Below are positions 1-64,000 of a DNA stretch of 64,000 nt, in pieces; the first letter of the stretch is position 1, and each line of letters starts with the position of its first letter. The translations under genes were made by a program, and so were the position numbers. The notes below the pieces were generated by a model. The model was not told the DNA's origin. It saw only the letters and a list, made by a program, of their open reading frames with translations, and did no database searches. The stretch is from a virus, in the IMG/VR virus record IMGVR_UViG_3300008261_000027, positions 1 to 64,000 of that record. The stretch is one strand, 5' to 3'.

Positions 1-34
1 ATAATAATATTAAACAAAATGTTTGAATTGTGCT

Positions 35-682
35 CTAGTTTCTTTTTTTGGCTTTGATTTTCCAAAACACCCCACCTTCCATGTATGGATGGAATGTACC
101 ATTAATATCACTGGTTAATCTATTTGCGGCACCAATTGTAAATTTATATATTTTATCCTCTTTTGTCTTAAGTAATAACCCAGCACCAACATTTGAAATA
201 AAATCTGGTTTAGACACACCCCCAACAACGCCAAAATAAAGTTGAGTTTTCTTTGGCTCAGGCAATAAAATGGTATCCTTTTGGACTTTAGGGGTTATTT
301 TAGCATTAAACTCTGTTGACACTACTTTGTTCTCGGTAATAGTTTGACTCAAGCTTATAACACCTTGATTATTAGGTAGTTTTAATTCTTCTTTTGAAAT
401 ATTTTTTGTGTAAAAATCTTTTAATATCGCCATAGTATCCACCGGGGTTAATATGGTATCATGAACCGTATATGGTACTTCAACTTCTACGGGTACTTCA
501 ACCTCAACCTCGACTTCAAAAGGTATTGTATCGTGCTGTGGATATGGTATAGAATCAACCACATAGACAGGAACGTTTGTTACTCTATTGGGTATTATTC
601 CCCATGGATTTAATACTGATAATATTAATAATAAAACTAGTACTAATAGGGCAATATTGGGTGGGGTGATGTGTTTTTTCAT
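35..682 (-). CDS. Membrane-anchored protein with C-terminal amphipathic beta-strands; possible lysis/spanin-like component
   Basis: N-terminal TM (IALLVLVLLLILSVL), VEVEV repeats, Gly/aromatic strands ending GGVFWKI. Confidence 0.45.
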   Translation of the reverse strand: MKKHITPPNIALLVLVLLLILSVLNPWGIIPNRVTNVPVYVVDSIPYPQHDTIPFEVEVEVEVPVEVEVPYTVHDTILTPVDTMAILKDFYTKNISKEELKLPNNQGVISLSQTITENKVVSTEFNAKITPKVQKDTILLPEPKKTQLYFGVVGGVSKPDFISNVGAGLLLKTKEDKIYKFTIGAANRLTSDINGTFHPYMEGGVFWKIKAKKRN

Positions 683-1111
683 TTATTTAACAAGTAATAC
701 TGATGTGGCAAGTAGCCCAACAAATGTTCCAACTTTATATAAAAAGGTTTTAGTTCTTTGTCCCTTTAATTCTTTATATAACTTTTCAGATTTTTCTCTT
801 TCTAAAGAAAATTGCTCATCTTTTTTAGAAATGATTACCTCCAAGTTTGATATTTTTTGATCTTTTAAAAGGTCTTTTTCTTTAAACAATCTGATTTGTT
901 CGTCTTTTAATCCAATCACTTTGTTTAATTCTTTAACCTCGACAATGGCACCATCACCCCTGATCAAATCTTTTATGACTAATTTAGCGATTTGGGTTTT
1001 GAGGGGTACTATTGTGTCCTGCACTACTGTCTTCTCTTGCGTCATAACGGTCTGAGAAAAACTTAGCGAGGTCACTAAAAGTAAACTCATTAACAGCATC
1101 AATTTTTTCAT
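683..1111 (-). CDS. Secreted coiled-coil protein with C-terminal TM; possible spanin-like component
   Basis: Sec signal MKKLMLLMSLLLVTSLSFS|Q (Gln at +1), coiled coil, C-terminal hydrophobic segment; overlaps upstream gene. Confidence 0.45.
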   Translation of the reverse strand: MKKLMLLMSLLLVTSLSFSQTVMTQEKTVVQDTIVPLKTQIAKLVIKDLIRGDGAIVEVKELNKVIGLKDEQIRLFKEKDLLKDQKISNLEVIISKKDEQFSLEREKSEKLYKELKGQRTKTFLYKVGTFVGLLATSVLLVK

Positions 1112-1385
1112 TTGTTTGATTTTTAATAATTGTTATGTTTTTTGTTACTCTACCAATATCGCCATCAACTTTATCAATTTCTGTGTCGATATTTGCGATC
1201 TGTATGTTTAACTGTTTATTTAAAACCTGTACAGAATCGATTTCTTTTTGTATTAAATCAATTTTTTTGTTATATGCTGATACATCGGTTTTTATACCTT
1301 TGGTTTGCAAAATATTGTATGCAGCCATAATACCAATTATAATGATTAATATGTTCGTTTTATTATTACTTGTTTGAAGTTTCAT
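984..1385 (-). CDS. i-spanin-like protein (N-terminal TM plus coiled coil)
   Basis: Likely start MKLQ at 1385 after a TATTTATA motif; TM ILIIIIGIMAAY; heptad-rich remainder. Confidence 0.45.
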   Translation of the reverse strand: MKLQTSNNKTNILIIIIGIMAAYNILQTKGIKTDVSAYNKKIDLIQKEIDSVQVLNKQLNIQIANIDTEIDKVDGDIGRVTKNITIIKNQTNEKIDAVNEFTFSDLAKFFSDRYDAREDSSAGHNSTPQNPNR

Positions 1386-1411
1386 AAAATTGGTTTTCCT
1401 ATAAATATCAA

Positions 1412-1432
1412 GAGGTCGCAAAATGCGACCTC
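1412..1432 (-). terminator. Hairpin after the 267-aa gene
   Basis: Perfect 9-bp stem GAGGTCGCA/TGCGACCTC, weak U-tract. Confidence 0.5.
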
Positions 1433-1458
1433 AAGACAAGACCTTGTGATTAGTTTAT

Positions 1459-2262
1459 TTAGTATTTTGTTCCGCAGTGTGGACAGAACTTATGATTATC
1501 TTTTTTACGTTTTGCGCCACACTCTGTGCAATAAACGGCTAAATCCTCAGCAACTAATGGCTTAGTAGACTGTGGTTTTAATTTCCACCAATTTGTATGA
1601 AATGGGTGGGTATAAAATGACGAACTATCATATGTAAATGATTGATCCGAACTTGATCCCTTTTCAACCCTACCTGTCTCAACACTTCTTATTGTGTTTG
1701 TTGAATTTGATTTAAGAAGGGTGTTAGAAGTGCTGAACGTTCCACTTGTTAATGACGTATTATAAAATGTATTTACGTTGTTAGTAGACGTCGTTGTGAA
1801 CATATTTCCATAATAAGGTGTACCTGTTGTTGTAGTCCAGCCTATATTTGGGTTATTAATTGTTAACGTGCTACTACCTGATCCGTATGTTCCATAGGTT
1901 GGTGTTGTTTCGTTGTAAAATTTAACGGTAACATCACCATTTTCAGCGATAGCTCTTTGTACTTCCTCATTATTCCCATTTACATTATATGTTTCAAACA
2001 AAAACTTTTTGGCTTCATTCAAATATCTTTCTAAGAATACTCTTTCACCTGGGCGAAGAATAATACCAGACCCTATTGAATTACCATTCAATTCGATTTT
2101 TGCTAAAACTTTATTTTGTGTGGGATTGTAAAGCTCGATTTCGAACTCATCACCGTTGTTAAGATATACGGTGTCTATGTGCTGTTTTAATCTTTGTTTA
2201 CCTTTGGTAATGAAAGATTGTGGTACAGCAAGACCAGTGTTAACTGAAATTCTTCTGTTCAT
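1459..2262 (-). CDS. Hypothetical protein with C-terminal zinc ribbon
   Basis: CTECG...CPHCG at C-terminus, beta-rich N-terminal domain, S/T-rich linker. Confidence 0.7.
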   Translation of the reverse strand: MNRRISVNTGLAVPQSFITKGKQRLKQHIDTVYLNNGDEFEIELYNPTQNKVLAKIELNGNSIGSGIILRPGERVFLERYLNEAKKFLFETYNVNGNNEEVQRAIAENGDVTVKFYNETTPTYGTYGSGSSTLTINNPNIGWTTTTGTPYYGNMFTTTSTNNVNTFYNTSLTSGTFSTSNTLLKSNSTNTIRSVETGRVEKGSSSDQSFTYDSSSFYTHPFHTNWWKLKPQSTKPLVAEDLAVYCTECGAKRKKDNHKFCPHCGTKY

Positions 2263-2282
2263 TTTCCTTATATTTTTTTGTA

Positions 2283-2356
2283 TTTGAACCCGAATTCGTT
2301 GGTATCAATTCCAACTCAAATGCCACAAGGACACTTCCGATTCAACCACAAGGTCT
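2283..2356 (-). ncRNA. Candidate structured 5' leader (three-way junction)
   Basis: P1 TTGAATCGGAA/TTCGGGTTCAA encloses GTGTC/GGCAT and GTTGG/CCAAC hairpins; 5' end complementary to the gene's 3' UTR. Confidence 0.4.
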
Positions 2357-2379
2357 AATAATAAGTATAAGGAAAAGAT

Positions 2380-2407
2380 AAAAAAAAGGGAAGTCAAAAA
2401 CTTCCCT
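2380..2407 (-). terminator. Intrinsic terminator after clpP
   Basis: Stem AGGGAAG/CTTCCCT followed by U-run on minus strand. Confidence 0.75.
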
Positions 2408-2431
2408 CTTTAAATCTAAAAAAAGCAAAAA

Positions 2432-3106
2432 TTATTTTTTCTTTTTGACAATCTCGTCAATAATACCGTATTCTAATGCATCTTCAGCAGATAGCCATAA
2501 ATCTCTAGACGCATCTTGCATAACTTGTTTAGCATCTTTACCACAATAGCCGCCCAATAATTCGAAAAGTAAATTATTGAGTTTTTCCCACTCAATCATA
2601 TCAATTTTTGCATCTTGGATATTCCCGCGAAATCCACCACTAGATTGATGCAACATTGTGCGTGAAAATCTGAGTGAACCTCTCTTACCTTTTGTACCTG
2701 CACCCAAAAGAATCGAGCCCATAGAGGCAGCCATTCCGGTGTTGATTGTTCTAATATCTGAATTAATGTATTCCATAACATCAACCATAGATAACCCAGA
2801 TTTGACAGAGCCACCTGGACTGTCAATATGCATCGTAATATCATTATTATCTAAACTATCCAAGAACATTAATTGCGCTTGAACTATTGTCGACATGTGG
2901 TCATTTACTTCACCAGCTACCCAAATAATTCTTTCCATCATTAATCTAGAAAAAACATCCATAGCAGTAACATTTAACTGTCTTTCCTCTAAAATATATG
3001 GTGTTAAGCTACTTTCAATATTTTTATTAAAATAATGTAAGTTTGATGAGCTGATGCCACGATCTTTTGCGTAAAGATCAAAACTTCTTAAATCCTTCTG
3101 GGTCAT
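2432..3106 (-). CDS. clpP: ATP-dependent Clp protease proteolytic subunit
   Basis: DVFSRLMMERII, IDSPGGSV, GMAASMG (Ser), MLHQ (His), RDLWLSAEDALEYGIID. Confidence 0.95.
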   Translation of the reverse strand: MTQKDLRSFDLYAKDRGISSSNLHYFNKNIESSLTPYILEERQLNVTAMDVFSRLMMERIIWVAGEVNDHMSTIVQAQLMFLDSLDNNDITMHIDSPGGSVKSGLSMVDVMEYINSDIRTINTGMAASMGSILLGAGTKGKRGSLRFSRTMLHQSSGGFRGNIQDAKIDMIEWEKLNNLLFELLGGYCGKDAKQVMQDASRDLWLSAEDALEYGIIDEIVKKKK

Positions 3107-3126
3107 ATTATTTGTTTTATCTATAA

Positions 3127-3134
3127 CAAATATA
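3127..3134 (-). promoter_or_regulatory. Bacteroidota-type -7 promoter box TATATTTG
   Basis: Matches TAnnTTTG, 20 nt upstream of clpP start. Confidence 0.5.
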
Positions 3135-3158
3135 GCTAAAATATTTTAATAAAAAAAA

Positions 3159-5492
3159 TTAACTAATACCTGTTGTGATGTAGTCAATTGAAGATACATT
3201 ATCTTCTTTTTTAATCATTATGATATTATCAGACCAATTCCTGATTAACGGATTGTGTGAAATGACAAGAATATGTTCAAAGTAATTCTTAATCTTTTTG
3301 AAGAATTCACCAACCATTTCTAAATTCTCATCAGCAATTTTACCAAACACCTCATCCATAACAACAATATTTGGTTTTGGTAATGAAGATATCTTAGTTA
3401 AAACAGATCTTAATGCTAAAGATGATATGGTTCTTTCGTAACCTGAACCAGCGGTGAGCGGTTTGACAACCCTGGTATCCGAATCAATCATAATAAACTC
3501 AACTTCATTTTTTTCATTAATGTTTAATTCCAAAATAAAATAACAACTATCAATAAGCAAACGATGTAGTTCCTGATTAATCAGAGGTATCATATTTTTA
3601 AGGATGGTTTTTGATATACCGTTCTTACCATATACCGAAAGATAAATCTTAAATACTGCCTGCAATTCTTCTTCTGCTTTGATTTTCTTAATAAGGTCTT
3701 TATTAATCCCGATCTTTTCTTGCATTGAAGTAATGTTATTCTTATTTCTTTCAATCAATGTGTTTGATACTCTAATATCACCATTAACTGTCTCAATTCT
3801 GGTTCTGAGGGTTATTAGTTCGGCATCAATCTTTTGATTTTCTTCTAGTTTTTTTCTACTATTTTCATAGCGGGTTATCTTATCCTTAATTTGATTTATT
3901 TCAAATTGTTTCTGTTCAGACTCTAATATAAATCTTTCTTTACGAAGTTTATTTCTTTCGTAAGTCTCAAACTCTGTTTTTAATAAATCAAAAGTATTTG
4001 ATTCATTTTTTAACTGATCAAATTTTTCTTGATTAGAGATCATCTCTTTAGTTATGTCTTCGATAAGCTTTTTTAGCTCATCAATTTCATCACTATGATC
4101 CACATCATCTAACGCTCTTTTACAAGTTGGACAAATGGTACCATCGGTTAGTTGTTTAAGCAATTTTTCTTTATCACTTTTCTCATACTTGTAGACGGCA
4201 TCTAACCCTTGTATTTCTGACATTTTACTTCTAAGTTCTTTATGTTCAGCTTCATCATAATATTTTGATGGCTCAACAACAACAACCGCATTTGCATTTA
4301 AATTAGCAGCATTTTTTTTCTGCTCCAACTCATCAATATCTTTTTGTAATGAGTCTGGATTAATTTTAATTAGCTCTTGATCAATATCGTTACTTCTAAG
4401 ACCTAAGATCAAATCTCTACGATCTTCTAATGATTTAAGTTTACTACCATATTCAACCAATAAGGTTTCATTTTGACTTATTTGGTTATTTGAATCTGTG
4501 ATACTTTCTTTAAAATTTTCAATATCAGATTCTAATTGAACGACATTATATGTATTCCCAACTAACTTCTTAGACCAATCATTGAATATCTCTTTTGCTA
4601 TTTCTTCCTTCTGCTTAAGACTTTCTAATCCTAAAAATTTAGTAAGAATTTGTCCTCTTGCGGTTGGTTTGGATTCGATCAATTCTTCTAGATTATACCC
4701 AGTAGTCAATATGGTTGATAAGAAATCTTCTTCCGATCCAATAGCAGATGCAATAAACGTTTCGGTTTCGCGTCTTTGTTCACCGGTTAAGTTTTCTAAT
4801 GTTCCATCACCGTTATCTTTATAAAACTCTAAATCACTTTTAACATTATATTCGCCCGATTTAGATTTCTTTCTAGTAAGAGTTCTGGCAATAACATAAT
4901 CTTCGCCATCAATTGTTAGATATCCCTTTACTAAAACAGTATCATCTTCAGTAAACTTGTTAAAAATTTCAATATTGGTTTTTGTTTTTGTTGTTGAATT
5001 AAAAAACAAAAACATTAATAAATCTACGGATGAAGTTGATTTACCACCAAAATTTCTTGGTGTTGATTCGATAACTGTTATGCCATCTAATTCAGTAAAA
5101 TTAATTGTATTATCCTTACCAAATGAAAGGAAATTTGAAAACTCAACTTTTTTTATAAACCATTTATTATATCTAACGGTATTCTGTTTTATCTTATCAA
5201 TTTCAGAATTAACTCTGTTATCCAAACGATCAATCATTTCCCAAGAAACATCAACTTTATTCTCTGAAAGAAAATCTTTCATTAATGTTTTTTGATATTG
5301 TGGATCTAGAATGTTATCGGTAACTTCTAATGTCTTTAATCTGGTGTCTTTTGCACCAGATAATGTTTTAGTAATTACTTGTACATTAGTTGCATTGTAT
5401 TTCTTTTGGAAATACGCTTTAACTCTTTTAATTCTTTCTGGAGTAAAGTTTTCTACAACATCCTCCCACTCAACCTTAATAAATGGATTCAT
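3159..5492 (-). CDS. SbcC/Rad50-like ATPase (T4 gp46-like)
   Basis: FSNFLSFG, Walker A NFGGKST, coiled coils with CPTC zinc hook, signature SGYE, Walker B VVMDE, ISH. Confidence 0.9.
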   Translation of the reverse strand: MNPFIKVEWEDVVENFTPERIKRVKAYFQKKYNATNVQVITKTLSGAKDTRLKTLEVTDNILDPQYQKTLMKDFLSENKVDVSWEMIDRLDNRVNSEIDKIKQNTVRYNKWFIKKVEFSNFLSFGKDNTINFTELDGITVIESTPRNFGGKSTSSVDLLMFLFFNSTTKTKTNIEIFNKFTEDDTVLVKGYLTIDGEDYVIARTLTRKKSKSGEYNVKSDLEFYKDNGDGTLENLTGEQRRETETFIASAIGSEEDFLSTILTTGYNLEELIESKPTARGQILTKFLGLESLKQKEEIAKEIFNDWSKKLVGNTYNVVQLESDIENFKESITDSNNQISQNETLLVEYGSKLKSLEDRRDLILGLRSNDIDQELIKINPDSLQKDIDELEQKKNAANLNANAVVVVEPSKYYDEAEHKELRSKMSEIQGLDAVYKYEKSDKEKLLKQLTDGTICPTCKRALDDVDHSDEIDELKKLIEDITKEMISNQEKFDQLKNESNTFDLLKTEFETYERNKLRKERFILESEQKQFEINQIKDKITRYENSRKKLEENQKIDAELITLRTRIETVNGDIRVSNTLIERNKNNITSMQEKIGINKDLIKKIKAEEELQAVFKIYLSVYGKNGISKTILKNMIPLINQELHRLLIDSCYFILELNINEKNEVEFIMIDSDTRVVKPLTAGSGYERTISSLALRSVLTKISSLPKPNIVVMDEVFGKIADENLEMVGEFFKKIKNYFEHILVISHNPLIRNWSDNIIMIKKEDNVSSIDYITTGIS

Positions 5493-5496
5493 ATTT

Positions 5497-5808
5497 TTAT
5501 TTTAATCTACTTTCCTCAAAAAATTCAATAATTGCATTTACCGCCCAAACAGCACCACAAGTAAACATTCCGTCAAAGAATATACCTACGAACCAATGAA
5601 CATTTAAAAACTTGATTGTTAAACCACCTAATGCTAGTGACATAAAAAATCCCACCCATGTTGATGTACACATTATACAGCCAATTAAATCACCAAAGAA
5701 CTTGGAATTTCTTTTTATCCAGGTTCTTGCTGTTTCGAAAATTGACCCATAAACCAAAATTGTTGACATTCCATATCCAATGAATGTCCATAAAATTAAT
5801 AAATCCAT
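5497..5808 (-). CDS. Small membrane protein, DUF1360-like
   Basis: Three hydrophobic segments with LIGCIMCTSTWVG (CxxC...W). Confidence 0.6.
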   Translation of the reverse strand: MDLLILWTFIGYGMSTILVYGSIFETARTWIKRNSKFFGDLIGCIMCTSTWVGFFMSLALGGLTIKFLNVHWFVGIFFDGMFTCGAVWAVNAIIEFFEESRLK

Positions 5809-5820
5809 AAACTTGTTTTT

Positions 5821-6324
5821 TTATTCATCATATAAATTATTAAGATCACTACTCTTAAGATATTTTGCTTTATTTATTTTCTCAAGAGTATTTGTGATTT
5901 TTTCTAACTCTATTGTTAGCTTTTTATTTTCGGATTGTAAATCCTCAAGCATTTTTTCTTTTTTATTATCCCACATCGGCTTTTCAACTGAAATCTCTTT
6001 TATAACTTCTTTTGTTACTATTTGAGTTTCGCCTTTAACCTCTATTGGCACTTCTTTGATTATCTCAACAATCTTCTCTACCGGCACTTCTTTAATCACT
6101 TCAACAATCTTTTCAACAGGAACTTCTTTGATTATCTCTTTTATAACTTCTTTTTCGATAACAGTTTCTTTCCCTTTAACCATTGATGGGGTCTCACCAT
6201 ACTTTTCTATGGTAAATCCTCTTTGAAATACTTTTTTTGCCAAAGATTCAACATCTTTAATATTGTTTATCTCACAATATTTTACAAAGTCATCATCCAG
6301 CGTTAACAAGTGTTTCTTTTTCAT
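5821..6324 (-). CDS. Hypothetical protein with KEVPVEKIVEVI repeats
   Basis: Tandem V/I-E-K repeats, coiled coil, C-terminal LYDE. Confidence 0.6.
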   Translation of the reverse strand: MKKKHLLTLDDDFVKYCEINNIKDVESLAKKVFQRGFTIEKYGETPSMVKGKETVIEKEVIKEIIKEVPVEKIVEVIKEVPVEKIVEIIKEVPIEVKGETQIVTKEVIKEISVEKPMWDNKKEKMLEDLQSENKKLTIELEKITNTLEKINKAKYLKSSDLNNLYDE

Positions 6325-7111
6325 CTTCGATGTCTTTTATATCGTTTATCCTGAAGTGCATAAATGGTTGTTCATTTTCCAAATCAAAGAATTTATAATT
6401 ATTTGTTTTCACATCATAAACACCGTAACCATGATGCTTAACTGTTTCTCCAAAATTCTGTTGAATAATAGACCCAACCATTACCGCATTACCACCACCA
6501 GGTAGAATAAATGTTTGTCTTTTATGGATGTCACCACAAAGAAGTAAATCTAAGCCAACAAAGTTTAATCTGTCATAACCATCTTCAAATTTAAATCCTA
6601 AATCTGTAGACATTCCTTGAATCGGACCATGAAACAATCCAACTCTAAACCTATCATCTTCTTTTTTAAAATCAGGTCTCGCATTATGCTGATATAGCGA
6701 ATAGACAACCCAATCAACATTATCGTCAACATAAACACCAGAATCTTTATAATAAACAATATTTTTATTGTCTAATAATTCAACAACTGGTGTTATACTA
6801 TCTAATCTTTGTGTATTGTTTTCTAGAAAATCGTGGTTGCCTGGGATAATAACAACTTTACCATAACTACTTAATTTATTCAATAGCCAAGCTGTTAACA
6901 ATAATTGCTCGTTTGATATGTTAATTTTTTGATGTGCAATATCTCCAGCAATAACAATACGAATTTCATCCCAATGAACACCTTCTGATGTCCATACTAC
7001 TGAATGCTCATGAATTTCCTCTAACAATTTATCAAATTGTTTTTTGTACAATTCGTGTAATTGAATTGTTCTTATGTGTAGATCAGCAATATGTACAATT
7101 TTTTTAATCAT
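6293..7111 (-). CDS. SbcD/Mre11-like nuclease (T4 gp47-like)
   Basis: HIADLH, AGDI, PGNHD, GDIH metallophosphoesterase motifs; near the SbcC-like gene. Confidence 0.9.
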   Translation of the reverse strand: MIKKIVHIADLHIRTIQLHELYKKQFDKLLEEIHEHSVVWTSEGVHWDEIRIVIAGDIAHQKINISNEQLLLTAWLLNKLSSYGKVVIIPGNHDFLENNTQRLDSITPVVELLDNKNIVYYKDSGVYVDDNVDWVVYSLYQHNARPDFKKEDDRFRVGLFHGPIQGMSTDLGFKFEDGYDRLNFVGLDLLLCGDIHKRQTFILPGGGNAVMVGSIIQQNFGETVKHHGYGVYDVKTNNYKFFDLENEQPFMHFRINDIKDIEDEKETLVNAG

Positions 7112-7112
7112 C

Positions 7113-7874
7113 TTACTTGTAATTTAACATGGAAATAATTTCTTCTTTCATATCCTTACATTTAAAAACTTGGTAGTTATCGTTACCCTCAAACAACCAA
7201 ACAAAATATAAGTCACCAATTTTTAAGTTTGTATTTTTTTCAATTATGTACTTATACAAACTTGTTTGCAAACTATATGTGTTAAATTCACACTCATCCA
7301 AATGTGAAATCGGTTTTTTAAACTTATTACCATAATCACTTTTCATGTTAATGGCTTTATTGGTTTTCCAATCCCAAATTTGTATTTGATTAGATTTTTT
7401 ATTCCAAAATAATTGATCGATCATACCACAAATACCTAACTCTTCGTCACCAATAACAAATTCGCTTTTTAAAGGTACTAAATTTACTCTACTATCTTGA
7501 TAAAATTTGTCAAATAATTTTACGCATTTATCATAAGCTGGTTTAACAATGTCCTCACCAAATCTAGTTACTGCTGGAGCGTCGTCATATGGAAAAATTT
7601 TATTATTCCAGTGATTTTCAGCATAATCATGAACCGCACTACCCTTAATAGTACTATAATCACGCTTGTGATCCCATTCTGCTAAAACATTTTCTTTAAT
7701 TAAACCATGTTTATTAGCATATTTTTCTGCTTGCCCGTCACTATCAAATTTATTTTTAAATTTTCCAATGAAAGTGGTTGCAGATGTCATTAGTTTGTCA
7801 TTAATATAATAATGATGTGGCTCATCATGATACTTAATGTGGTCAAACTTGTTTAATTCTAGTAGTAATTCCAT
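7113..7874 (-). CDS. PD-(D/E)XK exonuclease
   Basis: SATTFI, GSAVH, E...GMID...IWDWKT, YSLQTSLY. Confidence 0.8.
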   Translation of the reverse strand: MELLLELNKFDHIKYHDEPHHYYINDKLMTSATTFIGKFKNKFDSDGQAEKYANKHGLIKENVLAEWDHKRDYSTIKGSAVHDYAENHWNNKIFPYDDAPAVTRFGEDIVKPAYDKCVKLFDKFYQDSRVNLVPLKSEFVIGDEELGICGMIDQLFWNKKSNQIQIWDWKTNKAINMKSDYGNKFKKPISHLDECEFNTYSLQTSLYKYIIEKNTNLKIGDLYFVWLFEGNDNYQVFKCKDMKEEIISMLNYK

Positions 7875-7875
7875 A

Positions 7876-8814
7876 TTAATCTAATTGTATTTTTTCTAAA
7901 TTGGTGAAATCGCCTTTTAAATCAGCAATATCCTTATCTTTTGGTAGTTTAACAATCCATGTTTTACCAAATAATTTACCTGTATTCAATTTATGAAATA
8001 AATTTTGTGCGTCTTCCCAGGCATCCCCATCCAAAACTATGGTTATTTTTTTAGCATTATCATACAAGGTAGAGTGTATGTGTTCGCTCATTACTTTACC
8101 TAGTAATGGTATTGAGTTTTCAACAAAAATGCTATCAAACGCCCCTTCAACAAGATAAACCTCTTTGTCCCAATCAATTAAACTTTCATTAAAAATGATT
8201 ATCTCTTTTTGAACTTCCGGATTCTTATATTTCATCTTGGTGTTATCAAAATAGGATCTGGCAACAAAATAATTTAATTCTTTTTCAGAATTGTACGATG
8301 GGATTATTATTCTACCACTATATGGCCCCTCATAAGCAAATCCGATATTATGTTTTTGACATATCTCTAGTGTTATATTCCTTTTTTTCAAGTAGTTAAA
8401 AGCCATTTTATAGTAATGTGTTAATTTTAACCCGGCACTCGCACTTGAAAACGCAACAAACTCTTTTGGTAAACCAAGAATTTTTTTATAATTTTTTGTT
8501 ATTTGTGTTTCTTCTGGCTTTAATAGTTCATAAATCGATATATGCCTTTTGCTTCCATATTTTTTTATCAGTTTATAAACACTTCCATGGGTATCGTGAG
8601 TTTCACCGCAAGACCAACACTTATAAACACCTAATTTATAGTTTACTTCTAGGTTTCCCTTACCATCACCTTCGTCTAAACCCTTTATTTCATGGGAACA
8701 AACAGGACAATCAAAGGAAATTTGTCCCTTTGCATCATTATGCAAATAGTAGTCACCTAAAATGTCTTCTAGGATCTCTACAATAGCGGAAGAATCTAAT
8801 TCTGTGGTGTTCAT
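7876..8814 (-). CDS. DNA primase (zinc finger plus TOPRIM)
   Basis: CPVC...CWSC, RIIIP, KYKNP, LVEGAFD, DGD; likely start MNTTE at 8814. Confidence 0.88.
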   Translation of the reverse strand: MNTTELDSSAIVEILEDILGDYYLHNDAKGQISFDCPVCSHEIKGLDEGDGKGNLEVNYKLGVYKCWSCGETHDTHGSVYKLIKKYGSKRHISIYELLKPEETQITKNYKKILGLPKEFVAFSSASAGLKLTHYYKMAFNYLKKRNITLEICQKHNIGFAYEGPYSGRIIIPSYNSEKELNYFVARSYFDNTKMKYKNPEVQKEIIIFNESLIDWDKEVYLVEGAFDSIFVENSIPLLGKVMSEHIHSTLYDNAKKITIVLDGDAWEDAQNLFHKLNTGKLFGKTWIVKLPKDKDIADLKGDFTNLEKIQLD

Positions 8815-8840
8815 AGTGAAATATAAATAAATTATTTGAT

Positions 8841-8877
8841 AAAAAAAAATCCCCCAGAGACACCACCCTCTGAGGGA
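8841..8877 (-). terminator. Intrinsic terminator between the ruvC-like gene and primase
   Basis: Stem CCCTCAGAG/CTCTGGGGG with G-U pair, followed by a long U-run. Confidence 0.7.
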
Positions 8878-8967
8878 ACCAACCAAATGTAATAAAAACT
8901 ATTACATTTCCGCCTTAAATTAAATATAAACAAATAAAAAATTATTTGGAAATATTTGTTGCCTTTT

Positions 8968-9570
8968 TTATTCGCCTTGTTTTATCATATTGATATAACC
9001 AATAACAGCTGTTGCTGCATCGGCCATATCATAATTTTCTTTTTTTAAATTTCCACCTTTTCCGTACAACCATTTTACTTCTGGGCATACAGCATTAACG
9101 TGCTCCCAAATAACATGCTTTTTGTCAATGTCTTTTGGATAGCCACCAAATAACACATGTTTATTTTTACCATTATCGCCAACCAAATCTGGGAACGCAT
9201 GTTTTCTAGCGTTATATGTTGAAATAAATGTTGGAACAATACCTAGGGTATCATATACTGATTTACACACCATGGTATTGTAACGCAAAAGAGTACCTAC
9301 AGTATACACATTATTTGAATTAAGTAATGGTTCTTCGATTATCACTTTAACAATACCTAACCCCACATATTCACTCAATTTTTTATTAAACGCATCTGCT
9401 TTCTTTATTAGTTCTTCTAATTTGTCCTCTGGTTGTGGTTTGATCTTAGGTGAGAAATGTGTTAATTCTAATAAATTTTTACCAGTTAAATCAAACAAAG
9501 CCCAACCTATGGTTTTTGTTGAAATGTCTAATCCAAGTATCTTGGACTTACTTTTAATTTTAGCATCCAT
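8968..9570 (-). CDS. RuvC-like Holliday junction resolvase
   Basis: ILGLDISTKTIGW, IIEEP, DMADA acidic motifs. Confidence 0.8.
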   Translation of the reverse strand: MDAKIKSKSKILGLDISTKTIGWALFDLTGKNLLELTHFSPKIKPQPEDKLEELIKKADAFNKKLSEYVGLGIVKVIIEEPLLNSNNVYTVGTLLRYNTMVCKSVYDTLGIVPTFISTYNARKHAFPDLVGDNGKNKHVLFGGYPKDIDKKHVIWEHVNAVCPEVKWLYGKGGNLKKENYDMADAATAVIGYINMIKQGE

Positions 9571-9611
9571 AGATTAATTATAAATCAAAAAAATAATAAT
9601 GTAAATAGAAA

Positions 9612-11717
9612 TTAGAAATCTAATTTTACGGAGAACACTTGAGCCGCAGTTCTGGTTATTGGTTTAGCCGTTTTAGCAATTACTAATGGTTCTTTGTTAT
9701 CATTTAATAATGCAACCTCAGTAATTTTTTTAGGTAAACCAGAAACATAAGTTGGATTTTGTGTATGTAAGAATTGTGTTGATGGTAGATTAACCATGAA
9801 GTTTAATACCTCAACGTCTGTTGCTCTGGTTAACTTAACCGCTCCGGGGAATGGTTGTGTGTCTCCAAATTGTGGTAATGTTGTCTGAGTATCTGATGGT
9901 TGATTTCCTAAGAATTCTTCAATATCATAATAATCAGCAGAATCTACCATGTCTCCAGTTACAACAAATTGATATCCACACATTTTATTACCTGGTATTA
10001 AATTACCAACTGTATGTCCAGATATTTGTGATGTTAAATCAACCATTCTCCAATCATCTGTTGTTGGTTGATTTCCTGTGGGTATTACTTGAACTAAGGC
10101 AAAAAACTTATTTGCTGTAAATCCTGTGAAATATGATGATGAGCTTAAATAAGCGAAATCATTAGTATCAAATTTAAAACCAATATTTGAATCTGTTGAT
10201 CCAGTTATTTTCCCATAATAATTACAGTGCATACCGTTTCTACCAGTATCTCCGGTGTATTGGAACATATAGGTCACCCACGCCGTTTCTCCGGTTTGAA
10301 CAACCGGTGTTAAATCATAAAATGTTGGTAGATCAACTGGAACTGTACTAAACCTAGGTGCTGGAAGTGTCCATTTTCTATTTGATTTATAATCAAGTAT
10401 TGCAACCAATTCTTGGTCATCAAAAACAATTATTTTTTTATCAACGAAAACTTTACCAACTCTATTACCTTGTTCATCCAACAAAAATCTAAACTTAACA
10501 TTATTAGTGTTTGGTTTATTGTTTTTTGATGATGAAACATAATAATTTGTTGTATCCATTACAAATTTTGCACCGATAGTACTTCCAGTATTTCTGTGAT
10601 AAAAAACAAACGGAATATAGACCTCAAAATAATCTGTATCTGAAACATCTACACCATCAATTTCGTACTCATCTGTTGTACTTGATCCGATATAATCATC
10701 ATACTTAAAAAATCTTTCAGGATCATTAACAATATCACCTAATTCTGAATAATGAATAACTGCAATACATCTTTGATCTTCTGGTTTGATATTAATCTTT
10801 TCACCAAATGAATTTGTGTAAGATGTTGGATTTGAAATTGTCCCTCCAGTTAAATTTGTAAATGTTTGGCCAGATGTTGATGTGTACCCAAGATACTCTT
10901 TTAGTGATGCAAATTGGGTTCCGGTATATCCACTAATATTTTCATCAAGTAAATCTTGAAAAGCATTTGAATCTAATCCCGCTGGTTTTTGAGTCCAGAT
11001 TAATTCTAATGACCATGGATCGTGTTGGTCTAAATTATCAACCGGTACAGGTGAACAAACTGTTGATTCTGTTGGTGTTTCTGGATATTCTAAACTACAC
11101 TTATTACATATAACTTGTGCATATCCAGTTTCTCCAGTTAAATTAGGCATAGGTCTATCTAGTTCAATTTCATTTGCAGAAATATCTACTATCTTATAAA
11201 CTAAACTTTGTGTTTCACCAGTTAATGTATAATCCTGTCCGCATAATCTTGTTTTAAATAATATCGTAATATATTCACAACCAGTGTATCCGGTTGCACC
11301 AGTAACTGATAATAAATTTGTACCATCGATTTGAGTAATATCAATTTCTTTAACTAAGCACTCAACAGTTGTACCGCTACATTCTTCAGCATCATATGGT
11401 TTATAATTTGATACAAACCCTGCTGGGCCCATCGGGTTTTTAATTGTTTCTGTTAAAGATTGTTGAATAGCATTACCAAAATTAATTGTTTCACCAGAGC
11501 TAACTAGATATGGATATTTGATATGTTGATCGCCGTCCATAGGTGCTAACACTCTTTGGTGCGTTGTACCAGTATATCCACTAAACGTATAATCAAATTC
11601 AGAATCGCCAACCTGAAAATATTTTATAACAAAATTACCTTCAGCAATAGACTTTCTACCCTTTCTGGTTATTCTGGCTGACAAATATTCTGAATTATTA
11701 CTATCTAAAAAGCTCAT
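9612..11717 (-). CDS. Baseplate/tail-fibre attachment protein
   Basis: N-terminal ITRKGR...FQVGD and C-terminal ITEVALLND...IAKTAKPI resemble a tail-collar fibre fold split by a large insertion. Confidence 0.6.
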   Translation of the reverse strand: MSFLDSNNSEYLSARITRKGRKSIAEGNFVIKYFQVGDSEFDYTFSGYTGTTHQRVLAPMDGDQHIKYPYLVSSGETINFGNAIQQSLTETIKNPMGPAGFVSNYKPYDAEECSGTTVECLVKEIDITQIDGTNLLSVTGATGYTGCEYITILFKTRLCGQDYTLTGETQSLVYKIVDISANEIELDRPMPNLTGETGYAQVICNKCSLEYPETPTESTVCSPVPVDNLDQHDPWSLELIWTQKPAGLDSNAFQDLLDENISGYTGTQFASLKEYLGYTSTSGQTFTNLTGGTISNPTSYTNSFGEKINIKPEDQRCIAVIHYSELGDIVNDPERFFKYDDYIGSSTTDEYEIDGVDVSDTDYFEVYIPFVFYHRNTGSTIGAKFVMDTTNYYVSSSKNNKPNTNNVKFRFLLDEQGNRVGKVFVDKKIIVFDDQELVAILDYKSNRKWTLPAPRFSTVPVDLPTFYDLTPVVQTGETAWVTYMFQYTGDTGRNGMHCNYYGKITGSTDSNIGFKFDTNDFAYLSSSSYFTGFTANKFFALVQVIPTGNQPTTDDWRMVDLTSQISGHTVGNLIPGNKMCGYQFVVTGDMVDSADYYDIEEFLGNQPSDTQTTLPQFGDTQPFPGAVKLTRATDVEVLNFMVNLPSTQFLHTQNPTYVSGLPKKITEVALLNDNKEPLVIAKTAKPITRTAAQVFSVKLDF

Positions 11718-11737
11718 ATTTTATTTTATATTTTTAT

Positions 11738-12820
11738 TTAAAATGGATTTTCGCCGCCGCTACACGACACATTTCCAACATTAGTTACCATACCCATTGA
11801 ATCGATTTCGACAAAATAATATGTTCCAAGAGTATATGTGTTTTCATATTGGGTTGTGCTAATTGCATAAACATAACCTGATCCCGCACCAACAATCGGA
11901 TCACCGTTGGAATCATATATAGTATAATTAAGCATTCCTGAAATTGTAGATGACGTTGATTTAACTACCGCTGACATAACATATCCAGGGCTCGAACAAT
12001 ATGTTGTTTGAGTTTGCTCTGGTGTTGCAGTTGGTGCTGGGCTACAGCCTATTGTTACACTCCAAGCATCTGATGGATTTGGTGGTGTTCCATCAGGATT
12101 TGCTGGGCCAACATCAACACGTAATTCATATGTTGTTCCAGATGAATATGTAAAGTTAAATGATCCATTACCATCAGTATCAACCAAACTACCTGCGCTA
12201 CCCCAAGGGCCGGCATATGTATTATCAGATCCAACCCAACCACTGTTCGCAATTAATGAGCTATCACCATATATGTTAAATCTATTTGGTCTATCATTTG
12301 CCACAAATGTGATTGTAACTATATCGCCATTTGTTGCATCACTCAAATCGAGATATTTTGTTTGTGTTACAAATGTACTTGGTGCGTATGTATCAGACAC
12401 AGTATCACCACAACCATACATTACAACTGTTGCTGTAGGTGTTGGTGTTGGTGTACTAGTAGGTGTGCTTGTTGGTGTACTTGTTGGTGTTGCGGTTGGA
12501 CCTACGGGCGTTGCTGTAGGCGTTGGTGTTGGTGTATTAGTAGGTGTTGCGGTTGGAGTTGCTGTAGCTCCAGCAACAAAATTAATATTAATACATTGTG
12601 TTGTCCCCGAACATTGCCCATTATCAACCTTAACATATAAAGAGGTTACCAAATCGTTAGTTATTGATATTGTTTTTGGAAACCCAGAAACAGCTTGTCC
12701 TGTTGCCAAACTTGTACAACCACTTCCACAAGAAGCACCTGTACAACCAGATATTGAAACAGTACTACCTGTTATATCTTCACCAACTGTACCTAAATTT
12801 ACTAGCGCGTTAAATGCCAT
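11738..12820 (-). CDS. Putative fibre/adhesin with PT linkers
   Basis: Cys-containing N-terminal domain, TPTPT linkers, beta-rich modules. Confidence 0.6.
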   Translation of the reverse strand: MAFNALVNLGTVGEDITGSTVSISGCTGASCGSGCTSLATGQAVSGFPKTISITNDLVTSLYVKVDNGQCSGTTQCININFVAGATATPTATPTNTPTPTPTATPVGPTATPTSTPTSTPTSTPTPTPTATVVMYGCGDTVSDTYAPSTFVTQTKYLDLSDATNGDIVTITFVANDRPNRFNIYGDSSLIANSGWVGSDNTYAGPWGSAGSLVDTDGNGSFNFTYSSGTTYELRVDVGPANPDGTPPNPSDAWSVTIGCSPAPTATPEQTQTTYCSSPGYVMSAVVKSTSSTISGMLNYTIYDSNGDPIVGAGSGYVYAISTTQYENTYTLGTYYFVEIDSMGMVTNVGNVSCSGGENPF

Positions 12821-12847
12821 ATTTTATAAATATTAATTCTTTTATTT

Positions 12848-13261
12848 TTATATTGTTGCTGTTGCTGTTCCACTGTTAAAATCACAATATATTATTTCAG
12901 TTGGTGTTGGTGTTGGGGTTATTGATGCTGTTGCAGATCCGCCACTAAAATCACAAATCGGCATACACGGATCGTAATAACTTTCACTATGAATTTTAAC
13001 ATTTTCAATAATATACCCATCCGTAACAGTATCTTGTATTTTTATCCAAACTGTGTCAAAAAATATATCATCAAATGTGGCCCCAGTTAAAATAACTGGG
13101 TTTGTATAATAATTCCTAGATGCACTAGAAGGATATGTACCACCATATTGTGTGTAACCAGTAGCAATAACTGTTTCATTACCTGGTGTAGGTGCAATCC
13201 TATATGAAAGTTCAAAAGGATTTGGACAATTTATATCATATACTCTAATGTGTAAACCCAT
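12848..13261 (-). CDS. Small virion-associated protein with two CDF motifs
   Basis: C-terminus [35 protein letters not shown]. Confidence 0.55.
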   Translation of the reverse strand: MGLHIRVYDINCPNPFELSYRIAPTPGNETVIATGYTQYGGTYPSSASRNYYTNPVILTGATFDDIFFDTVWIKIQDTVTDGYIIENVKIHSESYYDPCMPICDFSGGSATASITPTPTPTEIIYCDFNSGTATATI

Positions 13262-13295
13262 ACCTATATAAATACCGATAATAAAAATTTAAATA

Positions 13296-13322
13296 AAAAA
13301 CCCCTTTTAATAAAGGGGTTTT
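13296..13322. terminator. Bidirectional intrinsic terminator
   Basis: AAAAACCCCTTTTAATAAAGGGGTTTT. Confidence 0.7.
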
Positions 13323-13346
13323 AATTAAAAATATTATTTAAAAATT

Positions 13347-13931
13347 TTATACGCTTGCGCCCGAATCTAAAACAAACGCGACATAATCGTTTCCACTGGT
13401 AATTCCAATCGTATGATCATATGTTGCGTTACCTCCAGTAGCTGATCCTGGACATGTTGATGACCCAACCCCGACCATCGCATAAGTTTGGTCTGTTCCA
13501 ATTGTAACAATATCACCTAATGTTAATCCAGTAATTGTACCAATTAAAGAACAACTATTTGTCAATGGATCAAGCGTTGTTAAATATTCTGTTGTTCCAC
13601 TGTTTACTTGATAATAAACTGAAGCATTTGCTGGTGTACCATCAAGATCTTTACCATATACTTGTAGATCTACCAGAGATCCACCTCCACCTCCACCAAT
13701 TCCAGTTAACCATTCTTGACTTGTGCTACATGTTCCAGTGCTTTGTATTGTACCACCACTTAATGTTTCATATGTGGTGTTTATTGTATAACCACTTATT
13801 AATTGATTTTTCGTTACCCCTGTTGCTAATTGATAGGTGGTTCCACCAGTAGTTGTTCCTGAAATATTAAATGGACCGGCCACATATGTTGCACCAGTAT
13901 AAGGCGATTGTAATGTGAATGTAATTGTCAT
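13347..13931 (-). CDS. Putative fibre/adhesin subunit
   Basis: N-terminal domain shared with neighbours (GPFNI, ATGVT..QL, STGTC), Gly linker, beta-rich C-terminal domain. Confidence 0.55.
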   Translation of the reverse strand: MTITFTLQSPYTGATYVAGPFNISGTTTGGTTYQLATGVTKNQLISGYTINTTYETLSGGTIQSTGTCSTSQEWLTGIGGGGGGSLVDLQVYGKDLDGTPANASVYYQVNSGTTEYLTTLDPLTNSCSLIGTITGLTLGDIVTIGTDQTYAMVGVGSSTCPGSATGGNATYDHTIGITSGNDYVAFVLDSGASV

Positions 13932-13979
13932 TGTTTTCTTTTTTTATTATAAATATCCGTTTATTGTAAATAAATTATT

Positions 13980-16900
13980 TTAAGCATTACATAATTGTGA
14001 ACATGAACTAAATGATCCATAAATCTCTGTCAATTCATAAACGTAGCTAGGACCAGAAGCATTACTTACTAGTTTATATGCATAACCATCAGGGCCTGCG
14101 GATGATGGATAGAACTCATTCAATGCTACTATTGCCCCCGCTGCGATTCTAGCAACACCTGTTCCGGATAAACTACAACCGCTACAGTTATAAACCTCAA
14201 CATTATAGTAATCATATGCTGGAGCACATGAATCTAGTGTCACCATACTACTTGTAACCACACAACCATTTGCATCAGTAACTTTAACACGATATGCAAA
14301 AGAAGCGGTCAATCCGGTTACATTTCTAGTTGCATCACCACTATTGACGCCAGTAAATGTTGCAATTAAAGATGTGTTAATAGGATCATTATATGGTGAT
14401 GTATTATCCTCATAAACTTGATATGTTTTAGGGAAAATTCCGCCGCTAGAAGATACTTGAATAACACCACTACTATCACAATCTGGTTGTGTAACAACGG
14501 ATATCGATGCTGTTCCTTGTGTTGGTTGTGACAATTGGGCTGGGGTCAAATCATTTGTTGCGTTAGCACCATCTTTTACCCTAAATGTGTATGTTGTATT
14601 AGCAACTAAATTACTGAATGTTTTAGGTAAATTATAATATGGGAAATAACCATCTTCGCTAAATGCAACTTGATAACCACTACCACTTCCACCACTAGGA
14701 TTTGAGATTGTGTAGCTACCATCAGATCCACCATTACAACTAATGTTTGAATACGCTATTTGCGCTGTTGGTGCTGTAGGAATTGTAATTGTTACATTTG
14801 AAACAATTCTTTCACAATCTGAATTATCTCTAACATAAACACTATATGTCCCCGATCCTAATCCTGTGTATTGTTTACTACTTGAACTAAACGTTTCATA
14901 TGTACCAGAATTTAGCTTCACATCATAATCTGCAAATCCAGATCCAGTTCCACCCTGTGGACTACTAACTGTAATTGTTCCTGTTCCGGTATATGTGGAT
15001 GGGTTTGTTGATGAAACTGATGCTGTTACTATTGAATTTTGTGTTACAGCTACGCTGTATGTTTGTGTACATGTTGCACCATCTTTAATACCTATTGTAT
15101 AGGTACCGGAACTTAATCCAGTGAATGTTTTTGGTAAATTAAAATATGCCCCGCCACTTATATTTGCTTGATACCCACTTCCGCTTCCGCCAGTACCGTT
15201 TGTTACTGCAATTTGGCCAGTAGAATCGTTAAAACAGGTTACATTTGTTACTGTTGTTGTTGCATTAGGTGCAGATTTTGATAATACTTGTGTTGTTGCC
15301 GTAACGCAATCATTTTGATCTTTTACATATAAAATATATGTTCCGTTACTTAAACTACTAAATGTTCCGCTTGATTGGAAGTTTATACCATTTATTGAAT
15401 ATGTTTTTGTTCCAGTACCGCCAGAACCAGAAACGGTGATACTTCCGTTACTACCATCCCAACAAGTTGGTGCTGTTGCATCTGTCACACTAATTGAAAG
15501 TGCTGTTGGTTGTGTAACAGTAACAGAATATGATTTAACACAATTGCTATTATCTTTAACATAAATGGTATAAGTTCCGGCGGACAAAGAAGTGAAAGTA
15601 TGTGATGAAACGAATCCAGTATAATTTGTCCCGTCTTTTGAAACTCGATAAGGTGAATTTCCTCCAGTAAAACTTGTTACAGCTATCGATCCAGTACTAT
15701 CACCATTACATGCAATATTTGTTGGTGTAAATGTGGCGTTTGGAGCTGTTCTATTTAGTGTAACTGAAGTTGTTACAACACAATTGTTTGCATCTTTTGC
15801 ATAAACTGTGTAAGTACCATTACTTAAACTACTAAACGTACCAGAAGATTGGTAATTCGTGCCATTTATTGAATATGTTTTTGTTCCTGTCCCGCTAGAC
15901 GCCGATACGCTTATAGAACCATCACTACCATCCCAACAAGTTGGGTTTGTCCCTGATGCTGAAATACTAATCTGTGTTGGTTCTGTTATTGTTACCGAAT
16001 ATGTGTTTTCGCAGTTTGCACTATCTTTAACATAAATGGTATATGTTCCAGCAGCTAATGAAGAATATGTTCTAGATGTTGTTATTACTTGATAAGTTCC
16101 ACCCGCATTTAATTTTGTTGAATATGGGCCACCTTGTCCGCCACTTAATGACGATACCGTTATTTCACCACCTGATGCACCATAACAAGTGTTGTTTACT
16201 TGAGATACCGTTGCTGTGACCTGAGTCCTACTCAATGTAACTGAAGTTGATCCCGTACAATTGTTACTATCTTTAGCATAAATTGTATATGTTCCATTTG
16301 CTAAATTACTAAAAGTTGTGCCGGTCTGATAGTTTGTACCATCTTTAGAATATGTGTACCCACTTCCAGATCCACCAGAAGCAGAAGAAACGGTAATTGA
16401 TCCATCTGTACTGGCATTACAAGTTGGATTAGTGCCGGATGCACTTACTGAAACAACCGATGGTTGTGTAACTGTAACTGAAGTACTACCAACTTCATTA
16501 TAAGAATCTTTTGCATAAATTGTATAAGAACCCGCAGTTAATCCACTAAAAATAGTACTTGATTGATAATTGCTACCGTCTTTAGAATATGTGTAACTTG
16601 CGGTACCTCCACTAGCATTTGATACTGTTATAACACCGTTAGATCCACCATTACATGTTACATTTGTTGTTGCTGACGCTGTTACAGAAATTGTTACATT
16701 TGTAATTGTAATTGTTATGGTTTTATCAAATGTTAACCCACCGGCATCTGTTGCTCTAACCCTAATTGAATAACTAGATTTAGTTTCATAATTAAAAACA
16801 ACAGAACTTTTTAATGTTGTTCCATCAATATAAAAACTTGAGTTATCGGGATATGTTACGGTATCATGTAATGTGAATGTAAAAGTATCACTAGCATCAG

Positions 16901-18038
16901 GATCTGTTGCCGATAGTGTTCCAATAGTTGTTCCTGTTGGTACGTTTTCAGATATAGATGAAGAACTTAAAGAAATATTTGTTGGGGCTTCATTAACATT
17001 TGTTACATTTATTGTAAATGTTCCATCGTATGTTAATCCGCCAGCATCTGTTGTTCTCACTCTTATTGAGTAAGATGTTTTTGACTCGTAATTAAAAACT
17101 ACCGCATTTTTTAACACACCAGCACTAGATAGTGTAAAACTTGCATTATCTGTGTCGCCAGTTCCACTTACTAAAGCATATGTAAAAGTATCCCCAGCAT
17201 CAACGTCTAATGCACTAAATGTACCAATTGTTGTTCCGGTTGCTGTATTCTCTTGTTGTGAACTATTATTAATAGTTAAACCATAAGGTGCTTCATTAAC
17301 ATTAAGAATGTTAATTGTAAATGCCTTATCAAAATATTGACCAACGCTATCTGTAACTCTTATTGTAACACTATGTGATGTTGCGGATTCATAATTAAAA
17401 CTTTGTGATGATCTTAATGACGTACCAGAAATATTAAAGTTTGTTCCACCACTTATAACTGTATATGTGTGTGTGTCACTATTATCTAATGTTGTGACAG
17501 ATAGTGTACCAATAGTAGTGTTAATAGCACTATTTTCATTAATTGTGTTATTACTTAATGAAATATCTGTTGGCGGGAAATTAACATTAACGTTAACATC
17601 AAATTCACAATTAAGTGTTGGCGTTGGTGTTGGTGTTGGAGACGGACTCGGGGTTGGTGTTGCGGTAATTACGTTTGTATTAACATCAAAATCGCAATTC
17701 GGTGTTGGTGTAGGTGTTGGTGTCGGAGTTGAGGTTGGGGTTGGACTCGGAGTTGGCGTTGGACTTGGAGTCGGTGTTGGGGTTGGTGTTGGTAATATTA
17801 ATTCATCTCCAGCCAAACAGTTTTGATCTGTATTGTATAATACTATTTTTATTGCTTCATCTGGCACAGAAACTAGCACACCATCAATATCTGTTAAATC
17901 AGAATATGTGATCCCTGTTGCTGGTTGAGATGTTGATACAACGGTAGCAATATTTGAAGGATTAACAACATCATAGTAGATGTTGTATGGTCCTGGTGCT
18001 GTTCCTGATACTATATTAACCGTGTATTGTTTCGCCAT
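13980..18038 (-). CDS. Large adhesin/fibre with cadherin-like domains and SprB-like repeats
   Basis: Three cadherin-like units (ISEN...[30 protein letters not shown]) and many C.G..DG.I...SGG...Y.YS...L..GTY.IY.KD.N.C repeats. Confidence 0.8.
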
Positions 18039-18061
18039 TACTTTATATAATTATTTACTCA

Positions 18062-19951
18062 TTAACTTCCACTACATAGGTTTAAGCTATAACCTAACGT
18101 ATTTAATCCAGTTATTATTTGATCCGCATAATATTGTGGTGTTGATCCTTGTGTTACATTTTCAATATATGTAATTTCATTTTTGTCTGATAAACCATTT
18201 GTTCCAGAATATGATCCTGTACCATTCTTAACAGCAGCTAAGAATTGTCTAAATCCATCGTATGAATTTGGACCAGTGTTTACTCTAAATACGATACCTC
18301 TATAATAACTATTATTAGGTGCACTGCCAAGATTTGTTCTTAAAGAAGCTAAATCCAAATCATATTGTGCGGTTCTTACTCCGGTATTAAATGAGCTACC
18401 ATCAGCACTATACGGTGATGCTTCATCTTGGAATACTAGATTAATAACTTTTGTTGTACTTGGTGTAGATCCACTAGTATTCAACATAAATAAAGTTCTT
18501 TCAAATCCACCTGATTTAGCACTGAAATTACTTACAGTAACATTTTGATCATATAGATCATAGTCATTGTTATAGAACTGAACTAAACAATCTCTTAATA
18601 TTGTGTTTCTCATAGTTTGTAGTGGTGTTAATGTCGCATTCATTGATCCACTATCATCAAACCATATGTTTATTTCTGTATTCTCATCCACCACTAATGG
18701 TTGACCAATTGCCCCCTCAAATACACAATCTGTTGTTGGTGTTGGAGTAGGGGTAGGTGTTTCAGTAGGTGTTGGACTTGGTGTCGGACTTGGGGTCGGA
18801 CTTGGAGTCGGTGTTGGTGTAGCCGTTGGGGTTGGAGTGGCTGTGATAATATTTGCATCAACACCAAATTCACAATTTTCTGTTGGTGTTGGAGTAGGGG
18901 TAGGTGTTTCAGTAGGTGTTGGTGTCGGTGTCGGAGTTGCTGTAATAACAATTGTATTTACGTCAAACTCACAATTTTCAGTTGGAGTAGGAGTAGGTGT
19001 TGGGGTTTCAGTAGGTGTTGGGGTTGCTGTTACCACGGTTGTATTCACATCAAACTCACAATTTTCAGTTGGAGTTGGCGTTGGTGTTGGTGTCGATGTA
19101 GGTGTTGGCGTGGCTGTTATTACATTTAAGTTAACATCAAACTCACAGTTTTCAGTTGGAGTAGGTGTTGGCGTTGGGGTAGAGGTCGGTGTCGGTGTTG
19201 GAGTTGGGGTAGCAGTTACAACATTTAAGTTTACATCAAACTCACAATTTTCAGTTGGGGTAGGGGTTGGTGTTGGAGTCGATGTAGGGGTTGGGGTTGC
19301 TGTTACCACGTTTAAGTTTACATCGAATTCACAATTTTCAGTTGGTGTGGGTGTTGGAGTTGGTGTGGCCGTCACAACATTTAAATTGATATCAAACTCA
19401 CAATTTTCAGTTGGAGTTGGAGTTGGTGTAGGAGTCGCAGTGACAACATTTAAATCTACATCGAACTCACAATTAGGTGTTGGTGTTGGTGTGGGGGTAG
19501 GTGTTGCGGTAATCACATTTAAATCCACATCAAACTCACAGTTTTCAGTTGGGGTAGGAGTTGGTGTTGGTGTGGCTGTAACAACATTTAAATCCACATC
19601 AAATGCACAATCAGGTGTTGGAGTTGGGGTTGGAGTCGGAGTTGCTGTAATTACATTTGTATTAACATCAAACGCACAATCAGGCGTTGGAGTTGGGGTT
19701 GGAGTTGGGAATACAAATGTTATATCTGACTTACATTCTTCTAATGTATTATATAAAATAATACTTGTTGATTCAGTTGGTATTGAAACTAAAACACCGT
19801 TTCCAGTTGTTAATTGACTATATGTTAAGCCCGTCGCGTTACTTCCATTACTAACCAAGGTTGCATATGTTGAACCCGTTGCGTTGTAGTAAACGTTGTA
19901 TGGTCCAACCGATGTTCCTGATGTAATTTTTATATTAAAGTATCTTGACAT
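18062..19951 (-). CDS. Repeat-rich scaffold-like fibre protein with C-terminal vWA-like domain
   Basis: 12 C-x-F repeats on PT linkers; IWFDDSGSM (DxSxS MIDAS) and LVFQDE. Confidence 0.7.
18700..19710 (-). repeat. Coding tandem repeat [TA(TP)[13 protein letters not shown]] x12
   Basis: Visible at DNA and protein level; synonymous divergence between copies; variable PT length. Confidence 0.9.
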
Positions 19952-19971
19952 TTTTTATATATAATTATTTT

Positions 19972-22900
19972 TTAACACGCATATGAGTCTGTCACATTAC
20001 CATTATTATCTATTTTTAATTCCGTTCCGGCATTTGATGCATGATTGCTACCATAATATTTATTTTGTCCATAATATCGCACTGACATAGTGGCTTCAGA
20101 ATAGAATCTAGTTACTAATGTCCAATCTGAGTTGTTGCCATATGCTGTATATGGATATGGTCCAGACAATTCTGTACAACCTTCTGTCGATGGGTTGGTT
20201 TGTCCAGTGCTAATATTATAAATTGTAACAGGACACGAAATCGCATTAAATGTAAATGATGTTAATGGCGTGAATTCAGTTACTATACCATTAACAACCT
20301 TAATTATATTAGACACATTTCGGTCTATATTTCCTGGAAAATCTGTTTGTACCGCCGTAAAATTACATGAGCTACAGAAATTGTATGTAATATTTCCACT
20401 ATATATTTCTGTTCCAACACCTAATGTTTGAGATGATGGATATGCATATTGTGACCCACCATAACTTGAATTAGGACTTATCAGTACATGATTTATATAA
20501 TCTGCAACTTCTTGTGGTGTGTTATTCAACCAATAGATATTATTTTCACATATCCTTCCATTAGTGTAGAACCAAGTTGTATTAAATGATTGAGTTGGTG
20601 TAGGCGTTGGTGTACTACTAATAATAGATGTCGCAGTTGGAGTTGGTGTTGGTCCAGTCGTAGCAGTTGGTGTTGGTGTTGGTGTAGCAGTAATAAACAC
20701 TTCTGTAAATGTTGCATCAAATGAACAATCAACAGTTGGTGTTGGCGTAGGTGTAGCAGTAGGTGTTGAACTAGGCGTTGGGCTAGGTGTTGCAGTTGGA
20801 GTCGCTGTTGGAGTTGGCGTAGGTGTACTAGTTGGTGTTGCGGTTGGAGTTGGAGTTGATGTTGGTACCGGTGTAGGTGTTGGCGTAACATATCCATACA
20901 CTATATCGCATGTTGCAATAGGTGGATCAGTACATACATCAAAACCATCAATATCTCTAGTTAAACCACTGATTGGTATTGGTGAACAATATGGTTCATT
21001 AACATAATATTGTTGAAGATAGGCATCCATTGGATTTGTCTCAACATATTCGTGTTGAACTAATAATGTGTGGTTATTATTACCATTGAATACTACTAAG
21101 TTTGTTAAATTAGTATCACCAGTTACATTTATATTGAAATAAAGATTTGGTTCACAATAATTTAAATCTACCGAAACAACTTCGATTAATTCCCCAGTTT
21201 CAGTTATGATAAAATCACCAGTATCATAATAATCTGATGGATAATCACAACATGGTTCTTGTTGTTCTTCTGGTTTTAATTGTAAAAACTCTGGTGATCT
21301 ACTAACAAAAAAGTAAGATTTTTTTCTTGTTATTGGTTGCACACCACTTTCGTCAACAACTTTATTTGTATATACTCTTAATTTTGTTGTTGGTAAAACT
21401 TCAAATACTTCATATACACCATTTGATGTTATACCGGTAATTAAACTAGTTTTCACCGATCCAAGACAATCAATATATGATATAGTACTTGCTGAATAAT
21501 CATATGAGAAAGAATAATCACCACTTAATTCTGAATTTTCAAACATACTGCTCGTGAATCCAGAACATGGTAATAAATTCGCGGTTAATATTGTTTGGCC
21601 GCTAACTAATGCTGAAACATTTGTTTCGATTAAATTTCCCGATGTAATGTAATTGTTTATATCTTGAGATGTTGTATTAGAATTAATTGTAACACCACTT
21701 ACACGATATACCTTTGAATCAGATTTTAATCCAACATCATAACTGTTTCTAAATTGTACATTTGGAGATATTGTGTGTGCAGTTTCTGAAACATAATTAA
21801 TTCCTAAACCTTGTATTTTAAATTTAAGATCACAGTTCGCTGCATCGGTAATTAAAACATCAATCTCATCGTCTTCTTTTACATTTGTAACAATAAATTG
21901 ACAGGTATCTCCAGTCGATTTAAGGAAAAATGTTGTAGGGTCATTAGTAACACCATGATAAACGTTAACCCCTTCATCACAATTTTTATGCATGTAGATT
22001 CCCCAATTAGGAACCCCAGTATAATTGTTTTGAACAGTTACGCCAGTTAAATTAATAACAACATCACTAACTAATTTACAATCAGTTTGCCCGGTGTAAA
22101 CATCACACACAGCGAATATTTCCGCATCCATGTAGCATTTTGGGTCTTGTGTTACACCATAATTTGCTGAAAAATAAAAATCTAAAGATCTATCACCTCT
22201 ACAATCGCCATTATTATTTAAAATAAATTTAATTTTTTTAACTTGGTTGGTATCTTCAAATATTTCATAACTTAATAGCTGGCTATCTCTAGATAACGTG
22301 GCGCCTGTGGGCACATAACTAGGAACGTTTGTTGCGCTATACTGTGTATATGTGTCATTTATATTAGCAACGAGGTTAGCAATTGCTTGATCCCAATTTG
22401 CTTTTATTGTTGTTAAGTTTAAACTTATCCAATTTTTATATTCACAAATTAAAGGAATTGCAGTTGAAGAGTTTGCTAAAATATCACAACTATTTGACGC
22501 GGTAAATCCACTAGGAAAAATTGTTGATCCAGTAATTGAAACTTGTGTTGATCCCGTATATTCAACACCATCTATCTCAATAGATAGTGTGAATGTAACC
22601 CCACTAAAATATGTCAATCCTCTTAACTTATCTGGTTCACCAATAATTGTTTCAAGATCTTCTTCAATAAATGATTCAAAATCCGGATATAAATTTTCAA
22701 CAATTTCTAATGGTTTACATGGTTTTTTGTACGCATATTTTGGTCTACCAAAAACGCTATTTGTAACTAAGTTACCACCCATCCACAATGTTGTTGATGG
22801 AACGATTTGATCTAAAACGCTAGTCCAATATGGACTCATTTTATTAACAAAATCTGATACTGTTACAATATCATATGGAGTGTATCCAGACAATTGTAAT

Positions 22901-33124: not shown

Positions 33125-34957
33125 TTAATATGTAGGGATATCTAGAGTTTTTACTCTAACCTGAATGTCTTTATTAGGGAATCTTATTTGAAAAATCTGA
33201 TTAGATTTCATATAAATCGCCATATCTTTTTGTAAGATTTCTTTGGTTGCGGGATCTTTATAAGCTTGGGCTACTTGGGATGACGAATATTCTCCACCAA
33301 CTTTATTGAAAACTCTAACCTCAATTACGTTGACAACACCAGAAACATTGTTAACCTCTTTCATCAATTCACCAATGAATAATGGGTCACCCATTTTTCT
33401 TTTGTCAATCGAAAAATATTCTCTTACTGCTGTTATAATTTCTCTAATAACTTCTGTTTGATTTTGATTTTTATCTAATAAAACATCCAATTTTAATTCA
33501 AAGTCAATAACTTCACCACTAACAATATCAATATAGTCATTTATCATTCTATACTCTGCCAAATAATTTAATATATTTTGCTTTAGCGTATTTGACACAA
33601 TATTTGTTAAATTCCCTTTTTCATCATAAGATAATAATTTGATTCTTACTTTATTATCTTCTTCCATTACATTCACTTTAGCTGGTGCACCATATGTTGA
33701 TGGCATTGTTTCAATTAATGATTTGTAATCATTTAATGTTACCGCTCTGTTTTGTGCTGCAAAATTGTAAGATATCATACCTCTCAATTCCTCAATAGTT
33801 GGTTGATCTGCACCACCAACAGCTGGAGTTACGTTTGTAACAGTTAATGATTGTATAACTTGTGAATTTACATTTGCTGCTGGTCCATTAACAATAAACT
33901 CCGAATTTTCTATGTTATTAAGAACACCAACACCTAAATTACTCTCTTTACCACCACCAATTCTATATTTTACAAATAAGGTAGTGTCTTGTTTAGGTAT
34001 AGCCCCCAAAGACATATTATTTAAGTAAGTCGCTAAATTAACCTTAAGGGTGTTTGTTATATAGTTATCCAAATTGTCTAGCGGATCAACATTTCCAGAT
34101 CCAAAAGTTATGAAAAAATAACCTTCTGGGGTATACTCTGTGATAAATTTATTATTTACACTAATGTATTGTCCAGCTTTAAAATTAGCTCTATCTGAAG
34201 TTGCTGTTGTATTTGGAACAAAAACTTTATCTTGTACTAGAGCTTTTACTTCATACCATTTATTCAATGGTGCGTTAAATTCAGAATTGGTTGGGTTTGT
34301 TGTAAAATTGGTTCCATCTTTATGTATGATAGATGATACCCCTAAAACATTTTGTTCTGGTAAAACTAATTTTAAGAAAGGTTTTTGATCTTTTTGAGTA
34401 ATAACTTTTCTAAATATTTTTGTAACCCCGTTTACAACTGGTTCTCTTTTTGTTATCGTGTAAGAAATAATTTTACTATTTCCATCCAAATTTGGGATTT
34501 TTAATCTGTTTGATTCACCTCTTTCATTAAACGGATTTGAGAAATCAATATCTGAAACAGTTTCAAATATTTGACCGCCTCCAGAAATTTGTGTTCCGGC
34601 TCTTAATATACCTAAGTATCTATTATCTTCGGAATCACCTTTAACCGGAACAATAATACTAAAATCACATAATGCAACAGATGGTCTTAGTCCTGGAATT
34701 CTAATTCCATATGTTTTAGCAATATGAAATAAAGATTGTCTTTGTTGAGCAAAATCCAACATTGTTTCTTGCCATACCCTATCAATATGAAAATGCAAGT
34801 TATCGGTAACAGCCGCATTTAAATCCAATAAAACGGAAAATATTGACGCGTCGTTTGTATTTTGTATTAAGTCTGGGTAATACTCTTTAGTTAATTTAAC
34901 TAAATCTTGTCTTAACCCAGCAAAATCACGATTAGTATATGCTATTTTTTTGCTCAT
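33125..34957 (-). CDS. Baseplate wedge subunit (T4 gp6/baseplate J-like)
   Basis: YTNRDFAGLRQDL, YRIGGG..SN, GGAD, AQNRAVTLNDY. Confidence 0.88.
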   Translation of the reverse strand: MSKKIAYTNRDFAGLRQDLVKLTKEYYPDLIQNTNDASIFSVLLDLNAAVTDNLHFHIDRVWQETMLDFAQQRQSLFHIAKTYGIRIPGLRPSVALCDFSIIVPVKGDSEDNRYLGILRAGTQISGGGQIFETVSDIDFSNPFNERGESNRLKIPNLDGNSKIISYTITKREPVVNGVTKIFRKVITQKDQKPFLKLVLPEQNVLGVSSIIHKDGTNFTTNPTNSEFNAPLNKWYEVKALVQDKVFVPNTTATSDRANFKAGQYISVNNKFITEYTPEGYFFITFGSGNVDPLDNLDNYITNTLKVNLATYLNNMSLGAIPKQDTTLFVKYRIGGGKESNLGVGVLNNIENSEFIVNGPAANVNSQVIQSLTVTNVTPAVGGADQPTIEELRGMISYNFAAQNRAVTLNDYKSLIETMPSTYGAPAKVNVMEEDNKVRIKLLSYDEKGNLTNIVSNTLKQNILNYLAEYRMINDYIDIVSGEVIDFELKLDVLLDKNQNQTEVIREIITAVREYFSIDKRKMGDPLFIGELMKEVNNVSGVVNVIEVRVFNKVGGEYSSSQVAQAYKDPATKEILQKDMAIYMKSNQIFQIRFPNKDIQVRVKTLDIPTY

Positions 34958-34958
34958 A

Positions 34959-35414
34959 TTATATATTGATAATTATAAAATCTGAAGTGACAAAAGTTGA
35001 ATTATTTGTTGTATAATCAATTCTTATTTTTGCTGTATAAGGCTTTGTTGAAGAACTTCCTATTCTAAATAATCTACTATCTTGTTCTTCTTTAACAGAA
35101 GACGAAGAGTCTTCTGACTCTATTTCCGGATTCGTTATTTTTATTGAATTTATTTCTAAATTTGGTATATATGCTGCAACAGTTTCTCTAATATCTTCTT
35201 CAATATTTGAATAAGTTACAGAATCGTTTGGTTCAAAAATATACTCATACAATCTAGTGCCAAAATCGGGTAAGAAATATCTACTACCCTTTCTCGTTAA
35301 AAGTAAGTGAACAAGATTTGCACGAACTTCCTCGTCTACTGATTGAGTCATTCTTACATAGTCTCCTACGAAACTATCTCTAAATGGAAAATCTATACCG
35401 TATTTTGAACTCAT
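34959..35414 (-). CDS. Baseplate wedge gp25-like protein
   Basis: GIDFPF, LLLTRKGSRYFLPDFGTRLYEYIFEP; start MSSKY. Confidence 0.9.
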   Translation of the reverse strand: MSSKYGIDFPFRDSFVGDYVRMTQSVDEEVRANLVHLLLTRKGSRYFLPDFGTRLYEYIFEPNDSVTYSNIEEDIRETVAAYIPNLEINSIKITNPEIESEDSSSSVKEEQDSRLFRIGSSSTKPYTAKIRIDYTTNNSTFVTSDFIIINI

Positions 35415-35451
35415 AACTATAAATATAAACAATAAGAAAATAGATATAAAT

Positions 35452-35500
35452 AAAAAATCGCGACACTTTCCTAAAAAAATGTCGCGATAAGTGTCGCAAT
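35452..35500 (-). terminator. Terminator after nrdA with duplicated 5' arm
   Basis: AAGTGTCGCGAT plus U-run can pair with ATCGCGACATTT or ATTGCGACACTT. Confidence 0.65.
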
Positions 35501-35504
35501 AATA

Positions 35505-35563
35505 GTGACTTGATATTTGCGCCCTATATTCTCAAGTCCTGGGTACTCAAGGGGCACCACCCA
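35505..35563 (-). ncRNA. Candidate kissing-loop RNA in the nrdA 3' UTR
   Basis: Hairpins TGGGTG/TACCCA and GACTTGA/TCAAGTC with complementary loops GTGCCC/GGGCGC. Confidence 0.35.
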
Positions 35564-35568
35564 TTATC

Positions 35569-38001
35569 TTATGAACCACATCCTTCACACTCAAAAGGTG
35601 AATCTGTAGGTCTTTGTGCTGTCATAATAAGCTCAGGTGTTTCTTCACTTATAATTGCGTTATTCGTTGGCGTTGAATATGATACCGTTTGTTGTACTTG
35701 CTCAACAGGTTTATTAGCTGAAGTATCAATTCCTAATCCTTTTAACGGATCTACAGCCGATCTTGTTCTCAGATAGTACATACCAGTTTTTAATCCCATT
35801 TTCCAGCCAAATAAATGAGCGGCAAGAAGTTTTGGTTTAGTTGCATCAGCAATAAATAAATTCAATGATTGTGATTGATCAATAAAAATAGATCTATTTG
35901 CTGCCATTTGTAGTAATCTTTTTTGTGACATCTCCCAAACGGTTTTGTAAACTTCTTTAACATCTGTAGGTATTTCTGGAATATTTTGTACCGAACCATT
36001 TTCAAGAATTAGTTTCTTTTTAATATCCTCGTTCCACAAATTAAGAGACATCAATTTTTTAACTAGGTGTTTGTTTACAACAATGAATTCACCACCAAGT
36101 GTTCTTCTTGAGTATAGATTTGTTGTAAATGGCTCAAACGCTTCGTTGTTACCCAAAATTTGGGCGGTTGACGCTGTTGGCATTGGTGCAACGAGTAATG
36201 AGTTTCTAACACCAAATTTAACAACCTCTTTTCTTAGACTTTTCCAATCCCAACGACCAGATAATTCTTTGTCTGTTTTACCCCACATTTCAAATTGGAA
36301 AACGCCTTTTTCAATTGGCGCCCCTGATATTGATTCATATGGACCAACCTCTTTAGATATATCTTTAGAAGATGTCATTGCGGCAAAATAAATTGTTTCG
36401 AATATGTCTGTTTGCAATTTATCTGCTTCATCACTTTCAAATGGAATATCCAACATACAGAATACATCTGCCAATCCTTGAATACCCAAACCAACTGGTC
36501 TATGTTTAAAATTAGATCTTTTTGTCTCTTCTGTTGGATAGAAATTCAAATCAATAACATTATTCAAGTTTTTAACAACTTGATATGTGTATTCATAAAG
36601 TAGATCGTGATTAAATTCACCATCAACAACATATTTTGGTAATGCAATTGATGCTAAATTACAAACGGCTTGTTCAGTTGGCGAACTATATTCAATAATT
36701 TCGGTACACAAATTTGAAGATTTAATTGTGCCTAAATTCTTTTGATTTGATTTATAATTAGCTGGATCTTTATACAGCATATAAGGTGTACCAGTTTCGA
36801 TTTGAGCAGTTAAAATTGCATCCATCAATTTTCTAGCCTTAATAACCTTTCTTGCTTTACCTTCTTGCTCATACTGTTCATAAAGCTTAGTGAATGCTTT
36901 ATTTTCTGGTGAATCATATGCATCAGACAATCCTGGCGCCTCATCTGGAGAAAATAATGACCAATCACCATCTGATTCTACGCGTTGCATAAATAAATCC
37001 GGTGTCCACATTGCAAGGAACAAATCCCTTGCCCTTAATTCTTCCTTACCATGATTTTTTCTTAGGTCAATAAATTCAAAAACATCTGAATGCCATGGTT
37101 CAAGATAAATCGCAAAAGAACCTTTTCTCTTACCACCTTGATTAATCCAACGAGCAACCTCATTATATGTTTTCAACATTGGTAATAATCCATCTGACAT
37201 TCCTCCAGTTCCTTTAATGTATGCACCTTTAGCTCGCACATCATGAACGTGCAAACCAATACCTCCAGCCCATTTAGAAATCTTGGCAACGTCTTTGATT
37301 GTATCAAATAATCCATCGATATCATCACCTTTGTTACCAATTAAGAAACAAGAAGACATTTGTGGTCTACGTGTTCCGGCATTAAATAATGTTGGTGTTG
37401 CGTGTGTATAAAAATGTTGTGATAAATCATCATAAATTCTTAAAGCCATTTGTAAATCACCATTACAAATACCAACTGCAACACGCATGTATAGATATTG
37501 TGGTCTTTCAACAACACGTTCACCAATTTTCAAAAGATATGAACGTTCTAACGTTTTGAATCCAAAATAATCAAAGTCAAAATCTCTTGTTATAACAATC
37601 GCACCATCCAAAACGTCTTTGTTTTCCATAACAAATTTGTAAACATTGTCATCAATTAATGATGACTCTTTGTTTGTTTTTGGTTCAACAAATGAGTGAA
37701 GTTCTCTTATTGACTGTGAAAACTTCTTGGGTGTTGTTTTATGTAAATTTGTAACAGCCAGCCTACCAGCTAATCTAGCATAATCTGGATGTACTGTTGT
37801 CATAGATGCTGCAGTTTCTGAAGCTAATACATCTAACTCTGTTGTTGAAATACCGTCATATATCCCTTGAGTAACTTTTAATGTAATATATGTTGGGTCA
37901 ATGTATTCTAGATTTAAGTCTTCACACAAAGCGCCTATTCTTCTAGTTATCTTATCATATCTCATTTCCTCTAAGGAACCGTCTCTTTTTAATACTTTCA
38001 T
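35569..38001 (-). CDS. nrdA: Ribonucleotide reductase class Ia alpha subunit
   Basis: ATP cone (VLKRDG), ATPTLFNAG, SSCF, SNLCTEI, APMPTAST, KTGMYYLR, C-terminal CEGC. Confidence 0.97.
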   Translation of the reverse strand: MKVLKRDGSLEEMRYDKITRRIGALCEDLNLEYIDPTYITLKVTQGIYDGISTTELDVLASETAASMTTVHPDYARLAGRLAVTNLHKTTPKKFSQSIRELHSFVEPKTNKESSLIDDNVYKFVMENKDVLDGAIVITRDFDFDYFGFKTLERSYLLKIGERVVERPQYLYMRVAVGICNGDLQMALRIYDDLSQHFYTHATPTLFNAGTRRPQMSSCFLIGNKGDDIDGLFDTIKDVAKISKWAGGIGLHVHDVRAKGAYIKGTGGMSDGLLPMLKTYNEVARWINQGGKRKGSFAIYLEPWHSDVFEFIDLRKNHGKEELRARDLFLAMWTPDLFMQRVESDGDWSLFSPDEAPGLSDAYDSPENKAFTKLYEQYEQEGKARKVIKARKLMDAILTAQIETGTPYMLYKDPANYKSNQKNLGTIKSSNLCTEIIEYSSPTEQAVCNLASIALPKYVVDGEFNHDLLYEYTYQVVKNLNNVIDLNFYPTEETKRSNFKHRPVGLGIQGLADVFCMLDIPFESDEADKLQTDIFETIYFAAMTSSKDISKEVGPYESISGAPIEKGVFQFEMWGKTDKELSGRWDWKSLRKEVVKFGVRNSLLVAPMPTASTAQILGNNEAFEPFTTNLYSRRTLGGEFIVVNKHLVKKLMSLNLWNEDIKKKLILENGSVQNIPEIPTDVKEVYKTVWEMSQKRLLQMAANRSIFIDQSQSLNLFIADATKPKLLAAHLFGWKMGLKTGMYYLRTRSAVDPLKGLGIDTSANKPVEQVQQTVSYSTPTNNAIISEETPELIMTAQRPTDSPFECEGCGS

Positions 38002-38016
38002 TTTATTTATAATATT

Positions 38017-38988
38017 TTAAAAATCAAGATCACCAAATGCAGAACTTAAATCTTCTGCAGCATTATTAACTCCAGCTTTTTGATATTCAGCAACTCTCTT
38101 TTCAAAGAAATTAGTTTTTCCTTGTAAAGCAATATTTTGCATAAAATCAAATGGATTTTCTGAATTATAAACTTTAGGAACACCTAATGCCACCAATAAT
38201 CTATCTGTAACAAATTCAAGATACTGAGCCATTAAATCTGAGTTCATACCAATAAGTCTTACTGGTAATGCTTCAAGAATGAATTCTTTTTCAATCTCTA
38301 ATGCACCACAAATAATATCTCTAACCTGTTGCTGTGTTAATTTATTTTCAATATGATGATTAAACAAGTGACAAGCAAAATCACAATGCATCCCTTCGTC
38401 ACGAGAAATCAATTCATTAGAGAATGTTAATCCTGGCATTAGCCCTCTTTTCTTTAACCAGAAAATAGCACAGAAAGATCCAGAAAAGAAAATTCCTTCA
38501 ACTGCAGCAAAAGCAATAAGCCTTTCAACAAAGGTTCCCTTTTCAATGTATCTTAATGCCCATTCAGCTTTTCTTTTAATAGCTGGAACAGTTTCAATGG
38601 CATTAAATAATTTATTTTGTTCTTCTTTATCCTTGATGTATGTATCAATCAACAATGAATATGTCTCACTGTGAATGTTTTCCATCATAATCTGAAAGCC
38701 ATAAAACATTTTAGCTTCAGTATATTGAACGGCGTTAACAAAGTTCATTGCGATATTCTCGTTAACAATACCATCTGATGCCGCGAAGAAAGCTAATACA
38801 TGTTTAACAAAATGTTGCTCATCGGCATTCAATTTATTTTCCCAGTCATAGGTGTCTTGCTGCAAATCAATTTCTTCTGCAGTCCAAAAACACGCTTCTT
38901 GCTGTTTATAAAGTTTCCATAAATCATGATGTTCAATTGGGAAAAGGACGAAGCGTCCGGGATTGTCGATTAAAATCTTCTCGGTCAT
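38017..38988 (-). CDS. nrdB: Ribonucleotide reductase class Ia beta subunit
   Basis: [45 protein letters not shown]; start MTEKIL. Confidence 0.97.
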
Positions 38989-39004
38989 AATATTTGTTTT
39001 AATT

Positions 39005-40408
39005 TTAGTTGTTAACTGATTTTCTAGTCTGATTGGTGACTTTCTCTTTGTATTCAAGAGCCTTTTTTATTCTTTCTCTATTTTCAACTTCTTTATCCTC
39101 TTTGAAACCTAGTAAGGTGTTTTGTGAATCAGTATCAATATCAAGATACTCATTGTCAAATTTAGAATTACTAAAAATAACACCATCTCTACCTATTCTA
39201 GATTTTAATAAAGTTATTGTTGCCAAGTTGTGCTCTTTTTGTTCAAGGGTTTTTGCTATTGAAACTACCACATGGCCAATCTGTGCTTTTTTAATTGAAC
39301 CACCCATTTGATCTGTGGTAACCACCTCAGATGAAATAGATTCACGATTACCTTGTGTTGCTGTCCAAATAGCGATATCAAACTCTGATGTCATTGCCTC
39401 TAAAGATCTCATAATAGACCCCTCACCTTTCCATTCTTCACCATGTGTGCTTCTTTCAGGTGTAATGCAATCAACATAATCCAAAGTTAATAAATCTATT
39501 CTAAACCCATCTGCCATAAGCTTTCTCAATTTTGATTTAATTTCAGAAATTGTAATAGAATCGCTAGGCAATTTAAGCAATTTTATTTGTCCGGCAGATC
39601 TTGTTTGAGCCTCTTCAACCAATTTCATGGTTTCTTCTGGATTTTCTATTTGCCCATCTGGCGAAATACCAGTCCATATCGTATAATGCTTTTTCTTAAT
39701 ATTATTAATGTTGTCTTCAAAGAATATTTGAACAACATTAAACCCGGTATTATACGCTGTGTTAGATATCTTAGTTAACATTGTTGTCTTACCAGTACCA
39801 GTTGGCGCTAATACTACACCAAGTTCACCTCTACCTAAACCACCCTTTAGACAGTTGTCTAGTCCAAGTATTCCTGTTGGAATTGGGTTTCTAGAGTCAG
39901 CTTTAAGGGCATCTCCAATATTTTCAAAAACATCCTGCAGCTCATCATTTGTTACCCCAACCTGAAGAGCCTTCTGTATAATTTTTTCAATCTTATGATA
40001 TTCTTCAAACTCACCGCTAACAGTGATACTTTCAACTTCTTTCAAAGCTTTTTTCAAAACTTGTTGTTTACAGAAATTATAAGCTTTTTCCTTTGTGAAA
40101 TTTATGTCACCACCGGCTAACTCGTGTTTTTTAATAGCGTCTAAAGTATCAATGTTTGATCTTAAAACAGTATCGCTAGAATTCTCTGATTGTATTTTTT
40201 GCTTAAGAGCATCGTAAGATGGGAATGATTTAAAATTCTCATTCCATTCTTTTAAATTCTTAATTATAAATTTAAAAGAATTGTTGTCAAAATATGACGG
40301 CTCAATTACATCAATAATTGTCTCAGCAAATTTTTTATCTTCAATAATAATTTTTAAAAGGGACGTTTGATACTCAGCACCTAGTGCCCCAAAATTTTTC
40401 TCAGTCAT
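39005..40408 (-). CDS. Replicative DnaB-like helicase (T4 gp41-like)
   Basis: APTGTGKT Walker A, LDYVD, TATQGNR, LLKSR. Confidence 0.9.
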
Positions 40409-40432
40409 TAAATAATTTTTATAGTTAGTAAA

Positions 40433-40891
40433 TTAAAGTTGGTACTGAAGATATGTCATGTCCGGTCTTTTCAATGACAATATTTCAGTTAAATCATTTA
40501 GAACTCTCTTTAACATCGGTCTGATGTCTACCGTATATCTAACCTTAGGCGGATAGTAATGAGCGGCGAAAATCCTTTCAATAAATACATCATCAAGATG
40601 CTTAATTTGTAACAAAAAATATTGTTCATCTCTCTCATTAGGATCTTCCACATATTCAGTATTAAAGAAAATATCTTGATTTTCAACCAGAAAATTAGAA
40701 CTTTTTATTTTCAAATCTTCTGAAATTTTTTCACAAATATTTTTTACCTCATAATGTAGGTCCATAGATCTTTTTGTTTTGGGGTTATGGTCCCTAACAA
40801 AAAAATACCTTTGACAAATAATGTTCCCATCAAGTGTTAAAAGGAACTCAAATTTGTTCATTTCATCGTTTGCTGATTTTACTGTGTTCAT
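40433..40891 (-). CDS. Hypothetical protein
   Basis: 152-aa ORF tightly packed in the replication operon. Confidence 0.6.
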   Translation of the reverse strand: MNTVKSANDEMNKFEFLLTLDGNIICQRYFFVRDHNPKTKRSMDLHYEVKNICEKISEDLKIKSSNFLVENQDIFFNTEYVEDPNERDEQYFLLQIKHLDDVFIERIFAAHYYPPKVRYTVDIRPMLKRVLNDLTEILSLKRPDMTYLQYQL

Positions 40892-40894
40892 AGT

Positions 40895-41917
40895 TTACTT
40901 TTTAATTTTGAATTTTATTATTTGTTTATTTTTTTCTATTCTAGTTAATCTTAAGAAAGGATTTAAGAAGTTTATCCAGGCATCTTCGCCTTTTGGTAAT
41001 AAAGTAAAAATACCATCTTCCATCATCATTTTCATTGTGTTTTTATATGACCTTCCTTCTGAATCTAGATTTTCGTTTATAAGACTTATGATGTCTTGTT
41101 TAGCTTGCTCCGTTAAAATTGGTTCGTCTAATGATACAATTTGGTTGTTGATATCAAAGAATTCGTCTCCAAATACCCCTAATTTGGTAACACCAGTTAG
41201 GAAATTCTGAATTAATTTATTTTCTTTGTCCTGTTGAAACAATACGTTACCCATTTCCCTAACTTCGCTTAGGGTTAATTTTTTGTCACGTATTTCTGGA
41301 AATAGGGAAATCAGTCGTTTTAATCCTAAGTTTCTGATACCATAAATGTTATCAGATGGATCACCACATAGTATTTTAACTAATTTGACATTTTCAACTA
41401 TGATATTTTCTTTATCATATTCTACTAGGTCATTTGAGTTATATACTTTTTGGTGAGCAGGGTTATATAATGAAACGTTTTCGGAAATAAGTTGCATTAA
41501 ATCCCTGTCAGAGGAAAATATGAATTTTTTTTCTTTTGGAGAGTTTTGAGTATAGAATGCTATACAATCATCAGATTCACAATATTCAAATTCGCCTTGT
41601 CTTATATAAAGCTCTTCTAAGTATTGTTTTAATCTTTCTCTTTGATATTGGTAAGATTGGATCTCTTCCTCAGTTTTTACCCTTGTCCTTCTATTTTCTT
41701 TATAGAGGTGATAAATTTTCTTTCTAGAAAGAGATCCATCTTTACCATCCCAAAAAACACAAATTTTGTCTAATTTAAAGGCTTCAAAACATCTTCTTAA
41801 CGTGTTTATAAAGTGGTAGATACCACCGATGTGTTTTCCTTTATAATAGTGGTTTTTCAACCCGTGAAACCCAATAGTTAATAGATTATCTCCATCAACT
41901 AATAATACATTAGACAT
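40895..41917 (-). CDS. 5'-3' exonuclease/flap endonuclease (T4 RNase H-like)
   Basis: LLVDGDNL, FWDG, YKENR, ESDD, SSDRDLMQL, GDPSDNIYGI. Confidence 0.92.
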   Translation of the reverse strand: MSNVLLVDGDNLLTIGFHGLKNHYYKGKHIGGIYHFINTLRRCFEAFKLDKICVFWDGKDGSLSRKKIYHLYKENRRTRVKTEEEIQSYQYQRERLKQYLEELYIRQGEFEYCESDDCIAFYTQNSPKEKKFIFSSDRDLMQLISENVSLYNPAHQKVYNSNDLVEYDKENIIVENVKLVKILCGDPSDNIYGIRNLGLKRLISLFPEIRDKKLTLSEVREMGNVLFQQDKENKLIQNFLTGVTKLGVFGDEFFDINNQIVSLDEPILTEQAKQDIISLINENLDSEGRSYKNTMKMMMEDGIFTLLPKGEDAWINFLNPFLRLTRIEKNKQIIKFKIKK

Positions 41918-41946
41918 TACGTCTTTTAAGTTAAAATGTTAAACAA

Positions 41947-42978
41947 TCAATCTTCGTTGTCTTCTTCTGGAGTGTCTTCAAACTTGATTTCTCCAACGTC
42001 TGAAACTCTCTCTTCAAATAGTGAGCTGATATAATCCAAATTATTTTTTACATAATCTTCTCTGGATTTTTTCTCTTCAGCCGCTTCTTTTGCCATCATG
42101 AATCCATGTGGCGTAACCATTATTTTACCATCAGCAAACGCAATACCGTTAACGTGATTTTTCATAACAGATATTTTACTTCTGGTAGCAATTGTAATAG
42201 TTCTCTTATTTTTTGTGATAGAAATTTTGGTGATGCCAGAATTCTTTTCATTTCCAAATCTAAAAACTAACGTAGAGTTTAACCAGATTGACTCACCACC
42301 TTTAGCCTTAATTTTAGGCTGGCCAAATGGATTATCTGGTAATTCAACCCAAGGTTGGTTAACGATAATCAATGTGTTTGTATGAGGCTTGTCTGCTCTT
42401 CTTGAACCAGAAATTCTCTGGTTGATACCCATACCAATTTTATCTGATAATACAGATGCATTGTGCTGTTTACCACCCTTGCCTTCCCATGTCATTTTAC
42501 ATGGTACAGATCCAACAGAATCCCATAAAAATAAAATATCATATGGTAATTCACCCTTCTCTTGCAAATCAAGCATTTCATTTATGAAATCGGTAATCTG
42601 CTCAATATATTCGAAATCATTTTTGAAAATGAAATCTCCAGAATATGTGACTTCGCCAGTGGCTTGATCTACTTCCTTAACAACCGGAATTCCCATAATA
42701 TTTGCATGATCAAAATCAAATTTTTGTTCAGTAATTATGAAAATTGGTAAAATACCTTTCTTAATTGCATCCGCAGCAGCAGCTAAAAGTGCCGTTGTTT
42801 TACCGGTATCAGAATGGCCTAAGAACATGTTAATATGCCCCATCGCCGGTCCTGGTAAACCGGTCGCATCAAGAAAAGCATCACCCAAATCTAAAAAGCG
42901 GTCTGGTTTATACTTAGTTAAACTAGAGTATTTTGATGCGATACTTGAAATTGCGAAATTTTGTTTTTTAATAGCCAT
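41947..42978 (-). CDS. RecA/UvsX-like recombinase
   Basis: GHSDTGKT Walker A, LWDSVG, IVNQ, KGGE, KNHV; likely start MAIKK. Confidence 0.88.
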   Translation of the reverse strand: MAIKKQNFAISSIASKYSSLTKYKPDRFLDLGDAFLDATGLPGPAMGHINMFLGHSDTGKTTALLAAAADAIKKGILPIFIITEQKFDFDHANIMGIPVVKEVDQATGEVTYSGDFIFKNDFEYIEQITDFINEMLDLQEKGELPYDILFLWDSVGSVPCKMTWEGKGGKQHNASVLSDKIGMGINQRISGSRRADKPHTNTLIIVNQPWVELPDNPFGQPKIKAKGGESIWLNSTLVFRFGNEKNSGITKISITKNKRTITIATRSKISVMKNHVNGIAFADGKIMVTPHGFMMAKEAAEEKKSREDYVKNNLDYISSLFEERVSDVGEIKFEDTPEEDNED

Positions 42979-42999
42979 TTTATATTTTTTTATTTTAAA

Positions 43000-43030
43000 C
43001 ATTCTCAAAGGCTATGCACCCTTGAGAATG
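43000..43030 (-). promoter_or_regulatory. Hairpin between ssb and the recA-like gene
   Basis: Inverted repeat CATTCTCAA...TTGAGAATG. Confidence 0.45.
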
Positions 43031-43040
43031 TCTTTAATTA

Positions 43041-43892
43041 TTAGAACGGAAGATTCTCGTCAGTATCCGCATCTTCTTGTGGGTCTGGTAGTTCAGCACT
43101 TGTGCTAGATCCGCCACCCATCATTGCTTCTGCTTCTTCACCATAAACAAACTTTTTCAGTTTGTCATTCCATTTAGGAACATACCCCTCAGCAACACCC
43201 TGAAGATATTCAATAGGTTTTTTGGAATACGCATCTTGCCAAGTAAGTGTGTTTGATAACCAAAGTTCTTTTTGTTCTTTGTTTTCACTTAATGGCGATT
43301 TATCATCAGGAATTACACTTGTAATTGCAGTGTATTCACCGCCAAGAGGATTCTTCAAAACATTTAAAGTAAGAGTCAAATCTCTACCTGTTTCTGGATC
43401 TGTGATGTCTTCTCTTTTAGCCTTCATGACATCCATAATCTTATTATAAGCTCCATCACTTTTAAGACTATGCTTAATTCTCCAGAATTTAACACCATCT
43501 TGCTCATTGTCCCTGTCGATAACACGGAAAATATAGAACTTTCTTGAACGATACTGGCCAGCAAGTTTCTTATCTGCTTCACTACCAGTCATTCTTAGTG
43601 CATCACCAACCTCATTTAATGGGGATTTTTCACCATCTTGTGCAGGATCGTACAATTTTACCCATTTTTTATCCACCTGAACTTCGTGGAAATATTTTTC
43701 GGTCCAAAACACTTGTTGACCTTCTAGTGGAGGTAGAATTCTAATCCTTTTCATTCCGCTTGTTTGTCCCTTTGGGAGGATTGCAGCGAAATACATTTTT
43801 AATCTTTCTTCAGAGCTGATTTTTTGCGCTGAACTGCTTGACTGAGTATTTTTTTCATACTGCGCCAATGCTGCTTCTAATACGTTAGACAT
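43041..43892 (-). CDS. Single-stranded DNA-binding protein (T4 gp32-like)
   Basis: RIRILPP, YFH, DPETGRDL; acidic tail ending DENLPF; adjacent to recA-like gene. Confidence 0.8.
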   Translation of the reverse strand: MSNVLEAALAQYEKNTQSSSSAQKISSEERLKMYFAAILPKGQTSGMKRIRILPPLEGQQVFWTEKYFHEVQVDKKWVKLYDPAQDGEKSPLNEVGDALRMTGSEADKKLAGQYRSRKFYIFRVIDRDNEQDGVKFWRIKHSLKSDGAYNKIMDVMKAKREDITDPETGRDLTLTLNVLKNPLGGEYTAITSVIPDDKSPLSENKEQKELWLSNTLTWQDAYSKKPIEYLQGVAEGYVPKWNDKLKKFVYGEEAEAMMGGGSSTSAELPDPQEDADTDENLPF

Positions 43893-43936
43893 AGTTTTTA
43901 ATTTAAAATTGTTAATAATCTTAGGATAAGATAAAT

Positions 43937-43975
43937 AAAAAAACCCAGATAAAAAAATCTGGGTCTCTTTTTTTA
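43937..43975. terminator. Intrinsic terminator
   Basis: ACCCAGAT/ATCTGGGT stem flanked by A- and T-runs. Confidence 0.7.
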
Positions 43976-43990
43976 AATATTTTTTTTTCT

Positions 43991-44371
43991 TTACTCTAAA
44001 GTCAAAAGATAAGCTAATTTATTGATTGAAGCTAACATTTCGTCCCTTAAATTTAATAAATCTGTATCAGATTGTGCTGAAAGGTCTTTTGATATGCCAA
44101 TTAAAGCTGTTTTTGTTTTTTGTAAAAACTCAACAATATCTACTTCCGGTAAATTTTCAATTGTAATGGTTTTGTTTTGTTCTTGTAAAATAAATCTACC
44201 ATGTTTACCCATACACACCTCAACATATTCGTCAATAAGCCCTTCTAAAGTTTCGTATGTTTCGCCAAATGCTTTATGTCTAGCATACCCTTTAGTTTGC
44301 CAGTGAAGCACCTTTAATTGTAGTTGAGTATGGAAAAAGAAATTAATATTGGAATCTAGATTCTTGTTCAT
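43991..44371 (-). CDS. Ferritin/Dps-like four-helix protein (DUF5856-like)
   Basis: LHWQTKGYARHKAFGETY...IDEYVE, LLNLRDEM...YLLTL. Confidence 0.75.
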   Translation of the reverse strand: MNKNLDSNINFFFHTQLQLKVLHWQTKGYARHKAFGETYETLEGLIDEYVEVCMGKHGRFILQEQNKTITIENLPEVDIVEFLQKTKTALIGISKDLSAQSDTDLLNLRDEMLASINKLAYLLTLE

Positions 44372-44984
44372 CGTTACTATAAGGATTAAATGTTTTTGCT
44401 AATTCTTCTTTAGAATAGTTCTCTACGTCACTTTTTGTTAAAACATACTCATTTTTACCGCTAGCTCTCATTTCATCTTGCTTGTTTGCAAAAAATTCTT
44501 GAGGTTTTTGGTTAAACGGATACGAATCCAACGAACGCATTTCTAATTTTTCTTGTGGGGTTGCTGGTTTCATCTGTTCAACCTTAGAACCAAGTTGTTC
44601 AATTTTATCAAGAACAGCGTCCATGTTACCAAGTTTCATTTCCAAATCATCTAATTTAGAAAAAACGTCATCCATTTTTCTTAAAACGTTGTCGTTCTCG
44701 TTTTTAGACATTTCAAGTTCATTTTTGATATTTTTGGTCATATTAACCAAATCAGTAACATCAACTTCCTCAGTGCTTTCCGCTGGCTCGTCCATCATAG
44801 GTGGTGGAGGGGCCATTTCAGGTGAAGCGGCACCAGCATCCGCTGCTGGAGCATCCATAGGTGCGTCAGCTGGAGGTGGTGGTAATGGGCTCGCGTCTTG
44901 TTCATTAATTAAATAATGATTGCTGGCGTTTCTGTTAATAGACTTAAATCTATTTATCTCTTCTAATAATTTTTGTTCTAACAT
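44343..44984 (-). CDS. Hypothetical protein with Pro/Ala linker and coiled coil
   Basis: LLEEINRFK...LINEQ N-terminus, PPPP linker, heptads, RSLDSYPF. Confidence 0.55.
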   Translation of the reverse strand: MLEQKLLEEINRFKSINRNASNHYLINEQDASPLPPPPADAPMDAPAADAGAASPEMAPPPPMMDEPAESTEEVDVTDLVNMTKNIKNELEMSKNENDNVLRKMDDVFSKLDDLEMKLGNMDAVLDKIEQLGSKVEQMKPATPQEKLEMRSLDSYPFNQKPQEFFANKQDEMRASGKNEYVLTKSDVENYSKEELAKTFNPYSNDEQESRFQY

Positions 44985-44988
44985 AGTT

Positions 44989-45186
44989 TTAGTCTTGTAA
45001 TAATTGTCTACCGTCTTCGGTAATATATTTTTTATTAATTCTTTCTACAATACCATCTTTGGATCTGATAATATAACATTCCCCAGTTTGTAGATCACAC
45101 TCTTCTCTTTCAATCGCACTATTAGCAACCGGCTTTGAAGCTTTAGGGGCTAAAAACTGGTCTAATGATTTATTAATTTTTTCCAT
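44989..45186 (-). CDS. Small hypothetical protein
   Basis: Start MEKINK after a TATTTATA motif; CDLQTGEC. Confidence 0.55.
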   Translation of the reverse strand: MEKINKSLDQFLAPKASKPVANSAIEREECDLQTGECYIIRSKDGIVERINKKYITEDGRQLLQD

Positions 45187-45232
45187 AATTTTAAATATTA
45201 TTACTATAAATATTATAAAAATGAGTATTTTA

Positions 45233-48200
45233 CTAAATAAGTCTAAAATAAACGACATCCCCTTCGTTTACCTTTAATTTTCTCATCAACATTGAGTTCA
45301 TACCTATTCCATAATTACCAATACTTTGGTCTGGGCCGTTAAGTACAGGTCCATTATATAGATTTGTTGTTGCATCTCTTGTCGATACAAGTGTATATTT
45401 TGCATTCGTTCTAGGATTTAAAAACTCAGTTTTATAGTTTAATAATTTTTCTTTATTTGCTTGACTTCCGTTTAATCTAACTGAATAGTATTCTCCTAAC
45501 GAGTTTTTAATATTTTCCCATTTTTTGATTATGTTTTCCGTAGAGCTAAGCCCAGAAATAAGGTCCATAGCAACTTTGTCATCAATTGGATTATTTGTAC
45601 CACCCATTCTAACAACTCTAGCTCTTAACCATTGATTATTGTTTCCACCAAGATCTATCAATTGAACATATTTCTCTTCTTTACCATTATATTTTGCTCC
45701 ATTATATGGGATCATTTCTTGATAAAAACCAGATGTATAAACTAATTTTTTGTATAAATCTTCGCCAGCCAACTCATTACCTGGATTAATATTGGCGCTT
45801 TCACTATTTGGTAATGTTATTGTTTTTTCTGTTGTTTGTTGACTATCTATTTGTTGTTTTTTTCTTATTGCTGATGATAGCAACTTACTAAATAGAGGTC
45901 TATAACTAGCCATGAAAGAATTTTCTAGGTTTGGTAGACTACTGTTTGAAAGTCTGACACCAGTCAGTGTTGTTTCAATAGTGTTGTCAGATATGCTATG
46001 GGTAACATCAAAAACAAGATAGGTTCCTTCAAACATAGGTACGTTTGCCAAATAAAAATACATGGTTGGTTGTATCATTACATTACCCATCATCTTAACG
46101 GTACACTGATAAGATGCAGTTTTGTAGATATCAAATAATCCAATATCTACCTGGTGGGTTCCACCACCACCCTGTGATCTGGCTAATCTTTCTTGTGCTA
46201 AAGCACTTTCTGTAGTATTTTTATACGTGCTTTGATCTAAAGATATTTCTTTAAAAATACCTTGACTATAATCACCAAAATTAATTTCAAATGAAACCAC
46301 TCTATTTGATTTAGATAGATCTGCATCCATAAAAATCTTTGGTTCTACTAATAGTGGATTTCTTGTTGTATCTTTAATATCAAATCCATCATTTTTAAAT
46401 TTAAATTTTTTATTTACCCTTTGCATGTCCAAATACTTAGATGTACCGTTAACATACTGTAGGATAATCTTTGGTGTTGCATCTTGATAATCAACATCGA
46501 GATGGGTACCAAATAAATTTTTTGCTAAATTTTTTGATGGAGTTATTCTAGATTTGTTTGAAGAGTTTGTTCCATAAAAATTGATGTATGCCGGAAGTGG
46601 TCTCATATCAAAATTAGTACCCTGTATTAAAATTGATACAGCTGAATATAAGTCTACTTTAATGTTTTTTTCATCACTAAGAGAAATTAATCTTTCTAGT
46701 GAGATGTACGCATCGTCACCAATATCTCTGTTTGCTTTATCTAAAAACAAAAACTCGTCCATAAGGTGTCTTTGTCCAATCGCATTACCAGAAATCCATT
46801 TATCGTTAAAAGATTTAAAAAACTGATATAAATCTAATTTTGTTGTCTTGGCTTCATTGAATCCATGATAAATTGTGATTTTATTATTTTGATCATTGTT
46901 GACCTGAAAATCTTTTGATTGTAATTTCACAATAAGGTTAGATAGGTAATTAAATAAACGTGTTTTTTCTGGTTCAGTAATTTGTGTTTTAATATAATTA
47001 ACAAAAGTAGTTTTTGTTATTGCTGTTGTTTGTCTTTTCGCCCATCCAGCATAAATTCTTGCTAATTCTCTATGGTTAATAATGTTTTCTTCATTAATTT
47101 CTATGTCTGCCAAAGAAAAGAAATCCCTATAATATGTTGTTGGTGTTGTGCCGGTATAGGCTTCCTCACCAATATATAGCTTTATTAAGTTTAGGTTGCT
47201 CGCAGTTAATTGTGATGCGTTGTATGAACCAAGGCTATAATTTTGACTATCACCAATAAATCCAAATAATGTATAATCATCTATTTGTTTTGGATTACCT
47301 AATCTTAACACTTTTAGATTTTCATTACTTAATAAATTTTTAGTTATTTGTTCTAGATTTTTTTCTTGGTTTTGAATTATATTAAGCTTATGATTATCAT
47401 TTGAAAAATCAATATTTTCTTTTGAAATTGAACATACTGCTTTTAATAAACCTTGAAAAGTTTTGTAATCTTGAACTGTATTCTTCGTATCTATTTGTAG
47501 ATTTAATGAAGAAAACACTAAAAACATTTCTTCCATTTTATCTAATAATGCTGGACTAAATGTTGCGATCAGATCAACAAACTTTCTTTGTTCCCCGATT
47601 AACGAATATACCCCATCCACATTTTTAAATGTTTCACCATAAGCTGGCATGGTGAAGGTGTTATAAGGTGTTAATGTATCATACACACCAGGATTATTTA
47701 AAATAATTTTAAATGAATCTTGTTCAAAATAACTAAAGTTTGTTGTTAAGTTTTTAACATCACTAAAAATTTGTGATGAAGGTAAAACAGTGTATCTAGT
47801 ATCGTTTACAGAAAATATACTATTATCAACAAAGCTGGTTAATGAATAACCTGGGCCGCCAGATGTTTTGTTTACTGAATATTTTGTTATTCCACTTGTA
47901 ACCGTATCGGCATATAATTGAGTTACGTTTGTTGTAGAAGCGGATACTTCAGTAAATCCAGATGGATTATAAAAACTATATCCATTTGTTATTTGATGAA
48001 AAATTCCAAAATAGTATGGATACAGACCAATATATTGATTTGAATTATAGGTAACCGCTGTCATTGGCGCAGTTATTCCAGATAAATTAAATGTTACATT
48101 TGTTGCATTGTCAAAAAAAGTACTACCACTAATAGAAGTTGTTGCGCCGCTGATAATATCAACCCCGTCTTTTAAATATCTTTTATATCTATGGTATTGT

Positions 48201-51034
48201 GAACCCCACTTTAATAATAGGTGATATGGAACGAAATGTGTCGCAGATATTTCTTTAAATAAAGAAGATATCAATACTTTGTTTCCGTTAAAATCTATTT
48301 CATCATCTAAGTCTTTGTATGGTAATGAATTTAATAAAAGATAAGCCGATCCAACATACCTGTTTGCAACGCCACCTTTTAAAAAGTCATTATATAACTG
48401 TTTATGGAAATATGGAGTATTTAATAAATTTTCATAAAAATCAACCGAATCTCCACTACTGTTTATTGCAGTTAATTTTATTTTATTTGAAAAAATATTT
48501 TGATCAAATCCTAATTGTAACCAAGCTTCTGGTTTAACTGGTGAACTAATAAAACTGTCATTAACATTTATAGAAAATACATTCTTAAATTTATAGTCAC
48601 TAGCAGATAAAGATTTTTTTAAATATTGTTTATATAAATCAGATCCAAAAGGAAATTCATATAATCTATATTCTTCTATTGAATAGTCATTTATTGCTGC
48701 TTGTAAATTTGGGTGCTCGGTGCTAGTGGCTGTGTTATTATTTGAAGCTGTATAATCAATAATTTCAAAATCTTGGTCAACTAATTCTTTTATATATTCA
48801 ACGGTCGAAAGTTTGTTTTGAAAAAATGGAAACCTTTCTTTTGTTCTTAAGGTATATAAAAGACTATTTGTTTCTCCGTTTACGGTCTTAACTTGATTTT
48901 TTATTAAATCTTTTATATCAATATCATTTTCTAATGAACTTTTTAATGTTTCAAATTCTGCGTTAACAATCTCTTCTAAACCTTTACCATATTGAAAATT
49001 ATTGTACGATGTAACATAAAATGCTCTTTCATATATTTCATACAATACATTTATTATAGATTTATCTGTATATGGGATAACACGATCTATTTCAAATAGT
49101 GTGCTTATTTTTTTAACGTTTCTTCTTTCTTGGTCATTATCAAAAATGAATGATAAATCAGATGAATCAATTTCTGTACCTGTTAATGGATCAACTCTTT
49201 TTGTTGCAACACTATTATATGTTTCAATAAATTCCACTTCCGGCCATAAACTAAAATCATTTCCTTTTGTATCACTAACAATTGCTGGATCAGCTGGGTA
49301 AAAAGATACGTCTCGCTCACTATCATCCTTTTTCAATATTTCTGGCCAAGGATAAAAATATTCATCTTTATTCTTATCTGTTGGTTTTACTAAATTACCT
49401 TTTCTTTCATTAGATTTTTGTATGGCTTTTTGATGAACATCTTTCATCAATCTGATATAGGTGTCAGCATTTGCTAATATAACCGCAAAAATATTTCTAA
49501 TAGTTGGTTTGAACCCAAAGCCACCCATATTTGGATTTTGGATAACTTTGTTCATCTCTTCTTCAATTTTAAGTTCAACTGAATTTCTACTAGTAATGAA
49601 AGTTGCTTGTATTGCTTTAATTTCATTAACTAATTTTTCAATAGCAACACCATATGTACCATTTTCAAGTGTATAAAAATCACCTATGTTTCTAATTCGA
49701 TCAATTGAAATTGGTGTAGTTGTTATTGTAAAATCTTCACCATTACTTTTTTTTGCTCTTTCCGATGATTTTTTTCCAAATGCAGTATTTTTTTCAGAAT
49801 TAGCTATAAAGAAATTTATTAGGTATTGTAACGACTTTTTATTTTCACCATTTGTGATTATATCTGAGCTTATAGGCCCATTAGTAAGTTTTGTTTGGTC
49901 ATTTAATGCTTTTATTAATCTATAATATTTGTAAACTGTTTGAGTTCCATCACTATTAGTGATAGTTTCGGTTTTTACCTCGTTCTCAGTTGAATTTAAA
50001 TTTCTATTACTCCAAGAAACAATGCTTCTTTCAAAACTATCTAATAGCGCATCAAATTCCGCAACGTGTGTTAATACGGTTGGGTCGACAGTTTCTGAAA
50101 ATAGTTGTGCCTCAATTATTTTATCTAGGGATTTTGCAGTCATAATTAAATCCCTTAGCGTTTTATCTGGAAAATCTTGGGGAATATAACCCTTTGCTTT
50201 GTAATCTGAATAAATTGATTTTAATATTGAAAATCCTTTTGTTGTTTTGGATATTTTCTTTTCAATAAGTCCAGTTTTTTCATTAACTCTATATGGTTCA
50301 TCTTGTTTTTCAACCATATACATGAATGGTGCATTAACGGCATTTTGAAAAAGTATATCATTTAGAAATGCGTATGAAGAACCAACAAACTTTGCAATAA
50401 TTTCAAAATTTCCGGTTGACCCATTAAACTTAGATTTAAAATCAACCATTTGTATTCTATATCGAATAGCTTTACCATAATAACCCTTTACTGTTAAATA
50501 AAATATTGGCCACGGCTGATGAAAAAAAGCGCTATATGGTGAATTTGCTGGTGCTTCAAATAATGTCTTTCCTCTTACATCTAAAAAGTTTATTGTTATT
50601 TGAGGGATATTGTTAACACCTTTTGTTATGATTGTTATATTCTGTATACCAAAAGTTTGTGCGGTTGGATCGTAAACCGCTTCGCCGCCCGTTGTTCTAT
50701 TTAGCCCAACATTTTTTCTAGAAACAAAAGTTTCAGTCCAATTAGTGTCTAGGTTATTTTCAAATTCGTTTTTATCCCCTTGATTTCTTAGTAAATTAAA
50801 TGAACCTTCAGCTATACTTAAAAGTGTGCTTTGTTGCCCATCGGCATAGAAAGTCGTTCTTGGAACCAAATCTGCTTCCAAGTTAACATACATAACTAGA
50901 TTTTCATGATCAACAAGTCTTGATTGTATTTGTCCATTACTATCAACTATACTATTTGGGTCAATATGTATAATGTTTTGTTGATCAACTGTTACTAATA
51001 TGTTCTCACTCTGATTTATTTTATCATTCGCCAT
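45233..51034 (-). CDS. Large baseplate hub-like protein (gp27-like halves around a large insertion)
   Basis: FGIQNITI...ITINFLDVRG and SYQCTVKMMGNVMIQPTMYF...GTYLVFDVTHSI; follows the LysM/gp53-like gene. Confidence 0.65.
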   Translation of the reverse strand: MANDKINQSENILVTVDQQNIIHIDPNSIVDSNGQIQSRLVDHENLVMYVNLEADLVPRTTFYADGQQSTLLSIAEGSFNLLRNQGDKNEFENNLDTNWTETFVSRKNVGLNRTTGGEAVYDPTAQTFGIQNITIITKGVNNIPQITINFLDVRGKTLFEAPANSPYSAFFHQPWPIFYLTVKGYYGKAIRYRIQMVDFKSKFNGSTGNFEIIAKFVGSSYAFLNDILFQNAVNAPFMYMVEKQDEPYRVNEKTGLIEKKISKTTKGFSILKSIYSDYKAKGYIPQDFPDKTLRDLIMTAKSLDKIIEAQLFSETVDPTVLTHVAEFDALLDSFERSIVSWSNRNLNSTENEVKTETITNSDGTQTVYKYYRLIKALNDQTKLTNGPISSDIITNGENKKSLQYLINFFIANSEKNTAFGKKSSERAKKSNGEDFTITTTPISIDRIRNIGDFYTLENGTYGVAIEKLVNEIKAIQATFITSRNSVELKIEEEMNKVIQNPNMGGFGFKPTIRNIFAVILANADTYIRLMKDVHQKAIQKSNERKGNLVKPTDKNKDEYFYPWPEILKKDDSERDVSFYPADPAIVSDTKGNDFSLWPEVEFIETYNSVATKRVDPLTGTEIDSSDLSFIFDNDQERRNVKKISTLFEIDRVIPYTDKSIINVLYEIYERAFYVTSYNNFQYGKGLEEIVNAEFETLKSSLENDIDIKDLIKNQVKTVNGETNSLLYTLRTKERFPFFQNKLSTVEYIKELVDQDFEIIDYTASNNNTATSTEHPNLQAAINDYSIEEYRLYEFPFGSDLYKQYLKKSLSASDYKFKNVFSINVNDSFISSPVKPEAWLQLGFDQNIFSNKIKLTAINSSGDSVDFYENLLNTPYFHKQLYNDFLKGGVANRYVGSAYLLLNSLPYKDLDDEIDFNGNKVLISSLFKEISATHFVPYHLLLKWGSQYHRYKRYLKDGVDIISGATTSISGSTFFDNATNVTFNLSGITAPMTAVTYNSNQYIGLYPYYFGIFHQITNGYSFYNPSGFTEVSASTTNVTQLYADTVTSGITKYSVNKTSGGPGYSLTSFVDNSIFSVNDTRYTVLPSSQIFSDVKNLTTNFSYFEQDSFKIILNNPGVYDTLTPYNTFTMPAYGETFKNVDGVYSLIGEQRKFVDLIATFSPALLDKMEEMFLVFSSLNLQIDTKNTVQDYKTFQGLLKAVCSISKENIDFSNDNHKLNIIQNQEKNLEQITKNLLSNENLKVLRLGNPKQIDDYTLFGFIGDSQNYSLGSYNASQLTASNLNLIKLYIGEEAYTGTTPTTYYRDFFSLADIEINEENIINHRELARIYAGWAKRQTTAITKTTFVNYIKTQITEPEKTRLFNYLSNLIVKLQSKDFQVNNDQNNKITIYHGFNEAKTTKLDLYQFFKSFNDKWISGNAIGQRHLMDEFLFLDKANRDIGDDAYISLERLISLSDEKNIKVDLYSAVSILIQGTNFDMRPLPAYINFYGTNSSNKSRITPSKNLAKNLFGTHLDVDYQDATPKIILQYVNGTSKYLDMQRVNKKFKFKNDGFDIKDTTRNPLLVEPKIFMDADLSKSNRVVSFEINFGDYSQGIFKEISLDQSTYKNTTESALAQERLARSQGGGGTHQVDIGLFDIYKTASYQCTVKMMGNVMIQPTMYFYLANVPMFEGTYLVFDVTHSISDNTIETTLTGVRLSNSSLPNLENSFMASYRPLFSKLLSSAIRKKQQIDSQQTTEKTITLPNSESANINPGNELAGEDLYKKLVYTSGFYQEMIPYNGAKYNGKEEKYVQLIDLGGNNNQWLRARVVRMGGTNNPIDDKVAMDLISGLSSTENIIKKWENIKNSLGEYYSVRLNGSQANKEKLLNYKTEFLNPRTNAKYTLVSTRDATTNLYNGPVLNGPDQSIGNYGIGMNSMLMRKLKVNEGDVVYFRLI

Positions 51035-51344
51035 AGTATAGCTTATACAATTCTACGTTCTTTTTATAATCTTGTAAAGTATTAATCAACGGATATGGTA
51101 TTCTAACAATAGAATTGTCTGGTATTTCAAATTCTAATGAACCTAATTTTGGATTAGCTTGCATTATAAGCCAACCAAATAATGGTGTTCCATAATATTC
51201 CTGAGATAGTTTATCCATCCTGTGCTTACCTCTTTTATACTGAGTAAATTTATCAGTACCTTTTAAAGGTATTTCAATACCAGGAACAATCTGATGTTCC
51301 CCATCGACGTTAAAATACTCGTATCTATTAAAATATTGATTCAT
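51024..51344 (-). CDS. LysM-like baseplate protein (T4 gp53/P2 gpX-like)
   Basis: RMDKLSQEYYGTPLFGWLIMQANP...VRIP. Confidence 0.8.
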   Translation of the reverse strand: MNQYFNRYEYFNVDGEHQIVPGIEIPLKGTDKFTQYKRGKHRMDKLSQEYYGTPLFGWLIMQANPKLGSLEFEIPDNSIVRIPYPLINTLQDYKKNVELYKLYYGE

Positions 51345-54300
51345 TATTTAGTTGCTTTTGAAAAATTTAACCTAGTTTCCGTAGAAAAATCTTTTGTATT
51401 GTGTATCTTCTTTATTACCTCTTCCTGACCAGACGTTAATGTTCCAGCAGAAAATGAGTATGGCTCAATTTCTTTTTTAATTTTAACTTCTTTGTATTTA
51501 AAATTTTTATCTTTTGAATCAGATAGATTATTTTTTATAAATTTATTTATTCTCCTACCTATCTTATTAACAGTATTTTCATTAAAAAGATCATCATCCG
51601 GAGAATTAGTGTATTCGGTTTTAATGGCATCTATTTTATCATTCAAAATAAACGATAAAACTTTTTTATATGCTTCATCGCTAATACTTGAACTGGTGAA
51701 ATCAAATGTCGAATCTAGTTCACTTGTAAAAATGCCATGTTTTGTACTTATCAATGTAAAAGCATCTGAATATTTTTCATAGAAATCGGTATTTTGAAAA
51801 TTTGTCAACGACTGTGCTGTAACAGTATTGGTTTCTATTTTCGCATCTATTCCATTTGTTAACATGATAAAGTTTAATTTATCAATATCTTCAATTAATA
51901 AATCCCTAGCATTTTCTAAAGCAGAAATATTTTTATTTTCTTCAATTTTACCCATAAACTCGGTAACATACGTTAAAATTAGTGGGTCAATAATTTTTCT
52001 AGATCTAACATATTTTGTTGATCCTGGTTGCATGTCTAGATCCAGTATTAAATTATGGTCAGAAGAATTAACCTTATCTATAAAACCTTTCTTAAAATTT
52101 TCAAATAGATTTATAAAATCCTTTCCTTTCTTATATCTACCCAATAAAGATATTTGTGTTGCAGCTGTTGTATTTTGAGCATCGACCGAATTTATCGATC
52201 TATATGTTGGGGATATAAACAATGGTAATAATTCTGGGCCAAATAATTTTTGTAATTCGTTATATGTTTGACCAAAAATTTTAAAATAATTATTCGTATT
52301 ATCTATCAATGATTTAATATTGTTTGAATAATTTAATTTTCCACCGTCTATTGCTCCAATATAATTTCCATTTATTGGGCTGTCTGGAGATACTTCTGAA
52401 GTTGGACTATTTGGAGTATCTTTTGGATATAGTTTTTCAAGAAAATCTAAATTAAATTCAATTAACTCTTTTTGATCAACTGTTGATTCGGCTCTGTAAT
52501 CATAAATTTCAGTATTTGCATAGAAATTAGAACTTAATGCATTCTGTAATTTAGCAACTGGTTCTTTAATTCCTTGGCCACCAATAAAATTAATTTGTAA
52601 TGTAACATCTGCTACCATTGGTTGCATTCCGATACCCTCTGGATTAAAATCCCAAGTAGAGTTTTCGAAACTTATGTTCATATTTGTTATGACAATTTTT
52701 GAATGATAAAAATCACCAATTCTCAAAACACAAATAGGTGGTGGACCAAATGAAGTGTTTCTGGCATCAAAATTTAAACTAGAATTTGTTCCCAATCCCT
52801 TAATTGGAATTGTATCACCCGGTCTTAAACATTGTTGTAAAAATGTTAATCTAGAATTTAAACCTTCCGGGGTTGTTGAATGGAATGCTGGATGAAAATA
52901 TTTTAATCTTTCTTTTAAACTACTAAAAACAACTGGATCTGTTTCTTCTAGTTTTTTGAAATAAAAACATTCTGATAATGTTTTCATTATTATTTTCTTA
53001 ACAATATCTAAAGGTGGTTTTCTATTCTTTTCAATTCTATCGGAAACAATTTCTATTTTTTCTGGGCCAATAGTTGTCTTTCCAGGGATTGTTGTCCCAG
53101 GTAAAGTACTCATCTTTGTTTTAGTTTGTATTTCTAATTCAGCGGCTCTACAGAAAAAGGTAACTGGGGCATATAATTTTAACCCACCCTTATTTCTTAT
53201 AATATTTTTATTACAATCATACTCAGTATTAATTGTTGCGTTCTCACCTTTATTTGTAAAATATATTTTTACCGATCCATTTATATCATCGCCATAACCA
53301 AGATCTTTTAATGGTATTGTTCTTTCTTCTTTACTTTCTAATGTTGTGCCGGCTTCTAATTGTGCTGGGGTTGCTTTCCAATAATTTTTTTCTGGAACAC
53401 TAGAAGGCCACTCACCAAGTCTAGATAAATTTTTAATTATATATTTTACAATACTATCGGATCTTCTATATGATAACAAAATATTGTAATCTTCTTCATG
53501 AACAAAAGATGTTGTAGATGTTATGTATATTTGAATATCTTCTATTTCATTTTTTTCGATTAACGGTTTTATTTCCGCTAGCTTTTGTGATAATTTAGAA
53601 AAGTCTGCTTCTAACTGATTGAATCCAGCAATAATTTCATCTCTTTTCTTTAGTTTTAAAGATGATAGTGTTGTACCTGGAATCGATAAAGGATTTTTAT
53701 CTCCAAATATCACCTCTCTATCTAAAACATTATCACTGTTATTAATTGTTAATATATTGTTTAATTGAGTATCTAAAACAGATAAGAAATTATCTTTACC
53801 GGCAATATATTCTTCATAAACTTTATCATAATCTTTATCAGCATACAATCCACTTTGTGGATAAGGAATATCGTTTGGAAAAAATACTTTTCCTTTATAT
53901 TTGTCTATTGGTGTTCCTGGAAGTAAAGTATCTTCAGTAGTTACCTCTTTTTCAACAGTAACGTCACCAGCTATTCTATTAAATGCTATTAAATCCGTAA
54001 CATCTTTAGTGTTTCCGTTTTTATAATAATCTAGATATGATAATATTAATTCAATATCTGTTCTATCTAATGTTGTATATTTTCTAACTAAAGTATAAAA
54101 ATCTATGTCTTCACAACCAGCAAAAATTGCATTCAAATAATTTTCAGCCTCTGCATCACTAATATCTTTTATTAAAAGATTTAATATACTTGGGTGGTCT
54201 ACAACTACTTTAAATGATACTGTTCCTGATCGCTCAGTATCTTTGTATGTATATATTGGTTCTGGTCTACCTAAAAATTTATTAGAATCCCAGTTTGCAG

Positions 54301-56116
54301 TATTAACCTCATTAACTTTTAAATCATATGGGGGAAACCACATAACTCTACCACCATTCGCCCCTCTTTCACAGATTGGTAAATCCTCAACAGTGAAACC
54401 AGGCTTATTGGATGTTTTCCAAGAAAGGTTTTCAATAGAAAACATATATTTTTTTGCTTTACCAGTTAATGGATCTGCGGTAATTTGTTCGATATTTGTT
54501 GAGTTTTTAAAATCTCTATCTCCATTAGAAATAGGGGCAATATTTAAATTCCAAGGTGTTGATATTACGCTATCCTTAACACCTCTTATCAATCCAGTTC
54601 TTTTCATTGTGTCAGAATAGTTCATATAAGCCCTATCCTTTGTCCAAACTCTACAATATTCTGTACCGTCTTCTTTTCCTGTTATCTTGTTTACATATTT
54701 TATTGCAGAACCTCTTGAAATAAAACTATTACCTTCTTTAAAGATTCTACTAGTTTGGTCAATTACATTTCCAACATGAGATCTTGAAAGCGCACCATCC
54801 AATGGCATTGAGTTTAATAACTCTTGTGTTTTTGCTAAAATAGAATCTTGTCTAAATTCATTTCTAGTTGACACACTTTCTTCGAACTTAGATCTTTCAG
54901 ATTCAAATTCTAAATTATGTTCTCCAAGTTTATTTCTTGAATTTTTACTATACCAAGTTAACTTCCCAGATATTTGTCCACCTTCTGAAATATTTTTTTG
55001 ATTTGAAAATACATCACTTGCAACTGAATCAAATTTATAAGAAAGATAATATGGGCTTAATACCTTATTATCATTAAAGTCTTGTAAAATATTTAAAACA
55101 TTTTCACCTCTATCATCTCCAATATACGCATTACCTCTTGGTGCTTCTACACCAACTAAATTTTTTATTCCTTGAGCAATAGCATTTGGAAAATTAAACA
55201 ATTTACTTGATTGTTGTGATCTAGCAACTGTTGTATAATCTGGTTTATATGTTGAATATGATAAATTATCGTGTAGGATATCCTTTTGTCCGGACCCCAT
55301 ATATTCATACATGATGTCAGATGGTTTGCTAGATCTCTTTGGTCTTCTTTGTATACCAATTAAAGAACCTATTGCACCAGTAACATCTTGTAAAAATGCT
55401 CCAACAGCTGTTTTGGGTTCTGGTCTATAATTTATTGGATTAGCCGGATCGCTTAAATATTGTCCAGGAATTTCAGAAAATGGAAATTCTACTCCAGCAA
55501 CAGTTTGAACAAAATCAACAATCTTACCTGGAATAGATTTTGCAACAGTTACCTTATAGTTTTTTTCAACTAAATTTTCTTTACCTCTGATGATATTGAT
55601 TGCTGTTGCAGTATTTCCATTAATAGCATCTAATACCCTTAGTCTACCTAATGTTGCTGTTTGTAAATTTTGTCTAATTCTAGATTGTACTGGGCCGTCT
55701 GGGCTATCTTTCAAATATCTATTTGAAAACTGAGCTAATTTTGATTCAAATTCATAATTTTCTGAATTTAATGCCCCAATAAGACTTCTACCTAAAACAT
55801 CCTGTATTTGAAAATATGGGTATAATGCTAAATTACCAATTGCTGGTACTGTCTGAACATCTTCAATTATAACAAATTGTTTGTCGCTTTCTGGACCAAA
55901 TCTATTGATTGCATATGTATCTTTTAGTAATGATGCTCTATCATATCTATCATTAACAACAACATCACCATTATTTTTATTGGCTAAATTGTTTAGATTT
56001 TGTACTGAATAGGAAGTTTTACTAAAGGTCTGAGGACCATTAGGTGCTTGTAGTGTTTTAGATATTAAAGCATCTCTAAAACTTTTTGTGCTATCAAAAT
56101 TTAAATAATTTGGCAT
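51344..56116 (-). CDS. Tail tube initiator-like (gp48/gp54-like) protein with inserted OmpA-like domain
   Basis: WFPPYD...LGRPEPIYTY..TERSG.VSF and PPICVLRIGDFY halves; between them VFFPND, YNILLSYRRSDSIVKYI, KGE. Confidence 0.6.
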   Translation of the reverse strand: MPNYLNFDSTKSFRDALISKTLQAPNGPQTFSKTSYSVQNLNNLANKNNGDVVVNDRYDRASLLKDTYAINRFGPESDKQFVIIEDVQTVPAIGNLALYPYFQIQDVLGRSLIGALNSENYEFESKLAQFSNRYLKDSPDGPVQSRIRQNLQTATLGRLRVLDAINGNTATAINIIRGKENLVEKNYKVTVAKSIPGKIVDFVQTVAGVEFPFSEIPGQYLSDPANPINYRPEPKTAVGAFLQDVTGAIGSLIGIQRRPKRSSKPSDIMYEYMGSGQKDILHDNLSYSTYKPDYTTVARSQQSSKLFNFPNAIAQGIKNLVGVEAPRGNAYIGDDRGENVLNILQDFNDNKVLSPYYLSYKFDSVASDVFSNQKNISEGGQISGKLTWYSKNSRNKLGEHNLEFESERSKFEESVSTRNEFRQDSILAKTQELLNSMPLDGALSRSHVGNVIDQTSRIFKEGNSFISRGSAIKYVNKITGKEDGTEYCRVWTKDRAYMNYSDTMKRTGLIRGVKDSVISTPWNLNIAPISNGDRDFKNSTNIEQITADPLTGKAKKYMFSIENLSWKTSNKPGFTVEDLPICERGANGGRVMWFPPYDLKVNEVNTANWDSNKFLGRPEPIYTYKDTERSGTVSFKVVVDHPSILNLLIKDISDAEAENYLNAIFAGCEDIDFYTLVRKYTTLDRTDIELILSYLDYYKNGNTKDVTDLIAFNRIAGDVTVEKEVTTEDTLLPGTPIDKYKGKVFFPNDIPYPQSGLYADKDYDKVYEEYIAGKDNFLSVLDTQLNNILTINNSDNVLDREVIFGDKNPLSIPGTTLSSLKLKKRDEIIAGFNQLEADFSKLSQKLAEIKPLIEKNEIEDIQIYITSTTSFVHEEDYNILLSYRRSDSIVKYIIKNLSRLGEWPSSVPEKNYWKATPAQLEAGTTLESKEERTIPLKDLGYGDDINGSVKIYFTNKGENATINTEYDCNKNIIRNKGGLKLYAPVTFFCRAAELEIQTKTKMSTLPGTTIPGKTTIGPEKIEIVSDRIEKNRKPPLDIVKKIIMKTLSECFYFKKLEETDPVVFSSLKERLKYFHPAFHSTTPEGLNSRLTFLQQCLRPGDTIPIKGLGTNSSLNFDARNTSFGPPPICVLRIGDFYHSKIVITNMNISFENSTWDFNPEGIGMQPMVADVTLQINFIGGQGIKEPVAKLQNALSSNFYANTEIYDYRAESTVDQKELIEFNLDFLEKLYPKDTPNSPTSEVSPDSPINGNYIGAIDGGKLNYSNNIKSLIDNTNNYFKIFGQTYNELQKLFGPELLPLFISPTYRSINSVDAQNTTAATQISLLGRYKKGKDFINLFENFKKGFIDKVNSSDHNLILDLDMQPGSTKYVRSRKIIDPLILTYVTEFMGKIEENKNISALENARDLLIEDIDKLNFIMLTNGIDAKIETNTVTAQSLTNFQNTDFYEKYSDAFTLISTKHGIFTSELDSTFDFTSSSISDEAYKKVLSFILNDKIDAIKTEYTNSPDDDLFNENTVNKIGRRINKFIKNNLSDSKDKNFKYKEVKIKKEIEPYSFSAGTLTSGQEEVIKKIHNTKDFSTETRLNFSKATK

Positions 56117-56156
56117 CCTATTCTTTTACTTAATAAATAGATAAAATAAAAAAATA

Positions 56157-58106
56157 TTACGCAACAAACTCTTTCTTATTACCGAAAATGCTTTGTGCTA
56201 AATCTGATCTTAATCGTGGATTTTTATTTATTTCTGCAACAAATACCTCAGCCAATTCTGGGCTACTACTATTCAAATCAACTTTTACTGTTATACCCAT
56301 CTCTCTTAAGAATTCTTTACCTTTATCTATTAGAGGTTCAGCAATTGGTTGTATTTCTCTTTTTAACCTCTCATACATTTCAGGTAAATTAATTTCATCT
56401 GGGGCATTTATAACCTTTTCTTTCGCATTTTGAAAAAACTCCAACATTTCTGGACTTATGTATTTTTCTATTTCTTTCTGAATTTGATCTGGGCTCATGT
56501 TAACTTGTTTTCCAATTTCATTCGTAAATGTGTTAAACATTTCAGCACCACTTTGAGTTGTTGGATTTAATTTCTCCATAATCTCAGAAGTTCTTTTTAG
56601 TCCATCATAGTAAGCTTGGCCAAGTGGGCCTTTCCTTTGCCCTTCCAATATTTGTAAATAAATTGCTGTAGCAACATTAAGTATTTTTGTTGTTTCATTG
56701 AATTGGTTTCTTGCGATATCTATTGGTTTTTCATTATCTGCGCTCTCTTGTAATTTTTGTAATAAAACTACTTGATCATCAGATAAATCACTTAAACTAA
56801 CAAACCCATCTTGAATATTTGTTAACCCCATTTTATCGGTTATATTTTTTGGAATATCAAAACCAACTTTACCGTCCTTAATTGTTGCAATATTTGAAAC
56901 AAATTCCTTTTGGTCTTCAGTTAAACTAGGAAACATGTCAAGCTCACTCATTGCTTCAAATTTAGCAGCACCTTTAACCGCCATGTTTGTTAATTCTCCC
57001 ATTGATATGCCAAGTGCTTCTGCCATTGCTTTTGCTCTTCTCAAGTTAGCACCAGTAACTTCAAATCTACCTTGTTCTGCGTTATATGTTGCTAAACTTC
57101 TAGCGGCCCCAATAATACTTGTTTGTAAAGATTCAACGTTATTAGTTGCATCATACATTAGTTTAATGGGATCTGCTAAATCACCAACAGCACCTCCAAC
57201 AACCTGTAAATTAGCTGATAAATTAATAGCTTTATCGGGATCAAATAAATCATCAGCAACTCTAAAAATTTCATCCATATTGATTTTTAAAGATTGCGCT
57301 TCTTGAACCATTTTACCTAACCCTTTTATACCATTTTGGAAACCGTATTTGTTTAAATTACCTATTTGTTTTACTAATTCTTCTGAAGTGGCTTTTGCAC
57401 TTAATCCTAGAGCTACAGATCTTGAACCTATTTCTGTTATAGATTTTGCTGCACCATCTAAACCAATACCAACATTTCTAAAATTTTCAACATTTTCTAA
57501 TATTTTTCCTGAACTTGTTGTAAACGCTAAAGATGCAACCATGGCATCAGAAATGGTTTGTTGATTATAAATTGACATTCTTTCCGAAGCCTTCATCATA
57601 GATTCTGAAGCTTCAAGAGTTTCATTCGTAGCAACACCATATTGTTGTGCGTCATACATCGCAAGTCTAATCGACTCGCCCATTCCTGTAGCAATAGCCC
57701 CAACATATCCACCAGCGCCCCTAGTTCTTTCAATAAGTTCTTTGTCAATAGTTGCAACATCTTTCAATATTGCCTCAGTACCCCTTAATAAGCCATCAAA
57801 TATTCCAGAAGCGATTTTAAGAGGGTTGAGACTTGCACTGTTTTTTATTGCATCTATTATTTTTGTACCAGTATCAGTACTAATTCTACCTATTTTACCA
57901 ACTTGTTGGTCTATAAATCCAGCTCCTAATGCCGCAGCAAGAGAACTTGATGAAGAAGACGAAGAAGATGAAGATGAGGACGTGGCGCTTCTACGAACTT
58001 CATTTAATGCTTGTTCATATCTATTAGCCGCTTGAGTTGCATCGCCAGGCTCAACACCTAGCGTTCTGGTTAAATAGTCGTAAAATTGTGATTTAGAATC
58101 TGCCAT
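56157..58106 (-). CDS. Tape-measure-like protein
   Basis: Helical Ala/Gly-rich, RRAKAMAEALGIS; lies after tube and chaperone genes. Confidence 0.7.
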   Translation of the reverse strand: MADSKSQFYDYLTRTLGVEPGDATQAANRYEQALNEVRRSATSSSSSSSSSSSSSLAAALGAGFIDQQVGKIGRISTDTGTKIIDAIKNSASLNPLKIASGIFDGLLRGTEAILKDVATIDKELIERTRGAGGYVGAIATGMGESIRLAMYDAQQYGVATNETLEASESMMKASERMSIYNQQTISDAMVASLAFTTSSGKILENVENFRNVGIGLDGAAKSITEIGSRSVALGLSAKATSEELVKQIGNLNKYGFQNGIKGLGKMVQEAQSLKINMDEIFRVADDLFDPDKAINLSANLQVVGGAVGDLADPIKLMYDATNNVESLQTSIIGAARSLATYNAEQGRFEVTGANLRRAKAMAEALGISMGELTNMAVKGAAKFEAMSELDMFPSLTEDQKEFVSNIATIKDGKVGFDIPKNITDKMGLTNIQDGFVSLSDLSDDQVVLLQKLQESADNEKPIDIARNQFNETTKILNVATAIYLQILEGQRKGPLGQAYYDGLKRTSEIMEKLNPTTQSGAEMFNTFTNEIGKQVNMSPDQIQKEIEKYISPEMLEFFQNAKEKVINAPDEINLPEMYERLKREIQPIAEPLIDKGKEFLREMGITVKVDLNSSSPELAEVFVAEINKNPRLRSDLAQSIFGNKKEFVA

Positions 58107-58137
58107 TATATAATAGTATATCTAATAAATAGCTTTA

Positions 58138-58269
58138 TCAACTATTTTCTATTAAAGCAGTTATAATGTTATTTCTTTCGTGAATTGGTAATATTAAAAT
58201 ATCCCTATATGTAAACCCCTTACTTAAAAGAAAAAGTATCGCATCTATTTGATGCTTTTTATATACCAT
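58138..58269 (-). CDS. 43-aa ORF absent from the ORF track; probable frameshift extension of the upstream chaperone
   Basis: MVYKKHQIDAILFLLSKGFTYRDILILPIHERNNIITALIENS in +1 frame, overlapping the upstream stop. Confidence 0.65.
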   Translation of the reverse strand: MVYKKHQIDAILFLLSKGFTYRDILILPIHERNNIITALIENS

Positions 58270-58999
58270 AGAAGGGACGAAAAAATTCCACCCCAAAGTC
58301 AACCATTACTGGGACTTTTTCTCCTGACGGGGCGATTACATCAACTATTAGGTCTAAACCTGGTTTATTTTGAGATACAAATTTTTTAAATTCTTGAGAA
58401 TCTTTAATTGGTAAATTTTGAATAAACTGATATATCGCCATTTGGTCCCTCTGGCCATCAACAGACTTAATCATCATTTCAAGTCTTTTTGTGTTTATTG
58501 GTATAACAGCATTTGTTCCAGATTCTTTAATACTTTGTAATTCTTTTTCTTGTGTATTTGTTAAAAATTTAAATGTCACATTTTTTTTAGTAATAGGTAA
58601 CAAAAAAGTATATTCACCATTTGAGTCTTTTTCTAACTTGAAGTCTTTAACCTTCAATACAGATAAATCTAATTGGGCATCGAATTGTTTTTTAGTTACT
58701 GGATCTGTTAAGCTTACAGTATATTCACTACCAAATGCTGTATTTCTTAAAAATATTAAAATAGCTTGCTTATCCTCTTCAACCAAATCATCTAAAGAAA
58801 TTTCTTTATCTAAGATTTTTCTTCTTAATAGTTCTTCAATAACTGTTTCAGATTGAATCAAATTTGGAGACATTAAGATATTTTCATCAGCAGCGGTTAG
58901 GTACGCTACTCTTAATGATTTTTTTCCATTTGAATAATGTATTCCCTGAGAAGGTAGCTGAACGACATCGTATGATATTGTTGGGTCAAAATTGTCCAT
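58259..58999 (-). CDS. Tail assembly chaperone/baseplate hub assembly protein (T4 gp26-like)
   Basis: VQLPSQG, LTAADENIL, LRNTAFG, ends FFRP; between tube and tape measure. Confidence 0.75.
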   Translation of the reverse strand: MDNFDPTISYDVVQLPSQGIHYSNGKKSLRVAYLTAADENILMSPNLIQSETVIEELLRRKILDKEISLDDLVEEDKQAILIFLRNTAFGSEYTVSLTDPVTKKQFDAQLDLSVLKVKDFKLEKDSNGEYTFLLPITKKNVTFKFLTNTQEKELQSIKESGTNAVIPINTKRLEMMIKSVDGQRDQMAIYQFIQNLPIKDSQEFKKFVSQNKPGLDLIVDVIAPSGEKVPVMVDFGVEFFRPFYGI

Positions 59000-59057
59000 G
59001 TTGTATAATTTGTTTTATAAAATATAAGTATAATTTATTTAAAAATCAATAAAACAT

Positions 59058-59074
59058 TGTTCCACGTGGAAACA
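59058..59074. promoter_or_regulatory. parS-like palindrome
   Basis: TGTTCCACGTGGAAACA; first 14 nt match TGTTCCACGTGGAACA; intergenic. Confidence 0.55.
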
Positions 59075-59104
59075 TGGTTATAACTAATTGAAAATCAATT
59101 AAAT

Positions 59105-59135
59105 AAAAAACCCACCTCTTAGAAAGAGATGGGTT
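59105..59135 (-). terminator. Intrinsic terminator after the tube gene
   Basis: AACCCATCTCT...AGAGGTGGGTT stem then U-run. Confidence 0.7.
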
Positions 59136-59159
59136 GGTAAAAAATATAAATTTAAAAAA

Positions 59160-59648
59160 TTAATAAACTTGAATACATCTATCCATTCTTAATGAAGCAT
59201 CAATTGAAGCTAAAGCATCTTCAGAATAGTTCAATTCACCAAAGTTTAAGCTACTTAAGAAACAACCTTCTAAAATCCACTTTTCAACCACAACTCCGGT
59301 TGGGTCTAACATTTCAAGTTCTACGTTTTTCTTATATCCAGCTGCATAACCCATTCTACCTGTTACAGATTCAGCATGTAAACGGAACCATTCCATCAAT
59401 GCTTGCGAAGCAGATGGACCAATTGGGTCTTTAAATGTAACTTTGATCTCTTCCCAAGTAAATCTACCAGCAACATAGGTTGACGTGTTTAAAAACGGAA
59501 TTTCTGTTGCATTGATTTTAGCACTTGGTCTAGAGGTAGATGTTACATACCACTCATTGATACCCAAAGAAGACGGGAATCTAAGTATAAATCTATTTTT
59601 TCTTTTCGGTTCATATGGAACCGGCATTTTCATTAGTAAATCTGCCAT
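59160..59648 (-). CDS. Tail tube protein (T4 gp19-like)
   Basis: EPKRKNRFIL, YVAGRFTWEEI, LDPTGVVVEKWILEGCF; follows sheath. Confidence 0.9.
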   Translation of the reverse strand: MADLLMKMPVPYEPKRKNRFILRFPSSLGINEWYVTSTSRPSAKINATEIPFLNTSTYVAGRFTWEEIKVTFKDPIGPSASQALMEWFRLHAESVTGRMGYAAGYKKNVELEMLDPTGVVVEKWILEGCFLSSLNFGELNYSEDALASIDASLRMDRCIQVY

Positions 59649-59754
59649 TGTATTTGAATTATGTTTTTTCTTTTATTCTCTTTATAAATATTGTCAAATA
59701 TTTTTTTTAATTATTTGACTTTGTCATTTTTTTTCCTTAGCTTTTTGCAAGTAG

Positions 59755-59842
59755 TATACTAGTTTACTAAAATACTAAATAACTAATCTACTAAAATACT
59801 AAATTTCTAATATACTAATTAACTAAGTTCTAATATTCTAAT
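59755..59842. repeat. 8-bp-phased CTAA array; candidate origin/iterons
   Basis: CTAA at 59767, 775, 783, 791, 799, 807, 815, 823, then 830, 838; 16-bp direct repeat at 59765 and 59789. Confidence 0.7.
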
Positions 59843-59857
59843 TACAAATTTTTATTT

Positions 59858-59887
59858 TGGGTGAGCTGTTTCCAACTCACCCTTTTT
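59858..59887. terminator. Hairpin after the sheath gene
   Basis: GGGTGAG/CTCACCC stem; the U-run follows only in plus orientation. Confidence 0.5.
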
Positions 59888-59888
59888 A

Positions 59889-62702
59889 TTAAATATTTTC
59901 AAAAGAAGCTCCAGTTGGAGTTATGATAAACTCAACATCAATGAATTCTAATGCTCTTGTTGGTTTAACATAAATCTTACCTCTCAATGTGTTAGCATCG
60001 ATGTCTTCTGGATCATTAGATACCGTTACACGGAAATCAAACAAACCTCTTTCTTTCTTTATTGATTCAAGAATTGGATTAACCAATCTTAAGAATTCTT
60101 GTCTTACTTGTTCATCGTTTTGTTCAAACAATAATCTCACAGCAACAGCAGAAATTAACTTTCTTGCTCTCAATAGCAATCTTCTTACGTTGATTCTATC
60201 AAGTGCTGATTCTCTAACTTGAAGTGTTTTATTACCCCAGATAATTGTACCTGTATCAGAGAATGTTGCAATTGGGTTAATTCTTGCTTTGTAAAGACTA
60301 TCTCTTTCGTCCAAAGTAAGTTTCTTTTGTGCTTTGATAGCATTAACTAAACCTCTTGAATAACCTGCTGGAGCGAACCATGGATAAGAAACGTTATCTG
60401 TTAATGCGATATTTTTCAAAACCTCACCTGTTGGTGGTATGAAAAGTTGTGTTGCATTATCAGTATCTCTTACTTGAATCCAAGGCCAGTAAGTTGCTGA
60501 GTAGTTAGAATCAAACCCTAAATCTTCCAAACCTCCGATTGCCTCATCAGCTGTAGTGAAATTAGGAGAGTTGATCACATATAACGAGTCGGCTCTATCA
60601 TTTTCAATAATATCAACTGCTTGTGTTACCAAAGAACTGTTGTTGTACCAATCAATACCTGGTGTTGCAAATAAGTTAATATCAACTGCTTCTGGATTAG
60701 CAAATGTTTCAATACCTGCTAAGTAAGCATAGTAATCTGAATTACCCACCTGTGCATTAAACACACCTGCGTTTACACCGGCAGTGTATGTTGTTTTACC
60801 AAAAATATAAGAATCACCATATGTTCTTGTATTTCTGTAAATATCCCAACCATCAAATCCGCCAAATACTGGCATTGTAAATTTACGGTTTGCAACTGTG
60901 TTCAATTTACCTTTATCAGTACCTTCTAAATTATATGCTGTTGTTTTATACAAATAGTTACCTGTTGATCCAGTAATTGTTGAAGCATTTGTCGATAAGT
61001 GGAATCCAAATGTCGCTTGTGATGCTCCAGTTCCTTTAAACTTCAACATATCTCTATCATATTCAAAATGATCACTTGTTGAAAAACCTAAAGTTACCTT
61101 TCTAACTTTATCACCGTTTGTTGTTACTGCAGCTCCGCTAGCAGCATAATATAATGTGTCTCCAGCATCATAGTATTTTGTTTTGAAGGTCACACCACCA
61201 ATATTATTAGTTGTTGTAAATCCTTTAAAACCAGCAGGAACAGCGTCTGTTGGATGGTCTGAAGCCATAACCAACATAATATGTTTAGATCTTAATTCAT
61301 ATTCTCCATCAGATGTACCAACTTTTCTAGCGATATATCCAGGTACATCTGGATTCATTGAACATCTAGTAAATTTCTCTAATACAACTTGATTTTCATC
61401 AGTATCATTGAAATCTCTAACAATAAGATCAAATTCACCAGTTTCCAAATCAATATTTTGAATTGTAACTTTAACATTGAAGTTAGATGCTTCGCCATCT
61501 GATATTGTTAAAATATTAAATAAATCAGAAACAATACCACCTCTAACTTCAGAAACAACTGTTGAAGAAGCCGCAGTATCCCATTGAGTTGTGAAATTAT
61601 CATCATCGTCAACAACAACTTCTGTGGTACTTAAACCTCTAATCAATCCTTGCTCAAATAAGTTTGCAACTAAATTAGGATATGCTTCATGAACATAAAC
61701 TGGGAAAGCCAATTTATCTTTATCAAAAACATCACTACCAATAACTTTTGTTACATATTTTGTTGAGCTTGAATCTAATGAACAATTAAACGTTTTCACA
61801 TTAGAATCAATATCAGTTACTGATAATGTAAAATCTGATAGTGGGTTTACATCAATTGATGTACCTGTAATTTGTACAGCTGTACTTCCCGTAACTCTTT
61901 GTGTTAAAACCTCAGAAGCATAAGAGCCTCTTGATCTTAAAGCTAATACAACCTTATCGGCATAATCCTGATTTAAAGATGCACTATATTTGAATCTTGT
62001 TACTGTAAATTCTGTAGTACCGGTTGAATACACAAACAAATATGAGTACACACCATCAATTGTTGAATCAGTTGCGCCTGTTTTTGTAAAATATGTATTG
62101 TACCAGTTTTTATTATTGTTTGATCCGATTGGTGACGAAAGTTGTGTACCCGTTAATGAACTGGTTGAACTGGTTGGAACTTGTCCAATTGTAAACCAGT
62201 TATTGTGACTATAGGTTCTTCCAGATATAAATGATACAACAGAAGTACCTTCTGTAGATGTCTTTCCTGTTAAATCAGAATAGAAATCGCCATTAGCCAT
62301 ATCTGTAGGATCAATTGTTCCACCTGTTGATGTTGGTGTTGCATTTAAATTTACTGATACCCCACCTAATGTTTTGATTCCATATGTGTTACCGGCCATA
62401 TAGCCAGTTAAACCAAGTACTCTTGTTACGAACAATTGATTTGATTCTTGCAAATATGATTTTGCAACATATGGTAATTCATATTTAGGGTTACCAGCAC
62501 CGTCTTTTGTTGGTGATGTACCTCCAAAATATGTTTTAAATTCGTCAAAGTTAGAAATTAGTATAGGTTCAAACGCTGGTCCTTTTAAAGTCTCGCCAAC
62601 TAAACCAAGTGTCGTAACTCCAACACTCTGTGCCACGAATGATAAATCTTTCTCTGATGTATATACACCCGGAGAAACGAAAATTCTGTTTGAATTTGCC
62701 AT
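59889..62702 (-). CDS. Tail sheath protein (T4 gp18-like)
   Basis: SPGVYTSEKD, GETLKGPAF, YWPW, PWFAPAGYSRG, WGNKTL, RINVRRLL, P.RALEFI. Confidence 0.95.
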   Translation of the reverse strand: MANSNRIFVSPGVYTSEKDLSFVAQSVGVTTLGLVGETLKGPAFEPILISNFDEFKTYFGGTSPTKDGAGNPKYELPYVAKSYLQESNQLFVTRVLGLTGYMAGNTYGIKTLGGVSVNLNATPTSTGGTIDPTDMANGDFYSDLTGKTSTEGTSVVSFISGRTYSHNNWFTIGQVPTSSTSSLTGTQLSSPIGSNNNKNWYNTYFTKTGATDSTIDGVYSYLFVYSTGTTEFTVTRFKYSASLNQDYADKVVLALRSRGSYASEVLTQRVTGSTAVQITGTSIDVNPLSDFTLSVTDIDSNVKTFNCSLDSSSTKYVTKVIGSDVFDKDKLAFPVYVHEAYPNLVANLFEQGLIRGLSTTEVVVDDDDNFTTQWDTAASSTVVSEVRGGIVSDLFNILTISDGEASNFNVKVTIQNIDLETGEFDLIVRDFNDTDENQVVLEKFTRCSMNPDVPGYIARKVGTSDGEYELRSKHIMLVMASDHPTDAVPAGFKGFTTTNNIGGVTFKTKYYDAGDTLYYAASGAAVTTNGDKVRKVTLGFSTSDHFEYDRDMLKFKGTGASQATFGFHLSTNASTITGSTGNYLYKTTAYNLEGTDKGKLNTVANRKFTMPVFGGFDGWDIYRNTRTYGDSYIFGKTTYTAGVNAGVFNAQVGNSDYYAYLAGIETFANPEAVDINLFATPGIDWYNNSSLVTQAVDIIENDRADSLYVINSPNFTTADEAIGGLEDLGFDSNYSATYWPWIQVRDTDNATQLFIPPTGEVLKNIALTDNVSYPWFAPAGYSRGLVNAIKAQKKLTLDERDSLYKARINPIATFSDTGTIIWGNKTLQVRESALDRINVRRLLLRARKLISAVAVRLLFEQNDEQVRQEFLRLVNPILESIKKERGLFDFRVTVSNDPEDIDANTLRGKIYVKPTRALEFIDVEFIITPTGASFENI

Positions 62703-62813
62703 TGATAAATGTTTGGTTAAAAATTTTTATTCTTATCAAATAAATATCTTTGTTTTTAGCAAAGATTTCCTCAATTTTTTGTATTTAGATAGTATTTTAT
62801 CCTTTTTTATCTT

Positions 62814-62821
62814 TATTTATA
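62814..62821 (+). promoter_or_regulatory. TATTTATA motif upstream of the only plus-strand gene
   Basis: Same motif precedes about ten minus-strand genes in sense orientation. Confidence 0.55.
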
Positions 62822-62828
62822 CTTTAGT

Positions 62829-62987
62829 ATGGAAAACAATAACAAAAACATAAAAATCAGTGAAAAACATCATGAAATGTTAAAAAAGCACTGTGAAAAA
62901 AACGGATTAAAAATCTATAAATTTATTGAGAAGTTGATTGAAGCAAACTGCAAAATCAAAAAAACAGATTTATATGATGAAGATTAA
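62829..62987 (+). CDS. 52-aa ribbon-helix-helix-like protein, absent from the ORF track
   Basis: MENNNKNIKISEKHHEMLKKHCEKNGLKIYKFIEKLIEANCKIKKTDLYDED; divergent from sheath. Confidence 0.65.
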   Translation: MENNNKNIKISEKHHEMLKKHCEKNGLKIYKFIEKLIEANCKIKKTDLYDED

Positions 62988-64000
62988 TATAGGTAAGTCA
63001 CACCTATTTTAGAGTTTAATGCTGGTGCTGAAGATAATGTAATTTCCGCTTGACCAGAAACGTTAAACCCAACACCCTCTTCCTCAACAAGACCATTGAT
63101 ATCTAACGAAACAACACTATCAATTGCGTTCATCGTTGTAAAAGCAAGAGTTGTCCCATTATAAACAAAGTTTTCTGTTGTAACTTGAACCGGTTTTCCG
63201 TAGTTATCTATAAAGACGCTATTTCTTCCCTTATAATAAGTTATAGTAATTATATCCCCCTCAAGTGGTGGTGTTGGGAATGTTATTTTTGATGTACCAG
63301 CAATATGGAAAAAGTCAATATCTCTCTCTTGCAACAAACCATTTATAGAAACATTAAACAAAATACCAATACTTTCACCAACACTAAACTGTGTCTGCAT
63401 ACCATCGGCAGTAAATGTTGCTACCGTTATATCAATTGTTTTATTAATATATTTTTTTTGATAATTTGTTCCTTTAGCAAACTCATTTAATAGGAAAAAT
63501 CTACTAACAGCGGGTTTTACCTCAAATTCTTCCTGATCAATTAAAAATCCTAACATAGTAAACGAATAGTTTTGAGAATAAAATCTACGTCCATCCAATT
63601 GATCTATTGGAGAATTATCTTCAACCTTATCCATAATAATTGGTACATAATGCCCCTTTACTATTGTGTACGCCTGTCTTGATGCAAATTTCTGAAGTAC
63701 AATTTTATTAAATCTATTTAATTCTCTAAGTTTAGTACAAACTATCGTCACGTCAAATGTAATGTCAACTGGTACAGGTTGTGGTATTTTATATATATCC
63801 GCCCCCATTTGTGTTCCGTTCCATGTTGCGACAGAAGCATAATGAAACTGTAATCTTTCGGGAATAGTTCTAATAATTGATGGATTTGTACCTGGTTGAA
63901 CATCCGGTCTCCTAATCACACCAACAAATGGAACCTGTAAATTACCATCAGAATCTGAAAATTCCCAAGTATTCATTATCTGAGCCCATCTTTGTATTGT
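62984..64000 (-). CDS. Tail terminator/sheath stabiliser (gp15-like), 5'-truncated
   Basis: Frame open to the window edge; IPQPVPVDITFDV, FTMLGFLID; C-terminal DGMQTQF...INGLLQ beta repeats; precedes sheath. Confidence 0.6.
   Translation of the reverse strand, partial: TIQRWAQIMNTWEFSDSDGNLQVPFVGVIRRPDVQPGTNPSIIRTIPERLQFHYASVATWNGTQMGADIYKIPQPVPVDITFDVTIVCTKLRELNRFNKIVLQKFASRQAYTIVKGHYVPIIMDKVEDNSPIDQLDGRRFYSQNYSFTMLGFLIDQEEFEVKPAVSRFFLLNEFAKGTNYQKKYINKTIDITVATFTADGMQTQFSVGESIGILFNVSINGLLQERDIDFFHIAGTSKITFPTPPLEGDIITITYYKGRNSVFIDNYGKPVQVTTENFVYNGTTLAFTTMNAIDSVVSLDINGLVEEEGVGFNVSGQAEITLSSAPALNSKIGVTYLY

Follow-up and report, generated by a model that had tools for sequence, protein, structure and literature searches.

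A putative [ST]-G-x-T modification sequon in the distal baseplate and fibre proteins of a clade of T4-related phages

Introduction

The tetrapeptide [ST]-G-x-T recurs in predicted virion proteins of IMG/VR record IMGVR_UViG_3300008261_000027, a 118-kb record whose first 64,000 nucleotides are referred to here as the window. The question raised by this locus is what the repeated tetrapeptide is: a site recognized by an enzyme, an element of the fold, or a by-product of composition or of the DNA. The initial annotation described it as saturating the virion proteins, as absent from enzymes, and as a possible target for a phage-encoded glycosyltransferase.

Materials and Methods

Genome-wide counts for the 118-kb record, the relative G003, and the outgroups used the longest ATG ORF of at least 60 aa from a simple caller. 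Expected motif numbers are composition products or come from shuffles, and the local shuffles were made within blocks of 10, 20, and 40 residues in addition to a whole-protein shuffle. The CheckV completeness of the 118-kb record is 38%, and further relevant genes may sit elsewhere in the genome.

Results

Distribution of the Motif in the Window

The proteins concerned are listed below with their observed and expected motif numbers. Family totals add up related sequences.

9612..11717 (minus strand): 701-aa distal tail/fibre-module protein without a Pfam or PHROG match; 17 against 1.03
11738..12820 (minus strand): 360-aa protein; weak excess, 5 against 1.91 (p 0.04)
12848..13261 (minus strand): 137-aa protein; 2 against 0.29, family total 86 against 29.1
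13347..13931 (minus strand): 194-aa protein; 8 against 1.78
13980..18038 (minus strand): 1352-aa protein with SprB repeats and cadherin domains; 12 against 6.35
19972..25044 (minus strand): 1690-aa fibre-like protein; 20 against 2.19, all within residues 224-1613
25978..26883 (minus strand): 301-aa protein; 10 against 1.04, family total 282 against 47.3
26885..27703 (minus strand): 272-aa protein; only 1 motif here, family total 118 against 15.5
27705..29465 (minus strand): 586-aa protein, second gene downstream of the gp6-like wedge gene; 11 against 0.64
29465..33064 (minus strand): 1199-aa protein adjoining the wedge gene; 8 against 1.38, all in residues 609-1132
45233..51034 (minus strand): 1933-aa tail-module protein; 6 against 1.28, five of the six in residues 962-1047
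59889..62702 (minus strand): 937-aa tail sheath; 7 against 1.65, six of the seven in residues 126-271

The hand counts made earlier for the 701-aa, 301-aa, 586-aa, and sheath proteins (17, 10, 11, and 7) are exact, and none of 2000 shuffles of the 701-aa protein attains 17 motifs. The sheath motifs do lie mostly in an insertion, as had been stated; at five of the six motif sites in residues 126-271, both outgroup sheaths have gaps. The alignment of the 1199-aa protein to a 335-kb relative covers only 581 residues. The homologue of the 1933-aa protein in G003 has 10 motifs against 1.5 expected. The capsid protein (577 aa) has three motifs, at residues 203, 235, and 411. The tube, the portal, the gp6-like wedge, and four tail/baseplate proteins (1590, 649, 302, and 246 aa) contain no motif, and two fibre proteins (629 and 1352 aa) have counts close or equal to baseline. 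Enrichment extends only to lineage-specific insertions and the module of distal baseplate and fibres, with a weak excess in the capsid protein. The motif neither saturates the virion proteins nor is virion-wide. (TP)n linkers and a repeated NCEFDV unit were also found nearby.

The level in the 1352-aa protein, about 2-fold, equals that of bacterial SprB adhesins (299 motifs against 157; reverse motif 187), and therefore was inherited with the domains. The SprB repeat has the motif inside its consensus region.

Excess over Shuffled Sequences and Control Patterns

The 118-kb record contains 136 [ST]-G-x-T motifs, whereas its shuffles give 34.2±5.6; this count is free of any post hoc selection of proteins. 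The 14 motif-rich proteins, which were selected by their excess with the counts already known, hold 118 motifs against 26.8, 24.4, 23.3, and 21.9 in shuffles of 10-, 20-, and 40-residue blocks and of whole proteins. The z value is 19-21 across shuffle types, and 18.8 with the 10-residue shuffles. In the same proteins, T.G[ST], G[ST].T, [ST]G..T, [ST]A.T, and [ST]N.T are at or below expectation, and [ST].GT is mildly raised (38, z 2.2-3.7). The close variants [ST]G.S (22 against 17-22), [DN]G.T (5 against about 12), and G.T without a preceding Ser or Thr (57 against 72-75) show no excess. Motif spacing has no period, and of the 104 gaps from one motif to the next, only 3 span 3 residues. The doubled triplet G.TG.T occurs five times against 1.0 expected, and there are no long G-x-T arrays.

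An artefact of composition, low complexity, or hidden tandem repeats would be suggested by the Ser, Thr, and Gly content of these proteins, by the linkers and repeated unit nearby, and by the SprB consensus. This explanation is very improbable for the main proteins, since the excess survives the 10-residue shuffles, permuted patterns of the same composition stay at expectation, and proteins richer in Ser, Thr, and Gly lack the excess. It was rejected there, although it does explain the level of the 1352-aa protein, and the frequency is not a product of S/T/G composition. A hidden periodic repeat was rejected because the spacing has no period. Avoidance of deamidation-prone Asn-Gly and Asp-Gly turns was likewise rejected, since the rich proteins contain NG and DG at 1.09 and 1.08 times the expected number.

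The motif is missing from NrdA, NrdB, and the SbcC-like 777-aa protein (0 in each), as first noted, but the wider claim of absence from enzymes was not borne out. The non-virion remainder of the 118-kb genome holds 18 motifs against 12.0 and that of G003 holds 109 against 104.2, so depletion in non-virion proteins was rejected. Low counts in single enzyme families arise because zeros are inherited among homologues. The few matches in enzymes are due to the Walker A P-loop (G-K-T in NTPases), with TGKT present in the DnaB-like helicase and the UvsX-like recombinase. The lack of motif avoidance outside the virion counts against a promiscuous cytoplasmic enzyme, which might select against off-target sites.

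A nucleotide-level signal, in which a DNA or mRNA site is read incidentally as S/T-G-x-T, is the least probable of the explanations considered. Position-1 codons for Ser or Thr carry T or C in the third place much more often than background codons do. However, a pyrimidine at the wobble position before GGN is a codon-pair preference of the whole genome, which also applies to Ala, Val, and Pro before Gly and outside the motif. Serine in the motif uses AGY (34) as well as TCN (20) codons, and Gly and Thr likewise draw on a mixture of codons. A DNA-level signal was rejected on these grounds; the signal is at the protein level.

Relatives and Outgroups

No member of the clade is in culture. Among cultured phages, the capsid and wedge proteins find their nearest matches in Flavobacterium phage immuto and Microcystis phage Mel-JY01, and they also match the uncultured LR756508, at 25-43% identity. 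The phage collection gave no DNA or protein match to the 701-aa protein or to the family 2 glycosyltransferase (GT2) described below. Phage immuto has 88 motifs against 51 genome-wide, with two small proteins flagged, and Mel-JY01 has 36 against 28, with no protein holding at least 3 motifs. In the 335-kb relative, four proteins with very high S/T/G content have 5, 9, 9, and 11 motifs against 11.1, 13.4, 12.6, and 10.3 expected. Outgroup phages, these S/T/G-rich proteins, and SprB adhesins thus reach only 1-3-fold, and the motif is present in every IMG/VR relative. These comparisons show an excess specific to one clade of large T4-related phages, which is represented by well over a hundred environmental contigs. 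The host of the clade is probably a member of the Bacteroidota.

Conservation and Turnover within Families

In sums over related sequences, the 701-aa family (62 unique IMG/VR homologues) holds 832 motifs against 75.6, the 586-aa family in IMG/VR 327 against 22.1, and the 1690-aa family 693 against 161.9. Alignment of the 586-aa and 701-aa families with hhalign gave a probability of 0.3%. Among the rich proteins, the sole blastp match is between the common N-termini of the 1352-aa and 629-aa proteins. Common domain ancestry of the rich proteins was accordingly not found by either method. The relatives also encode ten more motif-rich fibre-module proteins without a homologue in this genome, one of them with 22 motifs against 2.67. 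These results support parallel selection of the motif in families that appear to lack homology, in agreement with the convergence first proposed.

Within the 701-aa family, the mean number per sequence is 13.7 for [ST]G.T, and 0.3, 1.0, and 1.5 for [DN]G.T, [ST]G.[VI], and [ST]G.S. The motif occupies 93 alignment columns, of which 56 are rare, 30 are clade-level, and 7 are conserved, while control patterns occupy 14-47 columns (0-7 clade-level and 0-2 conserved). In the 586-aa family, TGLT at residue 353 is found in all 34 aligned sequences. A pattern in which some sites are conserved and many turn over is as would be expected of a sequon.

At variable sites that keep Gly, Ser or Thr at position 1 is linked with Thr at position 4, with odds ratios of 12.3 and 18.3. 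These values are without phylogenetic correction, and neighbouring positions serve as the relatedness baseline (1.0-3.1, with one value of 6.2). At some aligned sites, Asp or Asn replaces position 1, and Thr at position 4 is then also lost. Positions 1 and 4 appear to be coupled, and the motif appears to evolve as a whole unit.

Structural Setting

The residue before the motif is hydrophobic at 60% of sites against a background of 33%. The x position has no residue bias overall, as the initial annotation stated; it is not free within single sites, and at one site it is Gln in 61 of 61 sequences. The AF2 model of the 701-aa protein (mean pLDDT 77.6) places Gly in coil at 12 of the 14 confident sites, compared with a 50% baseline. 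Seven of the 14 are followed by a strand start after 2-6 residues, where the baseline is 22% (p 0.02), and three further sites are at helix N-termini. The stretch from about residue 100 to 210 contains four motifs. Residues 113-207 resemble a small beta-barrel of the phage tail decoration domain type, with a middling VIA-align Z of 8.2, and Foldseek of the model against the PDB gave no match at E<=0.001. The AF2 model of the 586-aa protein is poor (mean pLDDT 50), with residues 160-300 as its usable part.

This setting fits an unmodified structural idiom. Ser or Thr would cap the backbone, Gly would allow the turn, and Thr would start the beta-strand, and nothing would recognize the motif. It may be an ST-turn or a capping-box-like pairing with Thr 4, serving as a cheap strand starter in new Thr-rich beta domains. 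A reciprocal i/i+3 hydrogen-bond pair would account for the coupling of positions 1 and 4. The hydrophobic residue, the coil Gly, the strand starts, the sites that are invariant across homologues with x fixed, and the milder excess in SprB adhesins and phage immuto all agree with this explanation. So do some homologues that carry Asp or Asn at position 1 and Ile or Val at position 4 in place of the motif. Against it, physical chemistry is universal, but the 5-17-fold excess occurs in one clade only and is common to unrelated families, and neither the S/T/G-rich proteins of the 335-kb genome nor outgroup fibres share it. The expected equivalents [DN]G.T, [ST]G.[VI], and [ST]G.S are not enriched, and clade-level gains at new columns are at least four times those of any control (30 against 0-7). 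The idiom is a serious competitor, ranked only a little below the enzymatic reading.

Glycosyltransferase Genes

The search of the rest of the genome that had been suggested for glycosyltransferases found two in the 118-kb record, at genome positions 77663-78904 and 83113-83898. One is a GT2 of 261 aa (28.8 bits, cut-off 23.3). The other is a GT-B/RfaG-like protein of 413 aa that matches phrog_7162 at 9.6e-44 and also Atlas clusters. GT2 was found in six of nine long relatives searched, and the GT-B-like gene in five of six (G003 and four of five others). The three long contigs without transferase genes end before the locus expected from synteny. In the complete 335-kb relative, the GT2 family PF00535 has six matches, five of which exceed the cut-off. 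Both transferases are absent from two outgroup genomes, and GT2 is also absent from LR756508. Judging by this distribution, the two glycosyltransferases are core genes of the clade. The genes are located in a plus-strand block with dUTPase, PhoH, and a sigma-like gene, away from the structural genes. For the GT-B-like gene, identity to the closest cultured relatives reaches only about 26%, and PDB sequence searches with the two proteins returned nothing useful.

No thymidylate-synthase-like hydroxymethylase (PF00303) was found in four of four records, with the control matched in 10 of 14 genomes, which makes T4-style glucosylation of hydroxymethylated DNA a less likely task for the transferases. 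Their acceptor could still be DNA, a host polysaccharide, or something else. Moraphages, a candidate identity for the clade, are described in PMC12619734 with four core glycosyltransferase groups and glutamine synthetases. A search for PF00120 (glutamine synthetase) gave no match in five of five relatives.

Discussion

We lean towards a hydroxyl-modification sequon over an unmodified strand-starting turn. In the favoured reading, to which we assign a probability of roughly 0.4, [ST]-G-x-T is a putative recognition site for an enzyme that modifies one hydroxyl, most likely by cytoplasmic O-glycosylation with phage-encoded glycosyltransferases. The motif would be a selected four-residue unit that usually follows a buried hydrophobic residue and lies in a loop, and that often stands just before a beta-strand. 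It recurs many times in the lineage-specific parts of fibre and distal baseplate proteins, in the insertion of the sheath and, to a weak degree, in the capsid protein; these parts would face outward. An enzyme would recognize the motif and modify one hydroxyl; that recognition, the identity of the enzyme, and the target hydroxyl are what we infer. The phage glycosyltransferases would then O-glycosylate the motif in the cytoplasm and give a coat on exposed parts of the virion.

The putative sequon draws on the specific chemistry, whole-unit evolution, turnover, parallel selection, clade specificity, transferases, and coil setting of Gly. Against it, the regular structural setting fits an intrinsic fold element, and T-rich beta proteins in general have a 1.3-3-fold excess. 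Of the original proposal of a glycosyltransferase target, the protein-level, clade-specific signal and the presence of transferases stand, and an unmodified turn is almost as likely.

The partner that recognizes the motif could also be non-catalytic: a chaperone of fibre assembly, a protein that cements or decorates the particle, or host surface glycans bound through many weak lectin-like contacts. The specific chemistry, coupling, and clade specificity point to recognition of some kind, and the motif keeps to lineage-specific insertions and the fibre module. A chaperone or cement site would not usually occur more than 100 times in a protein set and turn over in position, and this alternative is improbable.

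Several known systems resemble parts of this pattern. The general O-glycosylation sequon of Bacteroidota is D-[ST]-[AILVMT], and it resembles the present motif as a short Ser/Thr sequon in many unrelated proteins of the probable host phylum. The motif differs, as had been pointed out, and the Bacteroidota sequon is scarce in the rich phage proteins (27 against 50.1±6.7, compared with 79 against 75.7 in the remainder). Host O-glycosylation in Bacteroidota acts outside the cytoplasm, and tailed-phage virions assemble inside it. Autotransporter adhesins are hyper-glycosylated by the cytoplasmic heptosyltransferases Aah and TibC, which recognize a strand-loop-strand element. The parallel is a cytoplasmic enzyme with many Ser/Thr sites per beta-rich adhesin in loops beside beta-strands, although acceptor proteins and motif differ.

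ST-turns, ST-motifs, and capping boxes are ubiquitous, with Ser or Thr at i and a partner at i+3 at the start of secondary structure. The motif likewise has Ser or Thr with a partner at i+3 at strand or helix starts. Those motifs tolerate Asp or Asn at i and several residues at i+3, whereas here neither [DN]G.T nor [ST]G.S is in excess and the enrichment of [ST]G.T is peculiar to one clade. Collagen-like G-x-T triplet arrays are O-glycosylated on Thr, as in Bacillus BclA. T-G-x-T amounts to two adjacent G-x-T triplets and a few doubled sites (5) exist here, but long arrays and 3-residue periodicity do not.

Among phages, virion O-glycosylation by phage-encoded glycosyltransferases has been described in mycobacteriophages, with glycans at the C-termini of capsid and tail-tube subunits (Freeman et al. 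2023, as cited in PMC12619734). Those are also tailed phages with their own glycosyltransferases, and virion acceptors and shielding of the particle are proposed. The candidate sites here differ in forming a dispersed motif in baseplate, fibre, and sheath-insertion domains, with none in the tube, and the capsid motifs (203, 235, and 411 of 577) are not C-terminal. Literature word searches, which other spellings may escape, returned no paper on an [ST]-G-x-T sequon or on the motif in phage proteins, and no four-residue O-glycosylation sequon of this form.

A fuller version of the favoured reading is more doubtful. It holds that a widespread clade of large freshwater Bacteroidota phages uses its own cytoplasmic transferases to glycosylate far more than 100 [ST]-G-x-T sites, with the host D-[ST]-[AILVMT] sequon purged there, and that the putative coat sites lie in outward-facing domains of the fibres, baseplate, sheath, and capsid. 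If true, the glycan coat would be the first on a tailed phage to be defined by a sequon. A coat on fibres and sheath would affect host recognition, particle stability, and stickiness in lake water, as well as the way the particle appears to grazers and bacterial defences.

If the motif is a sequon, many orphan phage glycosyltransferases would gain a testable acceptor, and modification sites on the virions of uncultured phages would be readable from sequence alone. If it is purely a structural turn, it would be an unusually clean case of one tetrapeptide adopted in parallel by unrelated families within a single lineage, which would be useful for fold design and for the annotation of dark phage tail proteins.

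Phage, Genome, and Probable Host

The source is a 118,317 bp single virus record, the first 64 kb of which form the window. The phage is a T4-related myovirus with a G+C content of about 32%. The record is rated 38% complete by CheckV and is collinear with the 93–214 kb stretch, the central third, of a relative (G003) that is 335,630 bp in length and rated complete. The phage is therefore probably a jumbo phage, and the record a fragment of one. Identified head genes are a Gp23-type major capsid protein, a T4-type portal, a prohead protease, and the large terminase. Tail genes are the sheath, a gp6-like baseplate wedge, the tube (gp19), and a T4 baseplate protein. NrdA, NrdB, a DnaB-like helicase, a UvsX-like recombinase, and SSB represent replication and nucleotide metabolism, and a primase, SbcC-like and SbcD-like proteins, and ClpP are also present. 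ClpP lies at 2432–3106 (−) (E 3.5e-56), and a ClpB/ClpA-type double AAA+ chaperone is found at genome 106571–108589 (+).

The minus strand carries every window gene of at least 100 codons. The genes at 9612–33064 sit directly downstream of the wedge gene. In T4-like phages this is the established position of the genes for the peripheral baseplate and fibres, which would assign the same role here. Pfam and PHROG gave no match for these genes, except for the 1352-aa protein, which contains SprB repeats and cadherin domains.

The capsid and wedge proteins share 25–43% identity with those of Flavobacterium phage immuto and Microcystis phage Mel-JY01, and the capsid protein shares 28% with that of Rhodothermus phage RM378. 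Judged by these identities, the closest cultured phages are distant. The only cellular relatives of the SprB-repeat region (13980–18038 (−), residues about 450–900) are Bacteroidota adhesins, including those of Flavobacterium, Paenimyroides, Fluviicola, Tenacibaculum, Saprospiraceae, and others. A Bacteroidota host would fit, because all 19 confirmed bacterial loci matching the region (24–42% identity) belong to this phylum. These relatives hint at the phylum of the host and at capture of the domain from it.

Enrichment of the [ST]-G-x-T Motif

Counts of the motif (Ser or Thr at position 1, Gly at position 2, Thr at position 4) are listed below. The hand counts in the initial annotation, for the 701-aa, 301-aa, and 586-aa proteins and the sheath, were exact on recount, and the motif is absent from NrdA, NrdB, and the SbcC-like protein, as had been stated.

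Motif counts in proteins of the phage (observed versus expected)
9612–11717 (−), 701-aa protein: 17 versus 1.03
13347–13931 (−), 194-aa protein: 8 versus 1.78
19972–25044 (−), 1690-aa protein: 20 versus 2.19
25978–26883 (−), 301-aa protein: 10 versus 1.04
27705–29465 (−), 586-aa protein: 11 versus 0.64
29465–33064 (−), 1199-aa protein: 8 versus 1.38
45233–51034 (−), 1933-aa protein: 6 versus 1.28
59889–62702 (−), sheath (937 aa): 7 versus 1.65
Genome 72642–74087, outside the window, 481-aa protein: 6 versus 0.58
Outside the window, capsid protein: 3 versus 0.45
NrdA, NrdB, and SbcC-like protein: 0 each versus 0.46, 0.06, and 0.29

Across the whole genome, with no selection of proteins, 136 motifs are present in 106 ORFs versus 34.2±5.6 in shuffles. 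A set of 14 motif-rich proteins, picked afterwards by their excess, contains 118 motifs versus 21.9 in whole-protein shuffles that preserve composition. These 14 are encoded at window 9612–33064, 45233–51034, and 59889–62702 and at genome 72642–74087 and 92552–94285. Shuffling within blocks of 40, 20, and 10 residues gives 23.3, 24.4, and 26.8, respectively (z 19–21). Because the excess survives shuffles inside 10–40-residue blocks, local S/T/G richness is not the cause, and an artefact of composition or repeats is very improbable.

In the 14 rich proteins, the reordered patterns T.G[ST], G[ST].T, [ST]T.G, G.T[ST], and [ST]G..T and the substituted patterns [ST]G.S, [ST]A.T, and [ST]N.T occur at expectation. 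[ST].GT is slightly above it (38, z 2.2–3.7); NG.T, DG.T, and G.T that lacks a preceding S/T show a slight deficit. When all gapped tripeptides were scanned without bias, only (TP)n linkers and one short Cys-containing repeat ranked higher than SG.T and TG.T. The x position is free, as had been noted, and favors no residue. Just ahead of the motif, a hydrophobic residue is found at 60% of sites versus a background of 33%.

A signal at the nucleotide level was considered and rejected. The Ser codons are a mixture of AGY (34) and TCN (20), and the other motif codons are mixed too. The pyrimidine wobble at position 1 is striking, but the whole genome shows it wherever a GGN codon follows. The signal resides in the protein, and a nucleotide-level origin is the least probable of the explanations considered.

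The O-glycosylation sequon of the probable host phylum Bacteroidota is D-[ST]-[AILVMT]. The present motif is distinct from it, as had been proposed. The Bacteroidota sequon is depleted in the rich proteins (27 versus 50.1±6.7), and the other 92 ORFs match expectation (79 versus 75.7). Neither set departs from expectation for N-x-[ST].

Location of the Motif

The initial annotation described virion proteins as saturated with the motif. Several are enriched, but the tube, gp6-like wedge, portal, and the 1590-aa, 649-aa, 302-aa, and 246-aa tail or baseplate proteins have none. The 629-aa protein is at expectation, and the 1352-aa protein shows an excess of about 2-fold, the same level as bacterial SprB adhesins (299 versus 157 expected in 17 open frames; reverse motif, 187). 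Its distribution along a protein is regional: it occupies residues 126–271 of the sheath, 609–1132 of the 1199-aa protein, and 962–1047 of the 1933-aa protein. Of the six motif sites in that stretch of the sheath, five fall where both outgroup sheaths have gaps in the alignment. The motif is limited to the distal baseplate and fibre module and to lineage-specific insertions, both presumably outward-facing.

Three proteins in this region carry repeated units of another kind:
18062–19951 (−), 629-aa protein: nine near-identical 18-residue units with (TP)n linkers between them
13980–18038 (−), 1352-aa protein: two such units, and an N-terminus in common with the 629-aa protein
12848–13261, 137-aa protein: two related C-D-F units

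Relatives and Outgroups

Two scans of IMG/VR identified 53 and 80 loci with homologues at 41–89% identity, and the full-length homologues are motif-enriched without exception. The 60 unique 701-aa homologues contain 5–22 motifs each (0.7–2.0 expected), and the 33 unique 586-aa homologues 5–16 (0.4–1.05 expected).

Motif totals by family (observed versus expected, summed over unique sequences, related sequences counted)
701-aa family: 832 versus 75.6
586-aa family: 327 versus 22.1
272-aa family (26885–27703 (−) in the window): 118 versus 15.5
301-aa family: 282 versus 47.3
1690-aa family: 693 versus 161.9
1199-aa family: 196 versus 55.0
Wedge family: 3 versus 12.2
NrdA family: 0 versus 10.5

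The same modules of relatives contain ten more motif-rich proteins without a homologue in this genome (for example, 22 versus 2.67). In G003 the same proteins are flagged (93 versus 12.9), and the remainder of its genome is near expectation (109 versus 104.2). Four very S/T/G-rich large proteins of G003 show no excess (5/11.1, 9/13.4, 9/12.6, and 11/10.3, observed/expected). They are among five consecutive large proteins (893–1631 aa) at G003 226505–245424 (loci L153–L154).

Phage immuto has 88 motifs versus 51 expected genome-wide, with two small proteins flagged, and Mel-JY01 has 36 versus 28, with no protein containing at least three. The phenomenon is absent from the 42-kb stretch of a third outgroup, LR756508, that was examined. 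By these counts, outgroups with a homologous wedge gene lack it.

Profile comparison of the 586-aa and 701-aa families (probability 0.3%) indicates that they are unrelated, and blastp among the rich proteins matched only the common N-termini of the 1352-aa and 629-aa proteins. The occurrence of the motif across unrelated proteins was therefore borne out for the main rich families. [ST]-G-x-T is a real four-residue protein-level unit. Since unrelated families share the excess and the outgroups lack it, the excess is clade-specific and was gained in parallel. The observation is confirmed and, because the excess is clade-wide, stronger than could be known from the window.

Evolution of Motif Sites

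The 586-aa protein has its TGLT at residue 353 in 34 of 34 sequences, and the 701-aa protein has three near-fixed sites (49–52 of 61 sequences). Many other sites are gained and lost: the 701-aa family has 93 motif columns, of which 56 are rare, 30 clade-level, and 7 conserved. Control patterns in this family have 14–47 columns, with 0–7 clade-level and 0–2 conserved. S and T exchange freely at position 1, while T is far commoner than S at position 4. Means per sequence in the 701-aa family are 13.7 for [ST]G.T, 1.5 for [ST]G.S, 1.0 for [ST]G.[VI], and 0.3 for [DN]G.T.

Where a variable site retains Gly, its S/T at position 1 is coupled with T at position 4, with pooled odds ratios of 12.3 and 18.3, uncorrected for phylogeny. 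Neighbouring positions, a yardstick for shared ancestry, give 1.0–3.1, with one value of 6.2. The alternative state at several sites is D/N at position 1 together with I/V or N at position 4. The sites thus combine a strict demand for hydroxyls at positions 1 and 4, joint evolution of the two positions, and continuing turnover. A recognition signal has such properties; a non-catalytic partner as its reader is unlikely.

Predicted Structure

The model of the 701-aa protein has a mean pLDDT of 77.6 and is usable; that of the 586-aa protein is usable at residues 160–300 only. In the 701-aa model, 12 of the 14 confident sites have Gly in coil (baseline 50%). At 7 of the 14, position 1 is followed 2–6 residues later by the start of a strand of at least three residues, versus 22% at baseline (p 0.02). 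Three motif sites are at helix N-termini. Residues 113–207, with motif sites at 114, 139/142, 166, and 194 (spaced about 26 residues), form a small beta-barrel like phage tail decoration domains, a middling match (Z 8.2, rmsd 3.0 Å over 75 residues). Foldseek returned no significant match for the 701-aa model.

The main rival to a modification sequon is an unmodified turn that starts a strand. Consistent with it are the hydrophobic preceding residue, the setting of loop before strand, the fixation of x within sites, the D/N...I/V alternatives, and the 1.3–3-fold excess in T-rich beta proteins in general. A turn leaves unexplained the confinement to one clade, the avoidance of close structural equivalents, and the lack of an excess in richer S/T/G proteins of the same genome. 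This reading is possible, close behind the sequon.

Candidate Modifying Enzymes

A genome search for glycosyltransferases found two predicted ones in the record, outside the window:
Genome 83113–83898, + block: GT2-family glycosyltransferase (28.8 bits versus a cut-off of 23.3; viral GT2 clusters in Atlas)
Genome 77663–78904, + block: GT-B, RfaG-like glycosyltransferase (phrog_7162, 9.6e-44; Atlas TM 0.93 to viral RfaG-like clusters)

Both are in a plus-strand block, separate from the structural genes, that also contains dUTPase, PhoH, and a sigma-like gene. Three successive genes at genome 82040–84596 (+) overlap at their ends, which suggests one operon: a gene for a 358-aa protein that matches no family, the GT2 gene, and a sigma-70 region-2-like gene.

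The GT2 gene is present in six of nine long relatives searched, and the GT-B-like gene in five of six (G003, by tblastn, and four of five others). Three contigs lack a match; judged by synteny with G003, their locus would lie beyond the contig end. PF00535 matches G003 in six places, five above the cut-off. The GT-B-like match contains one TAA in two relatives (G009 94084–95322 and G008 163618–164838), where the open frames span nearly the whole length (410 and 406 aa); the TAA may arise at an edge of the match or mark a disrupted gene. Searches of immuto and Mel-JY01 detected neither glycosyltransferase gene, nor most other genes of this phage, and GT2 was undetected in LR756508.

A thymidylate-synthase-like hydroxymethylase is absent from four of four records (search control positive in 10 of 14 genomes). 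T4-style glucosylation of hydroxymethylated DNA is therefore a less likely role, though the two enzymes may act in other DNA modifications.

Comparison with Known Systems

Possible parallels include the cytoplasmic heptosyltransferases of autotransporter adhesins, collagen-like G-x-T arrays, and ST-turn or capping-box motifs. Unlike collagen-like proteins, this phage has no long G-x-T arrays, and its genome does not show the D/N interchange that ST-turns would lead one to expect. Word searches of the literature found no description of the motif. Mycobacteriophages encode virion glycosylation at the C-termini of capsid and tube subunits, as cited in passages of PMC12619734. Compared with that account, the tube here has no motif and the candidate sites are dispersed.

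The proposal of a modification sequon gains from the recognition-signal behavior of the motif and from the several glycosyltransferases in the clade, which favor O-glycosylation, and is tempered by the structural rival. A hydroxyl-modification sequon, most likely for O-glycosylation, is the leading and plausible but unproven candidate, with a probability of roughly 0.4. If the motif is such a sequon, it would be a variant, not yet described in the literature searched, of a known kind of modification system.
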